Shown: positions 1 to 64,000 of the stretch, piece by piece
Layout: each line of letters opens with the position of its first letter
How positions within the stretch are numbered: position 1 is the first letter of the stretch
Virus record (IMG/VR): IMGVR_UViG_3300014204_007706
Span: 7,584 to 71,583 of that record
Strand: one strand, 5' to 3'
Source: a virus
Lineage: Duplodnaviria; Caudoviricetes
Length of the DNA: 64,000 nt
The notes under the pieces: model-generated
The model's database searches: none
What the model saw: the letters and a program-made list of their open reading frames with translations, nothing else
What the model was told of the DNA's origin: nothing
Made by a program: the position numbers and the translations under genes

Positions 1-79
1 TGTGTACTGGGCATATCTTCAAAACATTTCTTTTTTATAGAATCATACAAAGGATGGAAGAGAACTTCTTCAAAACGAC

Positions 80-508
80 TCATAAATCATCACCTCCATC
101 ACTGCCGCCCAAAAAGTTAATTTTCATTTCAAAGTACTCAAGGTTGTCATCTTTTAAATCTAAGTCCCGAGCTACTTCATCTCGTGCTTTTTTAGCGTCG
201 CGGCCTGCCGAAATCAGCGCGTTGAATAACTGCTCATCTAAAGGCTGATAGAGTTCAATGAACCCTTTCTTCATCGGTGCATTAGACTTCGCGTCAACCG
301 TATTTACATTGATAACAAAGTCATGCTTTCCCTGCTCAGAAATACTTCCAGTAGCGGCATGTGCATAGCCGCACTGCAAGCACTTATCAATAGACTTGTA
401 ACCGTCTGTGAGATGTGCCAAAGGAGCGCCACATATTGAGCACGTACGACTTTCTCCTTCAGTTTGCTGAAACTTTAGTAATCTAAGAACTCCCGTAGGA
501 ATAGGCAT
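80..508 (-). CDS. Hypothetical protein with N-terminal double CxxC (Zn-ribbon)
   Basis: 142-aa ORF; CSICG and CLQCG motifs; abuts the upstream co-directional gene. Confidence 0.6.
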   Translation of the reverse strand: MPIPTGVLRLLKFQQTEGESRTCSICGAPLAHLTDGYKSIDKCLQCGYAHAATGSISEQGKHDFVINVNTVDAKSNAPMKKGFIELYQPLDEQLFNALISAGRDAKKARDEVARDLDLKDDNLEYFEMKINFLGGSDGGDDL

Positions 509-1438
509 TTATTTCTTGTCTCCTCTTGCTTCAATAGGAACTTCCCGCTGAAGTTTCTCGTCGCGCTCATAGCGTTCCTCAAACCCGCAGACAGAACACA
601 CGGTTTTAGTCAGTTGAGCCTTATCATCGTACTTGTACATGTTTAGAGCTTGGCATTTCTTACATGTATGTGACATAACAGGGTTCAGTGGGTCCATAGC
701 GCCTGCAGTTTTAACGCTAGCGGTTATTGCGGTGTCCCCTGCCGGAGAAGATGGAGTCACCGTACGCCTTTTGCTAGTAATTTTTTCTTCTCCAGTGTCT
801 ATCGTCATACTATCAGGAGCCGGAAGAAGCTTTCCTTCACCGAATAATTCCTTGATGTCCTGGATGGACCCGTCTATCTTAGGATTTGTCCACTTCAACA
901 CAATAGACTGTATATTCCCAAGTACAGAGTCATCAGCAATGTTAAGAGTTTCCGGAGTATCCTCACCAAGAGCATCAAGATTATCTATGTCGTCCATAAT
1001 TTTCTTACCGTTATCCTTACGACCATCTTCCTGGAATATGTTCTGTTTGTCATAATCTACTTCTTTTCCCGGACCAACGCGCATTTCATTGCGAGGTCCT
1101 TTTGCAGCGTCTGGAAGTGAGTTATTGTCAATGCCAACTGCGTACTTTACCATGTCGCGTCCCATAGGTTCTGCGAAAGCATTTCCTAGTTTACCTCTAT
1201 AAGACACAACTCCGCCTGTTTTCGCAACATACTTTGGCGGTTGCGTGAGCCCTCCAAGGGCCGCCTGAAGAAAACGCTCATTATATATGCCTGCCGGTAT
1301 CAAATTTGCGGCTGTTACAATGGCATCTTTTTGTAAAACTTCCTTTATGTCGCCTGAAGAAGTTATAAACGTAACTTTCTCCGGCGTTTCTTTAACAACA
1401 GATACAAGTATGTCCTTCCATGCAAAAACGTTCAACAT
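509..1438 (-). CDS. Hypothetical protein with C-terminal Zn-ribbon
   Basis: 309-aa ORF; CKKCQ...CSVCG near C-terminus; start overlaps stop of the 1438 gene. Confidence 0.65.
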   Translation of the reverse strand: MLNVFAWKDILVSVVKETPEKVTFITSSGDIKEVLQKDAIVTAANLIPAGIYNERFLQAALGGLTQPPKYVAKTGGVVSYRGKLGNAFAEPMGRDMVKYAVGIDNNSLPDAAKGPRNEMRVGPGKEVDYDKQNIFQEDGRKDNGKKIMDDIDNLDALGEDTPETLNIADDSVLGNIQSIVLKWTNPKIDGSIQDIKELFGEGKLLPAPDSMTIDTGEEKITSKRRTVTPSSPAGDTAITASVKTAGAMDPLNPVMSHTCKKCQALNMYKYDDKAQLTKTVCSVCGFEERYERDEKLQREVPIEARGDKK

Positions 1439-2619
1439 TATTTTGCCTCCTTAGGAGTAATATCCGGTTTTTTTCCACCGCGGGCCATAATCTTATCTAC
1501 AATAGCGTCATTTTTATCATAAGTATCGTCTGCTTCAAATTCTATGGCATCCTGTGATAATTTTACGTCAAGTTTATCCGCGACAGCAAACTTTGGCTGG
1601 GCTGTTTTATTCAGCTTAACTCTAACCATGGAATCTAAAGCATTGCGACCAACGTGCTCGCCATATCGCTGTATAATACGCTCCAGAATAGCGCTTGCCT
1701 TAGCTTCTGTAGGCGCCGAGATCATCTGGGTCATAAGATTCTGGTAACCGTCAGAGTCGCGTGGCATAGCGCCTTCTGCTTCTGCAAATACTCCCAAAAT
1801 CGTATCTTTATTAAACTCGCCTATGACTTTATTACCTTCATCGCGCAGTTCTGCCGGCAGTACAAGTAAATCATTGTAAATGACCGCGTCAGTATACGCC
1901 TTCACTGTGTTGTCCACAGAAGCAAGCTCAAACTTCACAGTGTAACCGTTCTGTAACTTAGCTGCTTCAACAACCCTAACCATCGGTATAATTTTATTAT
2001 TAAACACGTCTTTTTGGAGAAAACCATTAAGCGTATGAACGGCCTGTTCCTCCACGTCTGCGGGAAGTGAGCCTTCCTGCTGAGTTGCGTCCAATGCAGG
2101 CGCCGCATTACTATCCATAATTGGTGGTGTCGCAGGCCCTGCGGTCTCTGTGCCTGGAACAGTCTCTGGGGGAACACCGGTAATATCACCAAGTTGTGCG
2201 TCAAGCCCACCTGCAGCTGCACCAGCCGGGTCCATAGGGTCAGCTCCATAAACCATAAGCACTGCCTTACGTATAATAGGTTTGCTTGTACCCTCACGAA
2301 ACTGAAAGTTCTTTAAGTGGTCTAAAAAACTCGCCAAACGGGACGGCGCTGTATTAAAAAAGTACTCAACTTCACCGGTAGGTTTGTCTATCTGGGATTT
2401 TATACCCGCGACATCTATAACAGGGTCAACTTCATCCTTAAACAGCTCCGCACTCTGTACGATAGCGCGTTTAAGATTTTGTTTTGAGGTTTCTTTTAAA
2501 ACTTCCGGAAATTCACTAACAAAAGCTGCGAACTTTCGGTCATCAAACTTTGCTACTCGGGCGTAACTAACATACGCCCTAACAATAATCTTTTCTTTGT
2601 CCATTTTACTTTCCTCCAC
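1438..2619 (-). CDS. Hypothetical protein with Pro/Ala/Thr-rich central linker
   Basis: 393-aa ORF, tightly packed in operon. Confidence 0.65.
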   Translation of the reverse strand: MEESKMDKEKIIVRAYVSYARVAKFDDRKFAAFVSEFPEVLKETSKQNLKRAIVQSAELFKDEVDPVIDVAGIKSQIDKPTGEVEYFFNTAPSRLASFLDHLKNFQFREGTSKPIIRKAVLMVYGADPMDPAGAAAGGLDAQLGDITGVPPETVPGTETAGPATPPIMDSNAAPALDATQQEGSLPADVEEQAVHTLNGFLQKDVFNNKIIPMVRVVEAAKLQNGYTVKFELASVDNTVKAYTDAVIYNDLLVLPAELRDEGNKVIGEFNKDTILGVFAEAEGAMPRDSDGYQNLMTQMISAPTEAKASAILERIIQRYGEHVGRNALDSMVRVKLNKTAQPKFAVADKLDVKLSQDAIEFEADDTYDKNDAIVDKIMARGGKKPDITPKEAK

Positions 2620-5600
2620 TGGAGATAGTATTTAAATTTTGTTTAGCCTTATCAGCTTCATCTATAAGTTTACTCAACGAACTTAGTTTTGTAAAGATTT
2701 CTTGGAAAGACGGAGCCAGGCTCTGATATAGCGCGGCCAGTTTATTACTGACCATGTCGCCCACAGCAGTTCCCGCAGCGTATTTAATCTGCGTATTTAT
2801 CGCAGATGTTTTAGGCGGCTCTTCCTTCATAGGTGCGGGAGTTGAACTATACTGTGGATTCTTCTCCACAAAATCTTTTGGCAGATATCCTTTTGTTTGG
2901 CGTATGTGCTGTTCAATCTCATACATTTTGTTCCCAAATTTATTATCATATATGTAGTACTTTATAATTTCAGCCACAGCAGCGCCAAGCGGATTATTAA
3001 TATCTATATCTTTTTGTAAACGCGCTTCAAAAGCAGCGTCTAAATCCTTAGGTGCCATTGTAGTCATTCCGTCCAAATAGAACTTATAGTAATCAAATAA
3101 AAAACCTGAAAGCGTACACGTAAACTCACTCAAATCTTCCCTTAGTGCGTTAGCGTCAAATTCAACTCCATATATTTCGCGGTCGGACCTTGACGCAGGA
3201 TAAATAGCCTTGAAAGACTCTGCGTTCAAATTCTCTGTCAGATAGGGTATAAACTCCGCGGAAACCATGTCAACCAACATACGTAATGACTCCTCATGCT
3301 GCCCCTGTCCAAGAAGATCTCTTAGTAAAGGACCTTTAGCTCCAGTAGCGCCACGGTCATTAAGAATACTATCCATTTGTTCCCAAGTTTTAGAATACTG
3401 TGTGTAATCTGCTGTCCCATTGCCTCCAGAAGGTAGATGTTCATTTATGAGGTCCCATGAAACTGTATAAGGTAAGTCCAACTGCTGTAGTGTAGCCGGG
3501 TTCTTTAACGCGTGTTTAAACTTCATGTAGGCGTCAGCCTTGATATCCTCTATGGACCGATCTATCGGAGGCATACCTTGCTTCTGTAAATTTTCATTAG
3601 CTGCCACGTATGTTTCGCGTGCAATCGTAAAGTTATCTTTTTGACTCAAGTAGCGCATTAAGTGTACTACAATAGAAGTCTCAAGACGCTTAACTTCTTC
3701 CGGCTCGCGGTTTTTTCCAAAAACTTCCTGTGCATAATTTGAGGCAACCTGGCGCACAATAGGTTCCACTTCTGCAGCGGAAGCAGCACTAAGGTGCATT
3801 GTGGTAAATACTGTTGTAATATCAGATGTATCTAAGTATGAGGCTTTACCAGTTGTACTGTAAAACTGACTTCTCACAAGTTTGTCAAGAATTATTGACA
3901 GCATCTTATTTCTATCGTTTACCGCTTGTGAACGCGCTGCAGGGTCACCCGGGAGCGTCATCTTTCCAACCATCATATCCATCATCTGTGTGTATTTATC
4001 CCACGCACCCGTTCCGGTATCAAACTCTGTATCTTTAAGTTCATTATGCAAGTATTGCATGAATCCGGGAGAAAACACATTAACAGCCGAAGACATGCGC
4101 TTTTTATTCCTTCTTTTAGCATAAGGTGTCATGGGAAATACTGCAGATAACCTGGCAAACTCGGCCGTCCCGGTAGTCCCTATTGGGAGCTCCTTCATTA
4201 TGGACTCCTGCCCATGTGTTAACTCTGCTTTAACCTTAAAAATCGTGTTGTAAACTTCAGTCGCCACTTTTATAGCTTCCTGATTAAAATGTATTTGGTT
4301 GCTAATAGCTTCTACAATGTCAAGATTTACTTTTCCTTCCATACCGCGTTCGGGCATGACCGGCTCCATAACATCTTGGGCCGTACCCTTATCACCAATT
4401 TCCTGGTGTTTTTGTGTAAGAGCTTCGGGCATACCAAGGTCTTTCGTAACATTAACGATATCAACCTTGCGCTGCGCCATTGCTTCAGCTGTTTGCATAT
4501 CTTGTGTAATGCGCTGAATGCGCTGTGTAAGATCCTTTGTAATTCTGTCATACTCGGCTTGCTTGTCAGGCGGTGTGTTAGGGTCACCAATGCGCTGTTG
4601 TATATTTTGCAGCATAGCTTCCAACTTTACCTTATCTTGGGCTAACTGCTGAGGGTCCATATCAAGTAAACGCGGATTCTGTTTAAGTATTGCTACATCT
4701 TTAAGCTGGTTATCTACGCGTTGTAGCAAATGTGTAAGCCTTTCTTTCTGTGCTGCTAGAGGTGCCTTAAACTGCTCGTCCATCTGCTTTGATAATTCAG
4801 CATCTGTCGCTGATAACTGCTCAGTATATTTTATCTTTAAGTTTTGAAGTACTGCTTCAGCGTCCTGCCAATGGGAAATCTGTCCCTCTGGAGTCTGTGT
4901 AAAGGTCGTTACTTCAGAGGTCATCTTATTTAAAAATTGCTGGACCTCTGGTGTTAAAACTGTGGGAGCCGTGCCGCGAACGTGAGACTGCTGTCCTAAG
5001 CCAAAAAGTTTTGCAGATTGGTTGGACGCGAAATTACTTAAGATGGCCCTCAAAGATCCACCCTGCTGCCCATATATTCTAAAAAGGTCAGCGATCTGTG
5101 GATTCGTTAGTGTTGTTATCGCAGAACTTACCAGTTGAACCATACGATTCTTACGGGCTTCAAGCTCTACCAAGGCGCGCGCCTTAGCTTGCGCGGACTT
5201 CATAACACCTTCGTCCCCCATCTGGGCGGTTCTTACCATAGCAGTTTTTGGAGCTTTAAGTGCACCGTTAAAAAGCATAGCAGCCCCAGAACCAAAAGAT
5301 AGCATTTTTGAAAGATATCCTACTACATTCAAGAATGGGGTTTCATCAACGCTAGCAATCCCAAGTCTTTTTAAAGTTTCTGTTATAAAGGCGGGGCGCG
5401 TGCGTAACCGCGACGGAGTATTTCCAAGACTAACCACGCCTTTTTCAAGAATCTTTGGATTTTGTACCATTATGCGACCGTACACCTCATCAACAAGGTC
5501 GCCGATAAAACGCTGTACTTTTTGTGAGTCTTCCAGCGTCTGAGAAAGTCTGTTTTTATTTTCAACTTGCTGGGAATACATATTGTCGGTCATCTGGCCT

Positions 5601-8600
5601 TCAGCACGGTAGCCTTCAAGTTCCTTTAAGTAACCATCATAGGCCTGAAGTACACGTTCCGGCGTTGCAAGTTTCTGTATCACTGTGTTAACCTTCGCCA
5701 TTAGCCTTGTTAAAGACTTGCTACGACGAATTATATTCGACCCAAAAGTTTTTACAACTTCTTCTAATTCTGTTACGTTCATTTGTATTTCTTTAAATAA
5801 AGGATCTGACATTATTACATTCGTTATAAGGTAATCCGGAAATCCGGACAGCGACTTAGTTTCACGAACTATACGCAAAGGGTTGTAATTCGTCCCTTCG
5901 CCAAAATCTGACGTTGGAGTACCAAGGTTTACAGCTGTCCCATTAAATTGGGCAAATATGTCTGCCTTGAAACCATTGTTGTGCAGTATCATATAGTCCA
6001 AAAGCTCTGCACCCGGTGGACTTGTCCTTTCACGTGCAGATTCTCCGGCGCCATACTTTAAAATGGACTGAAATAATACTTTTGTGGCCAGCTTTTTAAA
6101 AGAATCATCAGGTGTTCCTGCGGTAAGTTTTAGATTTAAAAACGTATGTGCTATTTGGTCGGGAGTTATGTTAAAGCGTCTGGCTAAAAGCCCACGGCCG
6201 CTTTCGTCCTTAGTTGACTCCTCAAACTCAGCAGCGGCCTTCTTTGACTCTCCGTTGAAAGCCTGTTCAGAAAGCGCCGGGTTCGTAGCTAAATCCGTTA
6301 GTTTATCCACTAAAGGTTTAAATTCTGCGTCATCATACATAAAAGGAAGCACACGTACTTTTACAAAATCCGGATTACGTAGCATCTTGGACAAAACCTG
6401 CTGCCCTGTTGTAACCGCCTGCTTTAACTCACCACTTTGAATTTTTGATGCATCATCCACGACAGCTTTAAGCTTACTATTTACGTATTTTTCTGCTGAA
6501 GAAAGGATATCAAAAATATTACGTACGTCGCCACCAGCAGTCTTTGCAGCATTAAGCTGTGCAACTACTGACTCTGCATAAACGGGGTCAACTTCATATA
6601 GATGCGCCACGGCAGATTTCTTTACGTAGCTTGAAAGTTTATCAAATTCTTCTTTAGAGTATAAAATCTCGGGTCTTTTCATCTTTTCTCTGGCAGACGC
6701 TACAGCCCTGTTAAATAAATCAATTTTACTGCCACCAAAAGCTGGATTCATAAACTTATCTTTAGCGAGTGACAATCCCTGTGCTGTCATCATTGAGCCA
6801 AAAGCCGCAAGTTTATATAGATATGCTATAGTGGCCTTATAGTTTTGCTGAAGCTCTTGGGCCTTTTTATACTCGGCCTCGGTTTTAACCTGAGACATAT
6901 CTGGGCGCGTAAGCAATTGCTGTTCAAAAAGTTCTAATGCGCCTTCTTCTGTAATTTTCCCACCCAGTCCTTGAGCAGTCATTTGCTGTGTAAGCGCCAA
7001 CAGCTTTTCCGGAAGCATTTGAACATACTGATTATACGTATCGGTTATGAGTGTTTCCACCACTGATGCGTCTAGAGCCATGTAATTTGATTGGTTACTT
7101 GTTATGGAGCCTTCCGGACGCGGAGGCACACCGGCAGACTTAGACACAAGATCGGCACTAAGTGCCTTGCCCGCTTTTGCTTCCCATAGGTCTGAAAGGG
7201 AGGCCATTTGGGCCAGAATTGTACGAATCTTATCTGCGTCTACTATGCCACTAGCCTGTATAAACTCCGCAAGAATATTGTCGATCTTTGGGTTCTTATC
7301 TGCTATCTTCATAAACATGGAAACTAAGCTATGAAGTTCCGGAGGCACATTTGATTCATCCAGTACTACTTTGAGTTGTGTGTCGCTGACTTTATAGAAC
7401 AAACTTTTAAACGCATTAGACTTTATTTGTTCGACGCCCGTAGCGCCAAAAAATATATTACGCTGGTCCTGGTAAGCCACGTTAAAAGCTGTCCGCAAAG
7501 CCTGAATAACATCGGACATAAAATCCGGAGGTACCTGCATGCCTTTTAGACTATCAGAAAATATGCTTATCGGAGCGTTTTCCGGGTCCTGTATAAAAAC
7601 ATTTATTGCTTTAGATATCATATTTCCAAGTGTGCTCACATTTAAGTGTGCGCCAAGCCGGTTAGCTATATTCTCAATAGATTGCTTTAAAGCTACCTGT
7701 TCCTTCTTGTTGCTTTGGAGTACAATGCTGTAAGACTTTGATTCTATAATTCCAAGTATCTTGTCGCCTTTCGCAAGTAATTCCTGTATCTCACGTTGTT
7801 TCTCTTCCCGCTGGGCGCCTCCCGGAGATTTCTTACGTTCCTTAGTTGGTGCCTCAACGCCTCCGGCGGGGGCCATAAGCCCATATAGCACGCCAAGGAC
7901 AGCCTCCGGTTGGCCCAGCGTTCCAAACTCAGTAAAAAAACGCCCCATGTTGCTGAGAAACGAAGTTTTTTGAATTGATGGATCTGCAAAGGCACCTAAA
8001 AGTGCATTTTTAATTATTCCTGGGTCCGAAATGTCCAAAATTATATCTTCAACAGTACGGGCACCACTAAGAGACTTTATGTGTCCCACGATGTTGTTAG
8101 TAAAATTACCTATTTGTGATTGCTTCGCGGCAACAGCCTGCTGACGTGCCGGGCCATCTGGTATCTCCTGTACTGCCTTGTCATACAAATCACTAGCCTT
8201 ATTTGGAACAACTAAATTTAACTGGTTGACTATCTTTGTTAAAACGTCAGGAGTCGGTGCGGATTTCAAAACACTGTCGTATGGACCTGCTTCCTTAGCT
8301 GCCTTACGCCTGAGAAAATCTGTAGAAACAAATGCGGCTTTGGCAGTTGCGTAATCTTCCAAAAGTGCCTCAAGAAATAAGTTCTTGGGTAGTACTTGGT
8401 ATTTTTCAGCTTGTGTATTAAGGTATGCCGCGAGGCGGGACGTATCTACATGGTCTTCAACTGGTATGGAGTATATAAGTTTGCTTGCAGCAGTCACATC
8501 TATAGAGCGCTCACCCTGCTGAACAGAATAACGATTATCTAAAACTGCGCCAGAGTCAAGAGCTACAATATAGTCTGACCCCTCAATGTGCTCAATTGAC

Positions 8601-8782
8601 CAAACACGACTCAGATCATCAGGACGCGTGTATGTATTATAACCAAGACGAATAAGCTGCGACCGACTTTCATCAGTCAGCGGTTCAATGCCTGATGCTT
8701 TTATCACCACCTGAGATAACGTACAACGAGGCACCGTCAGCTGACTTAAAATAGATTGTGCTTTCCTACGATTAGGATTCAT
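2606..8782 (-). CDS. Giant, largely helical hypothetical protein (possible virion/internal head protein)
   Basis: Uninterrupted 2058-aa ORF, Q/A/K/L-rich with a coiled-coil-like stretch; no catalytic motif recognised; function is inference. Confidence 0.75.
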   Translation of the reverse strand: MNPNRRKAQSILSQLTVPRCTLSQVVIKASGIEPLTDESRSQLIRLGYNTYTRPDDLSRVWSIEHIEGSDYIVALDSGAVLDNRYSVQQGERSIDVTAASKLIYSIPVEDHVDTSRLAAYLNTQAEKYQVLPKNLFLEALLEDYATAKAAFVSTDFLRRKAAKEAGPYDSVLKSAPTPDVLTKIVNQLNLVVPNKASDLYDKAVQEIPDGPARQQAVAAKQSQIGNFTNNIVGHIKSLSGARTVEDIILDISDPGIIKNALLGAFADPSIQKTSFLSNMGRFFTEFGTLGQPEAVLGVLYGLMAPAGGVEAPTKERKKSPGGAQREEKQREIQELLAKGDKILGIIESKSYSIVLQSNKKEQVALKQSIENIANRLGAHLNVSTLGNMISKAINVFIQDPENAPISIFSDSLKGMQVPPDFMSDVIQALRTAFNVAYQDQRNIFFGATGVEQIKSNAFKSLFYKVSDTQLKVVLDESNVPPELHSLVSMFMKIADKNPKIDNILAEFIQASGIVDADKIRTILAQMASLSDLWEAKAGKALSADLVSKSAGVPPRPEGSITSNQSNYMALDASVVETLITDTYNQYVQMLPEKLLALTQQMTAQGLGGKITEEGALELFEQQLLTRPDMSQVKTEAEYKKAQELQQNYKATIAYLYKLAAFGSMMTAQGLSLAKDKFMNPAFGGSKIDLFNRAVASAREKMKRPEILYSKEEFDKLSSYVKKSAVAHLYEVDPVYAESVVAQLNAAKTAGGDVRNIFDILSSAEKYVNSKLKAVVDDASKIQSGELKQAVTTGQQVLSKMLRNPDFVKVRVLPFMYDDAEFKPLVDKLTDLATNPALSEQAFNGESKKAAAEFEESTKDESGRGLLARRFNITPDQIAHTFLNLKLTAGTPDDSFKKLATKVLFQSILKYGAGESARERTSPPGAELLDYMILHNNGFKADIFAQFNGTAVNLGTPTSDFGEGTNYNPLRIVRETKSLSGFPDYLITNVIMSDPLFKEIQMNVTELEEVVKTFGSNIIRRSKSLTRLMAKVNTVIQKLATPERVLQAYDGYLKELEGYRAEGQMTDNMYSQQVENKNRLSQTLEDSQKVQRFIGDLVDEVYGRIMVQNPKILEKGVVSLGNTPSRLRTRPAFITETLKRLGIASVDETPFLNVVGYLSKMLSFGSGAAMLFNGALKAPKTAMVRTAQMGDEGVMKSAQAKARALVELEARKNRMVQLVSSAITTLTNPQIADLFRIYGQQGGSLRAILSNFASNQSAKLFGLGQQSHVRGTAPTVLTPEVQQFLNKMTSEVTTFTQTPEGQISHWQDAEAVLQNLKIKYTEQLSATDAELSKQMDEQFKAPLAAQKERLTHLLQRVDNQLKDVAILKQNPRLLDMDPQQLAQDKVKLEAMLQNIQQRIGDPNTPPDKQAEYDRITKDLTQRIQRITQDMQTAEAMAQRKVDIVNVTKDLGMPEALTQKHQEIGDKGTAQDVMEPVMPERGMEGKVNLDIVEAISNQIHFNQEAIKVATEVYNTIFKVKAELTHGQESIMKELPIGTTGTAEFARLSAVFPMTPYAKRRNKKRMSSAVNVFSPGFMQYLHNELKDTEFDTGTGAWDKYTQMMDMMVGKMTLPGDPAARSQAVNDRNKMLSIILDKLVRSQFYSTTGKASYLDTSDITTVFTTMHLSAASAAEVEPIVRQVASNYAQEVFGKNREPEEVKRLETSIVVHLMRYLSQKDNFTIARETYVAANENLQKQGMPPIDRSIEDIKADAYMKFKHALKNPATLQQLDLPYTVSWDLINEHLPSGGNGTADYTQYSKTWEQMDSILNDRGATGAKGPLLRDLLGQGQHEESLRMLVDMVSAEFIPYLTENLNAESFKAIYPASRSDREIYGVEFDANALREDLSEFTCTLSGFLFDYYKFYLDGMTTMAPKDLDAAFEARLQKDIDINNPLGAAVAEIIKYYIYDNKFGNKMYEIEQHIRQTKGYLPKDFVEKNPQYSSTPAPMKEEPPKTSAINTQIKYAAGTAVGDMVSNKLAALYQSLAPSFQEIFTKLSSLSKLIDEADKAKQNLNTISSGGK

Positions 8783-9207
8783 CCGTTCCTCACTTTTATT
8801 TTAGCCCAGAGTGATTTAACTTCTGGTAAAGCTTCTGGGTCTTTCATTATGGCTTCAAAACGCTGACGCGTTTCAGGACTTACGTTGCTCCTAATAGACT
8901 CGTACTCTTGTCCTAATTTGGTCAGCTCATCAAGAATACGGATACCGCCGTTTATTACAGATTCTGCTTTAGTAAAATCATCATAAGTTGCGTCTATGTA
9001 TTTTTTGACTTTGAACCCGCGGGCTTTAAAATGTTCCAGACGTTTTCTAAGGTCCGTTTCGGTTTTTAACTTTCCGGACATAACCTTAAGAGTACCCATC
9101 ACAGAGGCCAAGTCTTTTTTGTAGCGGCCGTCTGTTTGCCTCAAAACTTCCGTAAACAGATATTCAATGCTATCAAAATCTTTGCGCAATTTATCGGTAA
9201 TTAGCAC
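8779..9207 (-). CDS. Hypothetical helical protein
   Basis: 142-aa ORF, GGAGG upstream, 4-nt overlap with the giant gene. Confidence 0.65.
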   Translation of the reverse strand: MLITDKLRKDFDSIEYLFTEVLRQTDGRYKKDLASVMGTLKVMSGKLKTETDLRKRLEHFKARGFKVKKYIDATYDDFTKAESVINGGIRILDELTKLGQEYESIRSNVSPETRQRFEAIMKDPEALPEVKSLWAKIKVRNG

Positions 9208-9270
9208 TAAAACCTCCGGAGGTGTCCTAATAATGTATGGTAACGCCTATGTATAGATTTTTATACTTTT

Positions 9271-9684
9271 TTACTTCTGGAGGAACGCCGCGAGGGCGTT
9301 CAAGGCCGCAAGAGGTGGGTCTGCCTGTATATATTGCGTATAAAGCTGCATAAAATAAGGGTTTTTAAGCAATCCTGTACGTAGTTTCTTAAGTGCCGCT
9401 TGTTTGGTATGTACCACGTTGGCCTGGCCTAATTTTAGTGTCTTTCCAACGTATACGGTGGACTCCCCTTTAAAGAAACAACGCAAAATTATGTCCCTTT
9501 GTAAGGGGGTTAACCGGGTCATTTCCTTGCCAATAAGATCTACTAGTACATGAAGTAGATTGGTCTTGTACAGGTCTACTTCCAGCGCAAACGGGTGCAT
9601 TTCAGAATATAACTGCTGGTCTATTTCGGAAAGGTCGCCGAATTTAGATGTCGTTTCCTCGACGTTATCCTTTTGGTTTTCCAT
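9271..9684 (-). CDS. Sigma-70 region-4-like HTH protein
   Basis: LTPLQRDIILRCFFKGESTVYVGKTLKLGQANVVHTKQAALKKLR fits the sigma r4 pattern; no region 2 seen. Confidence 0.7.
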   Translation of the reverse strand: MENQKDNVEETTSKFGDLSEIDQQLYSEMHPFALEVDLYKTNLLHVLVDLIGKEMTRLTPLQRDIILRCFFKGESTVYVGKTLKLGQANVVHTKQAALKKLRTGLLKNPYFMQLYTQYIQADPPLAALNALAAFLQK

Positions 9685-10312
9685 TTTTTATCTCCGCGGT
9701 CATGTACTCACAAAAATCCTTGTGTGGGAATACAAACTGCCTGCTTATATTTACGTCCGGAAGAACTTTCTTTATTAGTTCTTCAGACATGTTCATGCCT
9801 TTAAGACCTGCCGCGTCATTATCCAAGGCTAAGATAAAGTTACGCGTGTAAGAACCCAGTAGTAGAATTTGCGTGACAGACATAACTCCACCCAAAACCC
9901 CTACTACATTTTTCTGTCCGCCCGTATGAGCCATTAAAACATCGAACGGACCTTCAACTATAATTGCAGCATCATTTTTTAAAATGCCATCAATTGAAAA
10001 TGGCATACCATAGAGCTGCTCCGAAGGGCGTGCGCTCCAATAAAAATATTTGTAATCTTTATTACCGGGACGAAATATCCACCCGGCAAATAGACCGTCG
10101 ATGGTGTAGATGGGAAAGGCAGGGGCGCCTGTTATATCCTTGGGTAAGGTCCCAGGCGCACCTGCCACATGCCCGAGCTGAAACTGCCGGAAAACTTCCT
10201 CTGAAACGCCCCGCTGTGCAAAATAACTATTGGCATATGTAGTGTCCATAGTTATATCCAATAAGCTTGGAGAAACGTCGGGTCTAAGGGTGCTTTCCAC
10301 AGTTCTGCTCAT
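9665..10312 (-). CDS. dnaG: DnaG-type primase catalytic (TOPRIM) domain, no Zn-binding domain
   Basis: IIVEGPFDVL and LALDNDAAG TOPRIM motifs; start moved to ATG 10312 (AAGGAATAAC upstream). Confidence 0.85.
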   Translation of the reverse strand: MSRTVESTLRPDVSPSLLDITMDTTYANSYFAQRGVSEEVFRQFQLGHVAGAPGTLPKDITGAPAFPIYTIDGLFAGWIFRPGNKDYKYFYWSARPSEQLYGMPFSIDGILKNDAAIIVEGPFDVLMAHTGGQKNVVGVLGGVMSVTQILLLGSYTRNFILALDNDAAGLKGMNMSEELIKKVLPDVNISRQFVFPHKDFCEYMTAEIKNGKPKG

Positions 10313-10313
10313 G

Positions 10314-11486
10314 TTATTCCTTATCTTCTTCAGATGCTTCTGATACGTCCGGAACGTTCGCACTTACTGGTACTTGTGCGTCTGTCACAGGCGTAGTAGC
10401 TTTAGCTTCTGCACTAAGAACGTCGCGTGCAAATTTTACTGCTGCGTCGTATGCTACAGAGTCATTACGAAACGCATCCATCAAGTTTTCCAAACCCTGG
10501 TATTTCTGGCTGGCATAGGTGTAAAATGCGCCGGCGCGTACAATATGACCGGTAGAAAGCAAGAAGTTTACAACATCGTAAATCCTGTCCAGGCCTTTAT
10601 TGTACTCTATCCTAAATGTAGCGTTTGTGAAATTTGCCCCACCGCGGTGCTTAGTAATCTGGGCGTCAATCTCTACTCCCTTAACCGTGTCTCCATCTTT
10701 TAAAAGCTTAGATGAGTTAGCCTTAAGGAACTTTACCCTTGAGTGATAAATGTGTTTTAAGTTTCTGCCCCCAGGTGTACGCAGCATAGGTACGTAGCCG
10801 CCTATGACGTCGCGAACCTGGTTGATAACTATCAGGGAGACATTGTTGCGCTTAAGAACTTTCGAAATACGGGGGATAATTCTTTGGAGAACTCCTGGTA
10901 CTGAGGCGTACTTTGGGGCGCCCATTTCTGAGCCCATTACGTCAAGCGTCGTAACATTTGCAATACTGTCTATCACAACCATATTGACAATGTGTGACTC
11001 TGCATATGTCTCAATTATCTTAAACATGTCCTCAACAACATTGCAATCTGACACCATCAGTCGGTCTGTTTGAATCCCAAGATTTACTGCTCTCTTAGGG
11101 TCATATGAGGACTCTGTGTCAAATAATAAACATCTGCCACCGTTCTTTTGCATCTCGGCGACGGCTAACTGCGATACCAGTGACTTACCGGTGAATTCCT
11201 CACCGTAAAGCTCTGTAATACGTCCCGCAGGTAAACCACCGGACAAAGCACGGTCAAGCGCGAGTATCCCTGTAGAGTACAAAGGTATTGCTAAGTCTTG
11301 GGATCCTGTTGCTGAGTCGTCGTCTAGTACTGGGAGGGTTTTTGGATCAATTATCTTTTCAAGTTTCTTATTTGCTTCTTCCATTTTCTTACGCAAATCT
11401 TCATCTACAGATTTTGTTACCTGTGCCCGTTGTTCTGGTGCAGAGGGTAAACTTGTGCTATGTGTTGTTTTTTTCTTAGCTGCCAT
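10314..11486 (-). CDS. recA: RecA/UvsX-like recombinase
   Basis: STGILALDRALSGGLPAGRITELYG, Walker A GEEFTGKS, VVIDSIA, INQVR, TPGGRNLKH. Confidence 0.95.
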   Translation of the reverse strand: MAAKKKTTHSTSLPSAPEQRAQVTKSVDEDLRKKMEEANKKLEKIIDPKTLPVLDDDSATGSQDLAIPLYSTGILALDRALSGGLPAGRITELYGEEFTGKSLVSQLAVAEMQKNGGRCLLFDTESSYDPKRAVNLGIQTDRLMVSDCNVVEDMFKIIETYAESHIVNMVVIDSIANVTTLDVMGSEMGAPKYASVPGVLQRIIPRISKVLKRNNVSLIVINQVRDVIGGYVPMLRTPGGRNLKHIYHSRVKFLKANSSKLLKDGDTVKGVEIDAQITKHRGGANFTNATFRIEYNKGLDRIYDVVNFLLSTGHIVRAGAFYTYASQKYQGLENLMDAFRNDSVAYDAAVKFARDVLSAEAKATTPVTDAQVPVSANVPDVSEASEEDKE

Positions 11487-11495
11487 AAAGGCTCC

Positions 11496-11789
11496 TTAAA
11501 TTTTACTTAAATTACGTCCGCGACACATATCCCATTCAGCCATAGTTCGATGGCCTTGGTTCCGTGCGCATGCGATGCACTCAGTAGTCTTAACGTGGGT
11601 GTTCTTTACAGCACAGTGTCCTGCAACAGTCTTAAAAGCTTCAGGATACTTCGCTACATATTCCTCCACAAAACGTTTACGTGCATCGTTGGACATTGTT
11701 CGATATACTTCAGCTTCTTCAGCAGACATGTGCCCCATGTCAATAATCATTCCCTGTCCTACGATCCAACCCTGCATTAAATGACCCAT
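11496..11789 (-). CDS. Hypothetical Cys/His-containing protein
   Basis: 97-aa ORF packed between recA and the resolvase. Confidence 0.55.
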   Translation of the reverse strand: MGHLMQGWIVGQGMIIDMGHMSAEEAEVYRTMSNDARKRFVEEYVAKYPEAFKTVAGHCAVKNTHVKTTECIACARNQGHRTMAEWDMCRGRNLSKI

Positions 11790-12262
11790 GCGGCGTCCAC
11801 CTTTTTCATTGTAAATGGTACAGTTGCTGCTGCGATTGCATCTGTTACGTCATTTGATACGTTCGTTAATTTGTGCTTAGTACAAATATACTTGTAAATG
11901 TCATCCTTGTCAACTTTCGTTCCGGGAAAAATTGCAGAACGTATCGTAGCGGGCATAAGCAGATAAAGTTTAGAACTTGAGCTGTGCAATCTGCATGCTA
12001 AGATAGCAGCGCCGCTATATCGTGCGAGAATCTTTAGAGTCTTAATATTTTTTCCAAAGAATACGTCCTCAATCACAATATAGTCGAAGGGTCCATGAAG
12101 TTCAACGATGCTTTTTATAAGCTCGCTAAACATCATAAGATTATCACCCAGACGCTTCTTCTTATCGAAATTCAGATTGGTGTGGTAAACTACGAGGGGG
12201 CCGTCCGAAAGGACGGCTACCCCCGTAGAAGTTTGTGATATGTCAAGCCCTAAGACGCGCAT
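11777..12262 (-). CDS. ruvC: RuvC-like Holliday junction resolvase
   Basis: VLGLDISQTSTG, IVIEDVFFGKN, DVTDAIA acidic RNase-H-fold motifs. Confidence 0.85.
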   Translation of the reverse strand: MRVLGLDISQTSTGVAVLSDGPLVVYHTNLNFDKKKRLGDNLMMFSELIKSIVELHGPFDYIVIEDVFFGKNIKTLKILARYSGAAILACRLHSSSSKLYLLMPATIRSAIFPGTKVDKDDIYKYICTKHKLTNVSNDVTDAIAAATVPFTMKKVDAAWVI

Positions 12263-13155
12263 TACACTTTAGGAGCTGGTGGCATGAACTGCTGAAACAT
12301 ATTGTCGTTAACAGCGTTCGGTGCCGGAGTCTGAGGAGCCATCTGGACTTGGGGCGCCGGAGGAACATACTGTGAAGCTTGCCCTCCTGACTGTACTGTT
12401 ACACCAGGAGCCGGATAAGACGCTGTTGCTCCGGGAACCTGTACTGCAGGCGCCTGAGGAGCTGGTGGCACATAGCTCTGCGCCGGGTAGCTTGCTGCCG
12501 GCGGCACATATTGTGTGCCTGTAGGAACCTGCTGGGGAACGTAGTTCCCGGGTGACTGAGGAGCAGGCGGCATCATTACTCCAGGCGGAAGTGCTGCCGG
12601 AGCAGGAGCGGATGCCTGCTTTGACGGAAGGGGAGTGCCGTTCAAGATCGCCATGGCCTCTTCGTTTGAATGTGGCCTTGCATATTTCTTGTAATCGACT
12701 GTCTCAAAAAACTTCCTTATTTCTTGCTGATCAATTGCAGAAAGAGCTGTAGGAAGGTTTGGTATTACCTGGTAATCTGTTTTCTTTCCAACGGTAGTCT
12801 GTTTAATTGAAAGATCGTAGTTCACCGGATCTCCCCATTCGCCTTCTTTTAATGCGCGAATCTGGCCGACAACGATCTGCGGCACGTCCATAAGCTTCAT
12901 CTTTCCTGTCTTTCTGTCGAGCACAGGAAACAATGCACGCACTCTTGGTTTGTCACCCATCGCACATATCGGACATATGGTCGCTCCAGGACATCTTACA
13001 GTAACGTCCTTACCTACGCGGCCTCTCGTCCAATGTCTCTCAAAAAACTCGGGCTCTCCTACAACCCTAACTCTTAACTCGTCCTTCAAGTTAAGAAACA
13101 GGGATTCTCTTGGTCCACTTGGTGCTTGTGTTGATCTCGGGTCATTCCATGCCAT
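12262..13155 (-). CDS. gp32-like single-stranded DNA-binding protein with Pro/Gln/Ala-rich tail
   Basis: VRVVG...ERHW...CPGATICPIC...GDPVNYDLSIKQT pattern of phage gp32-type SSBs; sits between resolvase and polymerase. Confidence 0.75.
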   Translation of the reverse strand: MAWNDPRSTQAPSGPRESLFLNLKDELRVRVVGEPEFFERHWTRGRVGKDVTVRCPGATICPICAMGDKPRVRALFPVLDRKTGKMKLMDVPQIVVGQIRALKEGEWGDPVNYDLSIKQTTVGKKTDYQVIPNLPTALSAIDQQEIRKFFETVDYKKYARPHSNEEAMAILNGTPLPSKQASAPAPAALPPGVMMPPAPQSPGNYVPQQVPTGTQYVPPAASYPAQSYVPPAPQAPAVQVPGATASYPAPGVTVQSGGQASQYVPPAPQVQMAPQTPAPNAVNDNMFQQFMPPAPKV

Positions 13156-13226
13156 AATCTTAGTACCTCCAAAATTTTTAACGCCTCATTAACGGCTCAA
13201 AGGCCTCACGGGCGTATAACCAAAAC

Positions 13227-15791
13227 TTACCCAGCCACCTCCACTTTCGATCGAATAGGAAACTTCGATACAAATTCCTTCGGTATAGCTGATAGGTCCC
13301 GAAGTTTGATTCCCAGATTCTTTTTAAGGAACCTTGCCTGGTGCAAGGCGGGGACGTGCGTAGGTTCCATCTTCTCGCCGTATTTCTGCTCGAGAGTTTT
13401 CCAGTCAAACCATCTGTCATTAACATACTGCTCAACGAGAACTGGAAGCTGAAGCACCTGTTCAGCCATGGAACGCATAGTATCGTGAATAATCTTAGCT
13501 GCCTGTAAAACCTGGTCTTTACGAACTTCATAGCAAAGTTCGTCATGCACGGTAAGAACTAATTTAGCGTCAAGACCTAGGCGCTCAAATATCAAATAAA
13601 TCTGTACGGCGCTGGCGTTGGTAATTTCCGCGGCGGTACCTTGAATAGGGCTGTTCAAAGCCGTTCTTTCAGCCTCACCGCGAATATATGCATCTGGGGA
13701 GTCTATATCAACTATGTGATGAACCCGGCCAAAATGATTCTTTACAAATTTGTGTTCATGTACAAAAGCTTTAATATACTCCTGGAACGCATAAACTCCG
13801 GCGTATTTCGTCAAATACTTATCAATGTACTCCTGGGCCATGTACTCGTCAGTACCGATCTGCTTTGAAAGTGACTGCGCCTGAATACCATAGCAAATAC
13901 CAAAGTTAATAGCCTTAGCCATACGGCGGATATCCTTTGTAACCCTCTGACCGGGCGCAACGTTAAACACTTCGCGAGCAACCTGGTCGTGAATATCTTC
14001 GTTGGTCCAGTACGCCTGCAAAAGCTTTGGGTCCTGCGAGAACTTGGCAAGAACGCGCAGCTCAATCTGTGAAAAGTCTGAAGACACAAGTGCATAGCCA
14101 TCTCTGGCCATGTAAACCCGACGGAAAGCCTGCTTAGCAGGAATATTTTGCATATTGGGACCTGACGAGCTAAGTCTCCCAGTACCAGTACCGTGTATGT
14201 TAAAGTTGCCACGTAAGACATCATCTGGACTCAGCTTTTCCAAAACGCCCGTCACATAAGTAGAACGCATCTTCACCAGGTGGGAGTGCTCAACCAGCTT
14301 TGCTGCTATGGGATGATCCAGTTTTTCCAAAACTTCCTTCGCCGTAGAAGGAACATCACTCTTTGCTTTCTTCTTTTTTCTGGGTTTAGGCAGTCCAAGC
14401 TTTTCAAATAGGATCCTAGCCTTCTGCGGACCGGAATTCAAATTAAACTCTTCACCAGCTATTTCCCAAATTTCTTTCTGTAAAGATGCTTTCTGGTTAT
14501 CCAGTTTTATACCCAATTCTTCTGCGCCAGCGCGGTCAACTTTTATACCGTGGTATTCTGCCTGTGCAATAGGAACTGTAAGTGGCTGCTCATTACAAAA
14601 AAGCAACCCTAATAGTTTCTTTTCCTCTAACTCTTTGTAAAAAATGTGAAACAAGCGTAATGCCGCGTCAGCGTCAGATGCACCATAGCGATACATAATG
14701 TCTTTTGGAACTTGTCCATAGTTCGACACGCCGTTCATGTTCTTGTATGCTTCGAGCTCACCTTCGTAGTAGGCCAAGTCCTGAAATCTCCGCGCTAAAG
14801 GTTTAAGTCCATGAGGTGGCTCTTGCCACAAAATATGATGTGCTAACATAGTGTCAAAATAAAAATTCGTGCCGACAGACCCATCAGGACGTGTGTAAAA
14901 CTTAAGAACATCAATATCCCACTTCTTTTTTATAAAATTAGCGTCAAACTTACCATTATGCATTATTAATTTTGTGCCAGGATTGGTAAGTAGTTTTTTT
15001 AGTTCTGAAATAGTGTATGCTTCAGTAGATGCATCTAAAATCTTGGCGCTGCCAGCAAACAGTGGAACATAGTATCCTGTATATTCGGACGCTGTAAAGG
15101 AAAAACCTATAATATCATCACGTGCGATATTTGGGTCCTCGTCCCTAAGTGGAGTATTTGTTTCAATGTCAAAAGCCAAAAATTCCTGGCCCTGAACTGC
15201 CTCAAATGCTGCTTGGATTTTATCCTTCGTATCACAACAGTAATAGGTGCCTTGGCGTATTTCATTCTTTAGGTAGCTGCGGACAAATACAAAATCGCGA
15301 AAAAACGTCTCTTTGAGCATAGGGTTTCGTAGTATTGCTGCCGGATGAAAAATCGGTATATATGTACGGTTAGCCTTATCTTTAATGACAGTGCCCCTCT
15401 TCTCTGTTATACCTTTTTGTTTTAAAACAGACTGTAGCGCAGTAGCTCCTAGTAAAATTACAAGCTTCAGGTTAGGCATTTCCTCAATAACTTTAAGTAC
15501 ATGATCGCGGCAAGCATCCATTTCTTCTTTCTTCGGCTGCCTATTCTGTGGAGGACGACACATAACAGCGTTAGTAATGTAAATGTCAGAAACGGATAAG
15601 TTTGCGGCGTCTAAAGCCTGTCTTAAAATCTGTCCTGACGGTCCCACAAAAGGTTTACCTTGCTCGTCTTCCATTTCACCAGGAGCTTCACCAACAATAA
15701 GTATCTCACCCAGCATATTGCCCGCGGGTGTTACAAAGTTTTTCTTTGTTTTACATAGTATACACTTCTCACACAAAAAAGGTTCTGACAT
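13227..15791 (-). CDS. polA: Family-4 uracil-DNA glycosylase fused to 3'-5' exonuclease and family A DNA polymerase
   Basis: N-term CEKC, IVGEAPG, PFVGPSG, NAVMCRP, FHPAAILR (UDG); AFDIET, HNGKFD, DTML (exo); TGRLSSSGPNMQNIP, DFSQIELR, RRMAKAINFGICYG, LTVHDEL (PolA). Confidence 0.95.
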   Translation of the reverse strand: MSEPFLCEKCILCKTKKNFVTPAGNMLGEILIVGEAPGEMEDEQGKPFVGPSGQILRQALDAANLSVSDIYITNAVMCRPPQNRQPKKEEMDACRDHVLKVIEEMPNLKLVILLGATALQSVLKQKGITEKRGTVIKDKANRTYIPIFHPAAILRNPMLKETFFRDFVFVRSYLKNEIRQGTYYCCDTKDKIQAAFEAVQGQEFLAFDIETNTPLRDEDPNIARDDIIGFSFTASEYTGYYVPLFAGSAKILDASTEAYTISELKKLLTNPGTKLIMHNGKFDANFIKKKWDIDVLKFYTRPDGSVGTNFYFDTMLAHHILWQEPPHGLKPLARRFQDLAYYEGELEAYKNMNGVSNYGQVPKDIMYRYGASDADAALRLFHIFYKELEEKKLLGLLFCNEQPLTVPIAQAEYHGIKVDRAGAEELGIKLDNQKASLQKEIWEIAGEEFNLNSGPQKARILFEKLGLPKPRKKKKAKSDVPSTAKEVLEKLDHPIAAKLVEHSHLVKMRSTYVTGVLEKLSPDDVLRGNFNIHGTGTGRLSSSGPNMQNIPAKQAFRRVYMARDGYALVSSDFSQIELRVLAKFSQDPKLLQAYWTNEDIHDQVAREVFNVAPGQRVTKDIRRMAKAINFGICYGIQAQSLSKQIGTDEYMAQEYIDKYLTKYAGVYAFQEYIKAFVHEHKFVKNHFGRVHHIVDIDSPDAYIRGEAERTALNSPIQGTAAEITNASAVQIYLIFERLGLDAKLVLTVHDELCYEVRKDQVLQAAKIIHDTMRSMAEQVLQLPVLVEQYVNDRWFDWKTLEQKYGEKMEPTHVPALHQARFLKKNLGIKLRDLSAIPKEFVSKFPIRSKVEVAG

Positions 15792-15803
15792 ATGCGCTCC
15801 AAT

Positions 15804-16064
15804 CTAAATATCTAGGATTTTTTCAACCTTAACGATTACGCGCTGAGCTGTTCCAAAACGTGGATTTTCCACAATAATTTTTTTGTCTGCAATCATCTGT
15901 AACTGCTCTTCTGTGATATTACCGGCCACAACTATAGGGTAGCGTGCACCACGGTGTAACGGGTCATTGCCCACCCAGTCAATAATAAAGTAGTTGCCAT
16001 CTTTAATTTTTTCATCATACTCTTTTGGTACATTTGCCGCAAACTGTCCGGACTGTACAAACAT
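15804..16064 (-). CDS. Hypothetical protein
   Basis: 86-aa ORF with GGAGG RBS. Confidence 0.6.
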   Translation of the reverse strand: MFVQSGQFAANVPKEYDEKIKDGNYFIIDWVGNDPLHRGARYPIVVAGNITEEQLQMIADKKIIVENPRFGTAQRVIVKVEKILDI

Positions 16065-16072
16065 GGTTCCTC

Positions 16073-16948
16073 CTACAGGGTTATCTGCTCGCCGGCGTAA
16101 GTCCCGGGCAGCATTTTTATTTTTACGTCTTGTGCTAGTTTGTAAGAAAAGAAATTTGCGTCATCTTTTGTAAGGTATATTCCACCTGGGTTCATGATTA
16201 TCATATCCGGGAAATAGAACGATATGAGCCTGCGTAGCTCAATCAGCATGAATAAGTGGGATTGATACAAAGGGTTGTCAAAATAGTACTGCTCAACTGT
16301 TTGACATGGTACAGTAAAAGATTCGTACGGAACAAACGCCACAACAAAAATACCGATGGAGTTTAAGTATTCGATATAGCGTGGGTCCACGGGATCGCCA
16401 AAAAATATAGCCTTCTTTTCCATCCGCATGTCCCAGGGTGTGTCAAACTTCATAATGTGCTGGATAAGCGTGTCTGCTGAAGTTTTATTTATATCAGAGA
16501 GCAGCAGCATAGCATTATAATAGTCCTTTTGTGGCATGTTATCTTTATTGCGCGTAAGTATATCCCGCACGGAGTTTGCCGAGTCAATCCATGTACGAAC
16601 ACCGGGTTTACCTCCAAGCTGAATAAATAAATTCTTTAAGGTTCGAAATATCTCCGTATCTGAAGACACATAGGGTGGGTCATATACTAAGAGATTTTGT
16701 AAGTTGTCTTTTGAGTTTAGCTCCTCCCACACGTACGGAATTAGATCTTTATTCTTCACAGTGTTAAGCAAAAACTTATCACCTTTTTCTAAACGAAAAG
16801 ATTTAAGGAACTGAATTACGTCCTGTTTAAGATTACCTGTCTGAACGCCTTTTGTCATCACAAGGTTAATAATATCCGTGATAGCATATTGTCGACTAAT
16901 AACTTCAATAGGTTGATAACCGATAGTATAAATCGTGGGGGCTGGCAC
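16073..16948 (-). CDS. Hypothetical protein
   Basis: 291-aa ORF; start overlaps upstream stop. Confidence 0.65.
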   Translation of the reverse strand: MPAPTIYTIGYQPIEVISRQYAITDIINLVMTKGVQTGNLKQDVIQFLKSFRLEKGDKFLLNTVKNKDLIPYVWEELNSKDNLQNLLVYDPPYVSSDTEIFRTLKNLFIQLGGKPGVRTWIDSANSVRDILTRNKDNMPQKDYYNAMLLLSDINKTSADTLIQHIMKFDTPWDMRMEKKAIFFGDPVDPRYIEYLNSIGIFVVAFVPYESFTVPCQTVEQYYFDNPLYQSHLFMLIELRRLISFYFPDMIIMNPGGIYLTKDDANFFSYKLAQDVKIKMLPGTYAGEQITL

Positions 16949-18042
16949 TATTTCACCACCTCGCTTGGCTGCATAACAGCCGAAATATCTGAAATCATAA
17001 CTTTAGAAGTCGCCGGATTAGATACCCTTGGTAAAGTCACAGGTCTACCCATAGTATCGTGTACAGTATGACCGGAATTAAGAATATTGGCCACGCTGCT
17101 GGCGGTACTGCCACCAGACCCGGAACTTGCCGCCTGTGAAAGCGCCGGGGCAACAGCCTGGTTAAGAATATTACCACTACTTAAGTCTGCGATAACCTGA
17201 CTTGCTTCTGCGGCAGCTTCTGCTGCAGCTTTAGCGTCTAAGGCAGCATAACGCTCTTCTTCTTGGGCAGAGTAAGAGATTCCTTTCTTCGCTGCTTCAC
17301 GCATAGCCTTAACCTGCTCATTGGAAACAAAGGTCATACCAGGAACTTTCTCGGTAAACTGGTCACCTTTATTTGGATTTCCAATCTTAGTAATAGGCAT
17401 GATTGGCAAAGCTCCCGGAGTTTTAAAAAGCTCCAGGTCCGCCGGTGTTAAGTGTACATTTGTCGGGGTGTCTGTGGCGATTAGTCCATGCTGGTTTACT
17501 ATTAGAGCCACCCTATCTGGGTCGTCTCCTACACCTTTGACTGCCGGACGTATAATTTTTTTTGCCACAGGAGCTGCACCAGCTGACGGAGCTGCCGGGA
17601 CGAACGCCGGGTCATTTAAAAGTGCCGGATCAATTGTGATTTCCCCCGAGACTTCTGTAGTACTTCCTGTATTTACCGGAGCCGGACTTTCTACCTGGTA
17701 CGGTGGGTGTGTTAAACCAGGGGCGTGCGCAGTTATAGGAACCTGCTGCGGTTGGGTAGCACGGAGTGTCATAGCGTCAGACATGTCCTCTTCCACAATA
17801 ATCACAGGAAGGTCCTCAAAGCCTGACAGCTTTTTAAAGTACTCTTCAGATAAAAGCATCAGGTGCTTTCCGGAGAGGGGTAGTTGTAACCGGCGTGTTG
17901 TTTCCATAAAATCAAGAACTCCTGCAGCCTTTGCTGTGTTTATTGATTTGCCACATCCCGGACACTCACCTTTCGCCATTGCGTGTTCCATCTCAGATGA
18001 AAGTTTGAACTGGCACTCCGGACATTTAATATAAAATTTCAT
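16948..18042 (-). CDS. Hypothetical protein, N-terminal Zn-ribbon and low-complexity C-terminal part
   Basis: CPECQ...CPGCG at N-terminus; Pro/Ala-rich downstream. Confidence 0.65.
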   Translation of the reverse strand: MKFYIKCPECQFKLSSEMEHAMAKGECPGCGKSINTAKAAGVLDFMETTRRLQLPLSGKHLMLLSEEYFKKLSGFEDLPVIIVEEDMSDAMTLRATQPQQVPITAHAPGLTHPPYQVESPAPVNTGSTTEVSGEITIDPALLNDPAFVPAAPSAGAAPVAKKIIRPAVKGVGDDPDRVALIVNQHGLIATDTPTNVHLTPADLELFKTPGALPIMPITKIGNPNKGDQFTEKVPGMTFVSNEQVKAMREAAKKGISYSAQEEERYAALDAKAAAEAAAEASQVIADLSSGNILNQAVAPALSQAASSGSGGSTASSVANILNSGHTVHDTMGRPVTLPRVSNPATSKVMISDISAVMQPSEVVK

Positions 18043-18044
18043 AT

Positions 18045-18521
18045 TTAGTTTTCCCCTTTTGGAGTGATCTTTTCAACTTCCTCAAGACCTTCGGTGTTTT
18101 CTTTTCCCACGGTAAGAATAAGTTCTTGCTTGGCGGCCGCTAAGTCCTTTTCTATATTGCAGGATATGCCGTCTTTTTTTACCTCTGCTGCGCGAACCTC
18201 GAGCTCATTTAAAATCCCTTCTGGTAGCTCGCGCTTCGTAATGCGTAGCCACGCTGCAGCGCCCAACGCTTGTCTGTACTTGCGTAAAGATATAGGGCAC
18301 TTAGCAGTCAGGCGTTTGTCATAATAAATCTGAAATTTTCGCGTGAGCGTCTGCAGGACTGAGATAAGCCAGCCCACAAACCGCGTCCACATATCCAGCT
18401 TGGCCGCAAATACATTTACGCGAATCTTCATGCGAGCAATTTCAGCCTCGACCGCCTTGTTACGATCTTCCTTAGATACTTCTACAGTGATGTTCTCGTG
18501 ATTGTGTTCTTTCTGTGCCAT
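18045..18521 (-). CDS. Hypothetical protein
   Basis: 158-aa ORF, AAGGAGG RBS, downstream of a TTGTCGTATAAT motif. Confidence 0.65.
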   Translation of the reverse strand: MAQKEHNHENITVEVSKEDRNKAVEAEIARMKIRVNVFAAKLDMWTRFVGWLISVLQTLTRKFQIYYDKRLTAKCPISLRKYRQALGAAAWLRITKRELPEGILNELEVRAAEVKKDGISCNIEKDLAAAKQELILTVGKENTEGLEEVEKITPKGEN

Positions 18522-18543
18522 AAAGCCTCCTTAGTGGTCCCAA

Positions 18544-18559
18544 GTATATTATACGACAA
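18544..18559 (-). promoter_or_regulatory. Phage promoter-like motif TTGTCGTATAATATAC
   Basis: Reverse complement identical to plus-strand copies at 35702 and 40594. Confidence 0.7.
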
Positions 18560-19180
18560 TTATCCCTGGTTTATTTCTTCTGCTGTTAAATGCATGTATT
18601 GCTTGAGATCAGACTTCCACCAACCTTTCCAGATTAACCAAAATAAGTAATTGCCATGAACTCCCCATTTTGGATAGTACGTAGAGTCCGGTGAACCTGT
18701 CCAAGGTGTATAGCGGTACAGTACGGACGTGAATGCGCTTAGTGGAAACAGTGATAACTTTCCTCCGTCAACTAAAATAGGTGGTTGCGGGGTTTGTCCG
18801 GCCAGCTTTTCAAACCACATAGGCATGCGAGAGATAGCCGCAATATTTTGTTTATCAAAACCATAGTACTGTTCCTGGTCTCCATCGTCAGTCATACCAT
18901 AGCCGAGCGCCCGATTCATAATTTTTTCTGGCGGTAAGGTTATTTTGGAGACTAAGCTTTGTTCCTTTTGTAAGTTTACAAGGATGACTTTTGGGTTTAA
19001 ACCAGCAGCCTTGCACTGTGTGTCCAACCAGTCTGCGTAAAAAACATCATTGATTTTATAGTCTTTAAGAAAACTGTTCTTCTTTTGTAAAAATCCCTGA
19101 ACATCAACCTGCTGGTATGAAAATAAGGCGTCAGGCATTACGTCGTTTGAAACCCAGTGTGTGTAGTTAAGTTTTGACAT
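18560..19180 (-). CDS. Putative lysozyme-like cell-wall hydrolase
   Basis: LNPKVILVNLQKEQSLV...ALGYG...YYGFDKQ...LYRYTPW resembles a recalled lysozyme-like domain of cell-wall proteins; not verified. Confidence 0.5.
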   Translation of the reverse strand: MSKLNYTHWVSNDVMPDALFSYQQVDVQGFLQKKNSFLKDYKINDVFYADWLDTQCKAAGLNPKVILVNLQKEQSLVSKITLPPEKIMNRALGYGMTDDGDQEQYYGFDKQNIAAISRMPMWFEKLAGQTPQPPILVDGGKLSLFPLSAFTSVLYRYTPWTGSPDSTYYPKWGVHGNYLFWLIWKGWWKSDLKQYMHLTAEEINQG

Positions 19181-19730
19181 GATAGTTCTCCAAGATTCCT
19201 TTTTCGGTTAGTGTGCACGCGTAGGCGTACGTATCTAGCATAGAAACCACATGGTCTAAGTGCGCTTTGGTGTGTAGAAAGGGGTATTGGGTAAACACGT
19301 TGTGAACAAACGCGCAAGTAAATTTGTCCAGCCGATAGTGGCCAGCCTTAACAGCAGCACGGATGAAACTACGATACCGGTAGTAGTAATCATAAACCAG
19401 GGAAACATAAATAATCTGCCGGTTTGCATCTGTGTGTGATAGTTGTCTAAGAGCATTTAAAAAGTCGGCGTACTTTTGGCGCTGTATAAAGTTTGAAAGC
19501 TCCGGGTGGCTTAGCAAGACTGTAAGAACTTCAGAGGGACCTATCTGCTCCTTATCTCGTAAGCGCTTCAAAAAGTTATAAAAGCTTACCTGGAACCCTG
19601 TGGTATAGCGGGTACGCGCCTTCATTTGTTCTTTTTCACGTAACTGTTCCATTGCCATGGCAACAACGTCTCGCAATTCTTTTACCTCCGGGCTGGTACG
19701 GCCCGCTTTTCTGAACGACCAATAGCTCAT
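19167..19730 (-). CDS. Hypothetical protein
   Basis: 187-aa ORF with GGGAG RBS. Confidence 0.6.
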   Translation of the reverse strand: MSYWSFRKAGRTSPEVKELRDVVAMAMEQLREKEQMKARTRYTTGFQVSFYNFLKRLRDKEQIGPSEVLTVLLSHPELSNFIQRQKYADFLNALRQLSHTDANRQIIYVSLVYDYYYRYRSFIRAAVKAGHYRLDKFTCAFVHNVFTQYPFLHTKAHLDHVVSMLDTYAYACTLTEKGILENYHVKT

Positions 19731-19875
19731 TAAGTCTCCCTTCAGGTATGTAAAGTATGCCCCAGTTTTCGGCTGGTGTCAAGCCGCGGCCGGCGGCAAT
19801 AGCAGACCGCCTGACGGCTAGGTCATTTAAATCCACATTCAGTTTTTAAAAGTACTTCGTTTTTGAAGTTTCGCC

Positions 19876-20046
19876 TTACGTTCTTAGTTATGTCTTTTAC
19901 GTTCTTAGTTGTATTCTTAGTTCGTATGCCATTTTGACGTAACCATTACGTCATTTTGACGTAACCTCGGGATATCATTACGTCATTTTGACGTAACCTG
20001 CCTTTTGTAAGTTTTTTGTCAGTAAGTTATTCACAGGTTATCCACA
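19876..20046. repeat. Candidate replication origin: 14-bp direct repeats, three 19-bp palindromic repeats and two DnaA boxes
   Basis: TTACGTTCTTAGTT at 19876 and 19897; TTACGTCATTTTGACGTAA at 19946 and 19978 (imperfect at 19924); TTATTCACA 20027-35 and TTATCCACA 20038-46. Confidence 0.7.
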
Positions 20047-20351
20047 ATTTTTAATAGGTTGATTTCATACTGAACCACCCGGTGTTTTGACTGCCCGACT
20101 GGGACCAGTATTTGCTTTTCCTCCAAGTAACGAACTGTGCGCTGGACAGTTCGTAAGGAAAGATTCAAGCTATGTGATAGCTCACTGGCCGACCTGTAAG
20201 GCCGCTTAGTGCGCAGTCTGCCAGCAGCGCTATAGTATTCCGCTAGAATAGCGGCGGCGTTTAAACCTAAATGTTTTATCCAGTTATACTGTAGTTTTAA
20301 AAATGCTCGTCCACTTTCAGAAGGCTGGAAGCGTTCACTGTTTTTTGGCAT
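20031..20351 (-). CDS. Winged-HTH DNA-binding protein (candidate initiator/regulator)
   Basis: SASELSHSLNLSLRTVQRTVRYLEEKQIL HTH; ATG 20351 with GGAGG; 3' end overlaps the DnaA boxes. Confidence 0.7.
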   Translation of the reverse strand: MPKNSERFQPSESGRAFLKLQYNWIKHLGLNAAAILAEYYSAAGRLRTKRPYRSASELSHSLNLSLRTVQRTVRYLEEKQILVPVGQSKHRVVQYEINLLKIVDNL

Positions 20352-20377
20352 ATGTCCTCCATAGGGTTGTGTCACCT

Positions 20378-20427
20378 ATAGTATACGACAAAATGACGTA
20401 ACCTGCTAGTATTGTCGTATACTATAC
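20378..20427. promoter_or_regulatory. Back-to-back divergent promoters (14-bp inverted repeat) at the strand switch
   Basis: ATAGTATACGACAA 20378-91 is the exact reverse complement of TTGTCGTATACTAT 20412-25; a fourth copy of the origin palindrome lies at 20383-20401. Confidence 0.7.
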
Positions 20428-20474
20428 GTGAAGCACATTTCGTGCTACTTTATATGTTCAATATCTGGAGACGT

Positions 20475-22289
20475 ATGACAAAATTTGAAGTAACAAACTA
20501 TGCAAACATATGTAGAATAACCTCTGATAACTACCTTTTTAACCAGTGGGTGCCCAAAAGTCCGGCACGTAAGTGGATGCGCTTGGAGAAATTCTGGGGT
20601 TACCCTATAACAGAATTGCGCGACCTTACAGATTTTTTACAAAAAATAAATGAGACTTTTTGGGTTGACCCCAAGGTGCAGGACGAACTTATAAAGTTCT
20701 CTACTAAAGTGGAGATAGTCCGCCGAATTAAAGAAGGTGAGATTACAGATTTCAACATTACTAAACCTGCCTTATTTAAAACAGAGCTAACAGAAAAATT
20801 TCAGTACCAGTACGGAGTGATCTCGCAGATGCTTTTAATGCGGCGTGCTTTACTTGTGCTGGACGTTGGCCTCGGAAAGACAATTATTTCTTTATACACA
20901 ATTCTTAAACTCCGCGAGATGCTCAAAGGCAGCGCGTTAATTATTTGCGAGTCCAATCAGATACACAAACCTTGGCTGGACACACTAATGAAGTTCACTG
21001 ATATTAAAGACTACTTAATTGTTGAAGGGGACGCTGCCGAGCGTCAGCGTAAAATAGCTCAAGGTAAAGCAAACTTAGATAAGCACTGGTTATGGATAGC
21101 TTCATACGACACTGTAAAAATAGAGTGGCAAAATATGAATATTAACTGGACGACTATGGTTTTGGACGAAATCACAAAAGTAAAGAACGTGTCCACGGAT
21201 GCATTTAAAGCTCTTGATGAGCTTGACGCTACTTACAAATTCGGACTCTCTGCAACACCTGTTATGACAAACTACTTTGATTTATATGGTATAATGAAAA
21301 CGGTCAACCCAGATGTCTTTACAAATAAAGATAACTTTACAACACGTTATCTGGAGCTCGACTGGTTCGGGAATCCTAAAGGTGTAAAAGAGGGTATGGA
21401 GGAAGAGCTTAAACGCAAGGTATATCCATGGACTGTACAGGTGCGCAAAAAGGACGTAGGCCAAGTAAAGCCTAAAGAGTTTATAACACTTCCTGTGCCG
21501 CTGGTACCCTTGCAGCAGGTAGAACTCGACCGTATCAATAGCGAGATAGCCAACGGAGATAGAACGGCGTTTGAAAGTGGTACAGTACTCCGGCAAATTT
21601 GCAACACACTGCGTATTGTGTCTGAAGTTGTGCCTGTATTAGACTCTGAAGGGAATGCGGTGTACGATGCTAAGGGTAAGGTTAAAACAAAATCACTCTT
21701 ACGTTATCCAGACATACCCATGGCGGACTCAACAAATAAGGTGGCAGTACTTAAAGACATCTTAAAAAAGAAAGTGGTGGGCGAGAATAAAAAGGTTGTT
21801 GTTTTTAGCTTTTTTAAAACCGCGGTATCACTCTTAGAAAAAGAGCTGCTTCAGGATTACCGGGTAAAAACTATCACAGGTGATACGTTACGAGGTTGTA
21901 AATTCCCACAGGTTGTACAATGTAACAAGTGTCCAAAGTATCGCTATTGTAAAATGATCAAAAAGGAAATATGGGAATTTGTAGAAGGAGATGTACAAGT
22001 ACTATTGGGAACAGACAGCCTCTCTAGGGCGCACAATCTTTATACATGTGACACCATTATTAATTTTGATCTGCCCTGGTCCAGTGCAGACTTGGAACAG
22101 CGCATCGGACGTATTGACCGTGCCAATAACGTTGCTGAGAAACTCCACATTATCAATTTAGTGACCCTTGGAACCATCGAAGAGCGTATTATCAAAATTA
22201 TTGAGACAAAGCAGAAGGAATCAGACAAGGTATTCCCGGCCTACAACGTCAGCCTTAGCCGGTTATCCTCAACTATAAAGGTGAAATAA
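20475..22289 (+). CDS. SNF2-family (SF2) helicase
   Basis: LDVGLGKT, MVLDEIT, GLSATP, INFDLPWS, QRIGRIDR; start moved to ATG 20475 with GGAG RBS. Confidence 0.88.
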   Translation: MTKFEVTNYANICRITSDNYLFNQWVPKSPARKWMRLEKFWGYPITELRDLTDFLQKINETFWVDPKVQDELIKFSTKVEIVRRIKEGEITDFNITKPALFKTELTEKFQYQYGVISQMLLMRRALLVLDVGLGKTIISLYTILKLREMLKGSALIICESNQIHKPWLDTLMKFTDIKDYLIVEGDAAERQRKIAQGKANLDKHWLWIASYDTVKIEWQNMNINWTTMVLDEITKVKNVSTDAFKALDELDATYKFGLSATPVMTNYFDLYGIMKTVNPDVFTNKDNFTTRYLELDWFGNPKGVKEGMEEELKRKVYPWTVQVRKKDVGQVKPKEFITLPVPLVPLQQVELDRINSEIANGDRTAFESGTVLRQICNTLRIVSEVVPVLDSEGNAVYDAKGKVKTKSLLRYPDIPMADSTNKVAVLKDILKKKVVGENKKVVVFSFFKTAVSLLEKELLQDYRVKTITGDTLRGCKFPQVVQCNKCPKYRYCKMIKKEIWEFVEGDVQVLLGTDSLSRAHNLYTCDTIINFDLPWSSADLEQRIGRIDRANNVAEKLHIINLVTLGTIEERIIKIIETKQKESDKVFPAYNVSLSRLSSTIKVK

Positions 22290-22290
22290 C

Positions 22291-22665
22291 ATGAAGTACC
22301 CACACCCACAGATCATACCAAAGCAGCTTAATGGTATTATCCACAAAAGTCCCTTGGAACAGATGAAACAGTTTGTTAAAATTCAGGGCGCTAGCGGAAA
22401 TTGGGATTATGACCCCTATATGTTAGGAATCTACAACGGCCTGGAACTATGTTTGTCATCACTTGAAAAGCGTAACCCTGTTTTTAAAGATCCACCAAAA
22501 GTTTGGGGATTTGAAAAGGAGCCTATACATGACGTACTTGGAGCTAATGGCAGCATACAATCTTCAGAAGAAAAAATTATTAGTGGAACCAACGCTGAGT
22601 CAGAACCTGTGCAAGCTCCCTCCGGTGGAGCAGGGGGCGTACTTCCTGGACATAAGGTTCTTTAA
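22291..22665 (+). CDS. Hypothetical protein carrying HPQIIPK motif
   Basis: 124-aa ORF starting 1 nt after the helicase stop. Confidence 0.6.
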   Translation: MKYPHPQIIPKQLNGIIHKSPLEQMKQFVKIQGASGNWDYDPYMLGIYNGLELCLSSLEKRNPVFKDPPKVWGFEKEPIHDVLGANGSIQSSEEKIISGTNAESEPVQAPSGGAGGVLPGHKVL

Positions 22666-22690
22666 TTCCAAACTCTCTTACAAAGAGAAC

Positions 22691-23170
22691 ATGGAGGTCA
22701 AGCTATACCAGGCCAAGCTGTTGGGCCAGGAAGGACACTTAATATATTTTGGGGATATCAAAAACAACATGCTGTATCAGCGGGCGGAGCTTCGTGACGG
22801 GGAGTACTCTACCTACCTGCAGGGAGGGCTCGTGGAAAACTCGCCGGGTTTTGCTCGCAAGTTTAAATTCCACAAAGATCACTACGTGGTAAAGACATAC
22901 TGTGGTGGAAAACTTTTTATGGTGCTTAATTTGTCGTATAATATACTTGCTGAGAAGCTGTCTAAAGTTTTTGCACAACACGGACCGCGTTTTGGTAAAA
23001 GTTTTTACCAAGTACGGGCGTATGACTCCGGTGCTTCTGCACAGCTTATCAGCAGAACGAAGTTGTTAGGAGATATGGAGATACTGACAATATTGGAGAA
23101 GGCAGATATACAGGTGCAGGTTCTTCTTAATGCACCCGGGAACCAAACGGCCGTTCTTAGTGTGAGGTAA
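22691..23170 (+). CDS. Hypothetical protein
   Basis: Start moved to ATG 22691 to remove overlap with the previous gene. Confidence 0.55.
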   Translation: MEVKLYQAKLLGQEGHLIYFGDIKNNMLYQRAELRDGEYSTYLQGGLVENSPGFARKFKFHKDHYVVKTYCGGKLFMVLNLSYNILAEKLSKVFAQHGPRFGKSFYQVRAYDSGASAQLISRTKLLGDMEILTILEKADIQVQVLLNAPGNQTAVLSVR

Positions 23171-23171
23171 C

Positions 23172-23750
23172 ATGGCGATAGTAATAAAAGAAACTGTGGG
23201 CGTGTATATTGTAAACCCGCAAGATAGGTTTTATAAGCGAGCGTACAAAGCCAAAAACATAAAAAAATTTTTGGCCTCAATAAAGCAGCCACATACGGTT
23301 AAGTACCTTACGGTGCCAAACATCTATAAGATTAAGCTCGCGGACATTACACCACTGACAAAGACGTTGAATATTATAGTTATTCCGTCAAACACATTTT
23401 TCTTTGACTTGTTCATACACAGCGGGCACATTGTTATGGTGGTATCGTTAGATACAGCCGACTGGCGATACTCACACGGGATTTACTGTCAGTCGCTAAC
23501 ACTCGTACGTAGGTATCTTGGGGGGTTGCCGGTGGATATACTGGAGGGTTCGATGTACCGGCGCATGAAGCCGGAAGGAAAGGCCATAATCCTGGCCAGC
23601 ATGGTGGATATAAAAAAGTTTGAGTTTTTTAGCAAAATATACTTACGAATTTTAAAGATAAAGCTTGACAGAAAAATTAAAGATGCTATAATAAGGGTGT
23701 TGGTTCTAAAAAAGAATAAATACATACTATACTCTAAGGAGTCGGCCTAA
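23172..23750 (+). CDS. Hypothetical protein
   Basis: 192-aa ORF with GAGG RBS. Confidence 0.55.
   Translation: MAIVIKETVGVYIVNPQDRFYKRAYKAKNIKKFLASIKQPHTVKYLTVPNIYKIKLADITPLTKTLNIIVIPSNTFFFDLFIHSGHIVMVVSLDTADWRYSHGIYCQSLTLVRRYLGGLPVDILEGSMYRRMKPEGKAIILASMVDIKKFEFFSKIYLRILKIKLDRKIKDAIIRVLVLKKNKYILYSKESA
23665..23692 (+). promoter_or_regulatory. Sigma-70-like promoter upstream of the helicase-loader gene
   Basis: TTGACA-16nt-TATAAT with TG extension. Confidence 0.5.
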
Positions 23751-24464
23751 ATGACATGTCCAAAATGTAATGACTTAGGCTATCTTGAGGATCGCGCACA
23801 TAACGCAATGGTAAGATGGTGTGACTGTCCTGCGGGTAGACGCGTCTATAAACTGCAGTGGGATAAAAAGCTCGAAGACGCTGGAATACCTTTAGAATTT
23901 TGGAATTTAAGTTTCAACGATTTTTGTCCCCAACAGGGGTTTAAGTCCCACTTAGTATTCATGCGTGATCTGGAATTCTTTCTTAAAAACATTGAGACGC
24001 ACCGGGCCGAAGGAACTATGTGGTTAATATGCGGCGAGTCCGGCGTTGGTAAAACTTTGGGTGCCGCTTGCATACTGAGACAAGCCATACGCAGGGATTA
24101 TAAGGCTAAGTATACGGTGTGGACTACCATAGTGGACGCCACACTGAGCACCTTTGAGAAGGACATTTTAGAAGATATACTGGACGTAGATTTTCTTGTA
24201 ATAGATGACTTAGGTAATGATAAAATAAACGTGAACACTAAGTCAAATTACTCCGCCGACTTACTGGAGAAAATAATAAAACCGCGCTACAGCAATAAGC
24301 GTCCTACCATCTTAGTTTCTTCTAAGCAGTACAAGGACTTAATACCAAAGTATCCTATTTTGCAACACATGATTCCTGATGAATGGCGCTCGTACGTTAC
24401 CGGTGAAAGTTTTAGAACAAAGAAGATAGCGATAAAGCCTCCATCGCCGCCAAAACAAGCCTAA
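23751..24464 (+). CDS. DnaC/IstB-like AAA+ helicase loader with N-terminal Zn-binding motif
   Basis: CPKC...CDC; Walker A GESGVGKT; Walker B FLVIDDLG; precedes the DnaB-like gene. Confidence 0.85.
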   Translation: MTCPKCNDLGYLEDRAHNAMVRWCDCPAGRRVYKLQWDKKLEDAGIPLEFWNLSFNDFCPQQGFKSHLVFMRDLEFFLKNIETHRAEGTMWLICGESGVGKTLGAACILRQAIRRDYKAKYTVWTTIVDATLSTFEKDILEDILDVDFLVIDDLGNDKINVNTKSNYSADLLEKIIKPRYSNKRPTILVSSKQYKDLIPKYPILQHMIPDEWRSYVTGESFRTKKIAIKPPSPPKQA

Positions 24465-24484
24465 CCTAACCTGAAGGGAGATAT

Positions 24485-25828
24485 ATGCTGGATATAGAAA
24501 AGTTAGTCTTACAGTATGCATTAGTTGTTCCAGGAACTACTAACGAACTGCTCTCTGCGGGCATAGACTCTTCATTCTTTTTGAACGTAACAAACAGAAT
24601 TGTAGCGGGCTCCTTATTTGACCACTTTAAGTTATATGGTCAACCTATTTCTGCCGGCGCATTGCGTATGAAATTATTGCAATTGCAAGTTCCACCCGCG
24701 ACCGCAGAGGAGTATCTAAGCTTTGATACCGGAGCTGTTGTAGATTTTCAGATAGACTGGTTGATTTCAGAACTTCGCGCGCATAAAAAGAAAAACATTA
24801 TTGAAAGTGGTATCCAAGAAGCTATAATGAGTCTTCGCGGTACGGATCCGCTGTCTGCAGAATCAAACCTACAGCGTACAATTTCTGAGTTATCCAGACT
24901 TAATACGTCCAATAAGCTGGTTTCAAATTTAAATGACGAAATTGGCTCGATTGTTTCCGGACTTAAACTTCCAAAACAGGAGAACTTTTTTCTGACTGGC
25001 TACGCCGAGATGGATGACGCCACAGGAGGATTTCTTCCTGGATGGCTGGTCCTCTTAGCAGCGCTCCCTAAAATAGGCAAGTCACGTACTTTGGTAAATA
25101 TGGTATGTAACTATGTTCGGCGCGGGCAAAACGTTCTTGTTTTTTCTCTTGAAATTGCTAAGGAGCAGTATATTAATCTGTGCTTAAGCTGTTTCACGCG
25201 TACACCCTACGCACATGTAGAAAAACATATGCTAACTCCTGAAGAAGACCAGAAAATGGCGGAAATTACCACGCTTCTGCAAACGTCTTACGGAAAGCTG
25301 GATATCGTGGATACTTTAGGCAGTTGCACACCCACAGACATACAAAGCTGGATTAACAAACAACAGCAGGAAAAAGGTATTAAATACGACATCATAATTG
25401 TAGACCACGCTTCTATGATGCGCCCTGACCTGCCTACAGGTAAGGATCATTTAGACCAGAGTCAAATAGCTTTGGATTTAAAATCTATGGCGCGTAAAAA
25501 TAACCAGGTGTTTTTAGTAGCTTTGCAGCGTAAGAACGACGAAGCCAGAACACGACGTGCTGTTAAGAAGGACGACGAAACACCTGATGCGGGTGGAGAG
25601 TCCATAGGAAGGTCTTTCACGTGGTACCAGCTCGGTGACATCGTTATGATTATACAGAACGACCGGCCTGACGGTTTAGCTATTTCAACATTAAAATTTA
25701 GCGTAACCTCACGATGGGGCGCTTGTACGTCCTTCGCTTTAATTAAAGATTTTAACACTACCGCCGTACTTTCAATAAAAGATAATCCTCAGATGAAGGG
25801 TATGTGGGACGACGGTACACTCGGATAA
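24485..25828 (+). CDS. dnaB: DnaB-like replicative helicase
   Basis: LAALPKIGKS, FSLEI, IIIVDH, VALQR motifs. Confidence 0.85.
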   Translation: MLDIEKLVLQYALVVPGTTNELLSAGIDSSFFLNVTNRIVAGSLFDHFKLYGQPISAGALRMKLLQLQVPPATAEEYLSFDTGAVVDFQIDWLISELRAHKKKNIIESGIQEAIMSLRGTDPLSAESNLQRTISELSRLNTSNKLVSNLNDEIGSIVSGLKLPKQENFFLTGYAEMDDATGGFLPGWLVLLAALPKIGKSRTLVNMVCNYVRRGQNVLVFSLEIAKEQYINLCLSCFTRTPYAHVEKHMLTPEEDQKMAEITTLLQTSYGKLDIVDTLGSCTPTDIQSWINKQQQEKGIKYDIIIVDHASMMRPDLPTGKDHLDQSQIALDLKSMARKNNQVFLVALQRKNDEARTRRAVKKDDETPDAGGESIGRSFTWYQLGDIVMIIQNDRPDGLAISTLKFSVTSRWGACTSFALIKDFNTTAVLSIKDNPQMKGMWDDGTLG

Positions 25829-25843
25829 TTCCAGGAGACTCGC

Positions 25844-27841
25844 ATGAAAATAACTAATAAGTTTGGAGATATTTTGGATTATAGTAAAGACGATCTTCGT
25901 AGTTCTATAGAAAAAGCCTTTCGTATGTCTGAAAATTCAGTTATTGATGAAGTCGTGGACGAACTTACTGAGCAAGTTACCACAAAACTTAAGGCTCTTA
26001 AACCTATCACAACGGATATAGTGTCTTCGGTCGTGGAAGAAGTTTTGCGCGAAGGCAGCTACTTTGGTGTTTTTGAACAGTACCGGACACATCAGCAGCT
26101 GAAAGCTAACTTACAAGCTTCTGCAGGTGTACGCAATGTCTTTAACAAATACCTCGATAAGTCCGCGTGGGAAATTAATGAGAACGCAAACATGTCTTAC
26201 TCACTCCAAGGATTAAATCATGCAATAATACGGGGAGTAATTGAAAAGCACTGGCTGGAGAAAATATATCCTGAAAAAGTTGCCATGGCATACCGTGAAG
26301 GTTTTATCCATATACACGATTTAGACGCTCTATCCGCATATTGCTGCGGATGGGATTTGCAAGATTTACTCACGCGTGGATTCGGCGGAGTCCCCGGAAA
26401 AATTTACTCCGGGCCGCCAAAGCACCTATCTGCAGCGCTCGGCCAGTTAGTAAATTTTTTATTTACACTACAAGGTGAAATCGCAGGGGCTGTAGCAGTG
26501 TCTAATGTTGATACGTACATGGCGCCTTTTATTGCACGTGATAAGCTGAGCTACAAGGAAGTTAAACAGGCCGTACAGGAATTTATTTACAACATGAATG
26601 TACCAACACGCGTGGGGTTTCAGCCGCCCTTTTCTAATGTTACATTAGACTTAACCATACCTAAGCACTTGAAAAATACGCCTATAATTATCGGAGGATT
26701 GCCTCAAGAGGAAACTTATGGTGAGTTCCAGGCAGAAGCCGATATGTTTAACAAAGCATTTTTTGAAGTTATGTCCGAAGGTGATGCACATGGACGCATA
26801 TTCACATTTCCTATACCGACGGTTAACATTACAAAAAACTTCGACTGGGAAAATCCGGCATTAAATATTTTGTGGGATGTTACTGCTAAATACGGTACAG
26901 CTTACTTTGCAAATTTTATTAACTCGGACATGGACCCGTCAGAAACCAGGTCTATGTGCTGCCGTCTAAAACTGAGTTTGCGGGAGATTCACAAGCGTCA
27001 TGGCGGGTTATTTGGGTCCGGAAGTCTTACAGGCAGTATTGGTGTGGTTACGCTAAACTTACCAATGCTTGCCTATGAAGCGAAAGGTTCCAGAGATAAG
27101 TTCTATACTAACATCGAGAAGTATCTTGAAATAGCTAGCAGGTCTTTAGAAATAAAGAGAGACGTTATCGAGGCTTTTACTACGCAAGGATTATATCCTT
27201 ATACTAAAACTTACTTAGAAAGTTCATATGCGCGGGATAAAAAATACTGGGGGAGCCACTTTTCAACAATAGGTCTCATTGGTATGTACGAAGCTGCCGT
27301 GGCGCTAGGGATAGATTATACTTCCGCAGAAGGTCGTAAGTTTGCCGAGACCGTGCTGAAGTTTATGAATCGTAAACTTGTGTACTTTCAGAATACTACA
27401 GGAAATTTTTATAACTTAGAGGCTACTCCGGCAGAAGGAGCTTCGTACAAACTGGCGTTGGCTGCAAAAAAGAAATACCCGGATATTTTTACGTCCGGTG
27501 TTGCCACGCCTTATTTTACAAACTCAACAACACTACCTGTCGGGCACAGCACTGACATCTTTAAAATACTAGAACACCAAGATACGCTGCAAACATTATA
27601 TTCGGGTGGTACAGTTTTGCATGCTTACTTAGGAGAAAAAATTACAGGCGACCAGTCTAAACTTATGGTAAAAAAGATATTAAGTAATTATAAAATACCT
27701 TACTTATCAATTACACCAACTTTTTCTGTGTGTCCTGCACACGGGTATTTGGCAGGGGAGCATTCACTATGTCCGAAGTGTACTGAAGAGAAAGACACGT
27801 TAATAAACAGAATTGCCCAACTTAAGGAGGAACTAAAGTGA
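25844..27841 (+). CDS. nrdD: Class III (anaerobic) ribonucleotide reductase with ATP-cone; glycyl-radical tail absent
   Basis: ATP-cone; IHIHDL, YCCGW, SMCCRL, EATPAEG, TPTFSVCPAHGY...CPKC; no C-terminal RxxGY. Confidence 0.9.
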   Translation: MKITNKFGDILDYSKDDLRSSIEKAFRMSENSVIDEVVDELTEQVTTKLKALKPITTDIVSSVVEEVLREGSYFGVFEQYRTHQQLKANLQASAGVRNVFNKYLDKSAWEINENANMSYSLQGLNHAIIRGVIEKHWLEKIYPEKVAMAYREGFIHIHDLDALSAYCCGWDLQDLLTRGFGGVPGKIYSGPPKHLSAALGQLVNFLFTLQGEIAGAVAVSNVDTYMAPFIARDKLSYKEVKQAVQEFIYNMNVPTRVGFQPPFSNVTLDLTIPKHLKNTPIIIGGLPQEETYGEFQAEADMFNKAFFEVMSEGDAHGRIFTFPIPTVNITKNFDWENPALNILWDVTAKYGTAYFANFINSDMDPSETRSMCCRLKLSLREIHKRHGGLFGSGSLTGSIGVVTLNLPMLAYEAKGSRDKFYTNIEKYLEIASRSLEIKRDVIEAFTTQGLYPYTKTYLESSYARDKKYWGSHFSTIGLIGMYEAAVALGIDYTSAEGRKFAETVLKFMNRKLVYFQNTTGNFYNLEATPAEGASYKLALAAKKKYPDIFTSGVATPYFTNSTTLPVGHSTDIFKILEHQDTLQTLYSGGTVLHAYLGEKITGDQSKLMVKKILSNYKIPYLSITPTFSVCPAHGYLAGEHSLCPKCTEEKDTLINRIAQLKEELK

Positions 27842-28620
27842 GAATGGCAGACGAGCAGCTAGAGCTGGAAAGTCTCAAGCGCTATGAAGAAGGAAAACCC
27901 AAAATTAGCGTAATAGTCCCATGCTACAATCGTGAAGCCTTTATTCAGGAGTGTGTAGTATCTATAATGTCAAATGACTATATGCGCCGCGGAGAACTAA
28001 TCATTGTAGACGACGGTAGTACTGATAGTTCTGCCCAAAAAATTTCATCCCTAGTTGACATGTATACTGCCGATGGATATACTATACGTAGCATAAAGCA
28101 TGATACAAATCGTGGCGTATCTGCAGCGCGTAATACTGGAATATCGGACTCCCTTGCGGACATTGTAGTTTGTATCGACGCAGATGATATAGTCCCGCCA
28201 AATTTTTTGCGCAAGAATTACCAGAACATGTACTCAAATAAAGTGGACGTTTCATATACAGAGGTTCAGTGTTTTGGGTCCGAAATAACCAAGCATGCGT
28301 GGCCAGAGTTTTCACTAGACCATTTGCGGCGTGAAAATTACATACCATGTAGCGCCATGATGCGCAAAGATGTATGGGTAAAGGCTGCAGGTTTTGACGA
28401 AACTATGAAAAGCGGACTAGAGGACTATGATTTTTGGTTAAATGCAGCACATTTCGCAACAACTAAGTTTAAAAAATGCAATGAGACCATATTGTTGTGG
28501 CGGAAGCACGATGGAAATACCACAGCAGCGGCAGACCAGGAAACTACGCGTAAAGAAATATTAAAGTATTTAAAAGATAAGCATAAAGGATGGTATCTTG
28601 GAAATGGCGAATTATCCTAA
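27838..28620 (+). CDS. GT2-family glycosyltransferase
   Basis: ISVIVPCYN, IIVDDGSTD, NRGVSAARNTG, CIDADD, LEDYDFWL. Confidence 0.9.
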   Translation: MRMADEQLELESLKRYEEGKPKISVIVPCYNREAFIQECVVSIMSNDYMRRGELIIVDDGSTDSSAQKISSLVDMYTADGYTIRSIKHDTNRGVSAARNTGISDSLADIVVCIDADDIVPPNFLRKNYQNMYSNKVDVSYTEVQCFGSEITKHAWPEFSLDHLRRENYIPCSAMMRKDVWVKAAGFDETMKSGLEDYDFWLNAAHFATTKFKKCNETILLWRKHDGNTTAAADQETTRKEILKYLKDKHKGWYLGNGELS

Positions 28621-29962
28621 GTTAACTTTCACCATGACAACATGTCAGCGCTTAGACCTATTTAAGCGTACAATGGACAGTTTTTTGAGCACATGTAAGG
28701 ACCAAGACTTAATTGAACGCTGGATTATTTGTGATGATGGCAGCTCACAAGAGGACCTTGACAGTATGAAACAGCTTTATCCTTTTTTTGAGATACACAA
28801 AAATCCAGGTAAAGGACAGGCCGCCAGCCTGAGTCACTTATTTAGTTTACCTACTACAGAATGGATCTTTCATTGCGAAGATGATTGGGAGTTTCTTAGA
28901 GTGGATAACTACATACGCAAGCTATATGATATTGCCGTACAAGACCAAAAGTTTAAAAACATTATACTCCGCGACTGGGGAGGTGACTTACGGCATTGTC
29001 CGCTCACTGATGTGGCATACACGGTTCATAGATATGATCCCAGTTGCACAGACGACGGTCAGATTATACGTACAGATTGTCACTGGTTCGGATACTCTTT
29101 TAATCCCGGATTACAACACTTGCCTACGCTAAGGGAACTTAATCCCGGCGCAAGCACCTTTGATATCACCCAGCGGTATTGGGATAAGCATATAGCGTTC
29201 CGGTACTACGCGAAGGGCTATCTTCGCGCAAATCTGATAGGTGGTTATATTAAGCACTTAGGAGATGAACGCTCCGTATACACAGCAGATCCTGCAAATG
29301 TCCCAAAAGTTATTCTGGTTACACACAAGAATCCGGAAGAAATAAAGGACCAAGTACTGGAACTTATGCATAACACACCTGAATCCTACAATTTAAATAT
29401 CACAGGTAAAAAATCTTCGGCGTCCGTAAATCGTAATGAAGGTTTAAAGTTTACGACCGCTGCGTATATAGTTATGCTAGATGATGATATACGAGGCTTT
29501 TATCCCGGGTGGTTGACTGATGCTATTCGCCCGTTAAAAGAAGACCCTAACATCGTGGTATCGTCCGCACGTTTACTTAACTTGAATGGTCAACCCGGGC
29601 CTATGATGGGCGGTTTTGGTATTCCTACAGATAAAGGCGTATATGACGCGTCTCCTAGTGGTTATAAAGGTTACCGGCGCGTTCCAACAGCGTGCATCAC
29701 TATTAGAAATGACACCCTACGTTTCGACGAGGGTTTCATTGGTTCGGGCTACGAAGACACAGCTTACATGAACGAAGTTAACATAACTTACCCGGGAAAG
29801 CGCATTGTTGTGAACAATGACTGCAGGCTTATCCACATAAATGAAGAAAAGAACCAGGGTGGAAAGTACTTTGAGCACAACCATGCGAGATATATGGAGC
29901 TATTTCCGGATGATGAACAAACACGCAACCAAAAAGATTGGACTCGGAGAGCTCAAAAATGA
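28604..29962 (+). CDS. Tandem double GT-A/GT2-like glycosyltransferase
   Basis: IICDDGS and HCEDDW in domain 1; SASVNRN, MLDDDI, GSGYEDT in domain 2. Confidence 0.8.
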   Translation: MANYPKLTFTMTTCQRLDLFKRTMDSFLSTCKDQDLIERWIICDDGSSQEDLDSMKQLYPFFEIHKNPGKGQAASLSHLFSLPTTEWIFHCEDDWEFLRVDNYIRKLYDIAVQDQKFKNIILRDWGGDLRHCPLTDVAYTVHRYDPSCTDDGQIIRTDCHWFGYSFNPGLQHLPTLRELNPGASTFDITQRYWDKHIAFRYYAKGYLRANLIGGYIKHLGDERSVYTADPANVPKVILVTHKNPEEIKDQVLELMHNTPESYNLNITGKKSSASVNRNEGLKFTTAAYIVMLDDDIRGFYPGWLTDAIRPLKEDPNIVVSSARLLNLNGQPGPMMGGFGIPTDKGVYDASPSGYKGYRRVPTACITIRNDTLRFDEGFIGSGYEDTAYMNEVNITYPGKRIVVNNDCRLIHINEEKNQGGKYFEHNHARYMELFPDDEQTRNQKDWTRRAQK

Positions 29963-30687
29963 ACAGCCGTGAAATTTTGGACTTTATAGCCTCTAATTGG
30001 CAAGGACAATATATACCATCGGACATAAGTTACGCGACGGTACCTGACGCAGATCTTCCATTGATGCTTAACGATAAGATTATGGAGTGGTCACAGGGTG
30101 CTATGTCCGGCCCAGACATACTAGTTTTAACTCAGTGCTGCCAGAGTAAGGATTTAGTAGTCGAACTCGGCACAGGTCTTGGCGGTACCACAAAAATTTT
30201 AGCACATGTTGCCAAAGCAGTTATAACAGTTGATATTTTTGAAAAGTTTGATTTAATTGTTGATGATCTCCAAAGACAAAATTATCGTGCCTGGCGGGAG
30301 CGTTTCCCGCTAACTTACGCGGATTATAAAGCTAATGTATCCGCGTATTACCCAAATATATCGTCGGCTTGTGCACTGACATACGAATATGCTAATTATG
30401 CTGAAATGAAGGACTGCCAGGCAGACGTACTCTTTATTGATGCGGACCACTCTTATGTGGGAGTCAAAAAAGATTTTACTGCATGGTTTCCTAAGGTTAA
30501 GGACAACGGTATAATACTTTTTCACGATACGTTTATGCAACCAGGAGTCGCTCAGTTTTTATCTGAGCTTCCATCTAACTACGGTGGGTACCAACTCGTG
30601 CGATTATTTCCTGACGTTAATATGACAGGGAAAGAAGCCGAGCCAACATATGGATCCCTGACCGGATTCCAAAAAGTAAAGGAGTAA
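29959..30687 (+). CDS. Class I SAM-dependent methyltransferase (Methyltransf_24-like)
   Basis: VELGTGLGGTT, LFIDADHSY, GIILFHD; ATGA overlap start. Confidence 0.85.
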   Translation: MNSREILDFIASNWQGQYIPSDISYATVPDADLPLMLNDKIMEWSQGAMSGPDILVLTQCCQSKDLVVELGTGLGGTTKILAHVAKAVITVDIFEKFDLIVDDLQRQNYRAWRERFPLTYADYKANVSAYYPNISSACALTYEYANYAEMKDCQADVLFIDADHSYVGVKKDFTAWFPKVKDNGIILFHDTFMQPGVAQFLSELPSNYGGYQLVRLFPDVNMTGKEAEPTYGSLTGFQKVKE

Positions 30688-30689
30688 CA

Positions 30690-31628
30690 ATGAGAACTTC
30701 TAACGTCATACAAGAAATTGAACTTAATACTTCAAACATTTGTGGAGCGAGTTGCATCATATGTTCCAGAGCGCATGGAAACGGTAATATTCCATTTATG
30801 CCGCCGGAAATCTTTAACGAACTCGTTAAACAGTTGAAAGACGTAGATTTTAAAATGATACAAACGTCCGGTAATGGCGAAGCACTTTTAAACCCGCACC
30901 ATTTGGATTACATATCAACCATACGCAAGAATTGGCCGAGCATACCTATGTGGACGTACAACAACTTTTCTTTCATGACCAAAGATAAGGCGGAGCGTAT
31001 TGTTAACGAGCGCCTGTTTGACAGCGTCACTGTTCGCATAGACAGTTTGCACAAATGGATTTTTGAGAAGAACTCTAATTTAAACCAGGATATCGTCTTT
31101 GAAAACTTGAAGTACTTCTTAAGTATAAACAAGGACATACCCGTAGTACTGCTATATAACAATATAACGGAGTACTACGCAAAATGCCTGCGCGTTACAG
31201 GACACCGCCCGGCCCGGGATTACTTCTCCGATGCAGATCTGGCAAAGGTAACCAACGAAGAGCAGGACATACGTAATTACTTTCAGCCATTTTCTAAAGT
31301 ACCCCTGCGCATGAGTCATATGGGACACAGCTTATGGGGAGAACGTCACCACGCGCCGCTGAACCCTACGGCTCCTTGTCCTAAGTGGAACGTCATTAAC
31401 AACGTCACGTGGGTGTGTCCGAACGGTGACATAGACGTTTGCTGCTACGACGATACGCAGAGCCGGTTTGTGGCGGGCAATATTATGAAAGAGCATATTT
31501 TGGACATCTTCTATGGCCCAAAACGCGCAGAAATACTCGCCAATATAAAATCGCGGGCATACAAAGATTACCCGTGCACAAATCCCGTCTGTTGTTCTTT
31601 TGGAGACGGCGGAATGGAGCCAAAATAA
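30690..31628 (+). CDS. Radical SAM protein with SPASM/twitch domain
   Basis: CGASCIIC triad, GNGEAL, CPNGDIDVCC...AGNI...PCTNPVC. Confidence 0.85.
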   Translation: MRTSNVIQEIELNTSNICGASCIICSRAHGNGNIPFMPPEIFNELVKQLKDVDFKMIQTSGNGEALLNPHHLDYISTIRKNWPSIPMWTYNNFSFMTKDKAERIVNERLFDSVTVRIDSLHKWIFEKNSNLNQDIVFENLKYFLSINKDIPVVLLYNNITEYYAKCLRVTGHRPARDYFSDADLAKVTNEEQDIRNYFQPFSKVPLRMSHMGHSLWGERHHAPLNPTAPCPKWNVINNVTWVCPNGDIDVCCYDDTQSRFVAGNIMKEHILDIFYGPKRAEILANIKSRAYKDYPCTNPVCCSFGDGGMEPK

Positions 31629-32428
31629 TGAACATTGTAGCGTTGTGTAAGACATTTAGAGGAGAAGAATGGCTAAAGCCTATGTTTGATAGTATAGCAC
31701 CTTTTGTTAGCAAGGTGGTATTCGTTAACTCAGAAGTATCCTGGACGGGTATACGTGGGAACACATGCATTGCGGAGATAAATAAACTCATGGGTGACCC
31801 CGCGAAAGCGCAAAAAATTGTGTCTCTGACAAAAACTACCACTGACCAGGATGAACAGTGTACTTTTGGGTATGAGTATATTCGCCAGCATTTTCCATGC
31901 GACTACGTGCTACTTATAGATACGGACGAGATCTGGGACAACACAAACTTTAATAAGGCTTTGGAGTTTTTAAAAGCAAATCCTAATCATAACGTATATC
32001 GCTGCAGGTTGCACGCGTACGTAAAGTCACCATATTATCGCGTGGTTCCTCCAGACCCCCTATGTCCTGTTGTCTTTATAAAGCCCACCATTTCTAAGCT
32101 GGGTCTGCCAGCGCGTTGTTGCAGTCTTACACCCTATGTAATAATGCAGGATGTATATTACCACCATTACGTACACGTTCGAAAATCTTTTAATTTGGTT
32201 CTAGAAAAGATTATATCCTCGCATAACTCTGAGAATGACCAATATGCGGATATGGCCGAGTGGGTTCCTAATGTATGGAATAAACTCCCCAATGTTGAAA
32301 ATATTCATCCTGCTCTAGGACGCGCACACTTGTGGAAAAGTATAAAAATTATAACTGAGGCAGAATTACCTGAAGTACTACAAGACCCCACATTAGCAAT
32401 TGCGAATCAATTCAGGAGGAAGGTATGA
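31628..32428 (+). CDS. GT-A-fold glycosyltransferase-like protein
   Basis: YVLLIDTDEIW DxD motif; start moved to ATG 31628 (TAATG coupling). Confidence 0.65.
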   Translation: MNIVALCKTFRGEEWLKPMFDSIAPFVSKVVFVNSEVSWTGIRGNTCIAEINKLMGDPAKAQKIVSLTKTTTDQDEQCTFGYEYIRQHFPCDYVLLIDTDEIWDNTNFNKALEFLKANPNHNVYRCRLHAYVKSPYYRVVPPDPLCPVVFIKPTISKLGLPARCCSLTPYVIMQDVYYHHYVHVRKSFNLVLEKIISSHNSENDQYADMAEWVPNVWNKLPNVENIHPALGRAHLWKSIKIITEAELPEVLQDPTLAIANQFRRKV

Positions 32429-33441
32429 GTCCGCAATTAACAACACGTTTTGTAATTGATCCCATACGGCTTTGTAACCTAAAGTGTAAATTTTGTTACC
32501 ACTTGCACTCGCATAGCACTTGGAAGGATTACACATGGCCGTTAGACAAAGCAAAAGCCTGGATTGACGCTGGCGTGGCACGAGGCAACAACTATATGGA
32601 TATTACCGGAGGAGAACCTACGATATATCCATACATTGAAGAAATAGTGGCGTATGCAAAATCCAAGGGAGTTTTATCATGTATAATCACAAACGGTATC
32701 GTAACTAGAAGTAAGGCTGAGTCAATACTAAACGCGGGATTGGACGGATGGTTGATCTCCCGGCACGGATTGAAGGACACGCATAACAATGTCACAAATT
32801 TTTCTCAGGCCTATGATAGGCAGCTGGAATTTCTGGAGTTCATAAAGGGCAAAGCGCAAATCCGTTTTAACTGTGTCATTCATAAATTTAATGAGTTGGA
32901 GTTAGACAAGATCGCGGATGAACTGCGCCCATATTGTCCGGAGATTGTAAACTTCATAAACATGAATCCACATACTGACTGGATATCCCAATCTTTAGCT
33001 ACGAAAGACGTAATCGCAAATCTTAACACAGTAGAGCCTTTGTTAAACGCTAGCATAGCGATTCTTGAAAAATCAGGCATTGGCGTTAACGTGAGATATT
33101 ACCCCATGTGTCGTATAGCTGAAGAATACCGTAGGTGCATTTGTAATGACCTTCAGGTGCTATTCGACCCCTATGAGTGGGATTACCAGATAGAACCTAA
33201 GACATTTCAGGCCTATGAAGCTTGGGGCAAGAATACGAGTAATTGTAATGAGGAAAAAGGCGACCCATGTAATCACTGCGACCTACAGAACATATGTGGT
33301 GGAGCAAACAAGCATTGGCACAAAGCAAGTAAGGATATCCATGGTGAAGTTCTTAAACCACAGCAGCTTCTCACTCAAGGCATAAAAGACTTTTACTACT
33401 ACAGACAACATAATACGCGGACGTTAAAGCCGCGGGTATGA
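32425..33441 (+). CDS. Radical SAM protein with C-terminal Cys cluster
   Basis: CNLKCKFC, ITGGEPT, C-terminal CNHCDLQNICGG. Confidence 0.88.
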   Translation: MSPQLTTRFVIDPIRLCNLKCKFCYHLHSHSTWKDYTWPLDKAKAWIDAGVARGNNYMDITGGEPTIYPYIEEIVAYAKSKGVLSCIITNGIVTRSKAESILNAGLDGWLISRHGLKDTHNNVTNFSQAYDRQLEFLEFIKGKAQIRFNCVIHKFNELELDKIADELRPYCPEIVNFINMNPHTDWISQSLATKDVIANLNTVEPLLNASIAILEKSGIGVNVRYYPMCRIAEEYRRCICNDLQVLFDPYEWDYQIEPKTFQAYEAWGKNTSNCNEEKGDPCNHCDLQNICGGANKHWHKASKDIHGEVLKPQQLLTQGIKDFYYYRQHNTRTLKPRV

Positions 33442-33442
33442 T

Positions 33443-34048
33443 ATGGACGCCATGGAGCGCACAGTGACACCCATTAATTTAGACTACAGAATAGATAATT
33501 ATGAGGACGCTTTTGATACTCCAGAAGTTCCTTTCCCTAAGGAGTTTCCAGGTCTAAAGCTTCCTCGAGGCATGCTTTCTGTAAAAGAACTTCGCATACT
33601 CACAAAGTATAGTGAAAATGGCGTATGCTTAGAGCTTGGTACGTTTAAGGGTAAGGGGACAACGATGTTATCCCAGCGAGCTAAAAAAGTTTATACTATA
33701 GACGCATATTTCGAAGAGTGCTCCTTAAAATGCGCCGAATACACATTTGAGGCATTAAAAAAGCGCTTCGAAGGTACCAACGTAGATGTTATTAAAGGTT
33801 ACACAGCAACTGTTGATATACATGATGAGTTTGATCTAGTTTTTATAGATGCAGGGCACTCATACGGCCAGGTGGCGGCAGATTTTGAGAAGTGGTTCCC
33901 CCAAGTTAAACCCGGTGGAGTCATTATATTTCATGATTACTACTATTTATACCCCGGTATTATTAAGTTCGTTCACGAAACTCTTGATAGCGGCCGAGTT
34001 GAAAAACTTGAGTTGTCTGATAGTTGTTTTGTTGTAAGAAAACTCTAA
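33443..34048 (+). CDS. Class I SAM-dependent methyltransferase (Methyltransf_24-like)
   Basis: LELGTFKGKGT, VFIDAGHSY, GGVIIFHDY. Confidence 0.85.
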   Translation: MDAMERTVTPINLDYRIDNYEDAFDTPEVPFPKEFPGLKLPRGMLSVKELRILTKYSENGVCLELGTFKGKGTTMLSQRAKKVYTIDAYFEECSLKCAEYTFEALKKRFEGTNVDVIKGYTATVDIHDEFDLVFIDAGHSYGQVAADFEKWFPQVKPGGVIIFHDYYYLYPGIIKFVHETLDSGRVEKLELSDSCFVVRKL

Positions 34049-34055
34049 ATCCTTC

Positions 34056-34084
34056 TTGACAAATGTAGTCCTTCCTGCTATACT
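34056..34084 (+). promoter_or_regulatory. Sigma-70-type promoter for the tRNA-Arg/RNase P transcript
   Basis: TTGACA-17nt-TATACT. Confidence 0.8.
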
Positions 34085-34095
34085 GTTTCCAATAA

Positions 34096-34171
34096 GCGCC
34101 TTTAGCCTAACGGATCAGGCGGCGGGCTACGGACTCGCAAAAGGTGGGTTCAACTCCTCCAAGGCGCGCCA
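34096..34171 (+). tRNA. tRNA-Arg(ACG)
   Basis: Acceptor GCGCCTT/AAGGCGC, anticodon arm GCGGG-CTACGGA-CTCGC, encoded CCA. Confidence 0.9.
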
Positions 34172-34212
34172 ATAACAATACTGAGGAGACTTATGGGCGT
34201 AAGAAGGTAATA

Positions 34213-34661
34213 AGGATATCCAAGCAAGTGCGGCTAAGCCAGCATAGTTAGTTACCGGGGAAGCGTAATCCTTAGGACAAATAACTAGCGTGTACGCAGT
34301 GTTGGCTTAGCCGAGGAAAATCCCGGCATATTGGGGCGCTGTACCGGAGTTAATTCCGGACGAGTAATCGATGAATAGGGGACAGAGACGAGGCGTAGCA
34401 AAGCTTTAGCTGAAAAATACGCAGCGTGAGTAGCTGCGTTAGGGCTTCCTCAACCCAAGGCTATAGTGAATCTGGTAGTGGGCAGTCCGCAGTTAAGAGC
34501 TAGGGCATATGAAACGGCCAGACCTGAGCTACTAAAATGAGACGACCAACCTCTACAGCATGCAAGACGAAATAGGCGGACTATGACGTGACCCCACCGA
34601 GTCCGCGGGTACGTCGCTTAGATTGATACTTGCATAAACAGAACCGGGTTTATGGATACCT
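34213..34661 (+). ncRNA. rnpB: RNase P RNA (bacterial type-A-like, extended P3, P18 absent)
   Basis: GAGGAAAATCCCGG (34313-26) pairs with ACAGAACCGGGTTTA (34638-52) as P4; P2 GCAAGT/ACTTGC; 14-bp P3; GCAAGACGAAATAGG, L15 GGT and P15 GACG/CGTC; P6 TGGGG/CCCCA. Confidence 0.9.
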
Positions 34662-34677
34662 GAAAATAAGGAATACT

Positions 34678-35037
34678 ATGGCAGCAAAATGTACGCTTTG
34701 TGGTAATGACGCAGAGTATGGAAACATGTGCGCTGAATGTATGCAGGGATTCAGTTCTGTGTCCTCTGTGCGAAAGGCGGAGATTATGAACGAAGACCTA
34801 AAAAAGAACGACACAAAGAAGCTGCAAAATTGTCTAAGCTGCGATAAGCTTACGACAGATAACAAAATTTGTAAGGCATGTGTCGCGGAATATCTCCCGA
34901 AGCTCAAGGAGTTTATTGATAAACATCCGGAACTGGATAACTATATGCGGGTTAATTTTCACAAGGAGCTGCCTATACCGCGCAGGGCCTTGTATGCTCT
35001 TGATCAGGCGGGATTGATTAAGATTCGAACTAAATAA
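34678..35037 (+). CDS. Double Zn-ribbon protein resembling YvyF-like HTH proteins
   Basis: CTLC/CAEC then NCLSCDK...ICKAC...LKEFIDKHP...GLIKIR; start moved to ATG 34678. Confidence 0.55.
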   Translation: MAAKCTLCGNDAEYGNMCAECMQGFSSVSSVRKAEIMNEDLKKNDTKKLQNCLSCDKLTTDNKICKACVAEYLPKLKEFIDKHPELDNYMRVNFHKELPIPRRALYALDQAGLIKIRTK

Positions 35038-35039
35038 GT

Positions 35040-35117
35040 GTTGGTTGTAGCTCAGTTGGTTAGAGCGCCAGGATGTGGCCCTGGAGGCCGCCGGTTCAAG
35101 TCCGGTCAGCCAACCCA
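35040..35117 (+). tRNA. tRNA-His(GTG)
   Basis: G-1 and C73, anticodon arm CCAGG-ATGTGGC-CCTGG, CCA. Confidence 0.92.
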
Positions 35118-35120
35118 AAT

Positions 35121-35195
35121 TCCCGCGTAGTTTATGTGGTAAAATGCATCCTTGGTAAGGATGAGAATCGGATTCAAACGCCGACGTGGGATCCA
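35121..35195 (+). tRNA. tRNA-Thr(GGT), atypical T-arm
   Basis: TCCCGCG/CGTGGGA; CATCC-TTGGTAA-GGATG; A53-G61 mismatch. Confidence 0.8.
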
Positions 35196-35200
35196 TAAGG

Positions 35201-35275
35201 GCCGCTTTGGTGTATGGAGTAACACGCGACTTTCGTAAAGTCGAGAACCGGATGCAAACGCCGGCAGCGGCTCCA
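35201..35275 (+). tRNA. tRNA-Thr(CGT), atypical T-arm
   Basis: CGACT-TTCGTAA-AGTCG; T-loop TGCAAAC; CCA. Confidence 0.78.
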
Positions 35276-35290
35276 ATATAAATTTACACG

Positions 35291-35330
35291 TGTATATAAG
35301 TTATAGTCACGTGACTATAAGTTATATACA
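35291..35330. repeat. 40-bp near-perfect loopless palindrome
   Basis: TGTATATAA-G-TTATAGTCACGTGACTATAA-G-TTATATACA. Confidence 0.85.
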
Positions 35331-35336
35331 GCAGAT

Positions 35337-35412
35337 TCCGGCGTATCTCAATTAGTAGAGAACCTGCCTTGTAAGCAGGGGGTTGTCGGTGCAAGTCCGA
35401 CCGCCGGATCCA
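35337..35412 (+). tRNA. tRNA-Thr(TGT)
   Basis: TCCGGCG/CGCCGGA; CCTGC-CTTGTAA-GCAGG; T-loop TGCAAGT. Confidence 0.88.
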
Positions 35413-35431
35413 AAATTTGAAAGGGGAATAT

Positions 35432-35596
35432 ATGACGCAGATTAAAACGAAAGTGGACGTGAAGGGATTTTACACAAAGGTTGTAATTCCAAAAGGTACC
35501 GTTCTTGACGTAAAGGAAAACCACGTTACAAGGTTCCTGGTGGAGTTTAAGAACAAGTACTGGTTTATTGATAAGCACCAAGCAGCAAAAATATAA
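35432..35596 (+). CDS. Small hypothetical protein (54 aa, not in ORF track)
   Basis: AAAGGGG RBS; MTQIKTKVDVKGFYTKVVIPKG...QAAKI. Confidence 0.55.
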   Translation: MTQIKTKVDVKGFYTKVVIPKGTVLDVKENHVTRFLVEFKNKYWFIDKHQAAKI

Positions 35597-35599
35597 GGT

Positions 35600-35676
35600 A
35601 GCGGGGTATAGCAGTGGTCTAGCTTTTTGGGCCCATACCCCAAAGGTCGCTGGTTCGAGTCCAGCCCCCGCCACCA
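35600..35676 (+). tRNA. Initiator tRNA-fMet(CAT)
   Basis: A1:C72 mismatch, three G-C pairs closing the anticodon stem (TTGGG/CCCAA), C33. Confidence 0.88.
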
Positions 35677-35701
35677 AATTTCTTTTGGTACCCATCTGTA
35701 A

Positions 35702-35717
35702 TTGTCGTATAATATAC
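35702..35717 (+). promoter_or_regulatory. Phage promoter-like motif TTGTCGTATAATATAC
   Basis: 21-bp identity (TTGTCGTATAATATACATGAG) with 40594. Confidence 0.7.
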
Positions 35718-35747
35718 ATGAGAACATCTTATTGAAAGGAGATACTC

Positions 35748-36311
35748 ATGACCCCATCAGAAATAGTAAATAGCTTAAATGTGTGGCACCCAGCATATGG
35801 GAAGTTAAAATTGCGGGGTGGTGGTACAGACCTCGGATATTTTGAATTTACCTTGGAGTCCGATCCGGACAAAAAAGTAAAGATCTACACACAGGATTTT
35901 GATAAGCTTACCAAAGAAAAACCTACTAACGACACCGCTGGAATGAAGTTTGACGGCGGAAAACTCCGCTTTGACCTCATACCCATGGAAGCTCTACAGG
36001 AAGAAATGAAAGTTCTTACCCACGGAGCGAATAAGTATGCCCCGAATAACTGGAAGCACGTTAAGGGCCGTATATGGCGTTATGTCGGCGCGGCCGGCCG
36101 GCATCTTATGACCTGGTTTATGGCTTACCTCGCATGGTGGGTTACAAAGGATGAAAAGTACCGCCTTCGTGGTAAAACAATAGATGACCTTTCAACGCTG
36201 GACTTCGATACAGGCATAAGCCATATGGCACATCTGGCATGTTGCGCACATTTTCTAACAGAGTGTGAACGGCACCCGGGAGACGACGAAATGGAAGGTT
36301 ACCAAGAATGA
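35748..36311 (+). CDS. dATP/dGTP diphosphohydrolase-domain protein (DUF5664-like)
   Basis: GMKFDGGKLRFDLIP...HGANKYAPNNW...AAGRHL...SHMAHLACC. Confidence 0.8.
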   Translation: MTPSEIVNSLNVWHPAYGKLKLRGGGTDLGYFEFTLESDPDKKVKIYTQDFDKLTKEKPTNDTAGMKFDGGKLRFDLIPMEALQEEMKVLTHGANKYAPNNWKHVKGRIWRYVGAAGRHLMTWFMAYLAWWVTKDEKYRLRGKTIDDLSTLDFDTGISHMAHLACCAHFLTECERHPGDDEMEGYQE

Positions 36312-36646
36312 GCCAAAAGAAGTGGAATAAATACGCTAGAGTATATTATCATAAACACAAAGCGGAGATAGCGGTCCGCCGAGCGGCGCGGTACTTGAAA
36401 GACTATGGTGAGCAAGCAGCGGCCAGGGAATTAATTCGCAAAGAGGTGTATGCTGTAGCAAAGGAGTTAAATAAAAAGCTAAAGGCGCTTCAAAAGCAGT
36501 ACGTCAAGGATAAGAAAGGCGCCTGGCAGACAGTTACGTTAGATGAACTTGGAGCCAGGAAAGATTACCTGGAAACAGTGTATGAGAACGGAAAGCTTGT
36601 TAAAGAGTATACATTTGATGAGGTAAGGAAGAACGCTGAAATATAG
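36308..36646 (+). CDS. Hypothetical protein with a NAMPT/NadV-like C-terminal remnant
   Basis: Ends DYLETVYENGKLVKEYTFDEVRKNAEI. Confidence 0.55.
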   Translation: MSQKKWNKYARVYYHKHKAEIAVRRAARYLKDYGEQAAARELIRKEVYAVAKELNKKLKALQKQYVKDKKGAWQTVTLDELGARKDYLETVYENGKLVKEYTFDEVRKNAEI

Positions 36647-36734
36647 TAGTTCGCTGGCCCCGGGTCCGTGCTGCTGAACCCCATTAGCGCGTGTCGAGCG
36701 GGCCCGGGGGCAACTACTTGAAAGGAGCAATAAA

Positions 36735-37130
36735 ATGAATGACATGAGGATGGGTTTAGACGTGCATGGAGTGATAGACAAAATGCCGGAATTCTTTTCG
36801 GCTATGTCAGAAGCAATGGTTAATTATGGCTTCCAGGTGCATATAATTACGGGGCACGCGTGGACCAAAGCGTTTGTTAAGGAACTTGAAGAACTGGGTT
36901 TCACAGAAGGACTTAACTATACACACCACTTTTCTGTTACAGACTACTATAGGGAAGAACCGGCAGCTAAGGTCAGGTTTGATGAAGATGGCAACCCCTG
37001 GATGGACAAAGAGATGTGGGACCGGGCTAAAGCTAAGTACTGCCTTGATAATGATATTGAGTTGCACATAGATGACTCTGACGCGTATGGTAAGTACTTC
37101 AAAACTCCATATGCCAGATTGACGAGGTGA
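36735..37130 (+). CDS. HAD-superfamily phosphatase-like protein
   Basis: MGLDVHGVID (motif I), IITG, LHIDDS (motif IV). Confidence 0.7.
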   Translation: MNDMRMGLDVHGVIDKMPEFFSAMSEAMVNYGFQVHIITGHAWTKAFVKELEELGFTEGLNYTHHFSVTDYYREEPAAKVRFDEDGNPWMDKEMWDRAKAKYCLDNDIELHIDDSDAYGKYFKTPYARLTR

Positions 37131-37133
37131 CGC

Positions 37134-37346
37134 ATGGAACCGATAGAAAAATCAGAAGCTTTACGCGCCGTAATAGCCAGATTGCCCATGGTTGAGTTTA
37201 CTCCGGGTTCGAACTTTAGGGAATTATTTGAAATATGTTATGAGAAATATACTTTGGATAATAGCCGAAGTTTTATGTTTTACTGGTTAGATGTTGAAGT
37301 CATGCTGATTGCCGGCGGAAAAATAGATCTAACTGTGTGGAGGTGA
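37134..37346 (+). CDS. Hypothetical protein
   Basis: 70-aa ORF with GAGGTG RBS. Confidence 0.55.
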   Translation: MEPIEKSEALRAVIARLPMVEFTPGSNFRELFEICYEKYTLDNSRSFMFYWLDVEVMLIAGGKIDLTVWR

Positions 37347-37349
37347 TCC

Positions 37350-37598
37350 ATGGGCAAAAAAGAAAGTTATACATGTGATATATGTGGAAAGCCTTGTACT
37401 TTAGACGACCACATAGATGACCTTCAGGTAATATTTACGACTGAACAGACAGAGGGACGCTCAGTTGAACCACACTTATGCAGCGTAGACCTATACGTGT
37501 GTGACGCATGTAAAGAGCATCTATTGGAAGGAAACTATCTGTTTGCATCCGGAGCCCAGGGACATAATACCTACCACTTCCCTAAGAAAAAGAAATGA
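37350..37598 (+). CDS. Small Zn-finger hypothetical protein
   Basis: CDICG and CDAC; GAGGTG RBS. Confidence 0.6.
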   Translation: MGKKESYTCDICGKPCTLDDHIDDLQVIFTTEQTEGRSVEPHLCSVDLYVCDACKEHLLEGNYLFASGAQGHNTYHFPKKKK

Positions 37599-37605
37599 GG
37601 TAGAC

Positions 37606-37866
37606 ATGCTTGACGGCGTTGAGGTTCTGGGAGGCATTGCCGCGGTACTTACTACCATTGAGGCAATACCACAAGTTATTAAATCTATACGTACGCGTAG
37701 TACCCGGGATATCTCTTTAGGATCCATTATGGTGGTTATATCCGGATTACTCTGCTGGACTGCCTATGGGGTAATAAAGAAAGACCTATGGATTGTTCTC
37801 TCTACAGGAATTGCCACGTTATTTTACATAACTTTACTTGTTGTGAAACTGGCATTTGAGAAATAA
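37606..37866 (+). CDS. SemiSWEET/PQ-loop (MtN3) membrane transporter
   Basis: Three hydrophobic helices, IPQVIKSIRTRSTRDIS, CWTAYG; start moved to ATG 37606. Confidence 0.85.
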   Translation: MLDGVEVLGGIAAVLTTIEAIPQVIKSIRTRSTRDISLGSIMVVISGLLCWTAYGVIKKDLWIVLSTGIATLFYITLLVVKLAFEK

Positions 37867-37871
37867 ACCCC

Positions 37872-37900
37872 TTGACAAATTACAGCCTTTCTGTTATAGT
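37872..37900 (+). promoter_or_regulatory. Sigma-70-type promoter
   Basis: TTGACA-17nt-TATAGT just upstream of tRNA-Leu. Confidence 0.75.
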
Positions 37901-37909
37901 ATGTCATAC

Positions 37910-37994
37910 GCGAGTATGGCGTAATTCGCAGCCGCGCCAGACTTAGGATCTGGTCCCGCAAGGGGTGGGGGTTCAAGTCCCTCTACTCGCACCA
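37910..37994 (+). tRNA. tRNA-Leu(TAG)
   Basis: CCAGA-CTTAGGA-TCTGG, long variable arm, CCA. Confidence 0.92.
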
Positions 37995-38480
37995 TAGGGC
38001 TGTAGTCATGGGAGCCCACAATCCCGTGTCCGTGCACCGGCCTACGATAAGCCGGCTGGATTTATAGATCTTGGGCCTTCTTAGAAAGCCGACTGCGCAA
38101 CAGCTGGGTGCTTTCGGTGGCAACCGAAAGGTTTATGGGTAGCAGAGTATAGGGTGGTCACTTTTAGGAGCCCTCAATGAACACCAACAGCCCTAAGCAA
38201 TGGCAAGGACCGTCCTATAGGCGTCCCTTGTGAAGCGTAGCCCCCACACTTGAGGTGGGCGTACTTATAAAAGGTTTCTTGCCGAAGGGCATCGGTTTCC
38301 GTTTTGTTCGTGGGACTAAGTCGACTCCTTGCAGGGACACGGGCAATGATAACCGAGAAATTATTGGCTTACGGGCTTAGCGGCCCGCGGACTGCGCAGC
38401 TAGGGCAAACTGCGAATTGCCAGAAAACAACCCGATTGAAATTATAAAGCGAGGGTGGTGTAAGATGAAGAACTTAATAA
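37995..38480 (+). ncRNA. Large structured non-coding RNA of unknown class
   Basis: No credible ORF; crossing 9-bp helices and many hairpins; 3' boundary approximate. Confidence 0.6.
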
Positions 38481-38617
38481 AGATCCATTCATGAATAGTA
38501 AACGTGGGCATTACATATATAAGTTAAAACAGTTGTATCATCATAGGCAGACTGTAAGAAAGCATGACTCTATATACTGGAGCCGCTTTGCAAACTGGAT
38601 TTGTGAGGAGAGGCCAA

Positions 38618-38941
38618 ATGGGCTGGAAAAACCTAAAGAAGTTTGATATTATAGGAATAACTAAGAGACGTATGCGGCAGTGTATGAAGGACAATCCGGA
38701 GTTGCGTTTACAAAATAATCCGCAAAGGATAGCAAAAAAGCGGAGGGTGTTGCCGTGGAATTCTCCAGGAACATATTCTGTGAGCGTTGACTTAGCTGCT
38801 GGTCCCATACAGGTGGGCTCCACTGTAGTGTTAACAAATACGGGTAAAGTAAAGGTGACACTAGATGCACATACAAAACCCTTTGGAATTGCGTTGTCCA
38901 CAAGTGATTCCAAAGGTACGGTCACAATCCAGGTCTATTAA
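38618..38941 (+). CDS. PQRIxK-motif protein with possible DUF2190-like (capsid cement) C-terminal domain
   Basis: GAGGAG RBS; NPQRIAK; GPIQVGSTVVL...PFGIAL...VTIQV beta-rich pattern. Confidence 0.55.
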   Translation: MGWKNLKKFDIIGITKRRMRQCMKDNPELRLQNNPQRIAKKRRVLPWNSPGTYSVSVDLAAGPIQVGSTVVLTNTGKVKVTLDAHTKPFGIALSTSDSKGTVTIQVY

Positions 38942-39332
38942 GAGCGAACGTATCAGGGTTCCCACATTTGAAATCGCGGCCAATCCGAAGATAAAGCTTA
39001 AGGATTTGGCGCTGCGGAAGTTTTCGATACCAGGAAGATGGAAGCACGAGTGTCGTAATCCACAAAGGATACCCAAGAAGCGCCGGCCAGGGTTCAGAAA
39101 TCAGCGGCCATATAGTCCTTGGTTAGACCAGAAAGCAGGAAAGCTTATATCAGATAGGACGCTTGCGCAGGAAATGGGACTAGATTATGACGCAGAAATG
39201 TTTAAACTATTGAAGGAGAATTCGCAAGATGGGAAAAGTAATACTATATGTGGGCAAGGAACAGAAAGTGCTACACGGAACGTGGAAGACAAAGACGGGA
39301 GCCCTGCTAACAGGGGAAGCTCTAAAAAGTGA
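38865..39332 (+). CDS. Basic protein with two PQxIPK motifs
   Basis: AAGGTGA RBS; CPQVIPK and NPQRIPK; 77-nt overlap with the previous ORF. Confidence 0.55.
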   Translation: MHIQNPLELRCPQVIPKVRSQSRSIKSERIRVPTFEIAANPKIKLKDLALRKFSIPGRWKHECRNPQRIPKKRRPGFRNQRPYSPWLDQKAGKLISDRTLAQEMGLDYDAEMFKLLKENSQDGKSNTICGQGTESATRNVEDKDGSPANRGSSKK

Positions 39333-39444
39333 AGTAATAAAACCGCACTTTGAGATAGAGAATGCTTGCTGGTGGATTCTGGGTGGCGCCGGTAGGGCAT
39401 TTTCAATGTTGCACAAAAAGAGCTTACGTAAAATTAAATTATAG
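39229..39444 (+). CDS. Hypothetical protein
   Basis: 71-aa ORF whose TAG ends on G1 of tRNA-Leu(CAA); overlaps previous ORF. Confidence 0.4.
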   Translation: MGKVILYVGKEQKVLHGTWKTKTGALLTGEALKSEVIKPHFEIENACWWILGGAGRAFSMLHKKSLRKIKL

Positions 39445-39528
39445 CGAGTGTGGTGGAATTGGCAGACACAGTGGTCTCAAAAGCCACAGGGGCAACCCAT
39501 GGGGGTTCAAGTCCCTCCACTCGCACCA
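39444..39528 (+). tRNA. tRNA-Leu(CAA)
   Basis: GTGGT-CTCAAAA-GCCAC, long variable arm, CCA. Confidence 0.92.
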
Positions 39529-39541
39529 AAAAGGAGTTAAG

Positions 39542-40102
39542 ATGTTTTCTGAAATATCAAGAAACAAAAAGACAGACTTTATTTATAACTCAAACTTAAT
39601 TGAAGAAATAGGGTTTGACAAAAAAGAATATAAAGACTGGGACTCATCAAGCTACCCGGAAATATCCGGGCATGCTATGGCGACAGACTACATGTTACAG
39701 AACTGTAGTACACAACTAAGTGAATATACCATTTTGGTTATGCATGGCATGCTTACACGTGGCTTGGTGCCTAGTAAATATCGTGGCGCATATAGAGATT
39801 GTATGGTATATATTGGCGGTCATGAAGGTCTGCCTCCTGTAGGTATAAAGCCAGCGATGTCACAGCTTATACGACATGCTGCTGTAGCAAAAACTGAACA
39901 GGACTGCTGGAATATACACCACGAGTTCGAGGTCATTCATCCGTTTATTGACGGTAATGGCAGGACCGGAAGGTTAATACTTAACTGGATGCTTTTGCAT
40001 AATAAGCGTCCGTTTAAGATCATAGATATCAAAGATAGATTTACGTACTATGACCAGATAGAGGAATATCGGCGCGAGCAACTGCGCCGGAAGTATGAAT
40101 AG
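39542..40102 (+). CDS. Fic/Doc-domain protein
   Basis: Canonical HPFIDGNGRTGR; FIYNSNLIE; start moved to ATG 39542 (AAGGAG RBS). Confidence 0.9.
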   Translation: MFSEISRNKKTDFIYNSNLIEEIGFDKKEYKDWDSSSYPEISGHAMATDYMLQNCSTQLSEYTILVMHGMLTRGLVPSKYRGAYRDCMVYIGGHEGLPPVGIKPAMSQLIRHAAVAKTEQDCWNIHHEFEVIHPFIDGNGRTGRLILNWMLLHNKRPFKIIDIKDRFTYYDQIEEYRREQLRRKYE

Positions 40103-40187
40103 CGAGTGTGACGTAATGGTAGCCGTACAGGACTTAAAATCCTGTGGGGGAAACCTCGTGTGGGTTCAAGTCCCTCCACTCGCACCA
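40102..40187 (+). tRNA. tRNA-Leu(TAA)
   Basis: CAGGA-CTTAAAA-TCCTG, long variable arm, CCA. Confidence 0.92.
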
Positions 40188-40201
40188 AAAAGGAGAACCT
40201 T

Positions 40202-40480
40202 ATGGCAGCGAAAGATTCAGTGCTAGTAAGGCTTATTTTTACCGACCCTAAGTACGCGCCAGAACCTCAGGGTATCGAGAACATAAGCCGATTATTTAAT
40301 GAAATTTTTAAGGACGGCGGAATACTTGTCATTCCGGAGCATATTACAGTAGAATGGGTAAAGGAACGTACAAAGGAAGCACTACTGGCTAGACAGGCCG
40401 CAGGGCTGACTTTGGACATGGAAATACTCAATGCGGTAAAAGCTGTAGAAATACAGCATATTCGCGTGGATTTTGAGTAG
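40202..40480 (+). CDS. Hypothetical protein
   Basis: Start moved to ATG 40202 after AAAGGAG. Confidence 0.6.
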   Translation: MAAKDSVLVRLIFTDPKYAPEPQGIENISRLFNEIFKDGGILVIPEHITVEWVKERTKEALLARQAAGLTLDMEILNAVKAVEIQHIRVDFE

Positions 40481-40501
40481 AGCTCTCTAAGAAGGCGTAG
40501 C

Positions 40502-40577
40502 GGGTTGGTGGTCTAATGGTTATGATGCAGGTCTCCAAAACCTTGCGGTGGTGGTTCAATTCCATCCCGGCCCGCCA
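40502..40577 (+). tRNA. tRNA-Trp(CCA)
   Basis: Anticodon loop CTCCAAA, G73, CCA. Confidence 0.85.
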
Positions 40578-40593
40578 AAAAAAATGCTTACTT

Positions 40594-40609
40594 TTGTCGT
40601 ATAATATAC
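40594..40609 (+). promoter_or_regulatory. Phage promoter-like motif TTGTCGTATAATATAC upstream of groES/EL
   Basis: Identical to copies at 35702 and 18544 (minus strand). Confidence 0.7.
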
Positions 40610-40639
40610 ATGAGGAAATAAATCATCTTTTGAAAGGAG

Positions 40640-42570
<1,931 letters not shown>

Positions 42571-42586
42571 CATTCGGAGGTAGCCT

Positions 42587-43660
42587 ATGCAGTTATTACT
42601 ACAACAAGAGTCAGAGATATCTCTGCCTCATATGGAAAATTTCGCCATCGTTTTATGTGGTGGGGGTGGCGCCGGTCGTTGGCAAGCTGGAGTTTTGGCG
42701 GCTTTGGCTCAACAAGGCGTCATAGAACGCGCCCGCGTAATATCTGGAACGTCCGTGGGTGGGATTAATACAGGAATTTTTGGTTTATACGGATTGACAC
42801 AGGGCGCAACTTCCTCTTTAAATCCCTGTCCTACTCCAAGATGGCATCAAGCTGTAGACGTATGGGAGTCAATAACCAAAAATTCTGATGGCTATAAAGG
42901 TGACCTTACGAGCCTTCCTGGACAGATAGGGTCGGGAGTAGGCCTTCTTGCAGGTAGTGATTGTCTTTTAAACCCGGACCCTTTGCACCAAAAAATAGAT
43001 AATATTTTTGGATCACTGGATATGGAAGCAGTGTCTGAAATTTCCGGTGTGCACTTAATGATCTCTGCAATGGACTTAAATTCACAGCTTGAGGAATTTT
43101 ACACCAGCTTTGGACCAGATCGCAGCATGAAAATATCCGAAGCTATAAAAAGAACCTCGGCGCTGCCTGTCGTTTTTAAATCACAACCAGGTAAAGATTC
43201 GGCGCACCCTAACGCCGTACACTGGCATGTTGACGGCGGTTTGGCCGCTAATAATCCATTTTTAGCCTTGAATACCTATAACAGAAATTTTCCAGGGGCA
43301 CAGGTAAAGAAAGTTATTATTGTATACTGCTACCCTGATATAACCACGGATATTGGTATAAGTACGTCAACAGCTAATGATAACACAGAGTACAGAATGG
43401 CACGCGACGTGGCTTTACGGTCTTTGGGGGCAGTTATGAATGGGCAAGAACAGATGGCTGAGTCGGTAATTATAGACAAAGTTAAAGAAGCCGGCTGGGA
43501 CGTGTTAGCTTTGTACCCAAAAAATGCTCCCTGTGATGCTATAAATTTTTCCAAGACCATATTGTTGCAGGAAGGTTACGACTATGCTGTTGCCGGCAAG
43601 GGTTACTCTTACAGAGATGACGCGACTATAAACATTATTGATTTTTTAAAGCGTACATGA
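42587..43660 (+). CDS. Patatin-like phospholipase
   Basis: GGGAGR (GxGxxG), GTSVG (GxSxG), VDGG. Confidence 0.88.
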   Translation: MQLLLQQESEISLPHMENFAIVLCGGGGAGRWQAGVLAALAQQGVIERARVISGTSVGGINTGIFGLYGLTQGATSSLNPCPTPRWHQAVDVWESITKNSDGYKGDLTSLPGQIGSGVGLLAGSDCLLNPDPLHQKIDNIFGSLDMEAVSEISGVHLMISAMDLNSQLEEFYTSFGPDRSMKISEAIKRTSALPVVFKSQPGKDSAHPNAVHWHVDGGLAANNPFLALNTYNRNFPGAQVKKVIIVYCYPDITTDIGISTSTANDNTEYRMARDVALRSLGAVMNGQEQMAESVIIDKVKEAGWDVLALYPKNAPCDAINFSKTILLQEGYDYAVAGKGYSYRDDATINIIDFLKRT

Positions 43661-44088
43661 GTAAGAAAGAACCGGATGAAGCATTAGAACCTATAAGAGT
43701 GCGCGCACTTATAGAGGAAGCCAATGCCAATGTATTTGTGGAAAACTTCCTTTACGCAGAGAAAGACGCACTACGCATTGTTTGGCTAAGGTTCCTTTTG
43801 GAAGGTTCCACGCCGGAAAGAGTCATCACCCAAGTTAAAACTATATCTACAGACTTTAACATACAATTGTTGCTCTTTGCTGTAGGGCGCTCGTACTACC
43901 TGAGTTATTCTTCTGTACTTGGTGCGTTCCATAAGGTTAAAAGTTGGCAAGGTGCGGTTCCGTCCTTGGAAGAAATGGATAGACTGTGTATTTCGCAATT
44001 TCGAGTAAAGTCGAAGGTAAAGGCTATGTTTCTTGAAGACCGCTGGAGGAAGCTCAGTGACGATTATAACCTTAAAGACTCACGTTAA
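43657..44088 (+). CDS. Hypothetical protein
   Basis: 143-aa ORF, ATGA coupling. Confidence 0.55.
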   Translation: MSKKEPDEALEPIRVRALIEEANANVFVENFLYAEKDALRIVWLRFLLEGSTPERVITQVKTISTDFNIQLLLFAVGRSYYLSYSSVLGAFHKVKSWQGAVPSLEEMDRLCISQFRVKSKVKAMFLEDRWRKLSDDYNLKDSR

Positions 44089-44443
44089 AGCTACCACAGT
44101 AGGTACTATACGCCGCGTCATGGAAAATCCTGACATTACTGTGGAGTTAGTTACAAGGTTCGGGGATTATTACCTAAAACGTACTTTTGGTAAGATCCTT
44201 CAAATGCTGGACTTAAATTTTACAGTACAGTCAACTTGCAGCGAGTCATACATAGAGGTACGCGGTGGAAAGATATATTTCCATATTTGTGACATAAATA
44301 ATACTGATACAGTTTCGTGGCTGGTGTACGTCGATGATAATTTAATACCTGTTGAGAATTATAATGTGGAATATTTTGCAGACCCGGAAGATGATACCAA
44401 TATGATAAGAAAGGTAGTTGTGCCTGGCAGCGCATGGATATAG
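44057..44443 (+). CDS. Hypothetical protein
   Basis: Start moved to GTG 44057 with GGAGG RBS. Confidence 0.55.
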
Positions 44444-44835
44444 TTCAGTACGCACAGTCAAAAGGAATGAAAGTCAGAGCGATTGGCAACGTTTACCGCG
44501 CCATATGCCCATTCCCTGACCACCAGGAACGCACGGCTTCCTTTACGCTTTACCCGCGCACCAACAGCTTCTTTTGTTTTGGATGCAGAAAGTCCGGCAG
44601 CATGCTTAAGCTTATGCGTCTTTATGGGGATCCCATTCCACCGGAATTGCTTCAGGCTGAAAAGGACCGTCGTAAGAACGAAAAGGTGGCCAGTATTTTT
44701 CATCGAGATAGACTCAAGCGGATCCAAAACATCATCCCGAAGATAAGGAATGCGCGTAAACATTTTAAAAACCAGACCATTCTTAACAGGCGGGTATTCG
44801 CTATGCAGCGGGCTATCAAGGAGATACAATTGTGA
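44434..44835 (+). CDS. Stand-alone CHC2 zinc-finger (primase Zn-binding domain) protein
   Basis: [15 protein letters not shown]...FFCFGC. Confidence 0.85.
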
Positions 44836-45935
44836 AGATATTACACTGCGCTGACGTGCACATAAAGTTGAAGAACGACAATCGGTATAAGCGCGAGCTT
44901 ATTACGTTTTTACAGTTTTTGGTAAAGACGGTTTACGAACAGAAACCTGATTATCTATTCTGGGCCGGTGACGCTTTTGATAAAGACGTTCCTACCCCAG
45001 AAGAATACACACTCTTTCATACCGTTATTAAACAAATAAGTGATTATGGTACTAAAATCATTATGACGCAAGGAAATCATGATGAGCCGGATAACGCCGA
45101 AGCGCACCACACGCTTAATCCGATCAAAGCACTCAAGATACCCAACGTATTTATTTTAGATGAACTTGACGTCTATACCTTGCCTGGAATAGATGTTTTG
45201 GCATTACCTTACAAGTACCATGATAAGGAAGAATGCAAATTAAAACTTCAGGAGCTCCATAATAATTATGCAGGTCAGAATCTTTACTTTATAGGACATT
45301 GCTGGGTAGAAGGTGGTATGGGTGTGGCTCCCCCAGCATCAGAATTTGTGATTCCTTTAGGCGTATTAGCAACTTTGCCAAAAGTAAAATATGGCGCCTT
45401 GGGACATATTCACATAGCTGGTAACGTCTTTGGTCAGTTCTTTTACTCCGGGTCACCTTATAGAACTACTTGGGGCGAGGAAGAGCCCTCCAAATGTATG
45501 CTAATGTATGACTCCGATACTGGAGTAACTTCCCAGCTGCTAACACCGGCGATTCCAATGCACATTTTTGACGTGCGTACATATACTGAGGACGACCTTA
45601 ACAGAACCGGACAAATGGTTAAAATTCGGGCCGTGGGTGTAGACGTGTCGTTGCTTCCTAAAATAGAAGAGTTGAAAACACTGCTGGAGTCGCGAGGAAA
45701 CTATGTATATGTAGAGAAGAAAGTTAATACACAATATGTGAGCGCTACTGCAGATAAGAAAGATATTTCTGTGGAGGGTTACATCGCTGAGTATGTTAAA
45801 AACAATGATGTAGTACCTTACAAAGCAACACTAAATGCTATAGTGGAGAAGATTATTTCTGGTGAGATAAAATCCGGAGCTTCACCGTTTAATATTTCGG
45901 AGTTAGGCCTGGAGGACAAAGATGCGCTTGCTTAA
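44832..45935 (+). CDS. sbcD: SbcD/Mre11 (gp47-like) nuclease
   Basis: [34 protein letters not shown]. Confidence 0.92.
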
Positions 45936-47952
45936 ACTACACTTAAAAAATTTCATGGCCCATGAAGATACTACTGTGGATTTTACGGTTCTTGGCTCTC
46001 CAGTGCTTATAAAAGGCATGAATCTGGACCGCGGGAGTGAAAAGGCCTCCAATGAAGCCGGAAAGACTTCTATATTTAATGGCATTGATTATTGTTTGTT
46101 CACAAAGCGGCATATTAAGCTACGTCGAGGAACAACAAACGGGTCCACGTCATTAACGTTTGAGCATCAAGGGTCTGTTTACCAGGCCACTAAACGATTC
46201 ACGGCAGACGACTATACTTCCGAGCTTCTAAAGAACGGCCAGCTTATTTCCACGCAAAAATCCGAAGTGGAGAAGTATATGTATAATCTGATAGGAATGT
46301 CCAGGGAGCTTTATGAGCACACGATTTACCAGAACCAGATGTCTACAGACGCGTTTGGAAGCGCAACGAAGCAGCTAAAAACCGGATTTATAACAGACAT
46401 AATGGATATTTCTGTATGGGAAGACAGGCACAGCGTGGCAAAAGATATACATAAAACGCTTGGTGACTATAAAGCTAAAAGTGTGACAAAGAAAGAGATG
46501 CTGGAAGTTCAAATCAGCCAGAAGAAGACCGAGGTTGCAGCTATGGGTGAGGAAAAGATACAACAGGACTTAGGTCGGAAGCAGGCGCTTTTGGAGTCAA
46601 AGAAGCAGCTATTATCTATGCAGTCGGATACTACTGCGATGGAACAGCAGAAATACAAGCTAACCGGACAGCTTCAGGCGCTTAACTCTCGCATTGCTGT
46701 AGCAGAGAAACAGCTGACCGAGAGCAATGCTGACTTGGAAAAGCAGCGGGCCATCTACGCTGATATACAGGCTAAGCTCGTGACGCCTATAGAGGAAAAC
46801 TACAAGAAGACCTTACTGTCCAACGCGCTATCTGCGGAGAAGACTGTGGCGGCAAAAGCCCAGGAAATGCAGACCGTTGCCATGCAGATTGACGACGCAA
46901 CCAAAAAGAAACCTATAGTTTTGGCCCAGCCTAAGTGTCCTTTTTGCAGAAGGGACATGGATATATCCTGGAAGACCGAGCTCGAACGACATTTAGACGG
47001 TGAGATAGCTGCGCTACATGCCAAGTATGCTACACTGGGGTCCGAGTATGCGAATCTTTTAAACATGCGTTCCGGTCTTGCCGAGCAAGTAGAAGCTCTT
47101 AACAAACAAGTAAAAATGTATACTGAACAAGTAGGCAAAACGACTGAAGTGACCGCAAAAATTTCTAAGTGTGAGGGAATTGCGGCTGCGCTTATTCCGG
47201 AACTTACGAATAATAGAGCTGAAAGAGACTCCGCAAAGACCCAGTTGGACGATGTCATAAAGCTTTTGGGCAATACAACGCCTAGTCAGGCCGCAGTGAT
47301 TAAAGCTGATATGGAAACTATAGAGCGGGAAATAGATGTGTTTAAGACCAAACTCGCCACAATAGAGGCGTCTAAACAATTTATCACGGCAGCGGAAGGT
47401 CAGCTTGCCGGCATGCAGGCCCAGACTGCCAGGTACATCACCGCAGAGAACCTAATGAAACACGCAGCTAATATAACTTCTATTAATGGTATTCAGAAGG
47501 TCAAGATATTGCATGCGCTTGAAGACATTACACAGATAGCTAACTCGTTTCTAGCTCCTGTACATAAAGGAGTGTACTTTCAGTTTGACAAAGCTAAGAA
47601 GTCCGGAGAAGGATTCAAACCGGTATTTGACGTTATGGTAGTCAATCAGTACAAAGAAGTCTCTGAACTCGAAGATTGCTCGGGCGCTGAGGCAGGCATA
47701 GTCAACTTCGCGCTGCGTATGGCGTTGTCAACGCTGGTGGCCAACAAGTATGACTTTAAATACCTAATTATAGATGAAGGTATGAAAGATATGGACGAGC
47801 CCTACTTAGAATTTATTGCATCAGCAATTAAAAATGTATCTAGCCAATTCCAGGTATTCCTGGTGAGCCACATGAAGCAGCTTAGTGAGGAATTTTCAAA
47901 TACACTTATAGTCAGGAAAGAAAATAAAATATCCAGAGTCTTGACAGCGTAA
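45922..47952 (+). CDS. sbcC: SbcC/Rad50 (gp46-like) SMC ATPase
   Basis: LKNFMAH, NEAGKTS, coiled coil with CPFC hook, CSGAE signature, LIIDE. Confidence 0.92.
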   Translation: MRLLKLHLKNFMAHEDTTVDFTVLGSPVLIKGMNLDRGSEKASNEAGKTSIFNGIDYCLFTKRHIKLRRGTTNGSTSLTFEHQGSVYQATKRFTADDYTSELLKNGQLISTQKSEVEKYMYNLIGMSRELYEHTIYQNQMSTDAFGSATKQLKTGFITDIMDISVWEDRHSVAKDIHKTLGDYKAKSVTKKEMLEVQISQKKTEVAAMGEEKIQQDLGRKQALLESKKQLLSMQSDTTAMEQQKYKLTGQLQALNSRIAVAEKQLTESNADLEKQRAIYADIQAKLVTPIEENYKKTLLSNALSAEKTVAAKAQEMQTVAMQIDDATKKKPIVLAQPKCPFCRRDMDISWKTELERHLDGEIAALHAKYATLGSEYANLLNMRSGLAEQVEALNKQVKMYTEQVGKTTEVTAKISKCEGIAAALIPELTNNRAERDSAKTQLDDVIKLLGNTTPSQAAVIKADMETIEREIDVFKTKLATIEASKQFITAAEGQLAGMQAQTARYITAENLMKHAANITSINGIQKVKILHALEDITQIANSFLAPVHKGVYFQFDKAKKSGEGFKPVFDVMVVNQYKEVSELEDCSGAEAGIVNFALRMALSTLVANKYDFKYLIIDEGMKDMDEPYLEFIASAIKNVSSQFQVFLVSHMKQLSEEFSNTLIVRKENKISRVLTA

Positions 47953-47969
47953 CAGCTAGCACCTATACT
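47941..47969 (+). promoter_or_regulatory. Sigma-70-type promoter
   Basis: TTGACA-17nt-TATACT. Confidence 0.75.
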
Positions 47970-48129
47970 TTTACTGGATCTTAACAGACATCAGAGCGGG
48001 AGGTTTAATGGGAACACCTCAAAATTTGGTTGACCTTCCAACCTGCCAAATTTCTGCAGCCAATACTCCCACAGTCATCGGCGCACCTCCCATTCTTTTC
48101 CTCCCGCTCTTTAAATTGGAAAGGACACT

Positions 48130-48927
48130 ATGCTTACAAAGATATCTGCCACAAAGCTTGAGTCATACGTTTCATGCCCGTACAAATTCTATTTGCGCTA
48201 CGTAAAGAATGTTACACACCAGCACCTATCGACGGATTATATGCTCATGGGTACGTGTGTACATAAGATTTTGGAAGAGTTTCATTTGTATGTAATTGGC
48301 ACCAAGTTGCCTGAGGACCCCATAGGTCTACGGTTGTCATTATTGGAAGCCGCCTCACAACTAACCATGAGGCACGTTCGCACAATAGATAATGCTCACC
48401 CTGGAATGTTAAGACGCATAAAGCTCGCAGAAAGCGATGTGTTTGGAAAATATGTAAGGCCCTACGTAGAGTACTTTATACTGAATGGTTTCTACTTAAA
48501 GCGGCTGGAGCCGGAGAAACAACTTGATACTACGCTGGGTGAAATAGCAAACTCCCTTCCCAGGGAGCAGCTAAGACCATCGTATGAAACTTATAAGGAC
48601 TGTTTGGTGCAAGGCAAGATAGACTTAGTGGTGTATCCGGACTTAATCATTGACTTTAAAACGTCCGCGTCGCCGGCATCCATGAAGGACCTTACAAAGA
48701 GTTTTCAGACCACATTGTACTCTATAATCTTTGATAAGGACCTGCAGTTTATGTTTCTATACTTGAGCGAAAAGATGAAGAGTAAGATAGTTGACATAAA
48801 GAAGGTTGACAGAATAACAAGGTTTAACATGCTCTTGGAAGTTATGGAAGCGATCGATGGATCTGTCCGGTATAACAAAAATCCTAAGTCATGCTATACG
48901 TGTATTTTTAGAAAGTTCTGTTACTAA
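48130..48927 (+). CDS. PD-(D/E)XK (AddB/Cas4-like) exonuclease
   Basis: ISATKLESYVSCP, GTCVH, GKIDLV...IIDFKT, C-terminal CYTC...FC. Confidence 0.85.
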   Translation: MLTKISATKLESYVSCPYKFYLRYVKNVTHQHLSTDYMLMGTCVHKILEEFHLYVIGTKLPEDPIGLRLSLLEAASQLTMRHVRTIDNAHPGMLRRIKLAESDVFGKYVRPYVEYFILNGFYLKRLEPEKQLDTTLGEIANSLPREQLRPSYETYKDCLVQGKIDLVVYPDLIIDFKTSASPASMKDLTKSFQTTLYSIIFDKDLQFMFLYLSEKMKSKIVDIKKVDRITRFNMLLEVMEAIDGSVRYNKNPKSCYTCIFRKFCY

Positions 48928-48946
48928 AATATTAAGGAGAAAAATC

Positions 48947-49300
48947 ATGCTAGTAGGTTTTTATGCGATGACGGAAATTACCCTTGAAGTAGACTATGAT
49001 TTGTACTCCGGACCAACCAAGATGTCCAGCACTGTAACAGAGGGCGGGAGATTTAGGCTGCATATATTGCCAAATGACATCAGGACGCTTTTGGTCGTTA
49101 GCCGGGATTTTGCTGGCACTACAGTGGAACGCGAAGCTGTGTACTCTGTTGAAGAAGCGCTTAAAATGGGTTTCCTGGCCAAGATAGAGCTCGCCGTGGA
49201 TAAAATTACCGGACAGGGAGCTTTTACCAAGTATAGCAGCAAAGTTAAGGCCTACGAGGGAAAAAAGAAAAAGAAACCTGTTGACAAATCTGGACAATGA
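48947..49300 (+). CDS. Hypothetical protein
   Basis: Start moved to ATG 48947 (AAGGAG RBS). Confidence 0.55.
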   Translation: MLVGFYAMTEITLEVDYDLYSGPTKMSSTVTEGGRFRLHILPNDIRTLLVVSRDFAGTTVEREAVYSVEEALKMGFLAKIELAVDKITGQGAFTKYSSKVKAYEGKKKKKPVDKSGQ

Positions 49301-49309
49301 TGGTATATT
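49281..49309 (+). promoter_or_regulatory. Sigma-70-type promoter for tRNA-Glu/Gln
   Basis: TTGACA-17nt-TATATT. Confidence 0.7.
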
Positions 49310-49319
49310 ATAGGAAGCT

Positions 49320-49393
49320 GTCGGGTTCGTTTAAAAGCAGGACAATGGGTTTTCAATCCATGAACAGCGGAGCGTTACCGCTACCCGACACCA
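49320..49393 (+). tRNA. tRNA-Glu(TTC), non-canonical T-loop AGCGTTA
   Basis: GTCGGGT/ACCCGAC; ATGGG-TTTTCAA-TCCAT; AGCGG/CCGCT T-stem; CCA. Confidence 0.82.
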
Positions 49394-49396
49394 AAT

Positions 49397-49480
49397 TGCC
49401 AGGTAGAAAAATTGGTAACCTCAATTGGTTTTGAACCAATCGCGAAAGCACTGCTGGTTCGAATCCAGCCCTGGCAGCCA
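49397..49480 (+). tRNA. tRNA-Gln(TTG) with enlarged variable region
   Basis: TGCCAGG/CCTGGCA, G73; ATTGG-TTTTGAA-CCAAT; 12-nt variable region. Confidence 0.8.
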
Positions 49481-49521
49481 GTAGAAATAATTTGGGGGGA
49501 GAAGAAAAGATTTGTGCAAGG

Positions 49522-49550
49522 TTGACAGATTCCACCATTTAAGGTATACT
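49522..49550 (+). promoter_or_regulatory. Sigma-70-type promoter upstream of HNH gene
   Basis: TTGACA-17nt-TATACT. Confidence 0.7.
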
Positions 49551-49578
49551 TTCAGTAAAGATTTACGGAGGTATACAT

Positions 49579-50196
49579 ATGAAGGAAAAAGTAATGCCGG
49601 ATACGTCCGGAAAACTAAGAATGCACGTCGAAGTAGAATGCACCTACTGCAGAAAGTTATTTTGGAGACCTAAGCGGTTCTTAGATAGACACAAGAGGGC
49701 TTATTGTTCACCAAAGTGCGCTCACGCAGCACAGCAACAGCGTGTCGTTGTAACGTGTTATCACTGCGGAAAGAGTTTTACAAGAACTCAAACCAAGCTT
49801 AAGGGTAGCCGTAGTGGATTTTATTTTTGCTCTCGTGGGTGTAAAGACGCGTCACAGCGTGTGGAAAACAATGGACATAATTGGAACCCGCGTTATGTTA
49901 AGAATACGGGTAGGTACACATACCGTACCATTGCTTGGAGAAATTACCCACATAAATGTGCTTGTTGCGACTACGCTGAGCACGAAGAGGGGCTGGAAGT
50001 TCACCACATTGATGGTAATAGAAGGAACAACAAATTAGAAAACTTAATCATTTTGTGCGCTCTTTGCCACAGACTTGTAACAAATGGCGTTTATACTATA
50101 ATAGATAGAAAAATGGTTAAAAATACTGAAGAGTTAAAGTCTTTGACAAGATGTTTAGACGCTTATGATAAGATTACGGGCCGCGGGACTGCATAG
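49579..50196 (+). CDS. HNH endonuclease with N-terminal Zn-finger repeats
   Basis: CxxC...YCSxxC repeats; CACC...LEVHHIDGNRRNNKLENLIILCALCH. Confidence 0.88.
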   Translation: MKEKVMPDTSGKLRMHVEVECTYCRKLFWRPKRFLDRHKRAYCSPKCAHAAQQQRVVVTCYHCGKSFTRTQTKLKGSRSGFYFCSRGCKDASQRVENNGHNWNPRYVKNTGRYTYRTIAWRNYPHKCACCDYAEHEEGLEVHHIDGNRRNNKLENLIILCALCHRLVTNGVYTIIDRKMVKNTEELKSLTRCLDAYDKITGRGTA

Positions 50197-50256
50197 GGTG
50201 GTCATCTCACTTGCAATGAGAAAGTCAGCCGGGAGCGTTACCCGGGCGGTCCACCA
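50178..50256 (+). tRNA. tRNA-Ala(TGC), non-canonical T-loop AGCGTTA
   Basis: G3-U70 in GGGCCGC/GCGGTCC; TCTCA-CTTGCAA-TGAGA; A73, CCA. Confidence 0.82.
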
Positions 50257-50274
50257 AATATAGAAGGGAGATTT

Positions 50275-50541
50275 ATGCCACTGACCGATGACGTCATCGA
50301 AAGCCTAAATCTTTCTAAAGATTATAATGGGTATACGCGCCAATTTACCACCAATGAAGGAAGGCTAGCTTTACGCGTGGTGGTTTCACCGAAAAGGCGT
50401 AGGTGCCCGCAGCGTATTTCAAAGCATCAGTACATCATGAAGGGAACAACAAGTGGGCGAATGAGTTCAATGTCGGCAAATTTCGCGATGCTGTATGGCA
50501 TGGGCCGACCAACGAAGTTGGGGGACCTAAATGGGATCTGA
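50275..50541 (+). CDS. Small protein with CPQRISK motif
   Basis: 88-aa ORF, GGGAG RBS. Confidence 0.6.
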   Translation: MPLTDDVIESLNLSKDYNGYTRQFTTNEGRLALRVVVSPKRRRCPQRISKHQYIMKGTTSGRMSSMSANFAMLYGMGRPTKLGDLNGI

Positions 50542-50755
50542 CGAGGTTATAGTAGATAATGGTAAAGTCTCAAAAGACTTTGTGGTAGGCCAGGTTTACT
50601 GGAGTCCCTTATCGGGCAATGCAGAGGGAATAACTGTAGAAGTAAAGAAGAAGCGCCATAAGCATCCTCAAGCAATACTTCGGCGCAGTAAAATGTCTAC
50701 AGGTTTTAAAAAATATGGAAACTTCGTGAACAACTTGGACAACTCGAGATTTTAA
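50531..50755 (+). CDS. Small protein with HPQAILR motif variant
   Basis: 74-aa ORF overlapping previous stop. Confidence 0.55.
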   Translation: MGSDEVIVDNGKVSKDFVVGQVYWSPLSGNAEGITVEVKKKRHKHPQAILRRSKMSTGFKKYGNFVNNLDNSRF

Positions 50756-50757
50756 GC

Positions 50758-50786
50758 TTGACATTATAAGTAATTTTTGGTATGCT
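50758..50786 (+). promoter_or_regulatory. Sigma-70-type promoter for tmRNA
   Basis: TTGACA-17nt-TATGCT. Confidence 0.65.
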
Positions 50787-50828
50787 GTATATAGCGGTGC
50801 ACGTTGGACTTATAGTTCTTTCTCAGGC

Positions 50829-51184
50829 GGGGGCGACCGGATTCGACAGGGTTGCCGACAGATTAGAAGCGTGCCGAGACTCGCAATCGTTATCGCGGGA
50901 ACAAACAATTGCTAACCCAGACCTAGCACTTCAGGCTGCGTAAGTAATGCTCTGCTCAGTAGGCTGACTCATTGCAGCTGAACATGGAGAGTGTATAAAT
51001 TAGAATGCGCCAATGGGTTCGGAGAATGACGCCTATAGTAATCCGTAGCACAACTAAGAGTTAGGCGAAAGCGCGGAATGACTGCTAACAAACACCGCGC
51101 CGGAAATCATGATGTTAGACTACGCACGTAGAAGGAATCGATACGTTACCATGGACCTGGGTTCAATTCCCAGCGCCTCCACCA
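50829..51184 (+). ncRNA. ssrA: tmRNA; tag (A)ANPDLALQAA
   Basis: 5' GGGGGCGACCGGATTCGAC; 3' GGGTTCAATTCCCAGCGCCTCCACCA with G3-U; tag reading frame 50911-50943. Confidence 0.95.
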
Positions 51185-51188
51185 AAAA

Positions 51189-51390
51189 TGCCCGACATGA
51201 TGCCGGCTTCGGCCGAGACATCGAGTACTGCATCCTCAGGTAGTGCCCAGAAATGGGTATAAAGTAGACCGGAGAATTCTAGAATATCCGGGCGACTGCT
51301 CAACGACGAGGCATTCACTTAGGTAGGTAGCCTAGAGCTACTGGACGGTGATTTATAAGGCAGGCGGTGCAACTCCGCTTAGGGCACCGA
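51189..51390 (+). ncRNA. tRNA-like structured RNA of unknown function
   Basis: Acceptor-like TGCCCGA/TAGGGCA, T-arm GGCGG-TGCAACT-CCGCT, internal hairpins. Confidence 0.5.
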
Positions 51391-51445
51391 CTTATACGGA
51401 CGCTCCGTGTTTCGCTTTTAGAGCGTTTAATATAAAATATTTCTC

Positions 51446-51474
51446 TTGACAAAAACATAAACTTTTGGTATAAT
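51446..51474 (+). promoter_or_regulatory. Consensus sigma-70 promoter
   Basis: TTGACA-17nt-TATAAT. Confidence 0.85.
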
Positions 51475-51523
51475 GAACCCACGATAAAAATACTTAGCCC
51501 TTAGGGCGGAAAGAAGGCAACAC

Positions 51524-52045
51524 ATGAAAATCATCGAAGCGTTAAAAGGACTGAAAGAGCTCAAAAGAAAAGCAGAAGATCTTCGTGACAAAGTCTCCAG
51601 ACACTCCGCGTACAAAAGTACTGAGACAGCAGTTTACGGTACAAAGGAAGACCAGACCAAACAGATAAAGGAATGGCTGCAGTCTCACTCCGACCTCGTG
51701 AAGGAAATAGAGAGACTGACTCTCTGCATACATAAAACCAACCTGGAAACCCAGGTAACAATAAGGCTCGGCGATAAGGATGTAACCAAACCTATCGCGG
51801 CTTGGATTATCAGACGCACTGAGCTTGCCACGATGGAAGCCAGGGCATGGCATGGTCTCACTGACAGACATCTGTCAGAAGGAATGGAGACCAACAGCGC
51901 GGGGGAAAAGATACAGGTCAGCATCGTAAGGTGCTATGAACCAAAAGAGCGCGACAACAAGGTTATGCTTTACACGAGCGAACCTGCAGAAATAAACAGC
52001 AAGCTCGAAGTGATAAATGCTGTTACGGATTTAATCGAGAAGTAG
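51524..52045 (+). CDS. DIP1984/DUF6847-like coiled-coil protein
   Basis: MKIIEALKGLKELKRKAEDL...EIERLTLCIHKTNLET...INSKLEVINA; family recalled from pattern, not searched. Confidence 0.6.
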   Translation: MKIIEALKGLKELKRKAEDLRDKVSRHSAYKSTETAVYGTKEDQTKQIKEWLQSHSDLVKEIERLTLCIHKTNLETQVTIRLGDKDVTKPIAAWIIRRTELATMEARAWHGLTDRHLSEGMETNSAGEKIQVSIVRCYEPKERDNKVMLYTSEPAEINSKLEVINAVTDLIEK

Positions 52046-52204
52046 GGAGGAGATCCCGGGTTCGAGCCCCGGCCTGCGGAGGACCCCTTTTGGGTGCGCA
52101 GATGTGGTGTAGTGGATAACACACCTCCAAAACACGGAGACGCGGGTTCGAATCCCGCTGGAGGCCCCTGGGCCTCTGTCGTCTAGAGGCTAGGATACCG
52201 TGCC
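52046..52204 (+). ncRNA. Two tandem circularly permuted, anticodon-less tRNA-like units
   Basis: Each unit has the 3' half (anticodon-stem strand, T-arm, acceptor strand) before the 5' half (acceptor strand, D-arm, anticodon-stem strand); GGAGG/CCTCC and CACGG/CCGTG pair perfectly. Confidence 0.8.
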
Positions 52205-52218
52205 AAAAGTTCTTTAAC

Positions 52219-52568
52219 AGTTCACAGAGCCTACGTGCAAAGATAAAAACCGATACCAAAAACCACGAACTCCCATGACGATAATTGGGAAAATACAAAT
52301 TGGATTGTATAACACCGCATTTTTTGTAGGATGTCTCCTTCGGGAGAGTCTAACAAAAATCTAAGGGTAAGTCCGTAAGCCTAAAGTTCGAAAGTTCGAA
52401 AGACTCAATTTTCGAAAGAACGCAAGGAGGACGCCCGCAAGTCCGGAGCTCAATGCAGGAATGCTTAACCATTCCACCATGCAGAGAGAACGACCTAAAA
52501 CAAGTTAATGTTTATGGTTTTTATGCTCGGAACTTTTTAGGCTTCTTGCCTGGGAGGCGCTGTGAATT
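52219..52568 (+). ncRNA. Structured RNA domain with 8-nt repeats, contiguous with the permuted tRNA units
   Basis: Nested long-range helices, UUCG hairpin, AAAGTTCG repeats; no credible ORF. Confidence 0.65.
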
Positions 52569-52584
52569 TTATGAAAGATTTGTA

Positions 52585-52613
52585 TTGACAAACAGAGGTG
52601 TTTGTTGTACAAT
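52585..52613 (+). promoter_or_regulatory. Sigma-70-type promoter for the membrane/ABC operon
   Basis: TTGACA-17nt-TACAAT. Confidence 0.75.
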
Positions 52614-52652
52614 GTAGTCGTAATAAAAAAAGAATGAAAGTGGTGACGCTCA

Positions 52653-52865
52653 GTGGGAAAACTCATATCAGCCATGCTTACAGCCTTACTAATTGCCGTC
52701 GGTATTTCTTTAGCCTGTCTAGTTTACGCCCTTCCTATTATGTTGCTATGGAACTGGCTCATGCCCAAAATCTTCGGTCTCATTACTATTAATTTCTGGG
52801 AAGCCCTTGGTCTTTGTTGCTTAGCAGCGTTTTTATTCAAAAGTTCAAATACAAAATCCGAATGA
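52653..52865 (+). CDS. Small membrane protein
   Basis: Two hydrophobic segments; PIMLLWNWLMPKIFGLITINFWEALGL. Confidence 0.65.
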   Translation: MGKLISAMLTALLIAVGISLACLVYALPIMLLWNWLMPKIFGLITINFWEALGLCCLAAFLFKSSNTKSE

Positions 52866-52879
52866 AAGGAGGTATACTT

Positions 52880-53473
52880 ATGGCAGAGAAAAAGAAATTC
52901 AGCATCGCAGCACTGTTTATCAAGGAAGACGAAGCACCGAGAACACCTTCTACAAAAACAGAGGAAGTTCCAGCGGAAGCCACAGAAACACAGGCAGTAT
53001 CGGGCCAGGTTAGCGAGGAAGTTGCGTCAACACTCAAAGGAATCCTGGCAGAGAACAAGCTTGACGGATTTGAATATCTTCAGTTTCGGGAGACGCTCAA
53101 TAATATTGATATAGAAGATGAGAGCGTAAAGTTCAAATCAGCTATGGCAGCGGTTACAGCTATGAAGGGGAATCCGGAGGTTCTGCTTACGTCAGCGAAG
53201 TCTTACATTATGGTACTAAAGGACCAGTCCAAAGAGTATTCGAAACTTATGGCTGGCAAGCTTGCAGACGTAGCAGAAAAAGAAGGGGAAGCCGCCTCAA
53301 TGCAGGCACAGATCGAAAAGCTGCAGGCCAGCAAAGCTTCATTGGAAGCCGGCGCAGCAAAGACAAGAAAGAATATAGCGGCCAAGCAGGCCACGTTTGA
53401 CGCGACGTGTGCATCACTGGTTGATGAAATAGCAGCAGATATAGAAAAGATCAAAAAATTCAAGAAGGTTTAA
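52880..53473 (+). CDS. Coiled-coil protein of the ABC/OmpA module
   Basis: Start moved to ATG 52880 (AAAGGAGG); C-terminal coiled coil. Confidence 0.7.
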   Translation: MAEKKKFSIAALFIKEDEAPRTPSTKTEEVPAEATETQAVSGQVSEEVASTLKGILAENKLDGFEYLQFRETLNNIDIEDESVKFKSAMAAVTAMKGNPEVLLTSAKSYIMVLKDQSKEYSKLMAGKLADVAEKEGEAASMQAQIEKLQASKASLEAGAAKTRKNIAAKQATFDATCASLVDEIAADIEKIKKFKKV

Positions 53474-53482
53474 GGAGGCAAC

Positions 53483-54502
53483 ATGGGAACTGACTTAATG
53501 GGAGCACCTGTTAACAAACCGAAAAACTTCTGGGAAAAGCCGGAAGGAACCACAGCGACCGTGGTTAACGCAGTAGCCCTCGGTGGCGGCGCAATTGCGC
53601 TGGTTACATTCGCACCGGTGCTGCTTACACTTATGACAACACTTTTCGGGGCAGTATTGCTCGCGGGATTGTCCGCGGGAGCCATATTTCTGGCTATGCA
53701 GAAGAACTTTCGCAACCTTATGTGGTATGGCTATCAGAGTGCCATGAGGGGAGTCACAAGCCTGTTTGTAACTATTGATCCAATAGGTATTCTTAAGAAT
53801 TACGTAAAGTATCTTAAGGAGAATTTGGAGAAGATGGACAGCCAGGTAAGCGGACTCGGCGGACAGATGGAAGAAATGAAGCGTACAATGGACTCGAATC
53901 AGTCAAGTATGACAATGAGCCTGAAGTTAGCGTCAAAGGCCAAAGAAAAGGGCGACCAGATAAATACCACGCTTAACGCGAGGAAAGCCGGAAGACTGGA
54001 AAGCTCCAATATTACTCTAAGAACCCTCTATACAAAGATGGAAGTCATGTACCGCGTGTTGTCAAAGATGCGTGATAATGCCAGCATCCTTATAGAGGAC
54101 ACAGAGAGCGAGATTGAAACACGGGAAGCCGAGTATAATGCGATGAAAGCCGCACATGGAGCTATGAAGTCTGCCATGTCCATCATCAATGGTGACCCGG
54201 ACCAGAGGGCAATGTTCGAAATGTCTATGGAACAAACTGCAGACTCTATCAGTCAGAAACTTGGCGATATGCAGCATTTCATGGAGATCAGTCAGAAGGT
54301 TATGGACTCAGTTGACCTAACCAATGGTGTTATGACTGACGACGGCTTGAAAATGCTTGAGGAATGGGAAAACAAGTCCACCTCAACTCTCTTAGGCGAT
54401 GACAAGAAATCTGCGCTCGATGCAGCATACGATGACAAGCAGGTGCTGGACGTAAAGAAAGGTAAGAAAGCAAAAGGAAGCGATCTCGAAAAACTAATGT
54501 AA
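53483..54502 (+). CDS. Membrane-anchored long coiled-coil protein (PspA/IM30-like, inferred)
   Basis: Two N-terminal TM helices, DPIGILKNYV, long Met-rich coiled coil. Confidence 0.6.
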   Translation: MGTDLMGAPVNKPKNFWEKPEGTTATVVNAVALGGGAIALVTFAPVLLTLMTTLFGAVLLAGLSAGAIFLAMQKNFRNLMWYGYQSAMRGVTSLFVTIDPIGILKNYVKYLKENLEKMDSQVSGLGGQMEEMKRTMDSNQSSMTMSLKLASKAKEKGDQINTTLNARKAGRLESSNITLRTLYTKMEVMYRVLSKMRDNASILIEDTESEIETREAEYNAMKAAHGAMKSAMSIINGDPDQRAMFEMSMEQTADSISQKLGDMQHFMEISQKVMDSVDLTNGVMTDDGLKMLEEWENKSTSTLLGDDKKSALDAAYDDKQVLDVKKGKKAKGSDLEKLM

Positions 54503-54527
54503 ACATTCTCTTGAAAGGAGAAAAACT

Positions 54528-56075
54528 ATGAACAAACTGACAGGTTTTGCGAAAGGGTTGATAGCGGTAGTTATCGGTGCGGTCATCTTCGGCGGATGGA
54601 TGTATGCAAAGAAATCCGGCTTGATGGACAAGATCGCTCCGGTAAGCAAGGAAATGGCTTCAGCAGGTGCTGTAGTTAAGACGTCCGGGGGCGGCGGTAA
54701 GCTGAACAGGCCCATCCGCGTGGGTATTAACACGTGGAGCGGATTTGCCGGCATTGTGTACTGGAACAAAGGCATGAAGGCAAACACGGAGTCAAAGTTT
54801 TACACGAATGACGGGCTCCAGGTAGAGATACTCCAGATAGACGACATTCAGTCAGGTAAGAACTCCTGGATAGCGAACAAGATTGACGTATGGTATTGCA
54901 CGGTAGATTCCTTCCCGGTTGATGTTGGCGGGATAAAGTCGCAGCAGCCTAAGATTATTCTTCAGACAGACTGGTCACGCGGCGGAGACGCTATAGTAGT
55001 AGCGCCCGGAATTAACACGGTAGCAGACTTAAAAGGTAAGACTGTGGCATGCGCAGAAGGTTCACCTTCACACACTTTCTTACTGTGGATGCTTAAGGCG
55101 AATGAGATGCTTATGACAGATATAAAGCTTATTAAGGTAGCGAATGGTATTGATGCGGCAGCAGCTTTCAAAGCCGGCAAAGTAGACGCGGCAGTATGCT
55201 GGTCACCGGATGACCTGGATTGCGTAGACGCCATAAAAGGCGCGAAGGTTCTAATTAACACGAAAAAGGCGTCGAACATCATAGCGGACGCTATTTATGC
55301 AAAGAAATCCTTTATCGAGAATTATCCGAAAAGCGTTGAGGCCCTGGTAAAGGGATGGCTTGAAGCGAACGCGGCTATCAATGGTTCAGAGTCGGCAAAG
55401 ACAGAAGCGACCAAACTTTTCGCCACGAACTTTAATGTGCCGGAAGTGGTTGTGGACGTAAGGAACGCCAGGCTTTGTACATACGGGGACAACATGAATT
55501 TCTTTGAGATGAACCCGGCCTACGCAGGTGTAACCGGCAGGAGCTTGTATGAGGAAATGTCAAACGAATATGGCAACATCGGACTTGCAGGAACGGACCT
55601 TCCTTACTGGAGAGAGATCGCAGACGTGTCCATACTTAGGGGACTATCCAGTGTTCTGACCGGCCCGGAGCAGTCAGCTGAAGGCAAAGCAACATTTGCG
55701 CCGGTTGCCAACGCAGACTCCCTGCAGACGATTTCGTCAAAGAAACTTTCAATATCGTTTGAGTCCGGCTCGGCCATACTGGACCAGAACGCTCAGTATG
55801 TCATCCAGATGGGCTTTGGCAGCTTTGTTAAGTCCTTTGCCCGGTCCAGGATTAGGATTGAAGGAAACACAGACAGCGTAGGCGGCGATGAAGTAAACCA
55901 GCCGCTTTCAGAAAGACGCGCCCAGGCTGTGGCCAACTTTCTGATTAAGACCTACAAACTCGATTCGAACAGGATCCTTGTAGTGGGCAACGGATCGAAA
56001 AAGCCGGTAGCTTCGAACGATACTTCGGATGGACGCGCAAAGAACAGAAGGACAGACTTTGAGATAGTAGAATAA
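54528..56075 (+). CDS. NMT1/THI5-type ABC substrate-binding protein fused to an OmpA-like peptidoglycan-binding domain
   Basis: N-terminal TM; DWSRGGDAIV, LKGKTVA; C-terminal ISFESGSA...IEGNTDSVG...LSERRAQAV...NRRTDF. Confidence 0.88.
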   Translation: MNKLTGFAKGLIAVVIGAVIFGGWMYAKKSGLMDKIAPVSKEMASAGAVVKTSGGGGKLNRPIRVGINTWSGFAGIVYWNKGMKANTESKFYTNDGLQVEILQIDDIQSGKNSWIANKIDVWYCTVDSFPVDVGGIKSQQPKIILQTDWSRGGDAIVVAPGINTVADLKGKTVACAEGSPSHTFLLWMLKANEMLMTDIKLIKVANGIDAAAAFKAGKVDAAVCWSPDDLDCVDAIKGAKVLINTKKASNIIADAIYAKKSFIENYPKSVEALVKGWLEANAAINGSESAKTEATKLFATNFNVPEVVVDVRNARLCTYGDNMNFFEMNPAYAGVTGRSLYEEMSNEYGNIGLAGTDLPYWREIADVSILRGLSSVLTGPEQSAEGKATFAPVANADSLQTISSKKLSISFESGSAILDQNAQYVIQMGFGSFVKSFARSRIRIEGNTDSVGGDEVNQPLSERRAQAVANFLIKTYKLDSNRILVVGNGSKKPVASNDTSDGRAKNRRTDFEIVE

Positions 56076-56086
56076 CATAACCGCTG

Positions 56087-56118
56087 TAGGGGGTGGGCAG
56101 AGCGTCGCCCACCTCCTA
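56087..56118 (+). other. GC-rich intercistronic hairpin (likely mRNA stabiliser, no U-tract)
   Basis: TAGGGGGTGGGC/GCCCACCTCCTA 12-bp stem between binding-protein and permease genes. Confidence 0.6.
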
Positions 56119-56139
56119 TGGCATATAAGGAGGATATGC

Positions 56140-56937
56140 ATGAATAAATTTTTTGCCTTACGCGGAGAATTACCCAAGAAAACCGCAACCATTATATTTT
56201 ACGCCGGGCTGGCCACGCTTGTGTTCTTGTGGTGGGCTATTACGGCGTTCACAAAGATCAGCCCTACACTGCTACCGTCACCGGCTAAGGTGCTGGCTTC
56301 ATTCAATGAGCTTCATTTCCAAGACGCATTGGTTCGCAATACCATATATTCTGTAAAACTTAATCTTCTTGGTTATATGGAAGCCATTGCAGTTGCGGTC
56401 CCTATAGGATTCCTTATTGGACTCTTTCCATTATTCAGGGATATGTTCCGCCGGCACCTGGACGCTATCAGGTTTATACCGCTGACCGCGGTGACCGGGC
56501 TCTTCATAGCGTGGTTCGGTATCGAGGACAACATGAAAGTACAGTTTCTGGCATTTGGTATCATTGTATACCTGCTGCCTGTAGTTGTGCAAAGGATCCA
56601 GGAAGTTGATAACGTCTATGCTCAAACCGTGCAGACACTCTCAACCAAACAGTGGCATATAATTAAAAAGGTGTTCATTCCGGCGGTACTGTCAAAGGTG
56701 TACGAGGACATCCGCGTTCTTGTGGCCATATCCTGGACGTACATTATCGTGGCTGAAATGGTAAACAAGTCCGGTGGTATCGGTGCTATGGCGTACCTCG
56801 CCGCCAGGCAAAGCCGCGTGGATAAGGTATTCGCGCTGCTCGTGGTGATAATACTTATCGGAATAATACAGGACAGACTGTTCATGCTGCTTGACAGGGT
56901 ACTCTTTCCGTACAAGTATAAAAAGGAGAAAGTATGA
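56140..56937 (+). CDS. NitT/TauT-family ABC permease
   Basis: LLPSPAKV, IRFIPLTA, VFIPAVL, SWTYIIVAEM; multiple TM helices. Confidence 0.9.
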   Translation: MNKFFALRGELPKKTATIIFYAGLATLVFLWWAITAFTKISPTLLPSPAKVLASFNELHFQDALVRNTIYSVKLNLLGYMEAIAVAVPIGFLIGLFPLFRDMFRRHLDAIRFIPLTAVTGLFIAWFGIEDNMKVQFLAFGIIVYLLPVVVQRIQEVDNVYAQTVQTLSTKQWHIIKKVFIPAVLSKVYEDIRVLVAISWTYIIVAEMVNKSGGIGAMAYLAARQSRVDKVFALLVVIILIGIIQDRLFMLLDRVLFPYKYKKEKV

Positions 56938-57308
56938 ATAAAATACTAATGGGTTACGCTATTTTTGTTTTTGTTTTTCTTAGCTTTGCTCTTGTTGTAA
57001 ACGCAGGCGTACCGGGCCTGTCAGAGTTCGGTGACATCTCGGGCCAGGAAAAAGCCGCCATTAATGCATTTGCAACAAAGACTGACGCAAGCGTAGCGAA
57101 TTTGCAAAAACGGGTATTGGCGCTGGAAATGTGGGCGAACATGAAGGACCAGGACCCGCGGGTTCAGATACAACAGCTGCAGGCGCAGGTAAAAGAATTA
57201 CAGGCCATCGTAGCGCCTTTGCAGGCAGAGAATGAGCAGCTTAAGAAAGAAAAGACTATCCTATTACAGACGCTGAAGGTTTACCAGACAGCGCCGAAGG
57301 AGAAGTAA
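56934..57308 (+). CDS. Exported/membrane-anchored coiled-coil protein
   Basis: N-terminal signal/TM then heptad-rich segment. Confidence 0.6.
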   Translation: MNKILMGYAIFVFVFLSFALVVNAGVPGLSEFGDISGQEKAAINAFATKTDASVANLQKRVLALEMWANMKDQDPRVQIQQLQAQVKELQAIVAPLQAENEQLKKEKTILLQTLKVYQTAPKEK

Positions 57309-57309
57309 T

Positions 57310-58140
57310 ATGGAAAACGTAAAATTTGATAATGACAAAGACGTACCCGATATAATTGAGCTGCAAAAGATCAACCAGTCCTACGACGGTGGTAAGACCT
57401 TTATCATAAAGGACCTCGATTTGCTCCTGGAGAATGAGCCTGGAGAGAACCAGGTTATTTCAATCTTGGGCGCGTCCGGATGCGGAAAATCTACGCTCTT
57501 GCGCTACGTGAGCGGTCTGCAGGTTCCTACAAGCGGCGAAGTAAAGCTCTACGGCAAGCCTATCGACTATAAGACAATAGTCGGCATGGTCTTCCAGAAG
57601 TATTCCAGTCTGCCCTGGCTCACTGTTAAAGAGAACGTAGCTTTGGGTCTGGAGTTCCAGGGAGTTTCAGAGTCAGAACGTAACCAGAGGGCTTTAGAGA
57701 TGGTAGACCTTGTGGGCCTCACCGGTCATGAGAACAAATATGCAGAGTATCCTACACTCTCTGGCGGACAGCTGCAGCGTGTAGCTATCGCGAGAAGCTT
57801 GCTAGCGAACCCGAAGATCCTGCTTATGGATGAACCTTTCGGAGCCCTGGACATCAACACCAGGTTGAACATGCAGGAACTGCTTATGTCCATCTTAAAG
57901 AAAGTTAAGGACATGGCGATTATCTTTGTGACGCATGACATCACCGAGGCTGTGTACATTTCGGATGATATTTACATGATGTCGGCCAATCCCGGGCAGA
58001 TCGTCGAGCATGTGAAGGTACCATTCGAGGGCCGGTCACACTTACTCAAAAGGGATATGAAGTTCGTTAAACTGGTATACGAGATTGAGGATAAAATGAA
58101 AGAGATTAGCGCCGCGTCAGCTAAAAGGAAGGTGGCATAA
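57310..58140 (+). CDS. NitT/TauT-family ABC ATPase
   Basis: GASGCGKST, LSGGQLQR, LLMDEPFGALD, FVTHD. Confidence 0.95.
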   Translation: MENVKFDNDKDVPDIIELQKINQSYDGGKTFIIKDLDLLLENEPGENQVISILGASGCGKSTLLRYVSGLQVPTSGEVKLYGKPIDYKTIVGMVFQKYSSLPWLTVKENVALGLEFQGVSESERNQRALEMVDLVGLTGHENKYAEYPTLSGGQLQRVAIARSLLANPKILLMDEPFGALDINTRLNMQELLMSILKKVKDMAIIFVTHDITEAVYISDDIYMMSANPGQIVEHVKVPFEGRSHLLKRDMKFVKLVYEIEDKMKEISAASAKRKVA

Positions 58141-58141
58141 C

Positions 58142-58624
58142 ATGCAAACAAAATCAGAACTGTTTGGATTTGTAATAGAATTTAATGAGCAGGCAAATCA
58201 GTGGGTTATTACTGATGTTGGCGCTGAGGTATACAGAGACGTAGATCGTAGTAAATGTCTTGCTTGGGTTAAGCGTAATAAGAATAGAAATGTTGAGAAG
58301 ATCTCGGCGTATAGCAGCCACTTTAGTTTTGGTGAGATTACATCCGTTGCAGATGAAAACATAAATTATCCCCACGTGTGGTTTACGATAATAGATAAAG
58401 AGTATGGGAATAGCCGGCGTAAGGAACGCCTTGAATCTCTGTATCCAGCTACGGAGGAAAACAAAGATATAGTGACACGGAGATGTGAACTGAATAAACA
58501 GATTGAAGCGATAGAAAATCAGCGTGATAAGTTGCAGCTCAAAGGTGAGTTCATTTTGAAAGATGGTAGAGTTATGGTGAAACCTAAGAAAGCCCTCAAA
58601 GAGAAAAAGTCCCAGGAGGTATAA
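58142..58624 (+). CDS. Hypothetical protein
   Basis: 160-aa ORF in operon. Confidence 0.6.
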   Translation: MQTKSELFGFVIEFNEQANQWVITDVGAEVYRDVDRSKCLAWVKRNKNRNVEKISAYSSHFSFGEITSVADENINYPHVWFTIIDKEYGNSRRKERLESLYPATEENKDIVTRRCELNKQIEAIENQRDKLQLKGEFILKDGRVMVKPKKALKEKKSQEV

Positions 58625-58625
58625 C

Positions 58626-59186
58626 ATGAAATTTTTCTACATGTATGGAAATATCGGGACACACAAATCTACGTACGCCCGCTACATAGCGGATAGGCAG
58701 GGTACGTTGATTCTGGACGACGACGAGCTGTATCATGTACTTTGCAATAAATCCTGGAAGTTTTATTATAATAAAGGCATTCAGGAGGTAGTTCTGCAAA
58801 TGTTTCAGGGGGCCGTGTCCAAGCTGCAGGAGAATGCTGTAAAAGACGCAGTGGTGGCTACAGCATCCCTGGATCCGTTTATGTTTTCTCTAGACATAAA
58901 ACCCCCAAACCAGTTATTTATAATAGTTACGGGTAATGGAACCAGGGAATTCAGCCTGGAAAACCGCAGGAAAAACCACCGGGGAGTATCCCAGGAAGAA
59001 TGGGCTATGGTGTACGACCAGGAAGCCGCAAAGATTCGGACCGGCTTGGCCAGTCTAAAAGAAACACTCGAAGATAAGACCTGGCTTGCTGAAACGGTAC
59101 TCTGGCTTACGGACCCCTTGGATGAAGAATTAAGTAAGAAAGAGATTGACAAATTCCTGGATAACGTATATAATGTACAAAACTGA
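58626..59186 (+). CDS. P-loop (AAA_33-like) kinase
   Basis: MYGNIGTHKSTYARY degenerate Walker A, ILDDDEL; GGAGG RBS. Confidence 0.6.
   Translation: MKFFYMYGNIGTHKSTYARYIADRQGTLILDDDELYHVLCNKSWKFYYNKGIQEVVLQMFQGAVSKLQENAVKDAVVATASLDPFMFSLDIKPPNQLFIIVTGNGTREFSLENRRKNHRGVSQEEWAMVYDQEAAKIRTGLASLKETLEDKTWLAETVLWLTDPLDEELSKKEIDKFLDNVYNVQN
59146..59174 (+). promoter_or_regulatory. Consensus sigma-70 promoter
   Basis: TTGACA-17nt-TATAAT. Confidence 0.8.
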
Positions 59187-59201
59187 AAAAGGAGGTGCCG
59201 T

Positions 59202-59501
59202 ATGAAAACACTTGTCGAGACGTTAAGGACTAAGACAAAGGTTGGCTACATCGAGCATCCTTTTTCGTATGTATCTGTTGACGGACTTAAGAAGCTTACT
59301 TTCGAGCAGGCTTACGCTGAGTTCATTGACGTGCTTTACGGAGAAGGCAAAGCTGTTGTACACAATGGCAAGGCTATCATGCTGTTTAAGAAGAAAGCTT
59401 TCGTTGGTACACTCGATGCGACCGATCCGCTGGTCATCCCACATGATGGCTGGAAAAAGGTAGAAAACTTAAGGCACGAGTTCTTACTGCTTATTAAGTA
59501 A
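59202..59501 (+). CDS. Hypothetical protein
   Basis: 99-aa ORF, AAGGAGGTG RBS. Confidence 0.65.
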   Translation: MKTLVETLRTKTKVGYIEHPFSYVSVDGLKKLTFEQAYAEFIDVLYGEGKAVVHNGKAIMLFKKKAFVGTLDATDPLVIPHDGWKKVENLRHEFLLLIK

Positions 59502-59510
59502 ACTTTAGGT

Positions 59511-59587
59511 AGGGCCGTAGCTCAGTTGATTAGAGCGCCCGCCTGTCACGTGGGAGGCCGCGGGTTTGAGCCCCGTCGGCCCTGCCA
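59511..59587 (+). tRNA. tRNA-Asp(GTC)
   Basis: AGGGCCG/CGGCCCT, CCCGC-CTGTCAC-GTGGG, G73, CCA. Confidence 0.92.
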
Positions 59588-59603
59588 AAGAAAAAGGAAG
59601 GAG

Positions 59604-59873
59604 ATGATTCTAATGGGTAAGCTGATAGAAAACATGACATTAGCCGAACTGGAAAAAGCAAATCCTTCCAACGATGACTTAGAAGCATCTGGACGCAGAG
59701 TTATGGTCAAGGTCTTTGCTTCAAGAAGTAAATACATGAACGCCAAGGATATCAAGGCTTTAATAGCCGCCGGCGTTGGTACGCGCTCAGATCTTGAAGA
59801 AGCGTCAGACATGGAGAACATTATACCCGTGATTGACGCAATAATAGAAAGCAAGCTTAAAGGAAACGCATGA
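59604..59873 (+). CDS. Hypothetical protein
   Basis: Start moved out of the tRNA (ATG 59604 or 59613). Confidence 0.6.
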   Translation: MILMGKLIENMTLAELEKANPSNDDLEASGRRVMVKVFASRSKYMNAKDIKALIAAGVGTRSDLEEASDMENIIPVIDAIIESKLKGNA

Positions 59874-59881
59874 ACATTAGT

Positions 59882-59956
59882 GCGAGTGTAGTTCAATGGT
59901 CAGAACAGACGCTTGATAAGCGTCAGACAGTGGTTCAATTCCACTCTCTCGTACCA
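59882..59956 (+). tRNA. tRNA-Ile(GAT)
   Basis: GACGC-TTGATAA-GCGTC, A73, CCA. Confidence 0.9.
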
Positions 59957-59960
59957 TTTT

Positions 59961-60036
59961 GGGCATGTAACTCATCAGCTAGAGTACCTCACTTTTAATG
60001 AGGGAGTAGAGAGGGCGGCACTCTCCATGCCTACCA
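59961..60036 (+). tRNA. tRNA-Lys(TTT), non-canonical T-loop GGCGGCA
   Basis: GGGCATG/CATGCCT; CCTCA-CTTTTAA-TGAGG; GAGAG/CTCTC T-stem. Confidence 0.82.
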
Positions 60037-60037
60037 A

Positions 60038-60112
60038 GGATCTGTAGCTCAACAGTGGAGCAAGGCACTCATAATGCCGAGGTCGCAGGGGCAGCACCTG
60101 CCGGATCCACCA
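60038..60112 (+). tRNA. tRNA-Met/Ile2(CAT), non-canonical T-loop GGCAGCA
   Basis: GGATCTG/CGGATCC; loop CTCATAA; GCAGG/CCTGC T-stem. Confidence 0.8.
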
Positions 60113-60128
60113 AATGAAAGGAGTCGCC

Positions 60129-60428
60129 GTGAATCCGAATGACGTAGATGTAATATTATCTTCCGATAAAAAATACTGGATATTCCTATGGAGACGCGAT
60201 AATAGCGTCTTGGCAAAAATATCTATAGATGATATACTCGGTATAGAACTTAGGAATGACGACTCCGTACGTGAGATGCTAACAAAGAACGAATTTGGAG
60301 AGCTGCTGCGACATGACATGGAAACTCATGGTATAGGCCAGTCACTGAAAGTGTTGCTTGGATCAAAATTTGACGAGCTACAGCAAAAACATCGGTGTCC
60401 ACAGCGCATATCCAAGAGGGTGGTTTAG
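60129..60428 (+). CDS. Small protein with C-terminal CPQRISK motif
   Basis: GTG 60129 after AAAGGAG. Confidence 0.6.
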   Translation: MNPNDVDVILSSDKKYWIFLWRRDNSVLAKISIDDILGIELRNDDSVREMLTKNEFGELLRHDMETHGIGQSLKVLLGSKFDELQQKHRCPQRISKRVV

Positions 60429-60506
60429 CATGGAACAAAATGAACGTATATAATGTACAAAACTGAAGAGCATGAGGCCCAGGTTCAATTCCTGGGGTCA
60501 CCACCA
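60419..60506 (+). pseudogene. Degenerate tRNA: acceptor stem, T-arm and CCA intact, D/anticodon arms replaced
   Basis: GGTGGTT/GGTCACC, CCAGG-TTCAATT-CCTGG, ACCA; interior carries a 25-bp copy of 59163-59187. Confidence 0.6.
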
Positions 60507-60522
60507 AATGAAAGGAGCGTCT

Positions 60523-60912
60523 ATGCTATATGATGAGCAGTTTCATAAGCAGTTACGGGAAGAGGAAGCTGTGCACGAATTAGACAAACAAACTTCATAT
60601 GAAACCCGGCTGCACCCACGTAACCATCCACAGGCCAAGCTTCGCTGGGTTCGAAACCTATTTAAAAAACACCCGACGCCCGCCGTTATGCAACAAGCCG
60701 CTCTTGACCTTCTTGTATATGGTGAGGCATATCTTAAGGTGCCGATAACCGAGACGCGCATAACCCTGGCGGACGCCTACAATCCTTTACTTAACGAAAG
60801 TCATTGGTATACTCCGAGCTCCCGGAGACCGCACAATCCACAGCGGATCACAAAGCGGGGATGGCGTTGGAAAGACAATCGTGTTTACTATAGACAGCAA
60901 AAGGTGGTATAA
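60523..60912 (+). CDS. Protein with NPQRITK motif
   Basis: Start moved to ATG 60523 (AAAGGAG). Confidence 0.6.
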   Translation: MLYDEQFHKQLREEEAVHELDKQTSYETRLHPRNHPQAKLRWVRNLFKKHPTPAVMQQAALDLLVYGEAYLKVPITETRITLADAYNPLLNESHWYTPSSRRPHNPQRITKRGWRWKDNRVYYRQQKVV

Positions 60913-60918
60913 TACAAA

Positions 60919-61131
60919 ATGAATCCTTATACGAGGGATCTTGACATAAGCATTCCAGATATTGGACAAATAGAAGGGCGTATTTTACGTGGTTTGGGTG
61001 TTAAGAAACCCAACCCGCAGCGTATACCAAAAGTACGTTTGAAAACACGTTATAAGAATCTAGCGCACTCTTTTGCAGATATACTGAAGCACGGTTTGGA
61101 TTATAGCAGCCGTCCGCGGAAAGTGAAATAA
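60919..61131 (+). CDS. Small protein with NPQRIPK motif
   Basis: 70-aa ORF, TAATG coupling to next gene. Confidence 0.6.
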   Translation: MNPYTRDLDISIPDIGQIEGRILRGLGVKKPNPQRIPKVRLKTRYKNLAHSFADILKHGLDYSSRPRKVK

Positions 61132-61343
61132 TGCCTTACCTTCCTCTAGCGCGACTGGCTATGCAGCCCTTCTCTCCGTTGTACCAGGAGTCAAATCTTG
61201 TATCTCCCAGGTCTCACGAGAACGACGCGAGAATGCAGCGCGAACTTTATGGTTGCCGGCAGCGCATACCAAAGAACTGCTCCCTTGAACAAAGTAAGGA
61301 ACTAACAAGAATGTACACAAAGTGGCGCAGGGTGCATGCGTAA
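61131..61343 (+). CDS. Small protein with CRQRIPK motif
   Basis: 70-aa coupled ORF. Confidence 0.55.
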   Translation: MPYLPLARLAMQPFSPLYQESNLVSPRSHENDARMQRELYGCRQRIPKNCSLEQSKELTRMYTKWRRVHA

Positions 61344-61352
61344 GGAGGCGTC

Positions 61353-61571
61353 GTGGCCAAACGATCCAGGGAAGAGCAAGACGCCATAGAGGAATCCTTA
61401 GAGGCCGGAGATCTCTCCGGAGTTCCAGGTATGGTCCCAGACTATGACGCTGAGGATTGGCGAGTCTATGGAGATCCTGACTATGACCCCTACGAGTGTT
61501 ATTGGTGGAAACATAAGCGTAAATATGGAAGATGCCCTCAGGCAATAAGCAAACAAAGACTACCGTTCTAA
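61353..61571 (+). CDS. Small protein with CPQAISK motif
   Basis: 72-aa ORF, AAGGAGG RBS. Confidence 0.65.
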   Translation: MAKRSREEQDAIEESLEAGDLSGVPGMVPDYDAEDWRVYGDPDYDPYECYWWKHKRKYGRCPQAISKQRLPF

Positions 61572-61615
61572 GCGCGGGCATACTGTTAATGGCAGCAACC
61601 AGTCTTTGTATTAAA

Positions 61616-61690
61616 GCAGGCGTGACTCATTGGGTGAGTGTCGGCCTTCCAAGCCGGATAAACTTGGTTCGATTCCAAGCGTCTGCTCCA
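61616..61690 (+). tRNA. tRNA-Gly(TCC)
   Basis: GCAGGCG/CGTCTGC, loop CTTCCAA, U73, CCA. Confidence 0.9.
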
Positions 61691-61706
61691 AATAATCGCA
61701 CGCGGC

Positions 61707-61734
61707 TTGACTATAAGGCTTAAAATGCTATACT
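61707..61734 (+). promoter_or_regulatory. Sigma-70-like promoter
   Basis: TTGACT-16nt-TATACT with TG extension. Confidence 0.55.
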
Positions 61735-61764
61735 TTATAGAAAGCTACAATACAGGAGGTCTTC

Positions 61765-61890
61765 ATGTTAGCAGCAGTGTTTGATTTAGTAGGATTTATA
61801 TTTTATGTGCTATTTTATATGTTATTTTACATAGTTTTTGGGTGGTTGTTTTCTCCGGATTCACAGCTTGCAAGAGAGTTACGAGGATAG
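61765..61890 (+). CDS. 41-aa single-pass membrane peptide (not in ORF track)
   Basis: AGGAGG RBS; MLAAVFDLVGFIFYVLFYMLFYIVFGWLFSPDSQLARELRG. Confidence 0.65.
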   Translation: MLAAVFDLVGFIFYVLFYMLFYIVFGWLFSPDSQLARELRG

Positions 61891-61893
61891 AAT

Positions 61894-62001
61894 ATGAAGA
61901 AGATTTTACTCTTAACCGTGCTGGGGTATTTGTTTATATCTATGGCTTTATCATCTTCTGATTCACAGCTTGCAAAAGAAAGCTACGAGGTGAGGATATG
62001 A
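61894..62001 (+). CDS. 35-aa signal-peptide-like peptide (not in ORF track)
   Basis: MKKILLLTVLGYLFISMALSSSDSQLAKESYEVRI; ATGA coupling. Confidence 0.55.
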   Translation: MKKILLLTVLGYLFISMALSSSDSQLAKESYEVRI

Positions 62002-62426
62002 AACGCATACTGATAATCATAGCGTTGATGTGCATTGTGGGGAGCGTGTGGGGAGCGACTAAAATATTTCCCACTCCTACAATTACACATATACTTACAC
62101 CAGTAGCAACATTGACTTATCTTACAACTATTAAATTAAAAACCTGTGAGTTAATTAAAAGTGGAAAGGGTATGCGTCCTAAGTTACCAGCGTTCATTTA
62201 CGATTATGCTCAGACGTTGAACTATAAATATGTGACTCCTGAAGAAAAAATATCAAGAAATAATGTTGATGCAACATGTGTCTATATTTATATAATCATG
62301 CGGGATGATAAAGTTAAAACTACGTCTCAGCAGGCTTATTTTTTAAAACAATGTAAAGCCAATGATATTCAGGTTATAAATGATTTTGCATATGAAATTG
62401 AAGCTCGTGAAATGGTGCTGAAATGA
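61998..62426 (+). CDS. Exported protein with short Thr/Pro linker
   Basis: Signal peptide MKRILIIIALMCIVGSVWGA, PTPTITHILTPVATLT. Confidence 0.65.
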   Translation: MKRILIIIALMCIVGSVWGATKIFPTPTITHILTPVATLTYLTTIKLKTCELIKSGKGMRPKLPAFIYDYAQTLNYKYVTPEEKISRNNVDATCVYIYIIMRDDKVKTTSQQAYFLKQCKANDIQVINDFAYEIEAREMVLK

Positions 62427-64000
62427 AAAAAAATATACTATCGTTATTAGTTATATTATATTTTGCTTGCACTATACACGCCACAACTGAAATATTTTTG
62501 CCGCTTGAAACTAATTTTACAGATGCAGGAACTTTCGGGCTAACGTGGACTAATGTAGGTGATTACGCAACTTTTGGAACTGAACAAGGCAGGGCGTGTG
62601 TAACAGTACCTAAAGCTGTTGGTGCGGGAATATTGAGTACGGGAAGCACACAAAATATTAAACTTATACAAATAGAGATACTGCGTAAGACTGGTATTAG
62701 TGGCGGTAATGGACATATACTGCGAAGCGAGGGGGGTTATTCAGCTATATATTCCATCAACGATACTAAATGGTGGGGAAATATACCTTGTGGTGGAAAT
62801 ACTTCAGAAATTACTTATGAAGCGGATACGTGGTATACTGTCAACATCACGCTGGACGGCACTTACTATAATTTTTATGTTGACGGAGCATTATTATATC
62901 AAACGGCTTGTACTGCCACTTATTTTGGGCAGAGGTTTGTTGTCGGTGGATATTCAGATTTTTCGGGATACTTTGAGGGGTCGGGGTATAGTATTAGATA
63001 TTTAATCGCAGATAATACTATTCCTGAAATTTTACCTATAAGTTATATAGATACGCCGACAGGAACGCCTACGCTTACACATACATTAACTGAAACGCCT
63101 ACGTTTACCGAAACAATAACACCCACGGTAACCGAGACCGTCACGCCCACGGTTACGCCAATCATATCTTTATCAAAATCAGCAGACACTTCAAGTGGTG
63201 TTTATCCAACACACGTTTATAGTGTTTTGGAATTAGATAACAGTATTATAGATTTAAAGGGTAACACAAACTGGGTAAATTCTGGTGCTAAATTTAGCAG
63301 TGATATTGTAAAATACGGTTCATACTCGGCTAATTTTTTTGACAATAGCTATCGAATAAAAAGTTTTCCAAATTTTCCAAGTGGTATATTACATGGAGTA
63401 CAATTATATTTTAGACTTACAAGCGCATCAGCAAATGGGGATAGAATAATAACCTTTTCGAGTATAAAAAACGTTGGAGTGTGGATTGATAGACAACTAT
63501 ATGTCCGGTGGGCAGGTATTGATTATCTTTCAGGTGTTGATAAAAAATTATTAAGCGATGTGTGGTATAGACTTAATGTGGATTATGCGCCTGATAAAAT
63601 TAAGTTTTATATAAATGGCGAGCAGTGGATAGAAACTCCAGCGGATGCTTTTTTTGCTTATGTAGCAATAGGTAATTATTCATCCGATGGCAATGCTTTA
63701 AATGGAAATATTGACCGTTTAATATTATCAACAACTACAACTGGCGGGGCTGAAATATTGCCTGTTTGGAAACACGGTGACACGGTAACTTATTCACTTG
63801 CTTATAATGTAACAAATACAGCAGAAAATATTTTTATTTGGGATACTATCCCCGATAACATTGAATACGTCGGGGCAGATAATAGCGGAACTACTAACAA
63901 TGGCGTTGTGACTTGGAATGAGGGTAATACTACAAACGCTTTTGGCGTTATTCGTAAATGGTGGGGCACGCTTAAAACTACACTTGTAGGATTATTTACA
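62423..64000 (+). CDS. Partial exported surface/adhesin-like protein: two LamG/ConA-like domains, TPT linker, DUF11-like domain (runs off the window; missing from ORF track)
   Basis: Frame read by hand, open for 526 codons; signal peptide; DTWYTVNITLDG...FYVDG; TPTLTHTLTETPT; ISLSKSADT...GDTVTYSL...IWDTIPDNIEY...GVVTWN. Confidence 0.8.
   Translation, partial: MKKNILSLLVILYFACTIHATTEIFLPLETNFTDAGTFGLTWTNVGDYATFGTEQGRACVTVPKAVGAGILSTGSTQNIKLIQIEILRKTGISGGNGHILRSEGGYSAIYSINDTKWWGNIPCGGNTSEITYEADTWYTVNITLDGTYYNFYVDGALLYQTACTATYFGQRFVVGGYSDFSGYFEGSGYSIRYLIADNTIPEILPISYIDTPTGTPTLTHTLTETPTFTETITPTVTETVTPTVTPIISLSKSADTSSGVYPTHVYSVLELDNSIIDLKGNTNWVNSGAKFSSDIVKYGSYSANFFDNSYRIKSFPNFPSGILHGVQLYFRLTSASANGDRIITFSSIKNVGVWIDRQLYVRWAGIDYLSGVDKKLLSDVWYRLNVDYAPDKIKFYINGEQWIETPADAFFAYVAIGNYSSDGNALNGNIDRLILSTTTTGGAEILPVWKHGDTVTYSLAYNVTNTAENIFIWDTIPDNIEYVGADNSGTTNNGVVTWNEGNTTNAFGVIRKWWGTLKTTLVGLFT

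Follow-up and report, generated by a model that had tools for sequence, protein, structure and literature searches.

The window analysed here is a 64,000-nt stretch of a landfill phage that has not been cultured and whose genome is at least 178 kb long. The window's contig and IMG/VR contig 3300014204_005796 both belong to this genome and are joined by an identical 123-bp overlap. The identical phage, without variation, was found in a groundwater sequencing run. A sequence-only reading of the window had pointed to a short motif, called the tag below, with eleven copies in ten small open reading frames (c1 to c10), and we recovered every copy at its position and in its reading frame, in open frames and on the plus strand.

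The carrier c1 (22291–22665) bears an H-type tag, HPQIIPK, at residues 5–11 (22303–22323). Compared with the related phage G007, the first 238 nt of c1 are inserted sequence, and its frame continues past this insertion into the next gene (start at 22529); residues 19–79 (22345–22527) resemble the C-terminal half of SPO1 gp34.22. The carriers c2 (38564–38941) and c3 (38865–39332) overlap by 77 nt. The former is composed, in this order, of a short MCP-like stretch, the tag NPQRIAK (38717–38737) and a Dec/DUF2190-like piece (38768–38935). The latter has two tags: CPQVIPK (38895–38915) is followed by an MCP piece (38937–39056, about residues 135–174 of the MCP), and NPQRIPK (39057–39077) is followed by a C-terminal piece of the portal (39123–39221). 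Further on lie c4 (50275–50541), with CPQRISK at 50404–50424, and c5 (50531–50755), with the K to R variant HPQAILR at 50663–50683; a parent protein was found for neither.

The last five carriers are consecutive genes (60114–61571), as had been reported. The carrier c6 (60114–60428) reproduces a single domain of the scaffold-like head protein, which is 835 aa long (copy at 60141–60395); c6 probably starts at a GTG (60129) with a Shine-Dalgarno site upstream and ends three residues after the tag CPQRISK (60396–60416). Only weak MCP- and portal-like stretches were seen in c7 (60472–60912, probable start 60523; NPQRITK at 60835–60855), and the search for a parent of c8 (60919–61131; NPQRIPK at 61012–61032) gave none. 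In c9 (61131–61343), a copy of the invariant N-terminal segment of the portal (61143–61250) stands upstream of the P to R variant CRQRIPK (61254–61274), and c10 (61353–61571) stops five residues after CPQAISK (61533–61553). Two weaker variants occur on the same strand: H-R-Q-T-V-R-K (38542–38562), in a 51-aa ORF (38491–38646), and a variant with I to V and K to R changes (51231–51251), in a 41-aa frame directly behind the tmRNA.

Genomic setting and relatives of the carriers

By their sequence features, the carriers have the appearance of translated genes. A properly spaced Shine-Dalgarno site precedes most of them, they are tightly packed in an operon-like manner, and across the whole phage the annotated frame is the best of six by phage codon usage in 13 of 17 cases. 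Their codon scores are below those of the core genes and are near zero for c3, c4, c9 and c10, and part of the cluster has a GC content of 47–54%, compared to 44% for the genome. The carriers are located between tRNA genes and the tmRNA, downstream of consensus sigma-70-type promoters, on the replication/tRNA strand and outside the head operon. These tRNA/RNA-repair islands house them together with RNA-repair genes and an AAA+ ATPase, for which a search for relatives returned only the self match; HNH and GIY-YIG endonuclease genes adjoin two of the carrier groups. A modification cassette (GT2, methyltransferase and radical-SAM genes) lies 4–27 kb from the carriers and is absent from G007, as is the tag. 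A Bacteroidota-type promoter on the reverse strand was also considered and fails to hold across the copies. An apparent joint from 50222 to 51157 was rejected as well, since its sides are shorter than 30 nt and it looks like a cross-matching of tRNA-like sequences.

The tag set is confined to this lineage. In G007 and G008, two relatives whose MCPs are 88% and 69% identical, the tag is not in excess, the relative with the 88% identical MCP having zero carriers, and head-gene fragments outside the head modules were not found in either genome. Closer relatives, sought by MCP-based searches, appeared only as short contigs. A pattern scan of IMG/VR returned 17 stretches which, besides the second contig of this phage, contained single chance-level matches, and the tag was not enriched in the five single-match contigs that we scanned whole. 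No carrier orthologue was present in any database searched: the sole match of c7 among 5.8 billion proteins was c7 itself, with none in IMG/VR and metagenome contigs, c6 likewise retrieved just its own sequence from 1.84 billion cluster representatives, c1 gave only the self match, c3 gave nothing against longer proteins, and cultured phages, searched by tblastn with c4, c5 and two carriers of the adjoining contig, yielded no meaningful match.

The tag is conserved solely as a peptide

We scanned all six frames for [C/N/H]-[P/R]-Q-x-I-x-[K/R] and obtained 11 matches on the plus strand and 0 on the minus strand. In 60 second-order Markov simulations of the 71.6-kb contig, the background was 0.35 matches on average with a maximum of 2. 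On the adjoining contig, the carriers' strand has six further strict copies, with 7 pattern matches versus 0 on the opposite strand, and about 17 small proteins carry the tag across the phage. A relaxed pattern gave only chance-level matches on the minus strand, with 0 in head proteins, and the heptapeptide is absent from the actual MCP, portal and scaffold-like proteins. Across 17 copies, five of the seven tag residues are near-invariant, and the fuller pattern reads [C/N/H/Q]-P-Q-x-I-x-K within a K/R-rich stretch of ~15 residues.

Two of the 17 tags are N-terminal (that of c1, at residue 5, and the earlier of the two in c3, at residue 11), about five are internal and ten are near or at the C-terminus. 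In these ten, the tag lies within 40 residues of the C-terminus, and in five of the 17 within five residues of it, 3–5 residues following the tag. The basic flanks noticed in the sequence-only reading are real, K and R making up 33–37% of the six residues on each side as against 12% of the proteome, and they are explained in part by the Shine-Dalgarno site of the following gene, which overlaps them. Most carriers are themselves basic.

The copies differ by synonymous codons, as had been noted, and their per-base information has a period of 3, being highest at codon positions 1 and 2. Where the encoded peptide is identical, copies have 16.2 of 21 nt in common, compared to 16.3 ± 1.4 for random synonymous codons, indicating that synonymous sites are saturated, and the DNA flanking the copies is not conserved. 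Period-3 information together with chance-level sharing of synonymous bases places the conservation at the peptide level only. The earlier proposal of selection on the peptide rather than on a DNA repeat is supported. Purifying selection may be what keeps the tag as a protein-level element, a claim that we hold as tentatively as the whole explanation, set out below, of which it is part.

The motif does not fit the consensus of the PIP-box or beta-clamp motif, of the AT-hook, of SH3 ligands, of the I-x-I motif of sHSPs or of the sulfatase sequon C-x-P-x-R. An origin of the motif DNA from a tRNA 3′ half or an att-like site was dismissed for want of a T-loop upstream, and a literature search with the tag peptide strings returned nothing relevant.

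Pieces of head proteins at the tag boundary

The remainder of each carrier had been described as dissimilar from all the others, which is true between carriers and misses the homology of several of them to parts of head proteins of this very phage. In an all-frame search of the genome, matches between carriers were centred on the motif, with E-values of 0.1 or worse, apart from a short MCP-like stretch that c2 and c3 both contain. The carriers do not form a family of full-length paralogues, and c6 and g118562 gave no alignment with each other.

We compared profiles of 90 core gene families with every frame of the 178-kb genome. Short ORFs were matched only by the families of the scaffold-like protein (two matches, E 2e-9 and 3e-8), of the MCP (one match, E 2e-7) and of the portal (two matches, E 4e-7 and 5e-4). 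Every one of these matches falls in a tag carrier. The identities of the parents were confirmed by PHROGs (MCP, E 1e-56; portal, E 5e-55). Four carriers contain significant copies of MCP, portal or scaffold-like pieces, two further carriers contain a Dec-like and an SPO1 gp34.22-like piece with moderate support, and about ten have no detectable parent protein.

The position of these pieces relative to the tag is precise. In c3, c6, c9 and g118562, the homology stops 0–1 residue before the tag, and for c1, for c2 and for the latter half of c3, it starts past the tag. One carrier consists of the scaffold C-terminal domain, in which the tag takes the place of the tail. Four of five pieces were drawn from the most conserved parts of their parents. 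The pieces keep the parent residue in 51% of parent-invariant columns versus 23% of variable ones, a comparison that is confounded since the parents have changed too. Judged from sequence comparison, the homologies to head proteins are real and end at the tag.

Possible functions of the tag

The sequence-only reading had taken the motif for an addressing tag. It does behave as a shared tag, with peptide-level selection in unrelated carriers, and that reading had overlooked the head-protein pieces at the tag boundary. As the best single explanation, which we put forward tentatively, the carriers would be tagged bait mini-proteins with one docking handle, acting as adaptors or decoys for a common putative reader. 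In many carriers, the bait part would be a conserved segment cut out of another protein and diverged since the copying, in most cases the phage's own MCP, portal, scaffold-like or Dec-like protein, and the handle part would be the tag, fused directly at the end of the bait. All tags would dock on a single reader, candidates being a host or phage unfoldase, a protease, some other hub or the assembling prohead, and a factor that recognises the bait would thereby be coupled to the reader, or titrated away. The carriers may then serve in counter-defence or in competition between phages. Note that we infer the binding of the tag by a reader, the identity of that reader and the purpose of the system. 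A single complex prediction of the MCP with a 33-residue tag carrier scored 0.01, which counts neither way on binding.

The motif could instead be a capsid-targeting or prohead-core tag, comparable to the T4 capsid targeting sequence or to the cargo peptide of encapsulins. The tag, the head pieces or both would then bring the carriers into the procapsid, where they would become internal or ejected proteins, the prohead protease perhaps cutting the tag. The T-even internal proteins (IPI, IPII, IPIII and Alt) likewise combine a short common peptide with otherwise unrelated, lineage-variable small proteins and a link to head morphogenesis; baits taken from capsid, portal, scaffold and Dec-like proteins, the scaffold domain that has the tag in place of its tail and the basic character of most carriers would suit such cargo. 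The T4 capsid targeting sequence, however, is strictly N-terminal and terminates in a gp21 protease site, whereas the tag described here is variable in position and mostly C-terminal to the bait, shows no evident protease motif and belongs to genes behind sigma-70-type promoters on the replication/tRNA strand, outside the head operon. The genuine MCP, portal and scaffold are also devoid of the motif, and the relative with the 88% identical MCP does without any carrier. We regard capsid loading as unlikely, though worth keeping in view. To make the tag a sequon, one enzyme would have to split the multi-piece carriers into single peptides or modify Q, K or the first position of the tag, with the modification cassette as a possible source. 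The tag does stand between pieces in c2 and c3, as a linker stands between beads on a string, Q and K are both invariant and chemically reactive, and the cassette and the tag are both missing from G007. Cutting would gain little at the five tags with only 3–5 residues after them, though, the radical-SAM and SPASM proteins are far under all NCBIfam peptide maturase cutoffs, and the sole protease found is the prohead protease; this explanation appears improbable.

The same can be said of a basic peptide that binds nucleic acid, resembling an arginine-rich motif or an SPKK turn and tethering the carriers to tRNA, other phage RNA or DNA. It would account for the K/R-rich flanks and for the location of the carriers amid tRNA genes, the tmRNA and RNA-repair genes, but an invariant P, Q and I with one K do not make a charge pattern, the flanks are in part owed to the Shine-Dalgarno overlap, and the head-protein pieces are left unexplained. 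Decaying relics, left over from a former second head module and from duplications of other genes, having inherited the motif from one duplicated ancestor and being functionless now, would fit the low codon scores, the deviating GC content of part of the cluster and the failure to find homologues elsewhere. Neutral decay to 30–50% identity would nevertheless have erased both an invariant tag and the open frames, whereas five of seven residues stay near-invariant at saturated synonymous sites and frames of 70–155 codons remain open with their Shine-Dalgarno sites, and we consider relics very improbable. Least credible is an element acting in the DNA, be it a recombination site, a homing-endonuclease target or a mobile-cassette scar where captured fragments join. 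The motif does lie at fragment junctions, endonuclease genes are found beside two carrier groups and c1 is a clean insertion relative to G007. Against this stand the restriction of conservation to codon positions 1 and 2, the chance-level sharing of bases by copies of identical peptide, the in-frame placement of all copies on one strand, the unconserved flanking DNA and the result from four sequencing runs, in which 0 contigs join at a tag.

The location of the tag at the boundary of head-protein pieces and the lineage-specific set of carriers in islands with strong sigma-70-type promoters favour the tagged-bait explanation over a cargo label, and we favour counter-defence or competition over capsid loading. 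The proposed layout resembles that of SspB-type ClpX adaptors, in which a substrate-binding part is joined to a short basic/hydrophobic peptide that docks on the unfoldase, and five of the tags are at the extreme C-terminus; the tag has no sequence match to ClpX signals, and many tags are internal. SaPI CpmB and P4 Sid are small satellite proteins that copy the scaffold or capsid-binding part of the helper to redirect assembly, and copying of such an element is common to them and the carriers. Both are satellite-encoded, have no common tag and retain the capsid-binding tail, whereas here the tail is replaced by the tag.

In Bodo saltans virus, 5′ fragments of genes essential to the virus are found in ankyrin-repeat ORFs, and these fusions were proposed to be decoys for host defence (Deeg et al, 2018; PMC5871332). 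There too, fragments of the virus's own essential genes are combined with one common module in expanded accessory regions, and the MCP, portal and scaffold-like pieces in the tag carriers match this use of own-gene fragments. The common module of Bodo saltans virus is a folded domain of multiple ankyrin repeats in a virus of a eukaryotic host, whereas that of this tailed phage is a seven-residue linear motif with basic flanks, and the decoy role is a proposal in both cases. We found no published description of such a system in phages. A broader and, at present, rather doubtful extension is that tailed phages have repeatedly evolved such mini-proteins, each time with a different tag: a conserved segment of a virion protein, expressed early as bait, would capture a host or rival sensor of that protein, and the lineage's tag would hand that sensor to a common reader, for example a Cdc48-like AAA+ ATPase of the same island, giving a programmable means of counter-defence or interference.

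With only seven residues, the tag is amenable to peptide pull-downs and could be reused as a tool. If it is a docking handle, the carriers would form a modular kit in which a new bait arises by copying a piece of any protein beside the tag, and each bait would mark an epitope of the phage that is recognised by something else in the cell. If true, such a kit would give phages a new principle of counter-defence, of excluding rival phages or of controlling assembly.

Tag copies and conservation of the peptide

The eleven heptapeptides listed by the sequence-only reading, which follow the tag pattern [C/N/H]-[P/R]-Q-x-I-x-[K/R], were all verified in position and frame. Scanning six frames with that reading's pattern gave 11 matches on the plus strand and none on the minus strand, a clear excess over the mean of 0.35 and maximum of 2 obtained in 60 second-order Markov simulations of the whole 71.6-kb contig. 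Each copy is enclosed in an open frame of 70–155 codons. The ten small proteins bearing the tag (carriers, numbered 5' to 3') likewise agree with those first proposed: c1 (22291..22665), c2 (38564..38941), c3 (38865..39332), c4 and c5 (50275-50755) and, five in a row, c6–c10 (60114-61571). The basic flanks reported for the tag are also present, K and R making up 33–37% of the six residues on each side compared with 12% proteome-wide; in three or four carriers, part of the downstream K/R run also supplies the following gene's Shine-Dalgarno site. The tag falls into three sub-types, set by a first residue C, N or H, with which positions 4 and 6 co-vary, a pattern suggestive of descent of the copies from one another rather than independent origin.

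The proposal that selection acts on the peptide and not on a DNA repeat holds on two grounds. Per-base information over the copies has a period of 3, peaking at the first two codon positions of P, Q, I and K and dropping at the third, with no information in the DNA flanking the copies in the same comparison. Moreover, among the four copies encoding one and the same N-type peptide, a mean of 16.2 of 21 bases is shared, when 16.3 ± 1.4 are expected from synonymous codons drawn at random according to the phage's codon usage; the pair of C-type copies with the same peptide also shares bases as random synonymous codons would. Synonymous sites are thus saturated and conservation is limited to the peptide, so that its cause cannot be a DNA repeat, a recombination site or recent transposition.

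The phage genome and the carrier genes

The last 123 bp of the contig (63878-64000) match one end of the 106.7-kb IMG/VR contig 3300014204_005796 (locus L030) with 100% identity; judging from this overlap, the two contigs belong to a single phage, at least 178 kb in length. It originates from a landfill metagenome, with an identical copy in a groundwater run. The second contig holds the head module (terminase, portal, scaffold-like protein, Dec-like protein and MCP), and the tag pattern matches it seven times on the corresponding strand and never on the other; with Q admitted as a further first residue, six of the seven conform to the tag. Three of these tags terminate consecutive mini-genes of 26, 33 and 87 codons. 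At 118431-118825 of the full genome (L027:19348-19787, minus strand), where three carriers follow one another, the codons for K and R behind the tag (AAG AGG AGA AAG and similar) serve as the following gene's Shine-Dalgarno site.

A properly spaced Shine-Dalgarno site precedes most carriers, and by phage codon usage 13 of the 17 carriers across both contigs score higher in the annotated frame than in any of the other five, with scores below those of core genes. Predicted sigma-70-type promoters head tRNA/carrier islands at 59146-59174 (12 of 12 consensus matches) and 37872-37900 (11 of 12), and we infer that these islands may be expressed early by the host polymerase. The phage encodes a tmRNA and at least 26 tRNAs, counting extra tRNA-like genes found by Rfam and missed by ARAGORN (49320-49390, 52098-52166, 59961-60033 and 60038-60109). 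The last of these stops 5 nt ahead of c6, so that the five-carrier block is directly bounded by tRNA genes. Its gene content further includes an anaerobic ribonucleotide reductase, a chaperonin, RNA-repair enzymes (RNA ligase, RtcB, DHH phosphoesterase and a CCA-adding-type enzyme) and HNH and GIY-YIG endonucleases.

The c2 and c3 frames overlap by 77 nt (38865-38941), the first c3 tag being encoded, in a different frame, by the DNA for the end of c2's Dec-like domain, and the c1 frame extends 137 nt into the following gene. Contigs from two independent runs join 50222 to 51157 (50185-50243 / 51153-51184), omitting 934 nt that include c4, c5 and the greater part of the tmRNA; neither matching side reaches 30 nt and the loose ends are tRNA-like, and the joint is probably a cross-match with another tRNA-like gene.

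A search with MCP identified a complete 150-kb relative, G007, with an 88% identical MCP, and a 173-kb relative, G008 (69%). The tag pattern has no match in G007 and 2 + 2 in G008, the chance level, and all regions holding carriers are missing from both; relative to G007, c1 is a clean 238-nt insertion between two genes that adjoin each other there. None of the collections searched yielded an orthologue of a carrier. The G007 portal gene (L046, about 92326-93377 of that contig) is broken by roughly 1 kb after about residue 370, probably an intron or an intein/homing element.

Head-protein pieces beside the tag

Searched against all frames of the 178-kb genome, the carriers gave significant matches to three head-module proteins only. 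In c3, residues 25–64 resemble MCP residues about 135–174, and residues 87–119 the C-terminal region of portal; c9 residues 6–40 resemble the N-terminal portal segment, invariant among the three phages. The c6 protein resembles one domain of an 835-aa scaffold-like protein, whose gene sits between portal and MCP, and the 87-codon carrier of the second contig its C-terminal domain. PHROGs confirms the identities of MCP (E 1e-56) and portal (E 5e-55). The reverse, unbiased search of every frame with 90 core-family profiles returned among short ORFs only the same five matches (E 2e-9 to 5e-4), the remaining significant ones all being ordinary paralogues. G007 and G008 have no head-protein fragments outside their head modules.

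Weaker but consistent cases are c1, whose residues 19–79 resemble the C-terminal half of SPO1 gp34.22 (E 2e-7 to 2e-9); c2, which after its tag resembles the N-terminal DUF2190-like domain of a 287-aa MCP-adjoining protein (Pfam E 0.003, pairwise E 0.007); and two second-contig carriers with short MCP C-terminal stretches on both sides of the tag. An untagged 157-codon ORF (full genome 93395-93976; L029:4191-4664, minus strand) contains a stretch resembling the MCP E-loop and P-domain, residues about 99–149 (E 0.008–0.05).

These pieces (baits) lie before or after the tag. Similarity to the parent protein stops 0–1 residue ahead of the tag in c3, c6, c9 and the 87-codon carrier, where the tag and four residues replace the scaffold's 33-residue C-terminal tail, and begins past the tag in c1, c2 and the later half of c3. 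Identity between baits and head proteins is much the same for all three phages (30–53%), so the baits are old or fast-evolving copies, not recent duplicates. Four of the five derive from the parent's most conserved part, and where a column is invariant in all three phages the baits retain the parent residue in 51% of cases, versus 23% for variable columns, an odds ratio of 3.6 that is partly confounded as the parents changed too.

Possible roles of the tag

In phage T4, the capsid targeting sequence is likewise a shared tag, there N-terminal and cleaved. A similar role here would agree with the baits being head proteins, but it is unlikely, given that the tag varies in position, that the real head proteins are without the motif, that carrier genes lie outside the head operon and that carriers are absent from a relative whose capsid is nearly identical. 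It is less likely still that the carriers are decaying relics, and neutral decay to 30–50% identity would not leave such long frames open. Other readings of the tag, as a sequon for cleavage or modification, as a nucleic-acid-binding motif or as a DNA-level junction, are likewise less likely than a capsid-targeting role.

Adaptor tails docking on unfoldases and satellite scaffold mimics are also among the closest described systems. In Bodo saltans virus, ankyrin ORFs bear fragments of essential viral genes and are proposed to be decoys (PMC5871332). Our literature searches found nothing on this motif, and in none of the four closest systems does a tailed phage combine pieces cut out of virion proteins with a linear tag of seven residues.

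Overall, the data fit carriers that are two-part proteins, with a bait and a common handle, the tag. The bait would mimic a conserved virion-protein piece, and the handle, common to all carriers, would be a putative docking motif for one partner, the reader. A lead to this reader, and only a lead, is a lineage-specific 377-aa AAA+ ATPase with a Cdc48/VAT/BCS1-like module, a 150-residue N-domain and an N-terminal C-x-x-C motif, encoded outside the window (L030:1684-2817, minus strand) in a carrier island, next to RNA ligase, DHH phosphoesterase, tRNAs and two tag carriers.

Follow-up and report, generated by a model that had tools for sequence, protein, structure and literature searches.

A tRNA-Arg(ACG) gene, a 449-nt RNA gene, and an ORF for a double zinc-ribbon protein follow one another downstream of a putative promoter (Table 1) in the stretch of viral DNA analyzed here (the window; 64,000 nucleotides). 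The window comes from an IMG/VR virus record, a linear contig of 71,583 bases with a completeness of about 48%, which also carries genes for a tail fibre, DNA polymerase PolA, UvsX, DnaB, NrdD, and GroEL. The sigma-70 promoter that the preliminary description had placed ahead of tRNA-Arg was supported by its consensus matches, and our analysis recovered the same set of 18 tRNAs plus a tmRNA in the window, with all 18 tRNAs encoding CCA and several lying only 1-4 nt apart. No terminator was predicted between the RNA gene and a His/Thr/Thr tRNA cluster (35041-35275), nor on the same strand up to 35800. The mini-ORF between tRNA-Arg and the RNA gene contains two AGA/AGG arginine codons and may be there by chance. 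Two tRNAs, tRNA-Thr(CGT) at 35200 and tRNA-Ala near 50182, were missed by the defaults of ARAGORN and Rfam. An AT-rich spacer of 61 nt (35276-35336) between two Thr tRNAs holds a long near-perfect palindrome, and genes for a SemiSWEET-like transporter (37501-37866) and a Fic-domain protein (39362-40102) are located among the tRNAs.

Table 1. Features of the RNase P RNA locus and of two copies in other phage records (positions of the window unless an accession is given).
Feature	Position	Strand	Details
Sigma-70-type promoter (putative)	34056..34084	+	TTGACA-17 nt-TATACT, extended -10 TG; 11/12 consensus matches
tRNA-Arg(ACG)	34096..34171	+	Encoded CCA; first gene of predicted transcript
Mini-ORF MGVRR	34193..34210	+	5 codons; strong Shine-Dalgarno site; in 41-nt spacer, ends 2 nt before P1
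RNase P RNA gene	34213..34661	+	449 nt; type-A-derived, without P13/P14/P18; RF00010 match
P1 and P2, 5' strands	34213..34229	+	P1 pairs with 34653-34661; P2 (34224-34229) pairs with 34628-34633
P3	34231..34313	+	83 nt, branched: 15-bp base, side hairpin, distal hairpin; fold compared with shuffles
CR-I and P4 5' strand	34313..34327	+	Bulged U (E. coli U69) kept at 34321
P5, P6, P7, P8, P9, P10, P11, 5' strands	34327..34381	+	P6 pairs with 34592-34596; P9 with GNRA loop GUAA
CR-II (J11/12 T-loop strand)	34382..34392	+	ACAGAGACGAG; near-invariant in phage family
P12 extension	34393..34537	+	145 nt; 5-bp closing stem (34395-34399 with 34528-34532); constrained fold
Second CR-III / P11 3' strand copy	34510..34520	+	Inside P12 extension; motif search
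CR-III T-loop strand (UGAGA), P11 3' strand, then P10, P7, P5 3' strands, J5/15	34538..34565	+	AA bulge in P11
P15-P16-P17 arm	34566..34615	+	L15 GGU at 34608-34610; P15 4 bp, P16 7 bp, P17 weak (2-3 bp)
J15/2, CR-IV, P2 3' strand, CR-V, P4 3' strand	34616..34652	+	No P18
Double zinc-ribbon ORF	34678..35037	+	119 aa; directly 3' of RNA
A3Wally RNase P RNA	L186:1317-1537 = MZ150783.1 93852-94072		RF00010, 72 bits, E 6.6e-21
MaAM05 RNase P RNA	L185:1462-1861 = MW495066.1, about 115284-115683

RNase P RNA is the ribozyme that trims the 5' ends of new tRNAs. A covariance search with an E-value threshold matched the whole RNaseP_bact_a model (RF00010) at 34277-34667 (73.9 bits; E 1.8e-22), and class A was the best clan match of the interval 34213-34661, which is the only RNase P RNA copy on the contig. 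On the evidence of this match and of its core helices, all of which pair, the interval is a genuine RNase P RNA conforming to the universal structural definition, as had been proposed from the letters. The covariance-model check suggested at that stage succeeded by E-value, although the score lies under the Rfam gathering score for RF00010 (100 bits), which is why the gene is missed by default annotation: a default Rfam scan of the window at the gathering threshold listed the tRNAs and the tmRNA, with RNase P RNA absent from the results. When an HMM was built on the relatives and the query was left out, it detected the query RNA at E 3e-15. The query is a long branch with at most 63% identity to any relative, and it scores 51-61 bits, comparable to canonical RNAs, so that it is not placed in the phage subfamily by sequence score alone; in the tree, it falls outside a supported clade of canonical RNAs, its placement being otherwise not settled. 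Searches with blastn gave no match for the whole RNA among GenBank phages and none for its core among plasmids.

The conserved helices were recovered one after another, with P1 (9 bp, one bulge), P2 (6 bp), P5 (3 bp, with an A-C mismatch at its end), P6 (5 bp), P7 (6 bp), and P8 (6 bp) paired, together with P9, P10, and a P11 carrying an AA bulge. P4 consists of AAA-U-CCCGG (34318-34326) against CCGGG-UUU (34644-34651), in which all eight pairs are Watson-Crick; the window contains a single instance of this spaced pattern, and 100 shuffles gave none. Where E. coli has G68-C358 and G72-C355, the query has A34320-U34649 and C34324-G34646, respectively, and the bulged U of P4 (E. coli U69), a metal-binding position, is retained. 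P3 is far more stable than shuffled sequences (z -4.81; 0/200 shuffles), and the position of P18 holds 0 nt compared with 24 nt in the model, since P15 runs via GCU straight into UAGAU. The compensated P4 variant, the pairing of P1, P2, P5, P6, and P15 along with the L15 GGU, the long P3, and the missing P18, all put forward in the preliminary description, are thus confirmed by our helix-by-helix inspection. By sequence, the catalytic domain reads as intact, with the P4 bulged U, an A248 equivalent at 34564 in J5/15, CR-IV, CR-V, and the L15 GGU, which would pair with the RCCA at the tRNA 3' end. The altered P4 base should be tolerated because, in the Geobacillus ribozyme structure, the metal contact of the corresponding G is made through the phosphate (G51 OP2) (PMC13254310). 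With a model substrate, the kobs of the E. coli RNA fell by a factor of more than 3000 when P18 was deleted (PMC11143913), suggesting that the activity of the phage RNA alone may be weak and that dependence on a protein or on a compensating strut is likely.

As read from the sequence, the specificity (S) domain is of a reduced type lacking P13/P14, with both T-loop strands and P7-P11 retained. The covariance-model alignment had read this region as P13 followed by a 99-nt P14; this reading was rejected, as the P13-like hairpin of the model sits within an insertion in P12. The P12 insertion was preferred because the query 3' strand UGAGACGACCAA matches P13/P14-less relatives exactly, being identical in 5 of 11 RNase P RNAs on viral contigs that combine CR-II (ACAGWGACGA), a P12 of about 5-65 nt, and a CR-III leading straight to P11 with no P13/P14, and the query CR-III likewise joins P11 directly. 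Both the loss of P13/P14 and the 145-nt P12 insertion had been overlooked in the preliminary description. The closing stem of the extension had a pair probability of 0.95 in the constrained fold, and its interior is predicted to be multibranched with a 7-bp hairpin (34419-34439), the inner fold being no better than shuffles (z 0.45). With both strands of the 64 kb searched, the CR-III/P11 strand motif had two occurrences, each of them inside this RNA (0/2000 shuffles), and the second copy at 34510 had a profile p value of 0.0035. The insert also aligned to the long P12 of the relative L096 (score 40; 0/1000 shuffles). A CR-II-like strand at 34463-34470 was suggestive without being significant. 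No Rfam family matched the insert, inspection excluded a tRNA or a hammerhead, and no relative sharing the insert was found. The insertion is most likely a tolerated peripheral extension arising from duplication or recombination between RNase P RNA genes, and a relic of such an event is the simplest account of the second CR-III strand; the insertion may also act as a strut replacing the lost P13/P14/P18 contacts. It seems improbable that the duplicated CR-III and the CR-II-like strand form a second interdigitated T-loop module, giving a two-headed specificity domain that would take over host RnpA and prefer tandem or elbow-rewired phage pre-tRNAs to those of the host. Two other phage RNase P RNAs, L079:7622-7915 (-) and L096:1089-1348, have long P12 extensions of about 140 and 65 nt, respectively, and that of L096 resembles a three-hairpin cloverleaf.

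Covariation was assessed in an alignment of the query with 11 phage relatives (12 RNAs; 27 pairs tested). Base pairing held in 96.9% of cells and double-sided change was seen at 21 of the 27 pairs, values reached in 0/500 shuffles. Slid controls were 24-43% paired, a comparison that leans in favour of the structure because the query and the known RNase P fold served as the basis for drawing it; the double-sided changes are independent of how the structure was drawn. P4 was 100% paired across the 12 sequences, and at E. coli position 68 the relatives have a G-C or C-G pair and only the query has A-U. The private changes of the query in P4, P5, and P15 are all compensated on both strands, which largely refutes the view that the gene is a decaying, captured bacterial rnpB without present function. 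Its score below the Rfam cutoff, long branch, P5 end mismatch, weak P17, and insertion would fit such a relic, but together with the compensation, the intact putative promoter and the stability of P3 make this very improbable. The A-U pair in P4 recurs in a chromosomal RNase P RNA (L142) situated among purM, murJ, and lepA, which also has the ACAGWGACGA...UGAAACGG S-domain in common with the query and was judged to be CPR-like without a taxonomic test. Pattern scans for the P4 A-U variant gave a single RNA from metagenomes (L142/L143) and no match among viral contigs or GTDB genomes; as the patterns require a fixed spacing, these are undercounts. A scan of viral contigs with the 5' P4 pattern gave 19 matches, all of them chance. 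In a 318-kb provirus record, an RNase P RNA (L161:6204-6438, minus strand) carries two further P4 swaps (AGG-U-CGGGA versus UCCCG-CCU) at positions that are invariant in the other relatives.

The location of the gene on a phage, as originally stated, was corroborated by the phage genes on the contig and by an even GC content across the RNA region (0.41-0.48), with no sign of chimerism. Being a single linear metagenomic contig, it could in principle include a piece of host chromosome joined during assembly, but this is extremely unlikely: besides the even GC content and the tail fibre, UvsX, PolA, and DnaB genes, the flanks consist of phage tRNAs and orphan ORFs, and the block is syntenic with a related phage. 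Furthermore, the S-domain signature is present on viral contigs and was found in 0/401 sampled genomes of the Niallia phylum (Bacillota) and 0/301 of the Bacteroidales phylum (Bacteroidota), that is, in 0/702 altogether. In the related contig (L153), the genes from the SNF2 helicase through GroEL and patatin keep the same order, their proteins being 35-66% identical, but the corresponding interval has neither tRNAs nor an RNase P RNA. The tRNAs and the RNA are thus a gain or loss specific to a lineage, set within a phage backbone, and the lineage can do without the RNA, at least in this position. In place of the tRNA region of the query, L153:9061-11455 carries a TROVE (Ro60) gene and an RNase T-family gene, and its non-coding gaps (8915-9060 and 10516-10696) had no Rfam match. 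Searches with DnaB or the flanking ORFs found no close relatives of the phage. The earlier statement that rnpA is missing also holds, as a search for RnpA (PF00825) found none on the 71.6-kb contig, none in two complete phage genomes with the same RNA subfamily, and none in phage A3Wally. A phage-encoded protein partner is possible for the query, since about half of its genome is missing.

Among known RNase P RNAs, the query is closest in layout to bacterial type A (RF00010; E. coli M1 RNA/rnpB and Thermotoga maritima P RNA), with which it has in common P1-P11, the P4 and P6 pseudoknots, P15-P17, CR-I to CR-V, the P4 bulged U, the A248 equivalent, the L15 GGU, and the P9 GNRA loop. In contrast to that type, it resides on a phage, lacks P13, P14, and P18 (whose GNRA loop docks on P8), has A-U for G68-C358, an 83-nt branched P3, and a P12 extension with a duplicated CR-III strand, and scores 73.9 bits against a cutoff of 100 bits. 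The P6 pseudoknot and P16/P17 are class A features; class B (RF00011) does not fit, as there is no room for P5.1, P10.1, or P15.1 and both P6 and P16 are present, and neither does the minimal type T (Pyrobaculum-like), as P7-P12 and both T-loop strands are present. The individual losses of P13, P14, and P18 are known from CPR bacteria and archaea (PMC8172020, PMC4919922). CPR (Patescibacteria) RNAs also fall below Rfam thresholds, have lost P13/P14/P18, and bear large helix extensions, but they are essential genes of the cells themselves and about two-thirds lack the GGU motif (Lui et al. 2021, PMC8172020), whereas the query is viral and keeps the GGU and P16/P17. Archaeal type A RNAs likewise have a type A core without P13/P14 and P18 and with a long P12, and they need several archaeal proteins (PMC4919922); unlike them, the query gives its best score with the model for bacterial class A, its conserved regions are bacterial, and the contig around it is that of a bacteriophage, in which a putative sigma-70 promoter and a tmRNA are also present. 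The theta ribozymes of gut phages are also phage-encoded and tied to tRNA genes and their maturation, but they are small self-cleaving ribozymes of the HDV-like kind that process 3' trailers in cis (Kienbeck et al. 2024, PMC10879173), while the query is of the large, trans-acting 5' maturation type; phage RNase P is not reported in that paper.

Both pre-tRNAs and pre-tmRNA need RNase P for their 5' ends. Our reading of the sequence is that the RNA probably borrows the RnpA of the host and matures the CCA-encoded pre-tRNAs and the tmRNA of the phage. Early transcription by the host sigma-70 RNA polymerase would yield a polycistron shared with tRNA-Arg, from which host nucleases would release the RNA; once folded, it would bind host RnpA, work like bacterial M1 RNA, and cleave the 5' leaders of phage pre-tRNAs and pre-tmRNA. 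The phage might thereby gain extra processing capacity or a substitute for host RNase P RNA that disappears in the course of takeover or of host defence. RnpA proteins can replace one another across species (PMC4919922), and the encoding of CCA by every tRNA of the window is in line with the retained GGU. An RNase P-like fold could instead serve as a decoy that sequesters host RnpA or pre-tRNAs and thereby suppresses tRNA maturation in the host while itself cleaving little, as the strong promoter, the loss of three stabilizing helices, and the absence of an encoded protein partner on the contig might suggest. However, every catalytic and substrate-binding residue is retained in the query as well as in the family, and the phage needs RNase P activity for its 18 tRNAs and tmRNA, making a decoy quite unlikely.

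Another possibility is a specialist enzyme whose remodelled S-domain, perhaps helped by the second T-loop strand serving as an additional reader of the elbow, prefers phage substrates poorly handled by host RNase P, such as A18/G55 tRNAs, tRNA mimics, and polycistronic RNAs. Five tRNAs in the window carry G55 (at 35200-35412, 49320-49393, 50182-50258, and 59961-60112), mostly with A18, the variant change being G18/U55 to A18/G55, and the significant second CR-III strand and the alignment of the insert to the L096 P12 could be read in the same direction. However, these tRNAs keep C56, the base on which the S-domain T-loops stack, the CR-II-like partner strand within the insert does not reach significance, and no association between S-domain type and G55 tRNAs was found across 15 loci, relatives of the same S-domain type ranging from 9/20 to 0/14 G55 tRNAs. 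We therefore regard a specialist as unlikely, and the suggested tuning to elbow-variant tRNAs, which these data do not support, is not needed to explain the RNA. As for CCA, phages with minimal RNase P RNAs (L053, L073, L086, L102, L110, and L186) have tRNAs mostly without an encoded CCA (0-2 of 3-12), and carriers of P13/P14-less RNAs (the window, L020, L048, L058, L119, L157, L163, and L169) mostly encode it (e.g., 33/33 and 26/27), with L160 and L162 as exceptions in a small, non-independent sample.

RNase P RNA is regarded as an essential gene of cells and organelles. It has also been used as a completeness check for bacterial genomes (PMC8172020). A generic pattern scan of viral contigs yielded, among the 118 matches listed, at least 26 complete RNase P RNAs, at least 17 of which lie in arrays of three or more tRNAs, so that the initial view of this RNA as rare in viruses did not stand. 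Some of the complete RNAs beyond the array set probably lie in host DNA that adjoins a provirus, and some of the tRNA arrays with an RNase P RNA may belong to other mobile elements. What appears particular to the query copy is the P4 A-U pair, the branched P3, and the P12 insert with its duplicated T-loop strand. No report of an RNase P RNA gene in a phage or virus was found in the open-access literature, most subscription papers being outside this scope. Huge-phage translation-gene surveys list tRNAs and tmRNA and do not mention RNase P in their main text (PMC7162821, PMC7824862); the same applies to the main text of a survey of viral structured RNAs, and viruses are not mentioned in the P Finder paper. 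If such ribozymes form a recurring pool in viruses, they add a missing step to phage control of translation, and they represent natural experiments on the dispensable parts of the ribozyme: in the query copy, P13/P14/P18 were lost, a near-invariant P4 pair was changed, and 145 nt were gained. A direct test is feasible in cultured Microbacterium foliorum phages, which carry an unannotated copy: in A3Wally, a minimal RNA of 221 nt lies exactly between two tRNA genes, and it is common to Zooman, Big4, and a fourth related phage at 91-92%. The record of Microcystis phage MaAM05 also contains an unannotated RNase P RNA, which could be host DNA in the record; it is a fully canonical class A RNA (251.8 bits) near mtgA, with no tRNA nearby.

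Follow-up and report, generated by a model that had tools for sequence, protein, structure and literature searches.

Six of the 18 tRNA genes in a 64,000-nucleotide stretch of landfill phage DNA (the window) very probably encode working tRNAs whose elbow is constructed in an alternative way. In a standard tRNA, G18 inserts between T-loop bases 57 and 58 and hydrogen-bonds U55 (pseudouridine), with T54 paired to A58. The bases U54, U55 and G18 are sites read by TrmA, TruB and TrmH, and the flat outer face formed by 19-56 serves RNase P, the ribosome and T-box RNAs. In the six genes A18 would contact G55, replacing G18-U55 as the inner elbow contact, a geometry that we infer from covariation and analogy with other T-loops. 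Each form of the 54-58 pair comes with its own D-loop signature. No description of an A18-G55 tRNA elbow was found in the literature searched.

Results

Anatomy of the G55 tRNAs

T-loops and D-loops were checked by direct reading, with ARAGORN and with our own loop-agnostic cloverleaf scan, and all those quoted in the initial annotation of this DNA were found in place. G55 occurs in the T-loops of tRNA-Thr(CGU), tRNA-Thr(UGU), tRNA-Glu, tRNA-Ala, tRNA-Lys and a tRNA(CAU) that is either elongator Met or Ile2, so that the description of the rewiring as systematic was overstated (6 of 18). The loops follow three designs, UGCAA (design 1), AGCGU (design 2) and GGCRG (design 3), with a 54-58 pair that is U-A in the two Thr tRNAs, A-U in Glu and Ala, and G-G in Lys and tRNA(CAU). 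Every one of the six can adopt an A18-G19 register, which is open to no U55 tRNA of the window (0 of 12; exact p = 1/18564, about 5e-5). The A18-G55 contact had previously been assigned to Lys, Met/Ile2, Glu and Thr(UGU), which holds, and Thr(CGU) and Ala also fit despite a GG elsewhere in their D-loops. All six lack U55, four also lack U54, and the outer Watson-Crick pair G19-C56 is intact throughout. Stem pairing (19-21 of 21) equals that of canonical tRNAs of the same phage, identity elements are retained, and the minimum-energy fold is the cloverleaf in five, the exception being Thr(CGU); four combine 20-21 paired stem positions with a cloverleaf fold.

Design 1 is found in two neighboring genes on the + strand, as are all those described here. 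tRNA-Thr(CGU) (35201..35275) has the T-loop TGCAAAC (U54 G55 C56 A57 A58) and the D-loop ATGGAGTA, giving A18-G19. It is the weakest of the six and individually uncertain, with two mismatches (A53.G61 and U7.C66) and a minimum-energy fold other than the cloverleaf, and is given by neither Rfam nor ARAGORN. tRNA-Thr(UGU) (35337..35412), with the T-loop TGCAAGT and an unambiguous A18-G19 in its D-loop AATTAGTA, has 21 of 21 stem pairs, an Rfam score of 63 bits and the cloverleaf as its minimum-energy fold.

The T-loop AGCGTTA (A54 G55 C56 G57 U58 U59 A60) defines design 2. tRNA-Glu(UUC) (49320..49393; D-loop AAAAGCA; 21 of 21 stem pairs; Rfam 40.6 bits) displays U11-A24, U13.G22 and a 4-nt variable loop, which we take to be the identity elements of E. 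coli GluRS, and a promoter-like TTGACA-17-TATATT site ends 10 nt 5′ of the gene. tRNA-Ala(UGC) (50178..50256) carries G3.U70, and its D-loop GCATAGGGT permits A18-G19. This gene is also individually uncertain: it has G8 with G14 and a 7-nt variable loop, and its 5′ end overlaps the final 19 nt of an HNH endonuclease open reading frame. It has no Rfam match and is misfolded by ARAGORN as 50186-50256.

Design 3 is represented by tRNA-Lys(UUU) (59961..60036; T-loop GGCGGCA, or G54 G55 C56 G57 G58 C59 A60; D-loop ATCAGCTA), with 21 of 21 stem pairs, 45.2 bits in Rfam and a cloverleaf minimum-energy fold, and by tRNA(CAU) (60038..60112; T-loop GGCAGCA; D-loop AACAGTG), with 20 of 21 stem pairs and 46.6 bits. 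For the latter, Ile2 is a likelier identity than elongator Met; the phage encodes Ile most often by ATA. The rewired tRNAs decode ACA, GAA, GCA and AAA, which are the most frequent codons of their respective families in the phage.

The default run of ARAGORN, proposed earlier as a check, detects one of the six. Rfam finds four, and Thr(CGU) and Ala escape both, so that standard gene finders overlook two to five of the six rewired tRNAs.

Other tRNAs of the window and their arrangement

All 18 genes lie on the + strand and encode CCA. Twelve retain U55, 11 with the standard GG/UC elbow and tRNA-Asp with A19-U56. Canonical elbows are present in tRNA-Arg(ACG) (34096..34171), tRNA-His(GUG) (35041..35117), tRNA-Thr(GGU) (35121..35195; ATGTGGTA / TTCAAAC), the initiator tRNA(CAU) (35600..35676), tRNA-Leu(CAA) (39444-39528), tRNA-Leu(UAA) (40102-40187), tRNA-Trp(CCA) (40502..40577), tRNA-Ile(GAU) (59882..59956, immediately 5′ of the Lys and CAU pair) and tRNA-Gly(UCC) (61616..61690). 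tRNA-Gln(UUG) (49397..49480; 84 nt) has a canonical T-loop and GG, but its D-stem is weak and its variable arm 12 nt long. In the initiator, A1 and C72 are mismatched, the anticodon stem has three G-C pairs, and C33 is present, as noted previously. Identity elements and CCA had been described as intact, and G3.U70 in Ala, G-1 and C73 in His and CCA in every gene bear this out. The 3′ fragment of a tRNA spans 60419-60506.

Two U55 tRNAs show other changes at the elbow. In tRNA-Asp(GUC) (59511..59587; T-loop TTTGAGC; D-loop AGTTGATTA), a case absent from the initial annotation, U56 occurs with G18-A19 and the outer pair G19-C56 becomes A19-U56. tRNA-Leu(UAG) (37910..37994) has C18 (AATTCGCAG) beside an unchanged U55, a change that is uncompensated relative to Leu(CAA) and Leu(UAA); either some elbow change is tolerated or this gene is decaying. 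Its T-arm is identical to that of Leu(CAA) at 17 of 17 positions.

Thr(GGU) and Thr(CGU) are the two Thr tRNAs for which a shared A53.G61 mismatch had been reported, correctly, and they also have in common the loop end AAAC and the variable loop AGAA. Their identity of 69% (mean 58%), with 14 of 17 positions matching in the T-arm, suggests that they are probable paralogues, and at least one switch, from Thr(GGU) to Thr(CGU), probably occurred in place.

The window shares its backbone with a syntenic relative, phage L001, which has one tRNA only, and tRNA-Arg(ACG) is the sole tRNA in common. Relative to L001, the window tRNA genes are separate insertions in the shared backbone. In bacteria, long accessory tRNA arrays (L-arrays) carry extra tRNA sets on mobile DNA; the window tRNAs, in contrast, lie dispersed through a phage backbone as single insertions. 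Promoter-like sites with a score of 11/12 lie 5′ of the Glu-Gln pair, of Arg with the RNase P RNA, and of Leu(UAG).

Covariation of D-loop and T-loop in other phages

We surveyed 1,171 cloverleaf-plus-CCA tRNAs in 147 other phage IMG/VR loci that had been retrieved by T-loop patterns only; as these loci were picked for G55 T-loops, their frequencies are not readable, and the selection leaves just the D-loop association unbiased. GG was present in 893 of 904 tRNAs with U55-C56, whereas those with G55-C56 had AG in 213 of 216 and GG in just 9, and those with U55-U56 had GA in register in 20 of 22. The D-loop thus follows the T-loop, GG with UC, AG with GC and GA with UU (Fisher p about 1e-198). 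The surveyed G55 tRNAs cover all 20 amino acids and retain U33 in 209 of 216 cases, and A18-G55 recurs in hundreds of other phage tRNAs, with each design widespread.

The base preceding A18 also varies with the loop, being A in 61 and U in 13 of 77 AGCGTTA tRNAs, and C in 21 and A in none of 28 GGCAGCA tRNAs. The Glu, Lys and CAU tRNAs of the window match these signatures, and Ala has U preceding A18. Among the 98 loci that have at least five tRNAs, mixed arrays of rewired and canonical tRNAs are the commonest arrangement (72 loci).

Occurrence in cellular genomes

Design 2 occurs in 64 stretches of bacterial genomes where chance predicts about 2. Among these cases are the lone tRNA-Val(GAC) of many Alphaproteobacteria and a lone tRNA-His in Patescibacteria. 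The marine SAR11 bacteria supply others: a rewired tRNA-Phe is the sole tRNA-Phe of many of their genomes, and a 1.1-Mb one has neither a second tRNA-Phe nor a second tRNA-Val(GAC) beside its rewired copies. Among orthologous tRNA-Phe genes in 48 SAR11 genomes, 17 are rewired and 31 canonical, and the rewired genes show compensatory T-stem changes among themselves. TruB was found in none of the 17 genomes with a rewired tRNA-Phe versus 19 of the 31 with a canonical one. TruB loss is nonetheless no precondition for rewiring, because a TruB-positive SAR11 genome carries a rewired tRNA-Val. In Verrucomicrobiales assemblies the genome scan also revealed G55 tRNAs within large mixed arrays.

Discussion

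The six tRNAs share with canonical bacterial and phage elongator tRNAs (Rfam RF00005) the cloverleaf, a 7-bp acceptor stem, a 5-bp T-stem with a 7-nt loop, U33, an encoded CCA, standard identity elements, G19-C56 and clustering among phage genes. They differ in having A18-G55 for G18-U55 and, in four cases, A-U or G-G for T54-A58. Precedents for such loops come from other RNAs. The T-loops of FMN and cobalamin riboswitches have the consensus YGNRA, in which an intercalated adenine bonds the sugar edge of the position-2 G, and a GGAAG T-loop occurs in rRNA (bioRxiv 10.1101/2022.12.26.521914). The phage loops have the position-2 G and the intercalating A in common with these motifs; UGCAA of the Thr tRNAs fits YGNRA and GGCRG of Lys and CAU resembles the G...G type of rRNA, whereas AGCGU, with A at position 1 and U at position 5, falls outside the published consensus. 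The published examples are non-tRNA T-loops, and their receptor is the loop of another helix; the phage tRNA contact is predicted from sequence. Eukaryotic initiator tRNA, with A54-A58 (PMC7912444), is likewise a natural class with a non-U54 base and an altered 54-58 pair, but it retains U55 and G18, comprises one tRNA species and belongs to another domain of life.

The odd loops are highly unlikely to reflect mutational decay of redundant phage copies. Such decay would accord with the two stem mismatches of Thr(CGU) and its lack of an Rfam match, the several non-standard core positions of Ala, the uncompensated C18 of Leu(UAG) and the 3′ tRNA fragment, but the changes are paired rather than scattered, four of the six genes keep nearly complete stems and a cloverleaf fold, and identical loop sequences turn up in hundreds of unrelated contigs as well as in essential tRNAs of cells. 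The earlier view that the variants were selected rather than decayed is thus well supported by covariation, stems, identity elements, codon match and recurrence in phage and single-copy cellular tRNAs. Employment outside translation, whether to supply transferases with amino acids, to act as decoys for host enzymes or to regulate, has a precedent in the staphylococcal non-proteinogenic tRNA-Gly, which lacks G18-G19 and U55-C56, serves cell-wall synthesis and binds EF-Tu weakly (PMC4574755). That tRNA has U18-U19 or C18-U19 with no compensating partner, whereas the phage contact appears rebuilt and the phage tRNAs look made for translation. With five or six amino-acid identities here and all twenty elsewhere, a match to the phage's preferred codons and near-universal U33, we consider such a role very unlikely. 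The rewired SAR11 tRNA-Phe, moreover, must serve the ribosome, because it is the only tRNA-Phe in the genome.

Whether rewiring brings an advantage is a separate matter. The A18-G55 and 54-58 variants may be structurally equivalent to the standard elbow, reached by occasional paired mutation and spread among phages by duplication and gene transfer with no specific benefit, an account that deserves appreciable weight while falling short of an even chance. Both states occur among orthologous SAR11 tRNA-Phe genes, two Thr genes of the window look like paralogues in different states, mixed arrays predominate, and the window tRNAs are separate insertions relative to L001. Against it, U55 and G18 are nearly invariant in cellular tRNAs, so that crossing must be rare; three discrete, coherent designs, each across many amino acids, suggest selection for design itself; and the confinement of rewired SAR11 tRNA-Phe to genomes where TruB was not found points to a possible connection with the modification machinery. 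A further proposal concerns benefit and leaves the anatomy as described: the rewired elbow would be kept for resistance to host nucleases or toxins that cut the T-loop UUC, so that phage translation continues after host tRNA destruction. A Schlafen nuclease associated with type III CRISPR has 28 E. coli tRNAs as substrates; cleavage falls mainly 5′ of U55 and is abolished by single U54 or U55 mutations (PMC13462974). The six tRNAs lack these very bases, and phage tRNA arrays commonly hold G55 tRNAs. Yet only six of 18 are rewired, for five or six amino acids on a contig of about half a genome, and a broad T-loop nuclease would still halt translation; free-living bacteria also use the same designs in single-copy chromosomal tRNAs, where phage counter-defence cannot explain them. 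We therefore regard this proposal as possible but doubtful.

Our preferred reading remains that these are working tRNAs with alternative elbows, presumably expressed and charged in the phage, to judge from their sequences. Because the flat 19-56 face is retained (as A19-U56 in Asp), folding, processing, charging and decoding would be expected to be normal. The same retention leaves the earlier suggestion of escape from elbow readers such as T-box RNAs and RNase P unsupported, as this is the face on which those readers stack. The suggested independence from TrmA and TruB stands at the sequence level only, as missing substrate bases. Rewiring removes U54, U55 and G18, and with them the TrmA, TruB and TrmH sites and the target of nucleases that cut the T-loop UUC. 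The likeliest benefit, which we put forward tentatively, would be insensitivity to readers of U54/U55. In view of the Schlafen nuclease, evasion of tRNA-targeting defences is plausible, and only a third of the phage's tRNAs would be protected. Some phage tRNAs, such as those of phage T5, escape anticodon-loop nucleases; the shared idea would be that phage copies depart from host tRNAs at a nuclease-read site, in the anticodon loop there and in the elbow here, where resistance is hypothetical.

Results

The tRNA positions G18, U55 and T54-A58 are textbook 'invariants', and gene finders, modification maps and structural models assume them. Using ARAGORN, Rfam, direct reading and a scan of our own that required four stems and ignored loop sequence, we found 18 tRNA genes in the window. 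All of them lie within 34096-61690 on the + strand and encode their CCA. Six of the 18 carry G55, and their T-loops fall into three designs of two tRNAs each: U54 G55 C56 A57 A58 (design 1) in tRNA-Thr(CGU) (35201-35275, TGCAAAC) and tRNA-Thr(UGU) (35337-35412, TGCAAGT); A54 G55 C56 G57 U58 U59 A60 (design 2) in tRNA-Glu (49320-49393) and tRNA-Ala (50178-50256), both AGCGTTA; and G54 G55 C56 R57 G58 C59 A60 (design 3) in tRNA-Lys (59961-60036, GGCGGCA) and a tRNA with anticodon CAU (60038-60112, GGCAGCA). Positions 54 and 58 pair as A-U in the two design-2 tRNAs and as G-G in the two of design 3, and none of the six has the canonical elbow of G18-G19, U55-C56 and T54-A58. An A-G at the usual place of G18-G19 fits in all six G55 tRNAs and in none of the 12 U55 tRNAs, a split with an exact probability of 1 in 18,564; G18 is present in 11 of those 12, followed by G19 in ten and by A19 in Asp. 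Thr-UGU, Glu, Lys and CAU offer only A-G, with no G-G in register, and the D-loops of Thr-CGU and Ala permit AG as well as GG.

Rewired elbows, in which A18-G55 replaces G18-U55, are thus confirmed in the window, and the interpretation placed on them in the initial annotation is in part supported. The details it listed were all found in the sequence, namely A54/U58 in Glu and Ala, G3.U70 in Ala, G-1 in His, C33 in the initiator and an A53.G61 mismatch common to Thr-GGU and Thr-CGU; its description of the rewiring as "systematic" is too strong, because only a third of the tRNA set is affected. Beyond that list, tRNA-Asp (59511-59587, +) combines U56 with G18-A19, so that an A19-U56 outer pair stands in place of G19-C56, and tRNA-Leu-UAG (37910-37994, +) has C18 without a compensating change.

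The six most likely function as tRNAs and do so with an alternative elbow. Each fits a cloverleaf with stems of 7, 4, 5 and 5 bp, a 7-nt anticodon loop, U33 and a discriminator base followed by CCA. They form 19-21 of 21 stem pairs, a level that the phage's canonical tRNAs do not surpass, and the cloverleaf is the minimum-energy fold in five of the six versus only about half of the canonical ones. Scoring by standard tools, a check proposed in the initial annotation, gave a divided answer: ARAGORN at default settings recovers one of the six and Rfam four, with RF00005 scores of 63 (Thr-UGU), 46.6 (CAU), 45.2 (Lys) and 40.6 bits (Glu) against a gathering threshold of 29 bits, and neither Thr-CGU nor Ala matches RF00005 even at E up to 10. 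These two are the weakest members of the set. Thr-CGU has two mismatches and a minimum-energy fold other than the cloverleaf, and Ala has G8 with G14, a 7-nt variable loop and a 5′ end that lies within the last 19 nt of an HNH endonuclease ORF (49579-50196, +) situated between tRNA-Gln and tRNA-Ala. The same combination of G8 and G14 occurs in a few other design-2 tRNAs (loci L141 and L171).

Identity features and codon usage were also examined. Ala retains G3.U70, and Glu retains U11-A24, U13.G22 and a 4-nt variable loop, which we take to be identity elements for E. coli GluRS. In 62 ORFs of the window, the codons targeted by the rewired tRNAs (ACA, GAA, GCA and AAA) are each the most used of their family. 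ATA is the commonest Ile codon in the same ORFs, which suggests that the CAU tRNA, adjoining tRNA-Ile(GAU), is a tRNA-Ile2. A promoter-like site scoring 11/12 ends 10 nt upstream of tRNA-Glu, and similar sites lie upstream of tRNA-Leu-UAG and of tRNA-Arg with the RNase P RNA, all of them as consensus matches only.

The window comprises 64 kb of a 71.6-kb IMG/VR contig, itself estimated at about half a genome, and encodes DNA polymerase, helicases, NrdD, GroEL, SbcCD and other phage-typical genes. Its source assembly is a landfill metagenome, with low-depth presence also in a groundwater metagenome. Only two public runs matched the window sequence, both of them DNA-type metagenomes with no RNA run among them; contigs of the landfill and groundwater runs were identical over 34000-53999, and the tRNAs held no informative variants. 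Other RNA genes include a tmRNA (50829-51184) and, between tRNA-Arg and tRNA-His, a bacterial type A RNase P RNA (34211-34667, +; 84 bits against an Rfam threshold of 100, E = 4e-26) with a long insertion in P3, another of 99 nt in its specificity domain, and no P18 region. At 84 nt, tRNA-Gln(UUG) (49397-49480, +) departs from the usual form of a Gln tRNA: its D-stem is weak, and its variable arm of 12 nt bears a small GAAA hairpin. A probable 3′ tRNA fragment of 88 nt (60419-60506, +) has a canonical T-arm, the 3′ acceptor strand and ACCA, lacks a proper D-arm or anticodon arm, and contains a promoter-like TTAGCA-18-TATAAT. Further tRNA-like pieces occupy 52046-52205 (+), where an Rfam tRNA match of 29.9 bits (52098-52166) is flanked by canonical T-arm-like hairpins and a stretch resembling the 5′ half of tRNA-Glu.

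Recurrence of the rewired elbow was sought across IMG/VR. An exact search with the T-arm of Thr-UGU returned 33 stretches, about two thirds of them tRNAs for other amino acids, Ile, Met and Lys among them, which carry A-G in the D-loop; no Thr ortholog was found by this search. Several matches were not tRNAs and, by their GGUGnAAnUCC motif, may be T-loops of cobalamin riboswitches. Patterns for designs 2 and 3 were restricted to the T-loop, two flanking pairs and CCA. Design 2 gave at least 79 distinct matches in good cloverleaves, on at least 72 contigs and with at least 19 amino-acid identities; among the matches listed, A18-G19 is possible in 77 of 79 and G18 in only four. Design 3 gave at least 29 matches in at least 27 contigs, with A18-G19 possible in 28 among the matches listed. 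The base preceding A18 also differs by design among the matches listed, being A in 61 of 77 design-2 tRNAs versus C in 21 of 28 and A in none of design 3. Glu (A-AG), Lys and CAU (both C-AG) of the window match the signature of their own design, and Ala has U-AG, a minority state (13 of 77 design-2 tRNAs among the matches listed).

A wider survey of 147 IMG/VR loci, all fetched with patterns that left the D-loop unspecified, collected 1,171 distinct tRNAs as cloverleaves followed by CCA. U55-C56 occurs with G-G in 893 of 904 tRNAs, G55-C56 with A-G in 213 of 216 (with G-G in 9), and U55-U56 with G-A in 20 of 22, an association between D-loop and T-loop with a Fisher p ~1e-198. The G55 tRNAs cover all 20 amino acids and retain U33 in 209 of 216. 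Mixed arrays like that of the window were the commonest case, at 72 of the 98 loci with five or more tRNAs, in a survey whose loci were picked for G55 T-loops and from which frequencies therefore cannot be read. Distant GroEL relatives with large arrays, such as L011 with 26 tRNAs, are wholly canonical.

Cellular genomes were scanned at one genome per prokaryote species for design 2, defined as D-loop AAAAGTA, T-loop AGCGTTA and CCA, yielding 64 stretches versus about 2 expected by chance. Solitary tRNA-Val(GAC) genes of this design, located on large chromosomal contigs, occur in at least 12 Pelagibacteraceae (SAR11), many gut Alphaproteobacteria and one Rickettsiales assembly, and solitary tRNA-His genes were found in several Patescibacteria. 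The remainder included large mixed arrays in Verrucomicrobiales assemblies and phage-like arrays binned with other bacteria. One of these arrays, in a Cyclobacteriaceae assembly (L420, contig JALHRJ010000037.1), mixes canonical, G55 and A19-U56 tRNAs, as the window does. U56 T-loops (TTTGATT, TTTAAAT) with G-A in the D-loop, the swap seen in the tRNA-Asp of the window, occur in L420 and in a second phage-like array, L138 (GCA_043956535.1).

In a 1.1-Mb Pelagibacteraceae genome with 31 tRNAs, the sole tRNA-Phe is of the A18/G55 type (D-loop AGTAGTA, T-loop TGCGATT), the sole tRNA-Val(GAC) is of design 2 and the remaining tRNAs are canonical; the two rewired genes share a 308-kb contig, close to the tRNAs of the rRNA operon. 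Orthologous tRNA-Phe(GAA) genes from 48 Pelagibacteraceae genomes (loci L451/L466 and L464, genome G010, and L467-L513), the only one per genome, are rewired in 17 and canonical in 31. Three sequence types occur among the rewired genes, and their T-stems (GTTTG, GTTAG and GTAAG with matching partners) differ by compensatory changes. These cases are strong evidence that tRNAs with the A18-G55 elbow work in normal translation and with RNase P, synthetases, EF-Tu and ribosomes of the ordinary kind.

The catalytic domain of TruB (PF01509) was found in 20 of 61 Pelagibacteraceae genomes (G010-G070), including none of the 17 with a rewired tRNA-Phe versus 19 of the 31 with a canonical one (Fisher p = 2e-5), in a phylogenetically clumped pattern that fits one loss and one to three switches. 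We treat this association as only a lead. The idea that rewiring requires loss of TruB was dropped, since the TruB-positive genome G047 carries a design-2 tRNA-Val.

Relatives of the phage bear on how its tRNA set arose. The complete 150-kb phage behind L001 (IMGVR_UViG_3300005573_000004) is syntenic with ~20-49 kb of the window (20400-49300) at 40-70% protein identity, and its only tRNA is Arg-ACG. The remaining tRNAs of the window, whether canonical or rewired, together with the RNase P RNA, a Fic gene and small ORFs, would be separate insertions in the lineage of the window or losses in that of L001. Among GroEL relatives, L001 was the one true relative, and it lacks the rewired tRNAs; a search of a phage collection for close relatives gave generic tRNA matches only, and DNA polymerase relatives are at most 31% identical. 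Three large uncultured phage-like contigs, L137, L138 and L139, were reached through an OmpA-fused substrate-binding protein and share with the window, at 54-77% identity, the module that encodes it (52814-58140, +); an ABC permease, an ATPase and two unknown genes make up the rest of this module. No rewired tRNAs were present in the stretches of L137-L139 examined. The mostly Bacteroidota cellular homologs of this module are a weak hint of a Bacteroidota host.

Within the set, the canonical Thr-GGU and the adjacent G55-bearing Thr-CGU both carry the rare A53.G61, end the loop in AAAC and have AGAA as variable loop, and are 69% identical versus an all-pair mean of 58%. These likenesses suggest that the two are probable paralogues and that the design switched within one gene lineage. 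Lys and CAU, which adjoin each other, share a design and are 70% identical, seem to be of common descent.

Discussion

Non-tRNA T-loops offer a model for the rewired elbow. They usually have G at position 2, with a consensus of YGNRA (mostly UGNAA). An adenine is nearly always what intercalates between positions 4 and 5, joined to the sugar edge of that G by two hydrogen bonds, and rRNA has a T-loop of sequence GGAAG (bioRxiv 10.1101/2022.12.26.521914). Thr-CGU and Thr-UGU (UGCAA) fit YGNRA, AGCGU does not, and GGCRG resembles only the GGAAG type of rRNA. The phage tRNAs would then have given up a tRNA-specific T-loop (UUCRA, partnered by G18) in favour of the general one (UGCRA, partnered by A18). 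In designs 2 and 3 the 54-58 pair is altered as well. The covariation of A18 with G55 indirectly supports a structure in which adenine 18 would intercalate between positions 4 and 5 and bond the G at position 2.

What the exchange might bring depends on which features of the elbow are read. The outer G19-C56 pair provides a flat stacking surface for RNase P, the ribosomal L1 stalk and T-box RNAs (PMC4810234). This pair is retained in the six (and is A19-U56 in Asp), so the evasion of RNase P or T-box readers raised in the initial annotation is not supported, and we rejected it. U54, U55 and G18 are substrates of TrmA, TruB and TrmH (PMC7912444), and a Schlafen nuclease associated with type III CRISPR cleaves 28 E. 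coli tRNAs on the 5′ side of U55, a cut that a single mutation of U54 or of U55 blocks (PMC13462974). Rewiring removes U54, U55 and G18.

Our preferred guess is that the benefit would be resistance to readers of these three bases. Only a third of the tRNAs of this phage would be protected in that way, however, and the cellular examples show that the design exists without a phage context; a near-neutral origin, followed by spread through duplication and transfer, is about equally likely. Reader resistance also enters a more sweeping proposition, which we hold tentatively and judge rather unlikely: that A18-G55, with U-A, A-U or G-G at 54-58, would be a second general-purpose elbow architecture, used for all 20 amino acids in many phages and in certain cellular lineages (as in the sole tRNA-Phe of many SAR11 genomes), that its point would be independence from, and invisibility to, the readers of U54-U55 (TrmA, TruB and T-loop-cutting immune nucleases), and that phages such as this one may put together mixed sets to counter host defences.

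Natural A18/G55 tRNAs were not found described in the literature searched (A18/G55, U55G, and elbow or T-loop variants of phage tRNAs), which included few subscription journals. The closest parallels in print include the eukaryotic initiator tRNA, whose 54-58 pair is A54-A58 (PMC7912444), and the non-tRNA T-loops (bioRxiv 10.1101/2022.12.26.521914). The staphylococcal cell-wall tRNA-Gly lacks G18-G19/U55-C56 without compensation and avoids the ribosome (PMC4574755), a type also marked by T-stem pairs that weaken the binding of EF-Tu, whereas in the window the elbow contact is compensated, which sets these genes apart from non-proteinogenic tRNAs of that type.

Co-varying replacement in phages and in essential cellular tRNAs implies that there is more than one workable elbow design. 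Phage tRNAs are under-counted by standard annotation, as the recovery of one of six by ARAGORN and four of six by Rfam illustrates. Rewired tRNAs are natural test substrates for the roles of pseudouridine-55, m5U54 and Gm18, and they present a testable candidate route by which phages may escape T-loop-cutting immune nucleases. With the SAR11 tRNA-Phe, the question is open to test in a cultivable and globally abundant organism.

Follow-up and report, generated by a model that had tools for sequence, protein, structure and literature searches.

A gene-free stretch behind a phage tRNA-Leu(UAG) gene as a candidate structured RNA

In the genome of an uncultured phage from a landfill metagenome, the gene for tRNA-Leu(UAG) and the start codon that follows it are separated by more than 600 nt without a gene, and the question is what this stretch of DNA does. 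An earlier note had read it as a pseudoknotted non-coding RNA of about 480 nt (37995–38480), co-transcribed with the tRNA and belonging either to the GOLLD or ROOL RNAs or to a new class of large RNAs. Here, the locus is analyzed within a window of 64 kb, that is, the whole stretch of DNA to which all positions refer. The window comprises most of a 71.6-kb viral contig of IMG/VR, the completeness of which is estimated at about 48%. Features are on the plus strand unless the minus strand is named.

The stretch behind tRNA-Leu(UAG)

Beginning at position 20412, genes follow each other closely, and they and all tRNAs are located on the plus strand. The upstream neighbor of the candidate stretch is a gene for a SemiSWEET-type PQ-loop protein (37606–37866), which is followed by a sigma-70-type promoter (37872–37900) and by the gene for tRNA-Leu(UAG) with an encoded CCA (37910–37994). 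The tRNA was found by ARAGORN as well as with the Rfam tRNA model (51.5 bits). The promoter agrees with the consensus at 11 of 12 positions (TTGACA, a 17-nt spacer and TATAGT), carries a TG before the −10 hexamer, which makes it an extended −10 promoter, and ends 9 nt before the tRNA. The next gene encodes 107 aa and starts with an ATG at 38618, as it also does in the gene annotation of an independent assembly. It is preceded by a strong Shine-Dalgarno motif (GAGGAGAGG, 38606–38614). A search for relatives of this protein, which has 125 aa when the longer ORF is taken, yielded none, so that it is an orphan. Further downstream are a Fic gene (39542–40102), situated between two more tRNA-Leu genes, and the genes for GroES and GroEL (40640–42570). 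A mechanically called ORF of 246 aa (39362–40102) crosses tRNA-Leu(CAA); the real Fic protein has 186 aa and starts at 39542 (Fic/DOC, E = 8e-15).

With the CCA of tRNA-Leu(UAG) ending at 37994, the first base of the stretch is 37995, that is, 1 nt after the CCA, as the earlier note had it, and all the strings and coordinates quoted there were found in place. Its estimate of the extent was partly right: the 480 nt are indeed gene-free, but the real gap runs from 37995 to 38617 (623 nt), and its GC-elevated, ORF-free core is about 445 nt long (37995–38440). The GC content of this core is 0.52–0.55 (0.525–0.57 in 200-nt windows), compared with 0.438 for the 64-kb window. Along the gap, the GC content is 0.525–0.57 up to about 38400 and then drops to 0.38, the value of the AT-rich tail (38441–38617), at the end of which the Shine-Dalgarno motif is located. 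Among the ORF-free gaps of more than 250 nt, the GC content of the candidate gap (0.508) is close to those of the gaps with the RNase P RNA (0.504) and the tmRNA (0.501), whereas the others have values of 0.35–0.42.

The designation of the stretch as non-coding agrees with every line of evidence on coding capacity. The longest ORF with a start codon has 47 aa (code 11) and the longest stop-free frame 64 aa; gene-sized frames are also absent under code 4 or with TAG read as Q, and no frame of the stretch matched Pfam or PHROGs. Likewise, the gene caller of the independent assembly placed no gene between the SemiSWEET gene and 38618. This independent assembly, from ENA, is identical to the record, and the two sequencing runs listed for the locus, both of DNA, carry the same phage with zero variants in the stretch.

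Several kinds of decayed or duplicated sequence were considered and rejected. For a decayed tRNA array, there is no sign of remnants, the only likeness being 15 nt (38448–38462) that resemble the 5′ end of tRNA-Leu(CAA) and are not significant. For a decayed protein gene, neither tblastx nor Pfam nor PHROGs revealed a protein remnant. An internal duplication was considered in view of 12-nt near-repeats (38011/38167 and 38088/38387) and a weak alignment of one half of the stretch with the other (P = 0.04); it was dropped because the spacings of the near-repeats disagree.

The sole terminator-like site between tRNA-Leu(UAG) and the next gene is weak. It consists of a hairpin of five pairs and an interrupted U-tract (38281–38308), which could be a 3′ end or an attenuator. 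Altogether, six terminator-like sites were found in the scanned region, and 7.3 were expected from shuffled sequences.

Promoter class and the RNase P RNA unit

The promoter in front of tRNA-Leu(UAG) is one of a class that is strongly enriched in this phage. The pattern TTGACA-N16-18-TATANT has 10 matches in the window, versus 0.19 expected, at positions 11885, 23665, 28055, 34056, 37872, 47941, 49281, 49522, 51446 and 59146, and several of these sites are directly in front of tRNA or other RNA units. The only one on the minus strand is that at 11885, and no promoter of this class is found between 37872 and 47941. Weaker promoter-like sites are present downstream of the tRNA at 38417 and 40326.

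The closest twin of the promoter at 37872 is that at 34056. It heads a unit (34056–34667) in which the promoter is followed by tRNA-Arg and then by an RNase P RNA of the phage itself (34277–34667, 391 nt). This RNA gives a match to the entire RNaseP_bact_a model of Rfam (73.9 bits, E = 2.5e-22), with a score below the gathering score of 100, and was missed by the default scan and found by a permissive scan. It contains a co-varied P4 (GGAAAAUCCCGG / ACAGAACCGGG). The presence of a full-length RNase P RNA in the 34056 unit means that the phage demonstrably uses a layout of promoter, tRNA and large RNA. The RNase P unit resembles the candidate unit in its promoter class, its tRNA-first layout, its elevated GC content and its length of about 390–450 nt. 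The difference is that the RNase P RNA matches a known family over the full model, whereas the candidate stretch matches nothing and has no similarity to RNase P RNA.

These two units are part of a larger inventory. In the record, ARAGORN detected 13 tRNAs and one tmRNA (14 genes), and Rfam yielded about 17–18 tRNA matches plus the tmRNA. The host-like stable RNA set of the phage, which comprises tRNAs, tmRNA, RNase P RNA and tRNA-shaped modules, is unusually rich.

Predicted pairings and the search for relatives

Two long-range helices had been at the center of the earlier proposal. In helix A, 37995–38003 (TAGGGCTGT) pairs with 38187–38195 (ACAGCCCTA), and in helix B, 38023–38031 (CCCGTGTCC) pairs with 38335–38343 (GGACACGGG). 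Both consist of nine perfect pairs and the two do cross, just as had been described. The long-range pseudoknot derived from this crossing did not hold up in the same way: the crossing 9-bp helices are no evidence for one, because the matches are within chance. At least two perfect 9-mer complements were obtained in 11.8% of 2000 dinucleotide shuffles. For long-range complementary 9-mers, P was 0.087 for the candidate stretch and 0.031 for the RNase P unit. The tmRNA unit lacks such 9-mers entirely, and five are found in a coding control (42600–43170), versus 0.58 expected (P = 0.006). In this phage, the number of long-range 9-mers is thus no means of telling RNA genes from other sequence.

Beyond the nine pairs given before, helix B can be extended to 14 nt with 13 pairs (38023–38036/38330–38343), and this length was matched in only 3 of 300 shuffles (P about 0.01). 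Its arms are bounded by CAAT (38019–38022 and 38344–38347), and hairpins adjoin it on both sides (38037–38055 and 38344–38366), with which coaxial stacking would be possible. In the predicted ensemble, the probabilities are about 0.35 for helix A and about 0.27 for helix B, and both helices are near-optimal alternatives, within 1 kcal/mol of the minimum free energy (MFE). Forcing helix A costs 1.0 kcal/mol above the MFE. Helix B has two competitors that are both likelier, namely a local hairpin (38007–38013/38022–38028, p = 0.73) and a pairing of 38306–38312 with 38338–38344 (p = 0.72).

The list of local hairpins in the earlier note was largely correct. Four are present, that is, CCGGC/GCCGG (38037–38041/38051–38055), CTTTCGGT-GGCA-ACCGAAAG with 8 bp and a GGCA loop (38111–38130, pair probability 0.45–0.61), CAATGAT/ATTATTG (38344–38350/38360–38366) and CGGGC/GCCCG (about 38372–38387), but GCCC..CAC/GTGGGC exists only as an imperfect, bulged stem at about 38237–38264. 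The most probable local hairpin, with 6 + 4 pairs and a pair probability of 0.81–0.86, is found at 38203–38231 and is part of the centroid structure.

The folding energies were of little help. The z-score of the MFE was +0.49 for the stretch, −0.60 for the phage RNase P RNA, +0.91 for the tmRNA and −2.19 for the reverse strand of the stretch. This measure carries no weight here, since values near zero are also obtained for the RNase P RNA and the tmRNA of the phage. Two motifs noticed by eye, a pair resembling the 11-nt GNRA receptor (UAUGG / CCUAAG) and a T-box-like AGGGUGGU, were discarded, as neither has supporting helices or a model match. In addition, the D-arm region of tRNA-Leu(UAG) (37923–37931), in which this tRNA departs from its bacterial counterparts, has a perfect 9-bp complement toward the 3′ end of the stretch (38410–38418), which taken alone is within chance. 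On the sequence at hand, the proposed pseudoknotted fold and the new RNA class are unproven.

The earlier note had also called for a collection of homologues, and none could be obtained from any of the phage, viral, metagenome or genome collections searched. Within its own 71.6-kb record, the stretch finds only itself and has no paralogue. Homologues were absent from the loci around relatives of GroEL, of a 131-aa gene and of the DNA polymerase, from the whole records of the nearest phages, and from 1.17 Mb of loci searched with tblastx and nhmmer. Scans of viral contigs with exact patterns and with hairpin-flank patterns gave chance matches only. With the 3′ half of the tRNA as an anchor, no homologue of the stretch was found in genome and viral contigs, including those of phages with the same tRNA, and patterns of the tRNA junction and of the RNase P P4 variant found none in metagenome contigs. 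The genomes of the candidate host class (24) and phylum (99), as well as three genomes sharing the tRNA, contain no copy; short matches in genomes of the host group occur only in a coding-looking stretch without a nearby tRNA.

The phage as a whole stands nearly alone among known sequences. The best relative of its DNA polymerase in IMG/VR is 31% identical, and the best relative of its GroEL among 5.8 billion proteins is 63% identical. The tRNA-Leu(UAG) is nearly identical to the tRNAs of two uncultured bacterial MAGs (L131:4600–4684 and L133:4797–4881), from which it differs almost only in the D-arm, and in both MAGs a terminator hairpin follows the tRNA in place of the candidate stretch. As a clue to the host, this tRNA points to a small phylum with 99 species genomes, all of which are MAG-sized.

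The closest relative of any gene of the phage was found on a contig of 2.7 kb (L162, JGI 3300014205), which encodes a dGTPase-like protein with an identity of about 66–68%. On this contig, the dGTPase-like gene is joined directly to GroES/GroEL. The intervening island of the phage (36311–40640, 4.3 kb), which is lineage-specific and contains small orphan genes, the SemiSWEET gene, three tRNA-Leu genes, a tRNA-Trp gene, the Fic gene and the candidate stretch, is absent. Therefore, the island is dispensable in a relative. Another phage (150 kb, GC 0.32), the one with the nearest GroEL (62% identical), has two gene-free gaps with a GC content of 0.45 (L027:58–446 and 765–1362). These GC-rich gaps were considered as relatives of the stretch and rejected; they consist of repeated (terminator) hairpin units and are unrelated.

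Explanations for the stretch and comparison with known RNAs

Taken together, the best reading of the stretch is a co-transcribed and probably structured RNA, because the stretch is gene-free, has the GC content of RNA genes, follows a strong promoter and has a layout like that of the RNase P unit. Specifically, we tentatively favor, with slightly less than even confidence, a phage-specific structured non-coding RNA of about 310–450 nt that would be made in one transcript with the upstream tRNA-Leu and released when the tRNA is processed. This reading is also favored by the occurrence of 623 gene-free nt within a tightly packed plus-strand genome, by the lack of tRNA remnants, by the finding of no more than a single, weak terminator-like site ahead of the next gene, and by the extension of helix B to 13 pairs in 14 nt (P about 0.01). 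Against it stand the failure to find a homologue, the better folding of the reverse strand, a count of long-range 9-mers that is within chance and below that of the coding control, and the absence of the island on the L162 contig.

The transcription, processing, stability, fold and function that we infer for the candidate RNA would be as follows. The transcript would start at the 37872 promoter, run through tRNA-Leu(UAG) and continue into the stretch. The 5′ end of the tRNA would be cut by RNase P, for which the phage carries its own RNA subunit, and the 3′ end would be formed by an endonuclease and trimming at the encoded CCA. Excision of the tRNA would leave the 5′ end of the downstream RNA at or near 37995. 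For its 3′ end, there would be two candidate places, the weak hairpin with its U-tract near 38308 and the drop in GC content near 38440. The candidate RNA would then join the stable RNA set of the phage and would probably act in translation or RNA processing during infection. In a bolder version of this reading, large structured phage RNAs would form a further, new class, of which this stretch would be the first example to be sampled. The RNA would be released from a tRNA-led transcript, closed by the long-range, 13-bp helix B and perhaps joined to its 5′ end by a pseudoknot, and it would be part of an RNA toolkit of the phage that is unusually complete (tRNAs, tmRNA, RNase P RNA and tRNA-shaped modules). 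In this full form, the proposal seems unlikely to us.

The main rival holds that the stretch has no function and is a remnant within a variable accessory island, transcribed only as part of the operon. It might be residual DNA that came in along with the tRNA, an RNA gene in decay or a small mobile element of the non-autonomous kind. We regard this rival as possible, if somewhat doubtful. The uniqueness of the stretch in every collection searched would fit, as would the lack of the dGTPase-like-to-GroES island in L162, the helix counts within chance, and the tRNA-Leu(UAG), which looks recently taken from a bacterium. Furthermore, the arms of the extended helix B form an imperfect inverted repeat of 14 nt (38023–38036/38330–38343; 13 pairs, P about 0.01) with CAAT on both flanks, which is how the TIRs and target-site duplication of a MITE-like element would look. 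However, a flanking repeat of only 4 bp is weak evidence, and the multiple copies of a MITE-like element were not found: the stretch is single in the phage record, and there is no second copy in the 99 genomes of the host phylum, in the three genomes sharing the tRNA or in phages with the same tRNA. Moreover, neither a protein remnant nor a tRNA remnant is present, and the stretch has the GC content of the proven RNA genes and not of the other spacers of the phage.

The third explanation is a long cis-acting leader, that is, an attenuator or processing spacer for the 107-aa gene, the further tRNAs, Fic and GroES/GroEL, which we consider rather improbable. As there is no consensus promoter between 37872 and 47941, these downstream genes probably depend on the transcript from 37872, which the weak hairpin and U-tract (38281–38308) could attenuate, and the gene-free sequence reaches as far as the strong Shine-Dalgarno motif at 38606–38614. 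However, no riboswitch, T-box or leader family matched the stretch, 623 nt is long for a leader, and the terminator-like site is weak, such sites being no more common than in shuffles. The weaker promoter-like sites at 38417 and 40326 also speak against a leader.

Much less probable than a leader would be an element of the reverse strand or a site that acts at the level of DNA (origin, packaging, recombination). Compared with its shuffles, the reverse strand has the better fold (z −2.19; 3 of 100 shuffles), and Watson-Crick inverted repeats do not indicate the strand, but every gene and every tRNA after position 20412 lies on the plus strand, the sole consensus promoter of the minus strand is that at 11885, and the stretch contains no minus-strand promoter or terminator. 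For a DNA-level site, neither iterons nor an AT-rich unwinding element are present.

The known RNA families were searched with the Rfam models, in line with the check suggested for this locus. None of the 4,227 families of Rfam 15 matched the stretch at E ≤ 10, either alone or with its flanks, including GOLLD, ROOL and the group I and group II introns, so that the proposed membership in GOLLD or ROOL was not borne out. For ROOL (RF03087, threshold 99.1 bits), no match at E ≤ 10 was found in the whole 71.6-kb record and likewise none in 14 control genomes, which means that this search had no positive control. For GOLLD (RF02032, threshold 150 bits, conserved 3′ domain), there was also no match at E ≤ 10. 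In Rfam 15, RF02032 is GOLLD, and RF01998 is group-II-D1D4-1. The intron models gave no match at E ≤ 10, the flanking genes are complete, and the tRNA, which ends before the stretch, is intact. The RNase P RNA models (RF00010 and RF00011) did not match the stretch, and here the RNase P RNA of the phage, found by a like scan, served as positive control. The recovery of this divergent RNA below its gathering threshold by the same permissive scan means that the method can see divergent members. A divergent GOLLD, ROOL, group I or II intron, RNase P RNA or other catalogued family is an exceedingly improbable explanation, even though the stretch is similar to ROOL and GOLLD in size and in its proximity to phage tRNA genes.

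If the candidate RNA is real, it would be another large RNA of obscure function placed by phages beside tRNA genes. As RNase P RNA and tmRNA are also encoded by this phage, it could then be examined in the context of the take-over of tRNA processing and translation by the phage. At present, with one sequence at hand from one uncultured phage of a landfill, its value is that of a lead for expression and probing experiments.

By sequence and model, the stretch falls into no known family; by kind, it fits the pattern of the known, unexplained RNAs of phage tRNA regions. ROOL and GOLLD RNAs are "often near tRNA islands" of phages, and one GOLLD RNA is located downstream of a tRNA-Met (bioRxiv 10.1101/2024.12.08.627333). 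The genomic setting described for ROOL (phage or prophage, near tRNA islands) is also that of the candidate stretch. The likeness extends to a long non-coding stretch of a phage beside tRNAs, many hairpins, possible long-range pairings and an obscure function. The candidate is shorter, with a core of about 445 nt and a gap of 623 nt, compared with 574 model positions for ROOL and typically more than 800 nt for GOLLD. A second parallel is provided by RNAC and RNAD of phage T4, small stable RNAs of obscure role that are transcribed from the phage tRNA region (PMC3014915). In a blastn search (11-base words), none of the 50,697 deposited phage records matched the stretch, and the T4 RNAs are small, whereas the candidate stretch is three or more times longer. 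Their arrangement, with transcription from the tRNA region, is by analogy the mechanism that may apply to the candidate stretch.
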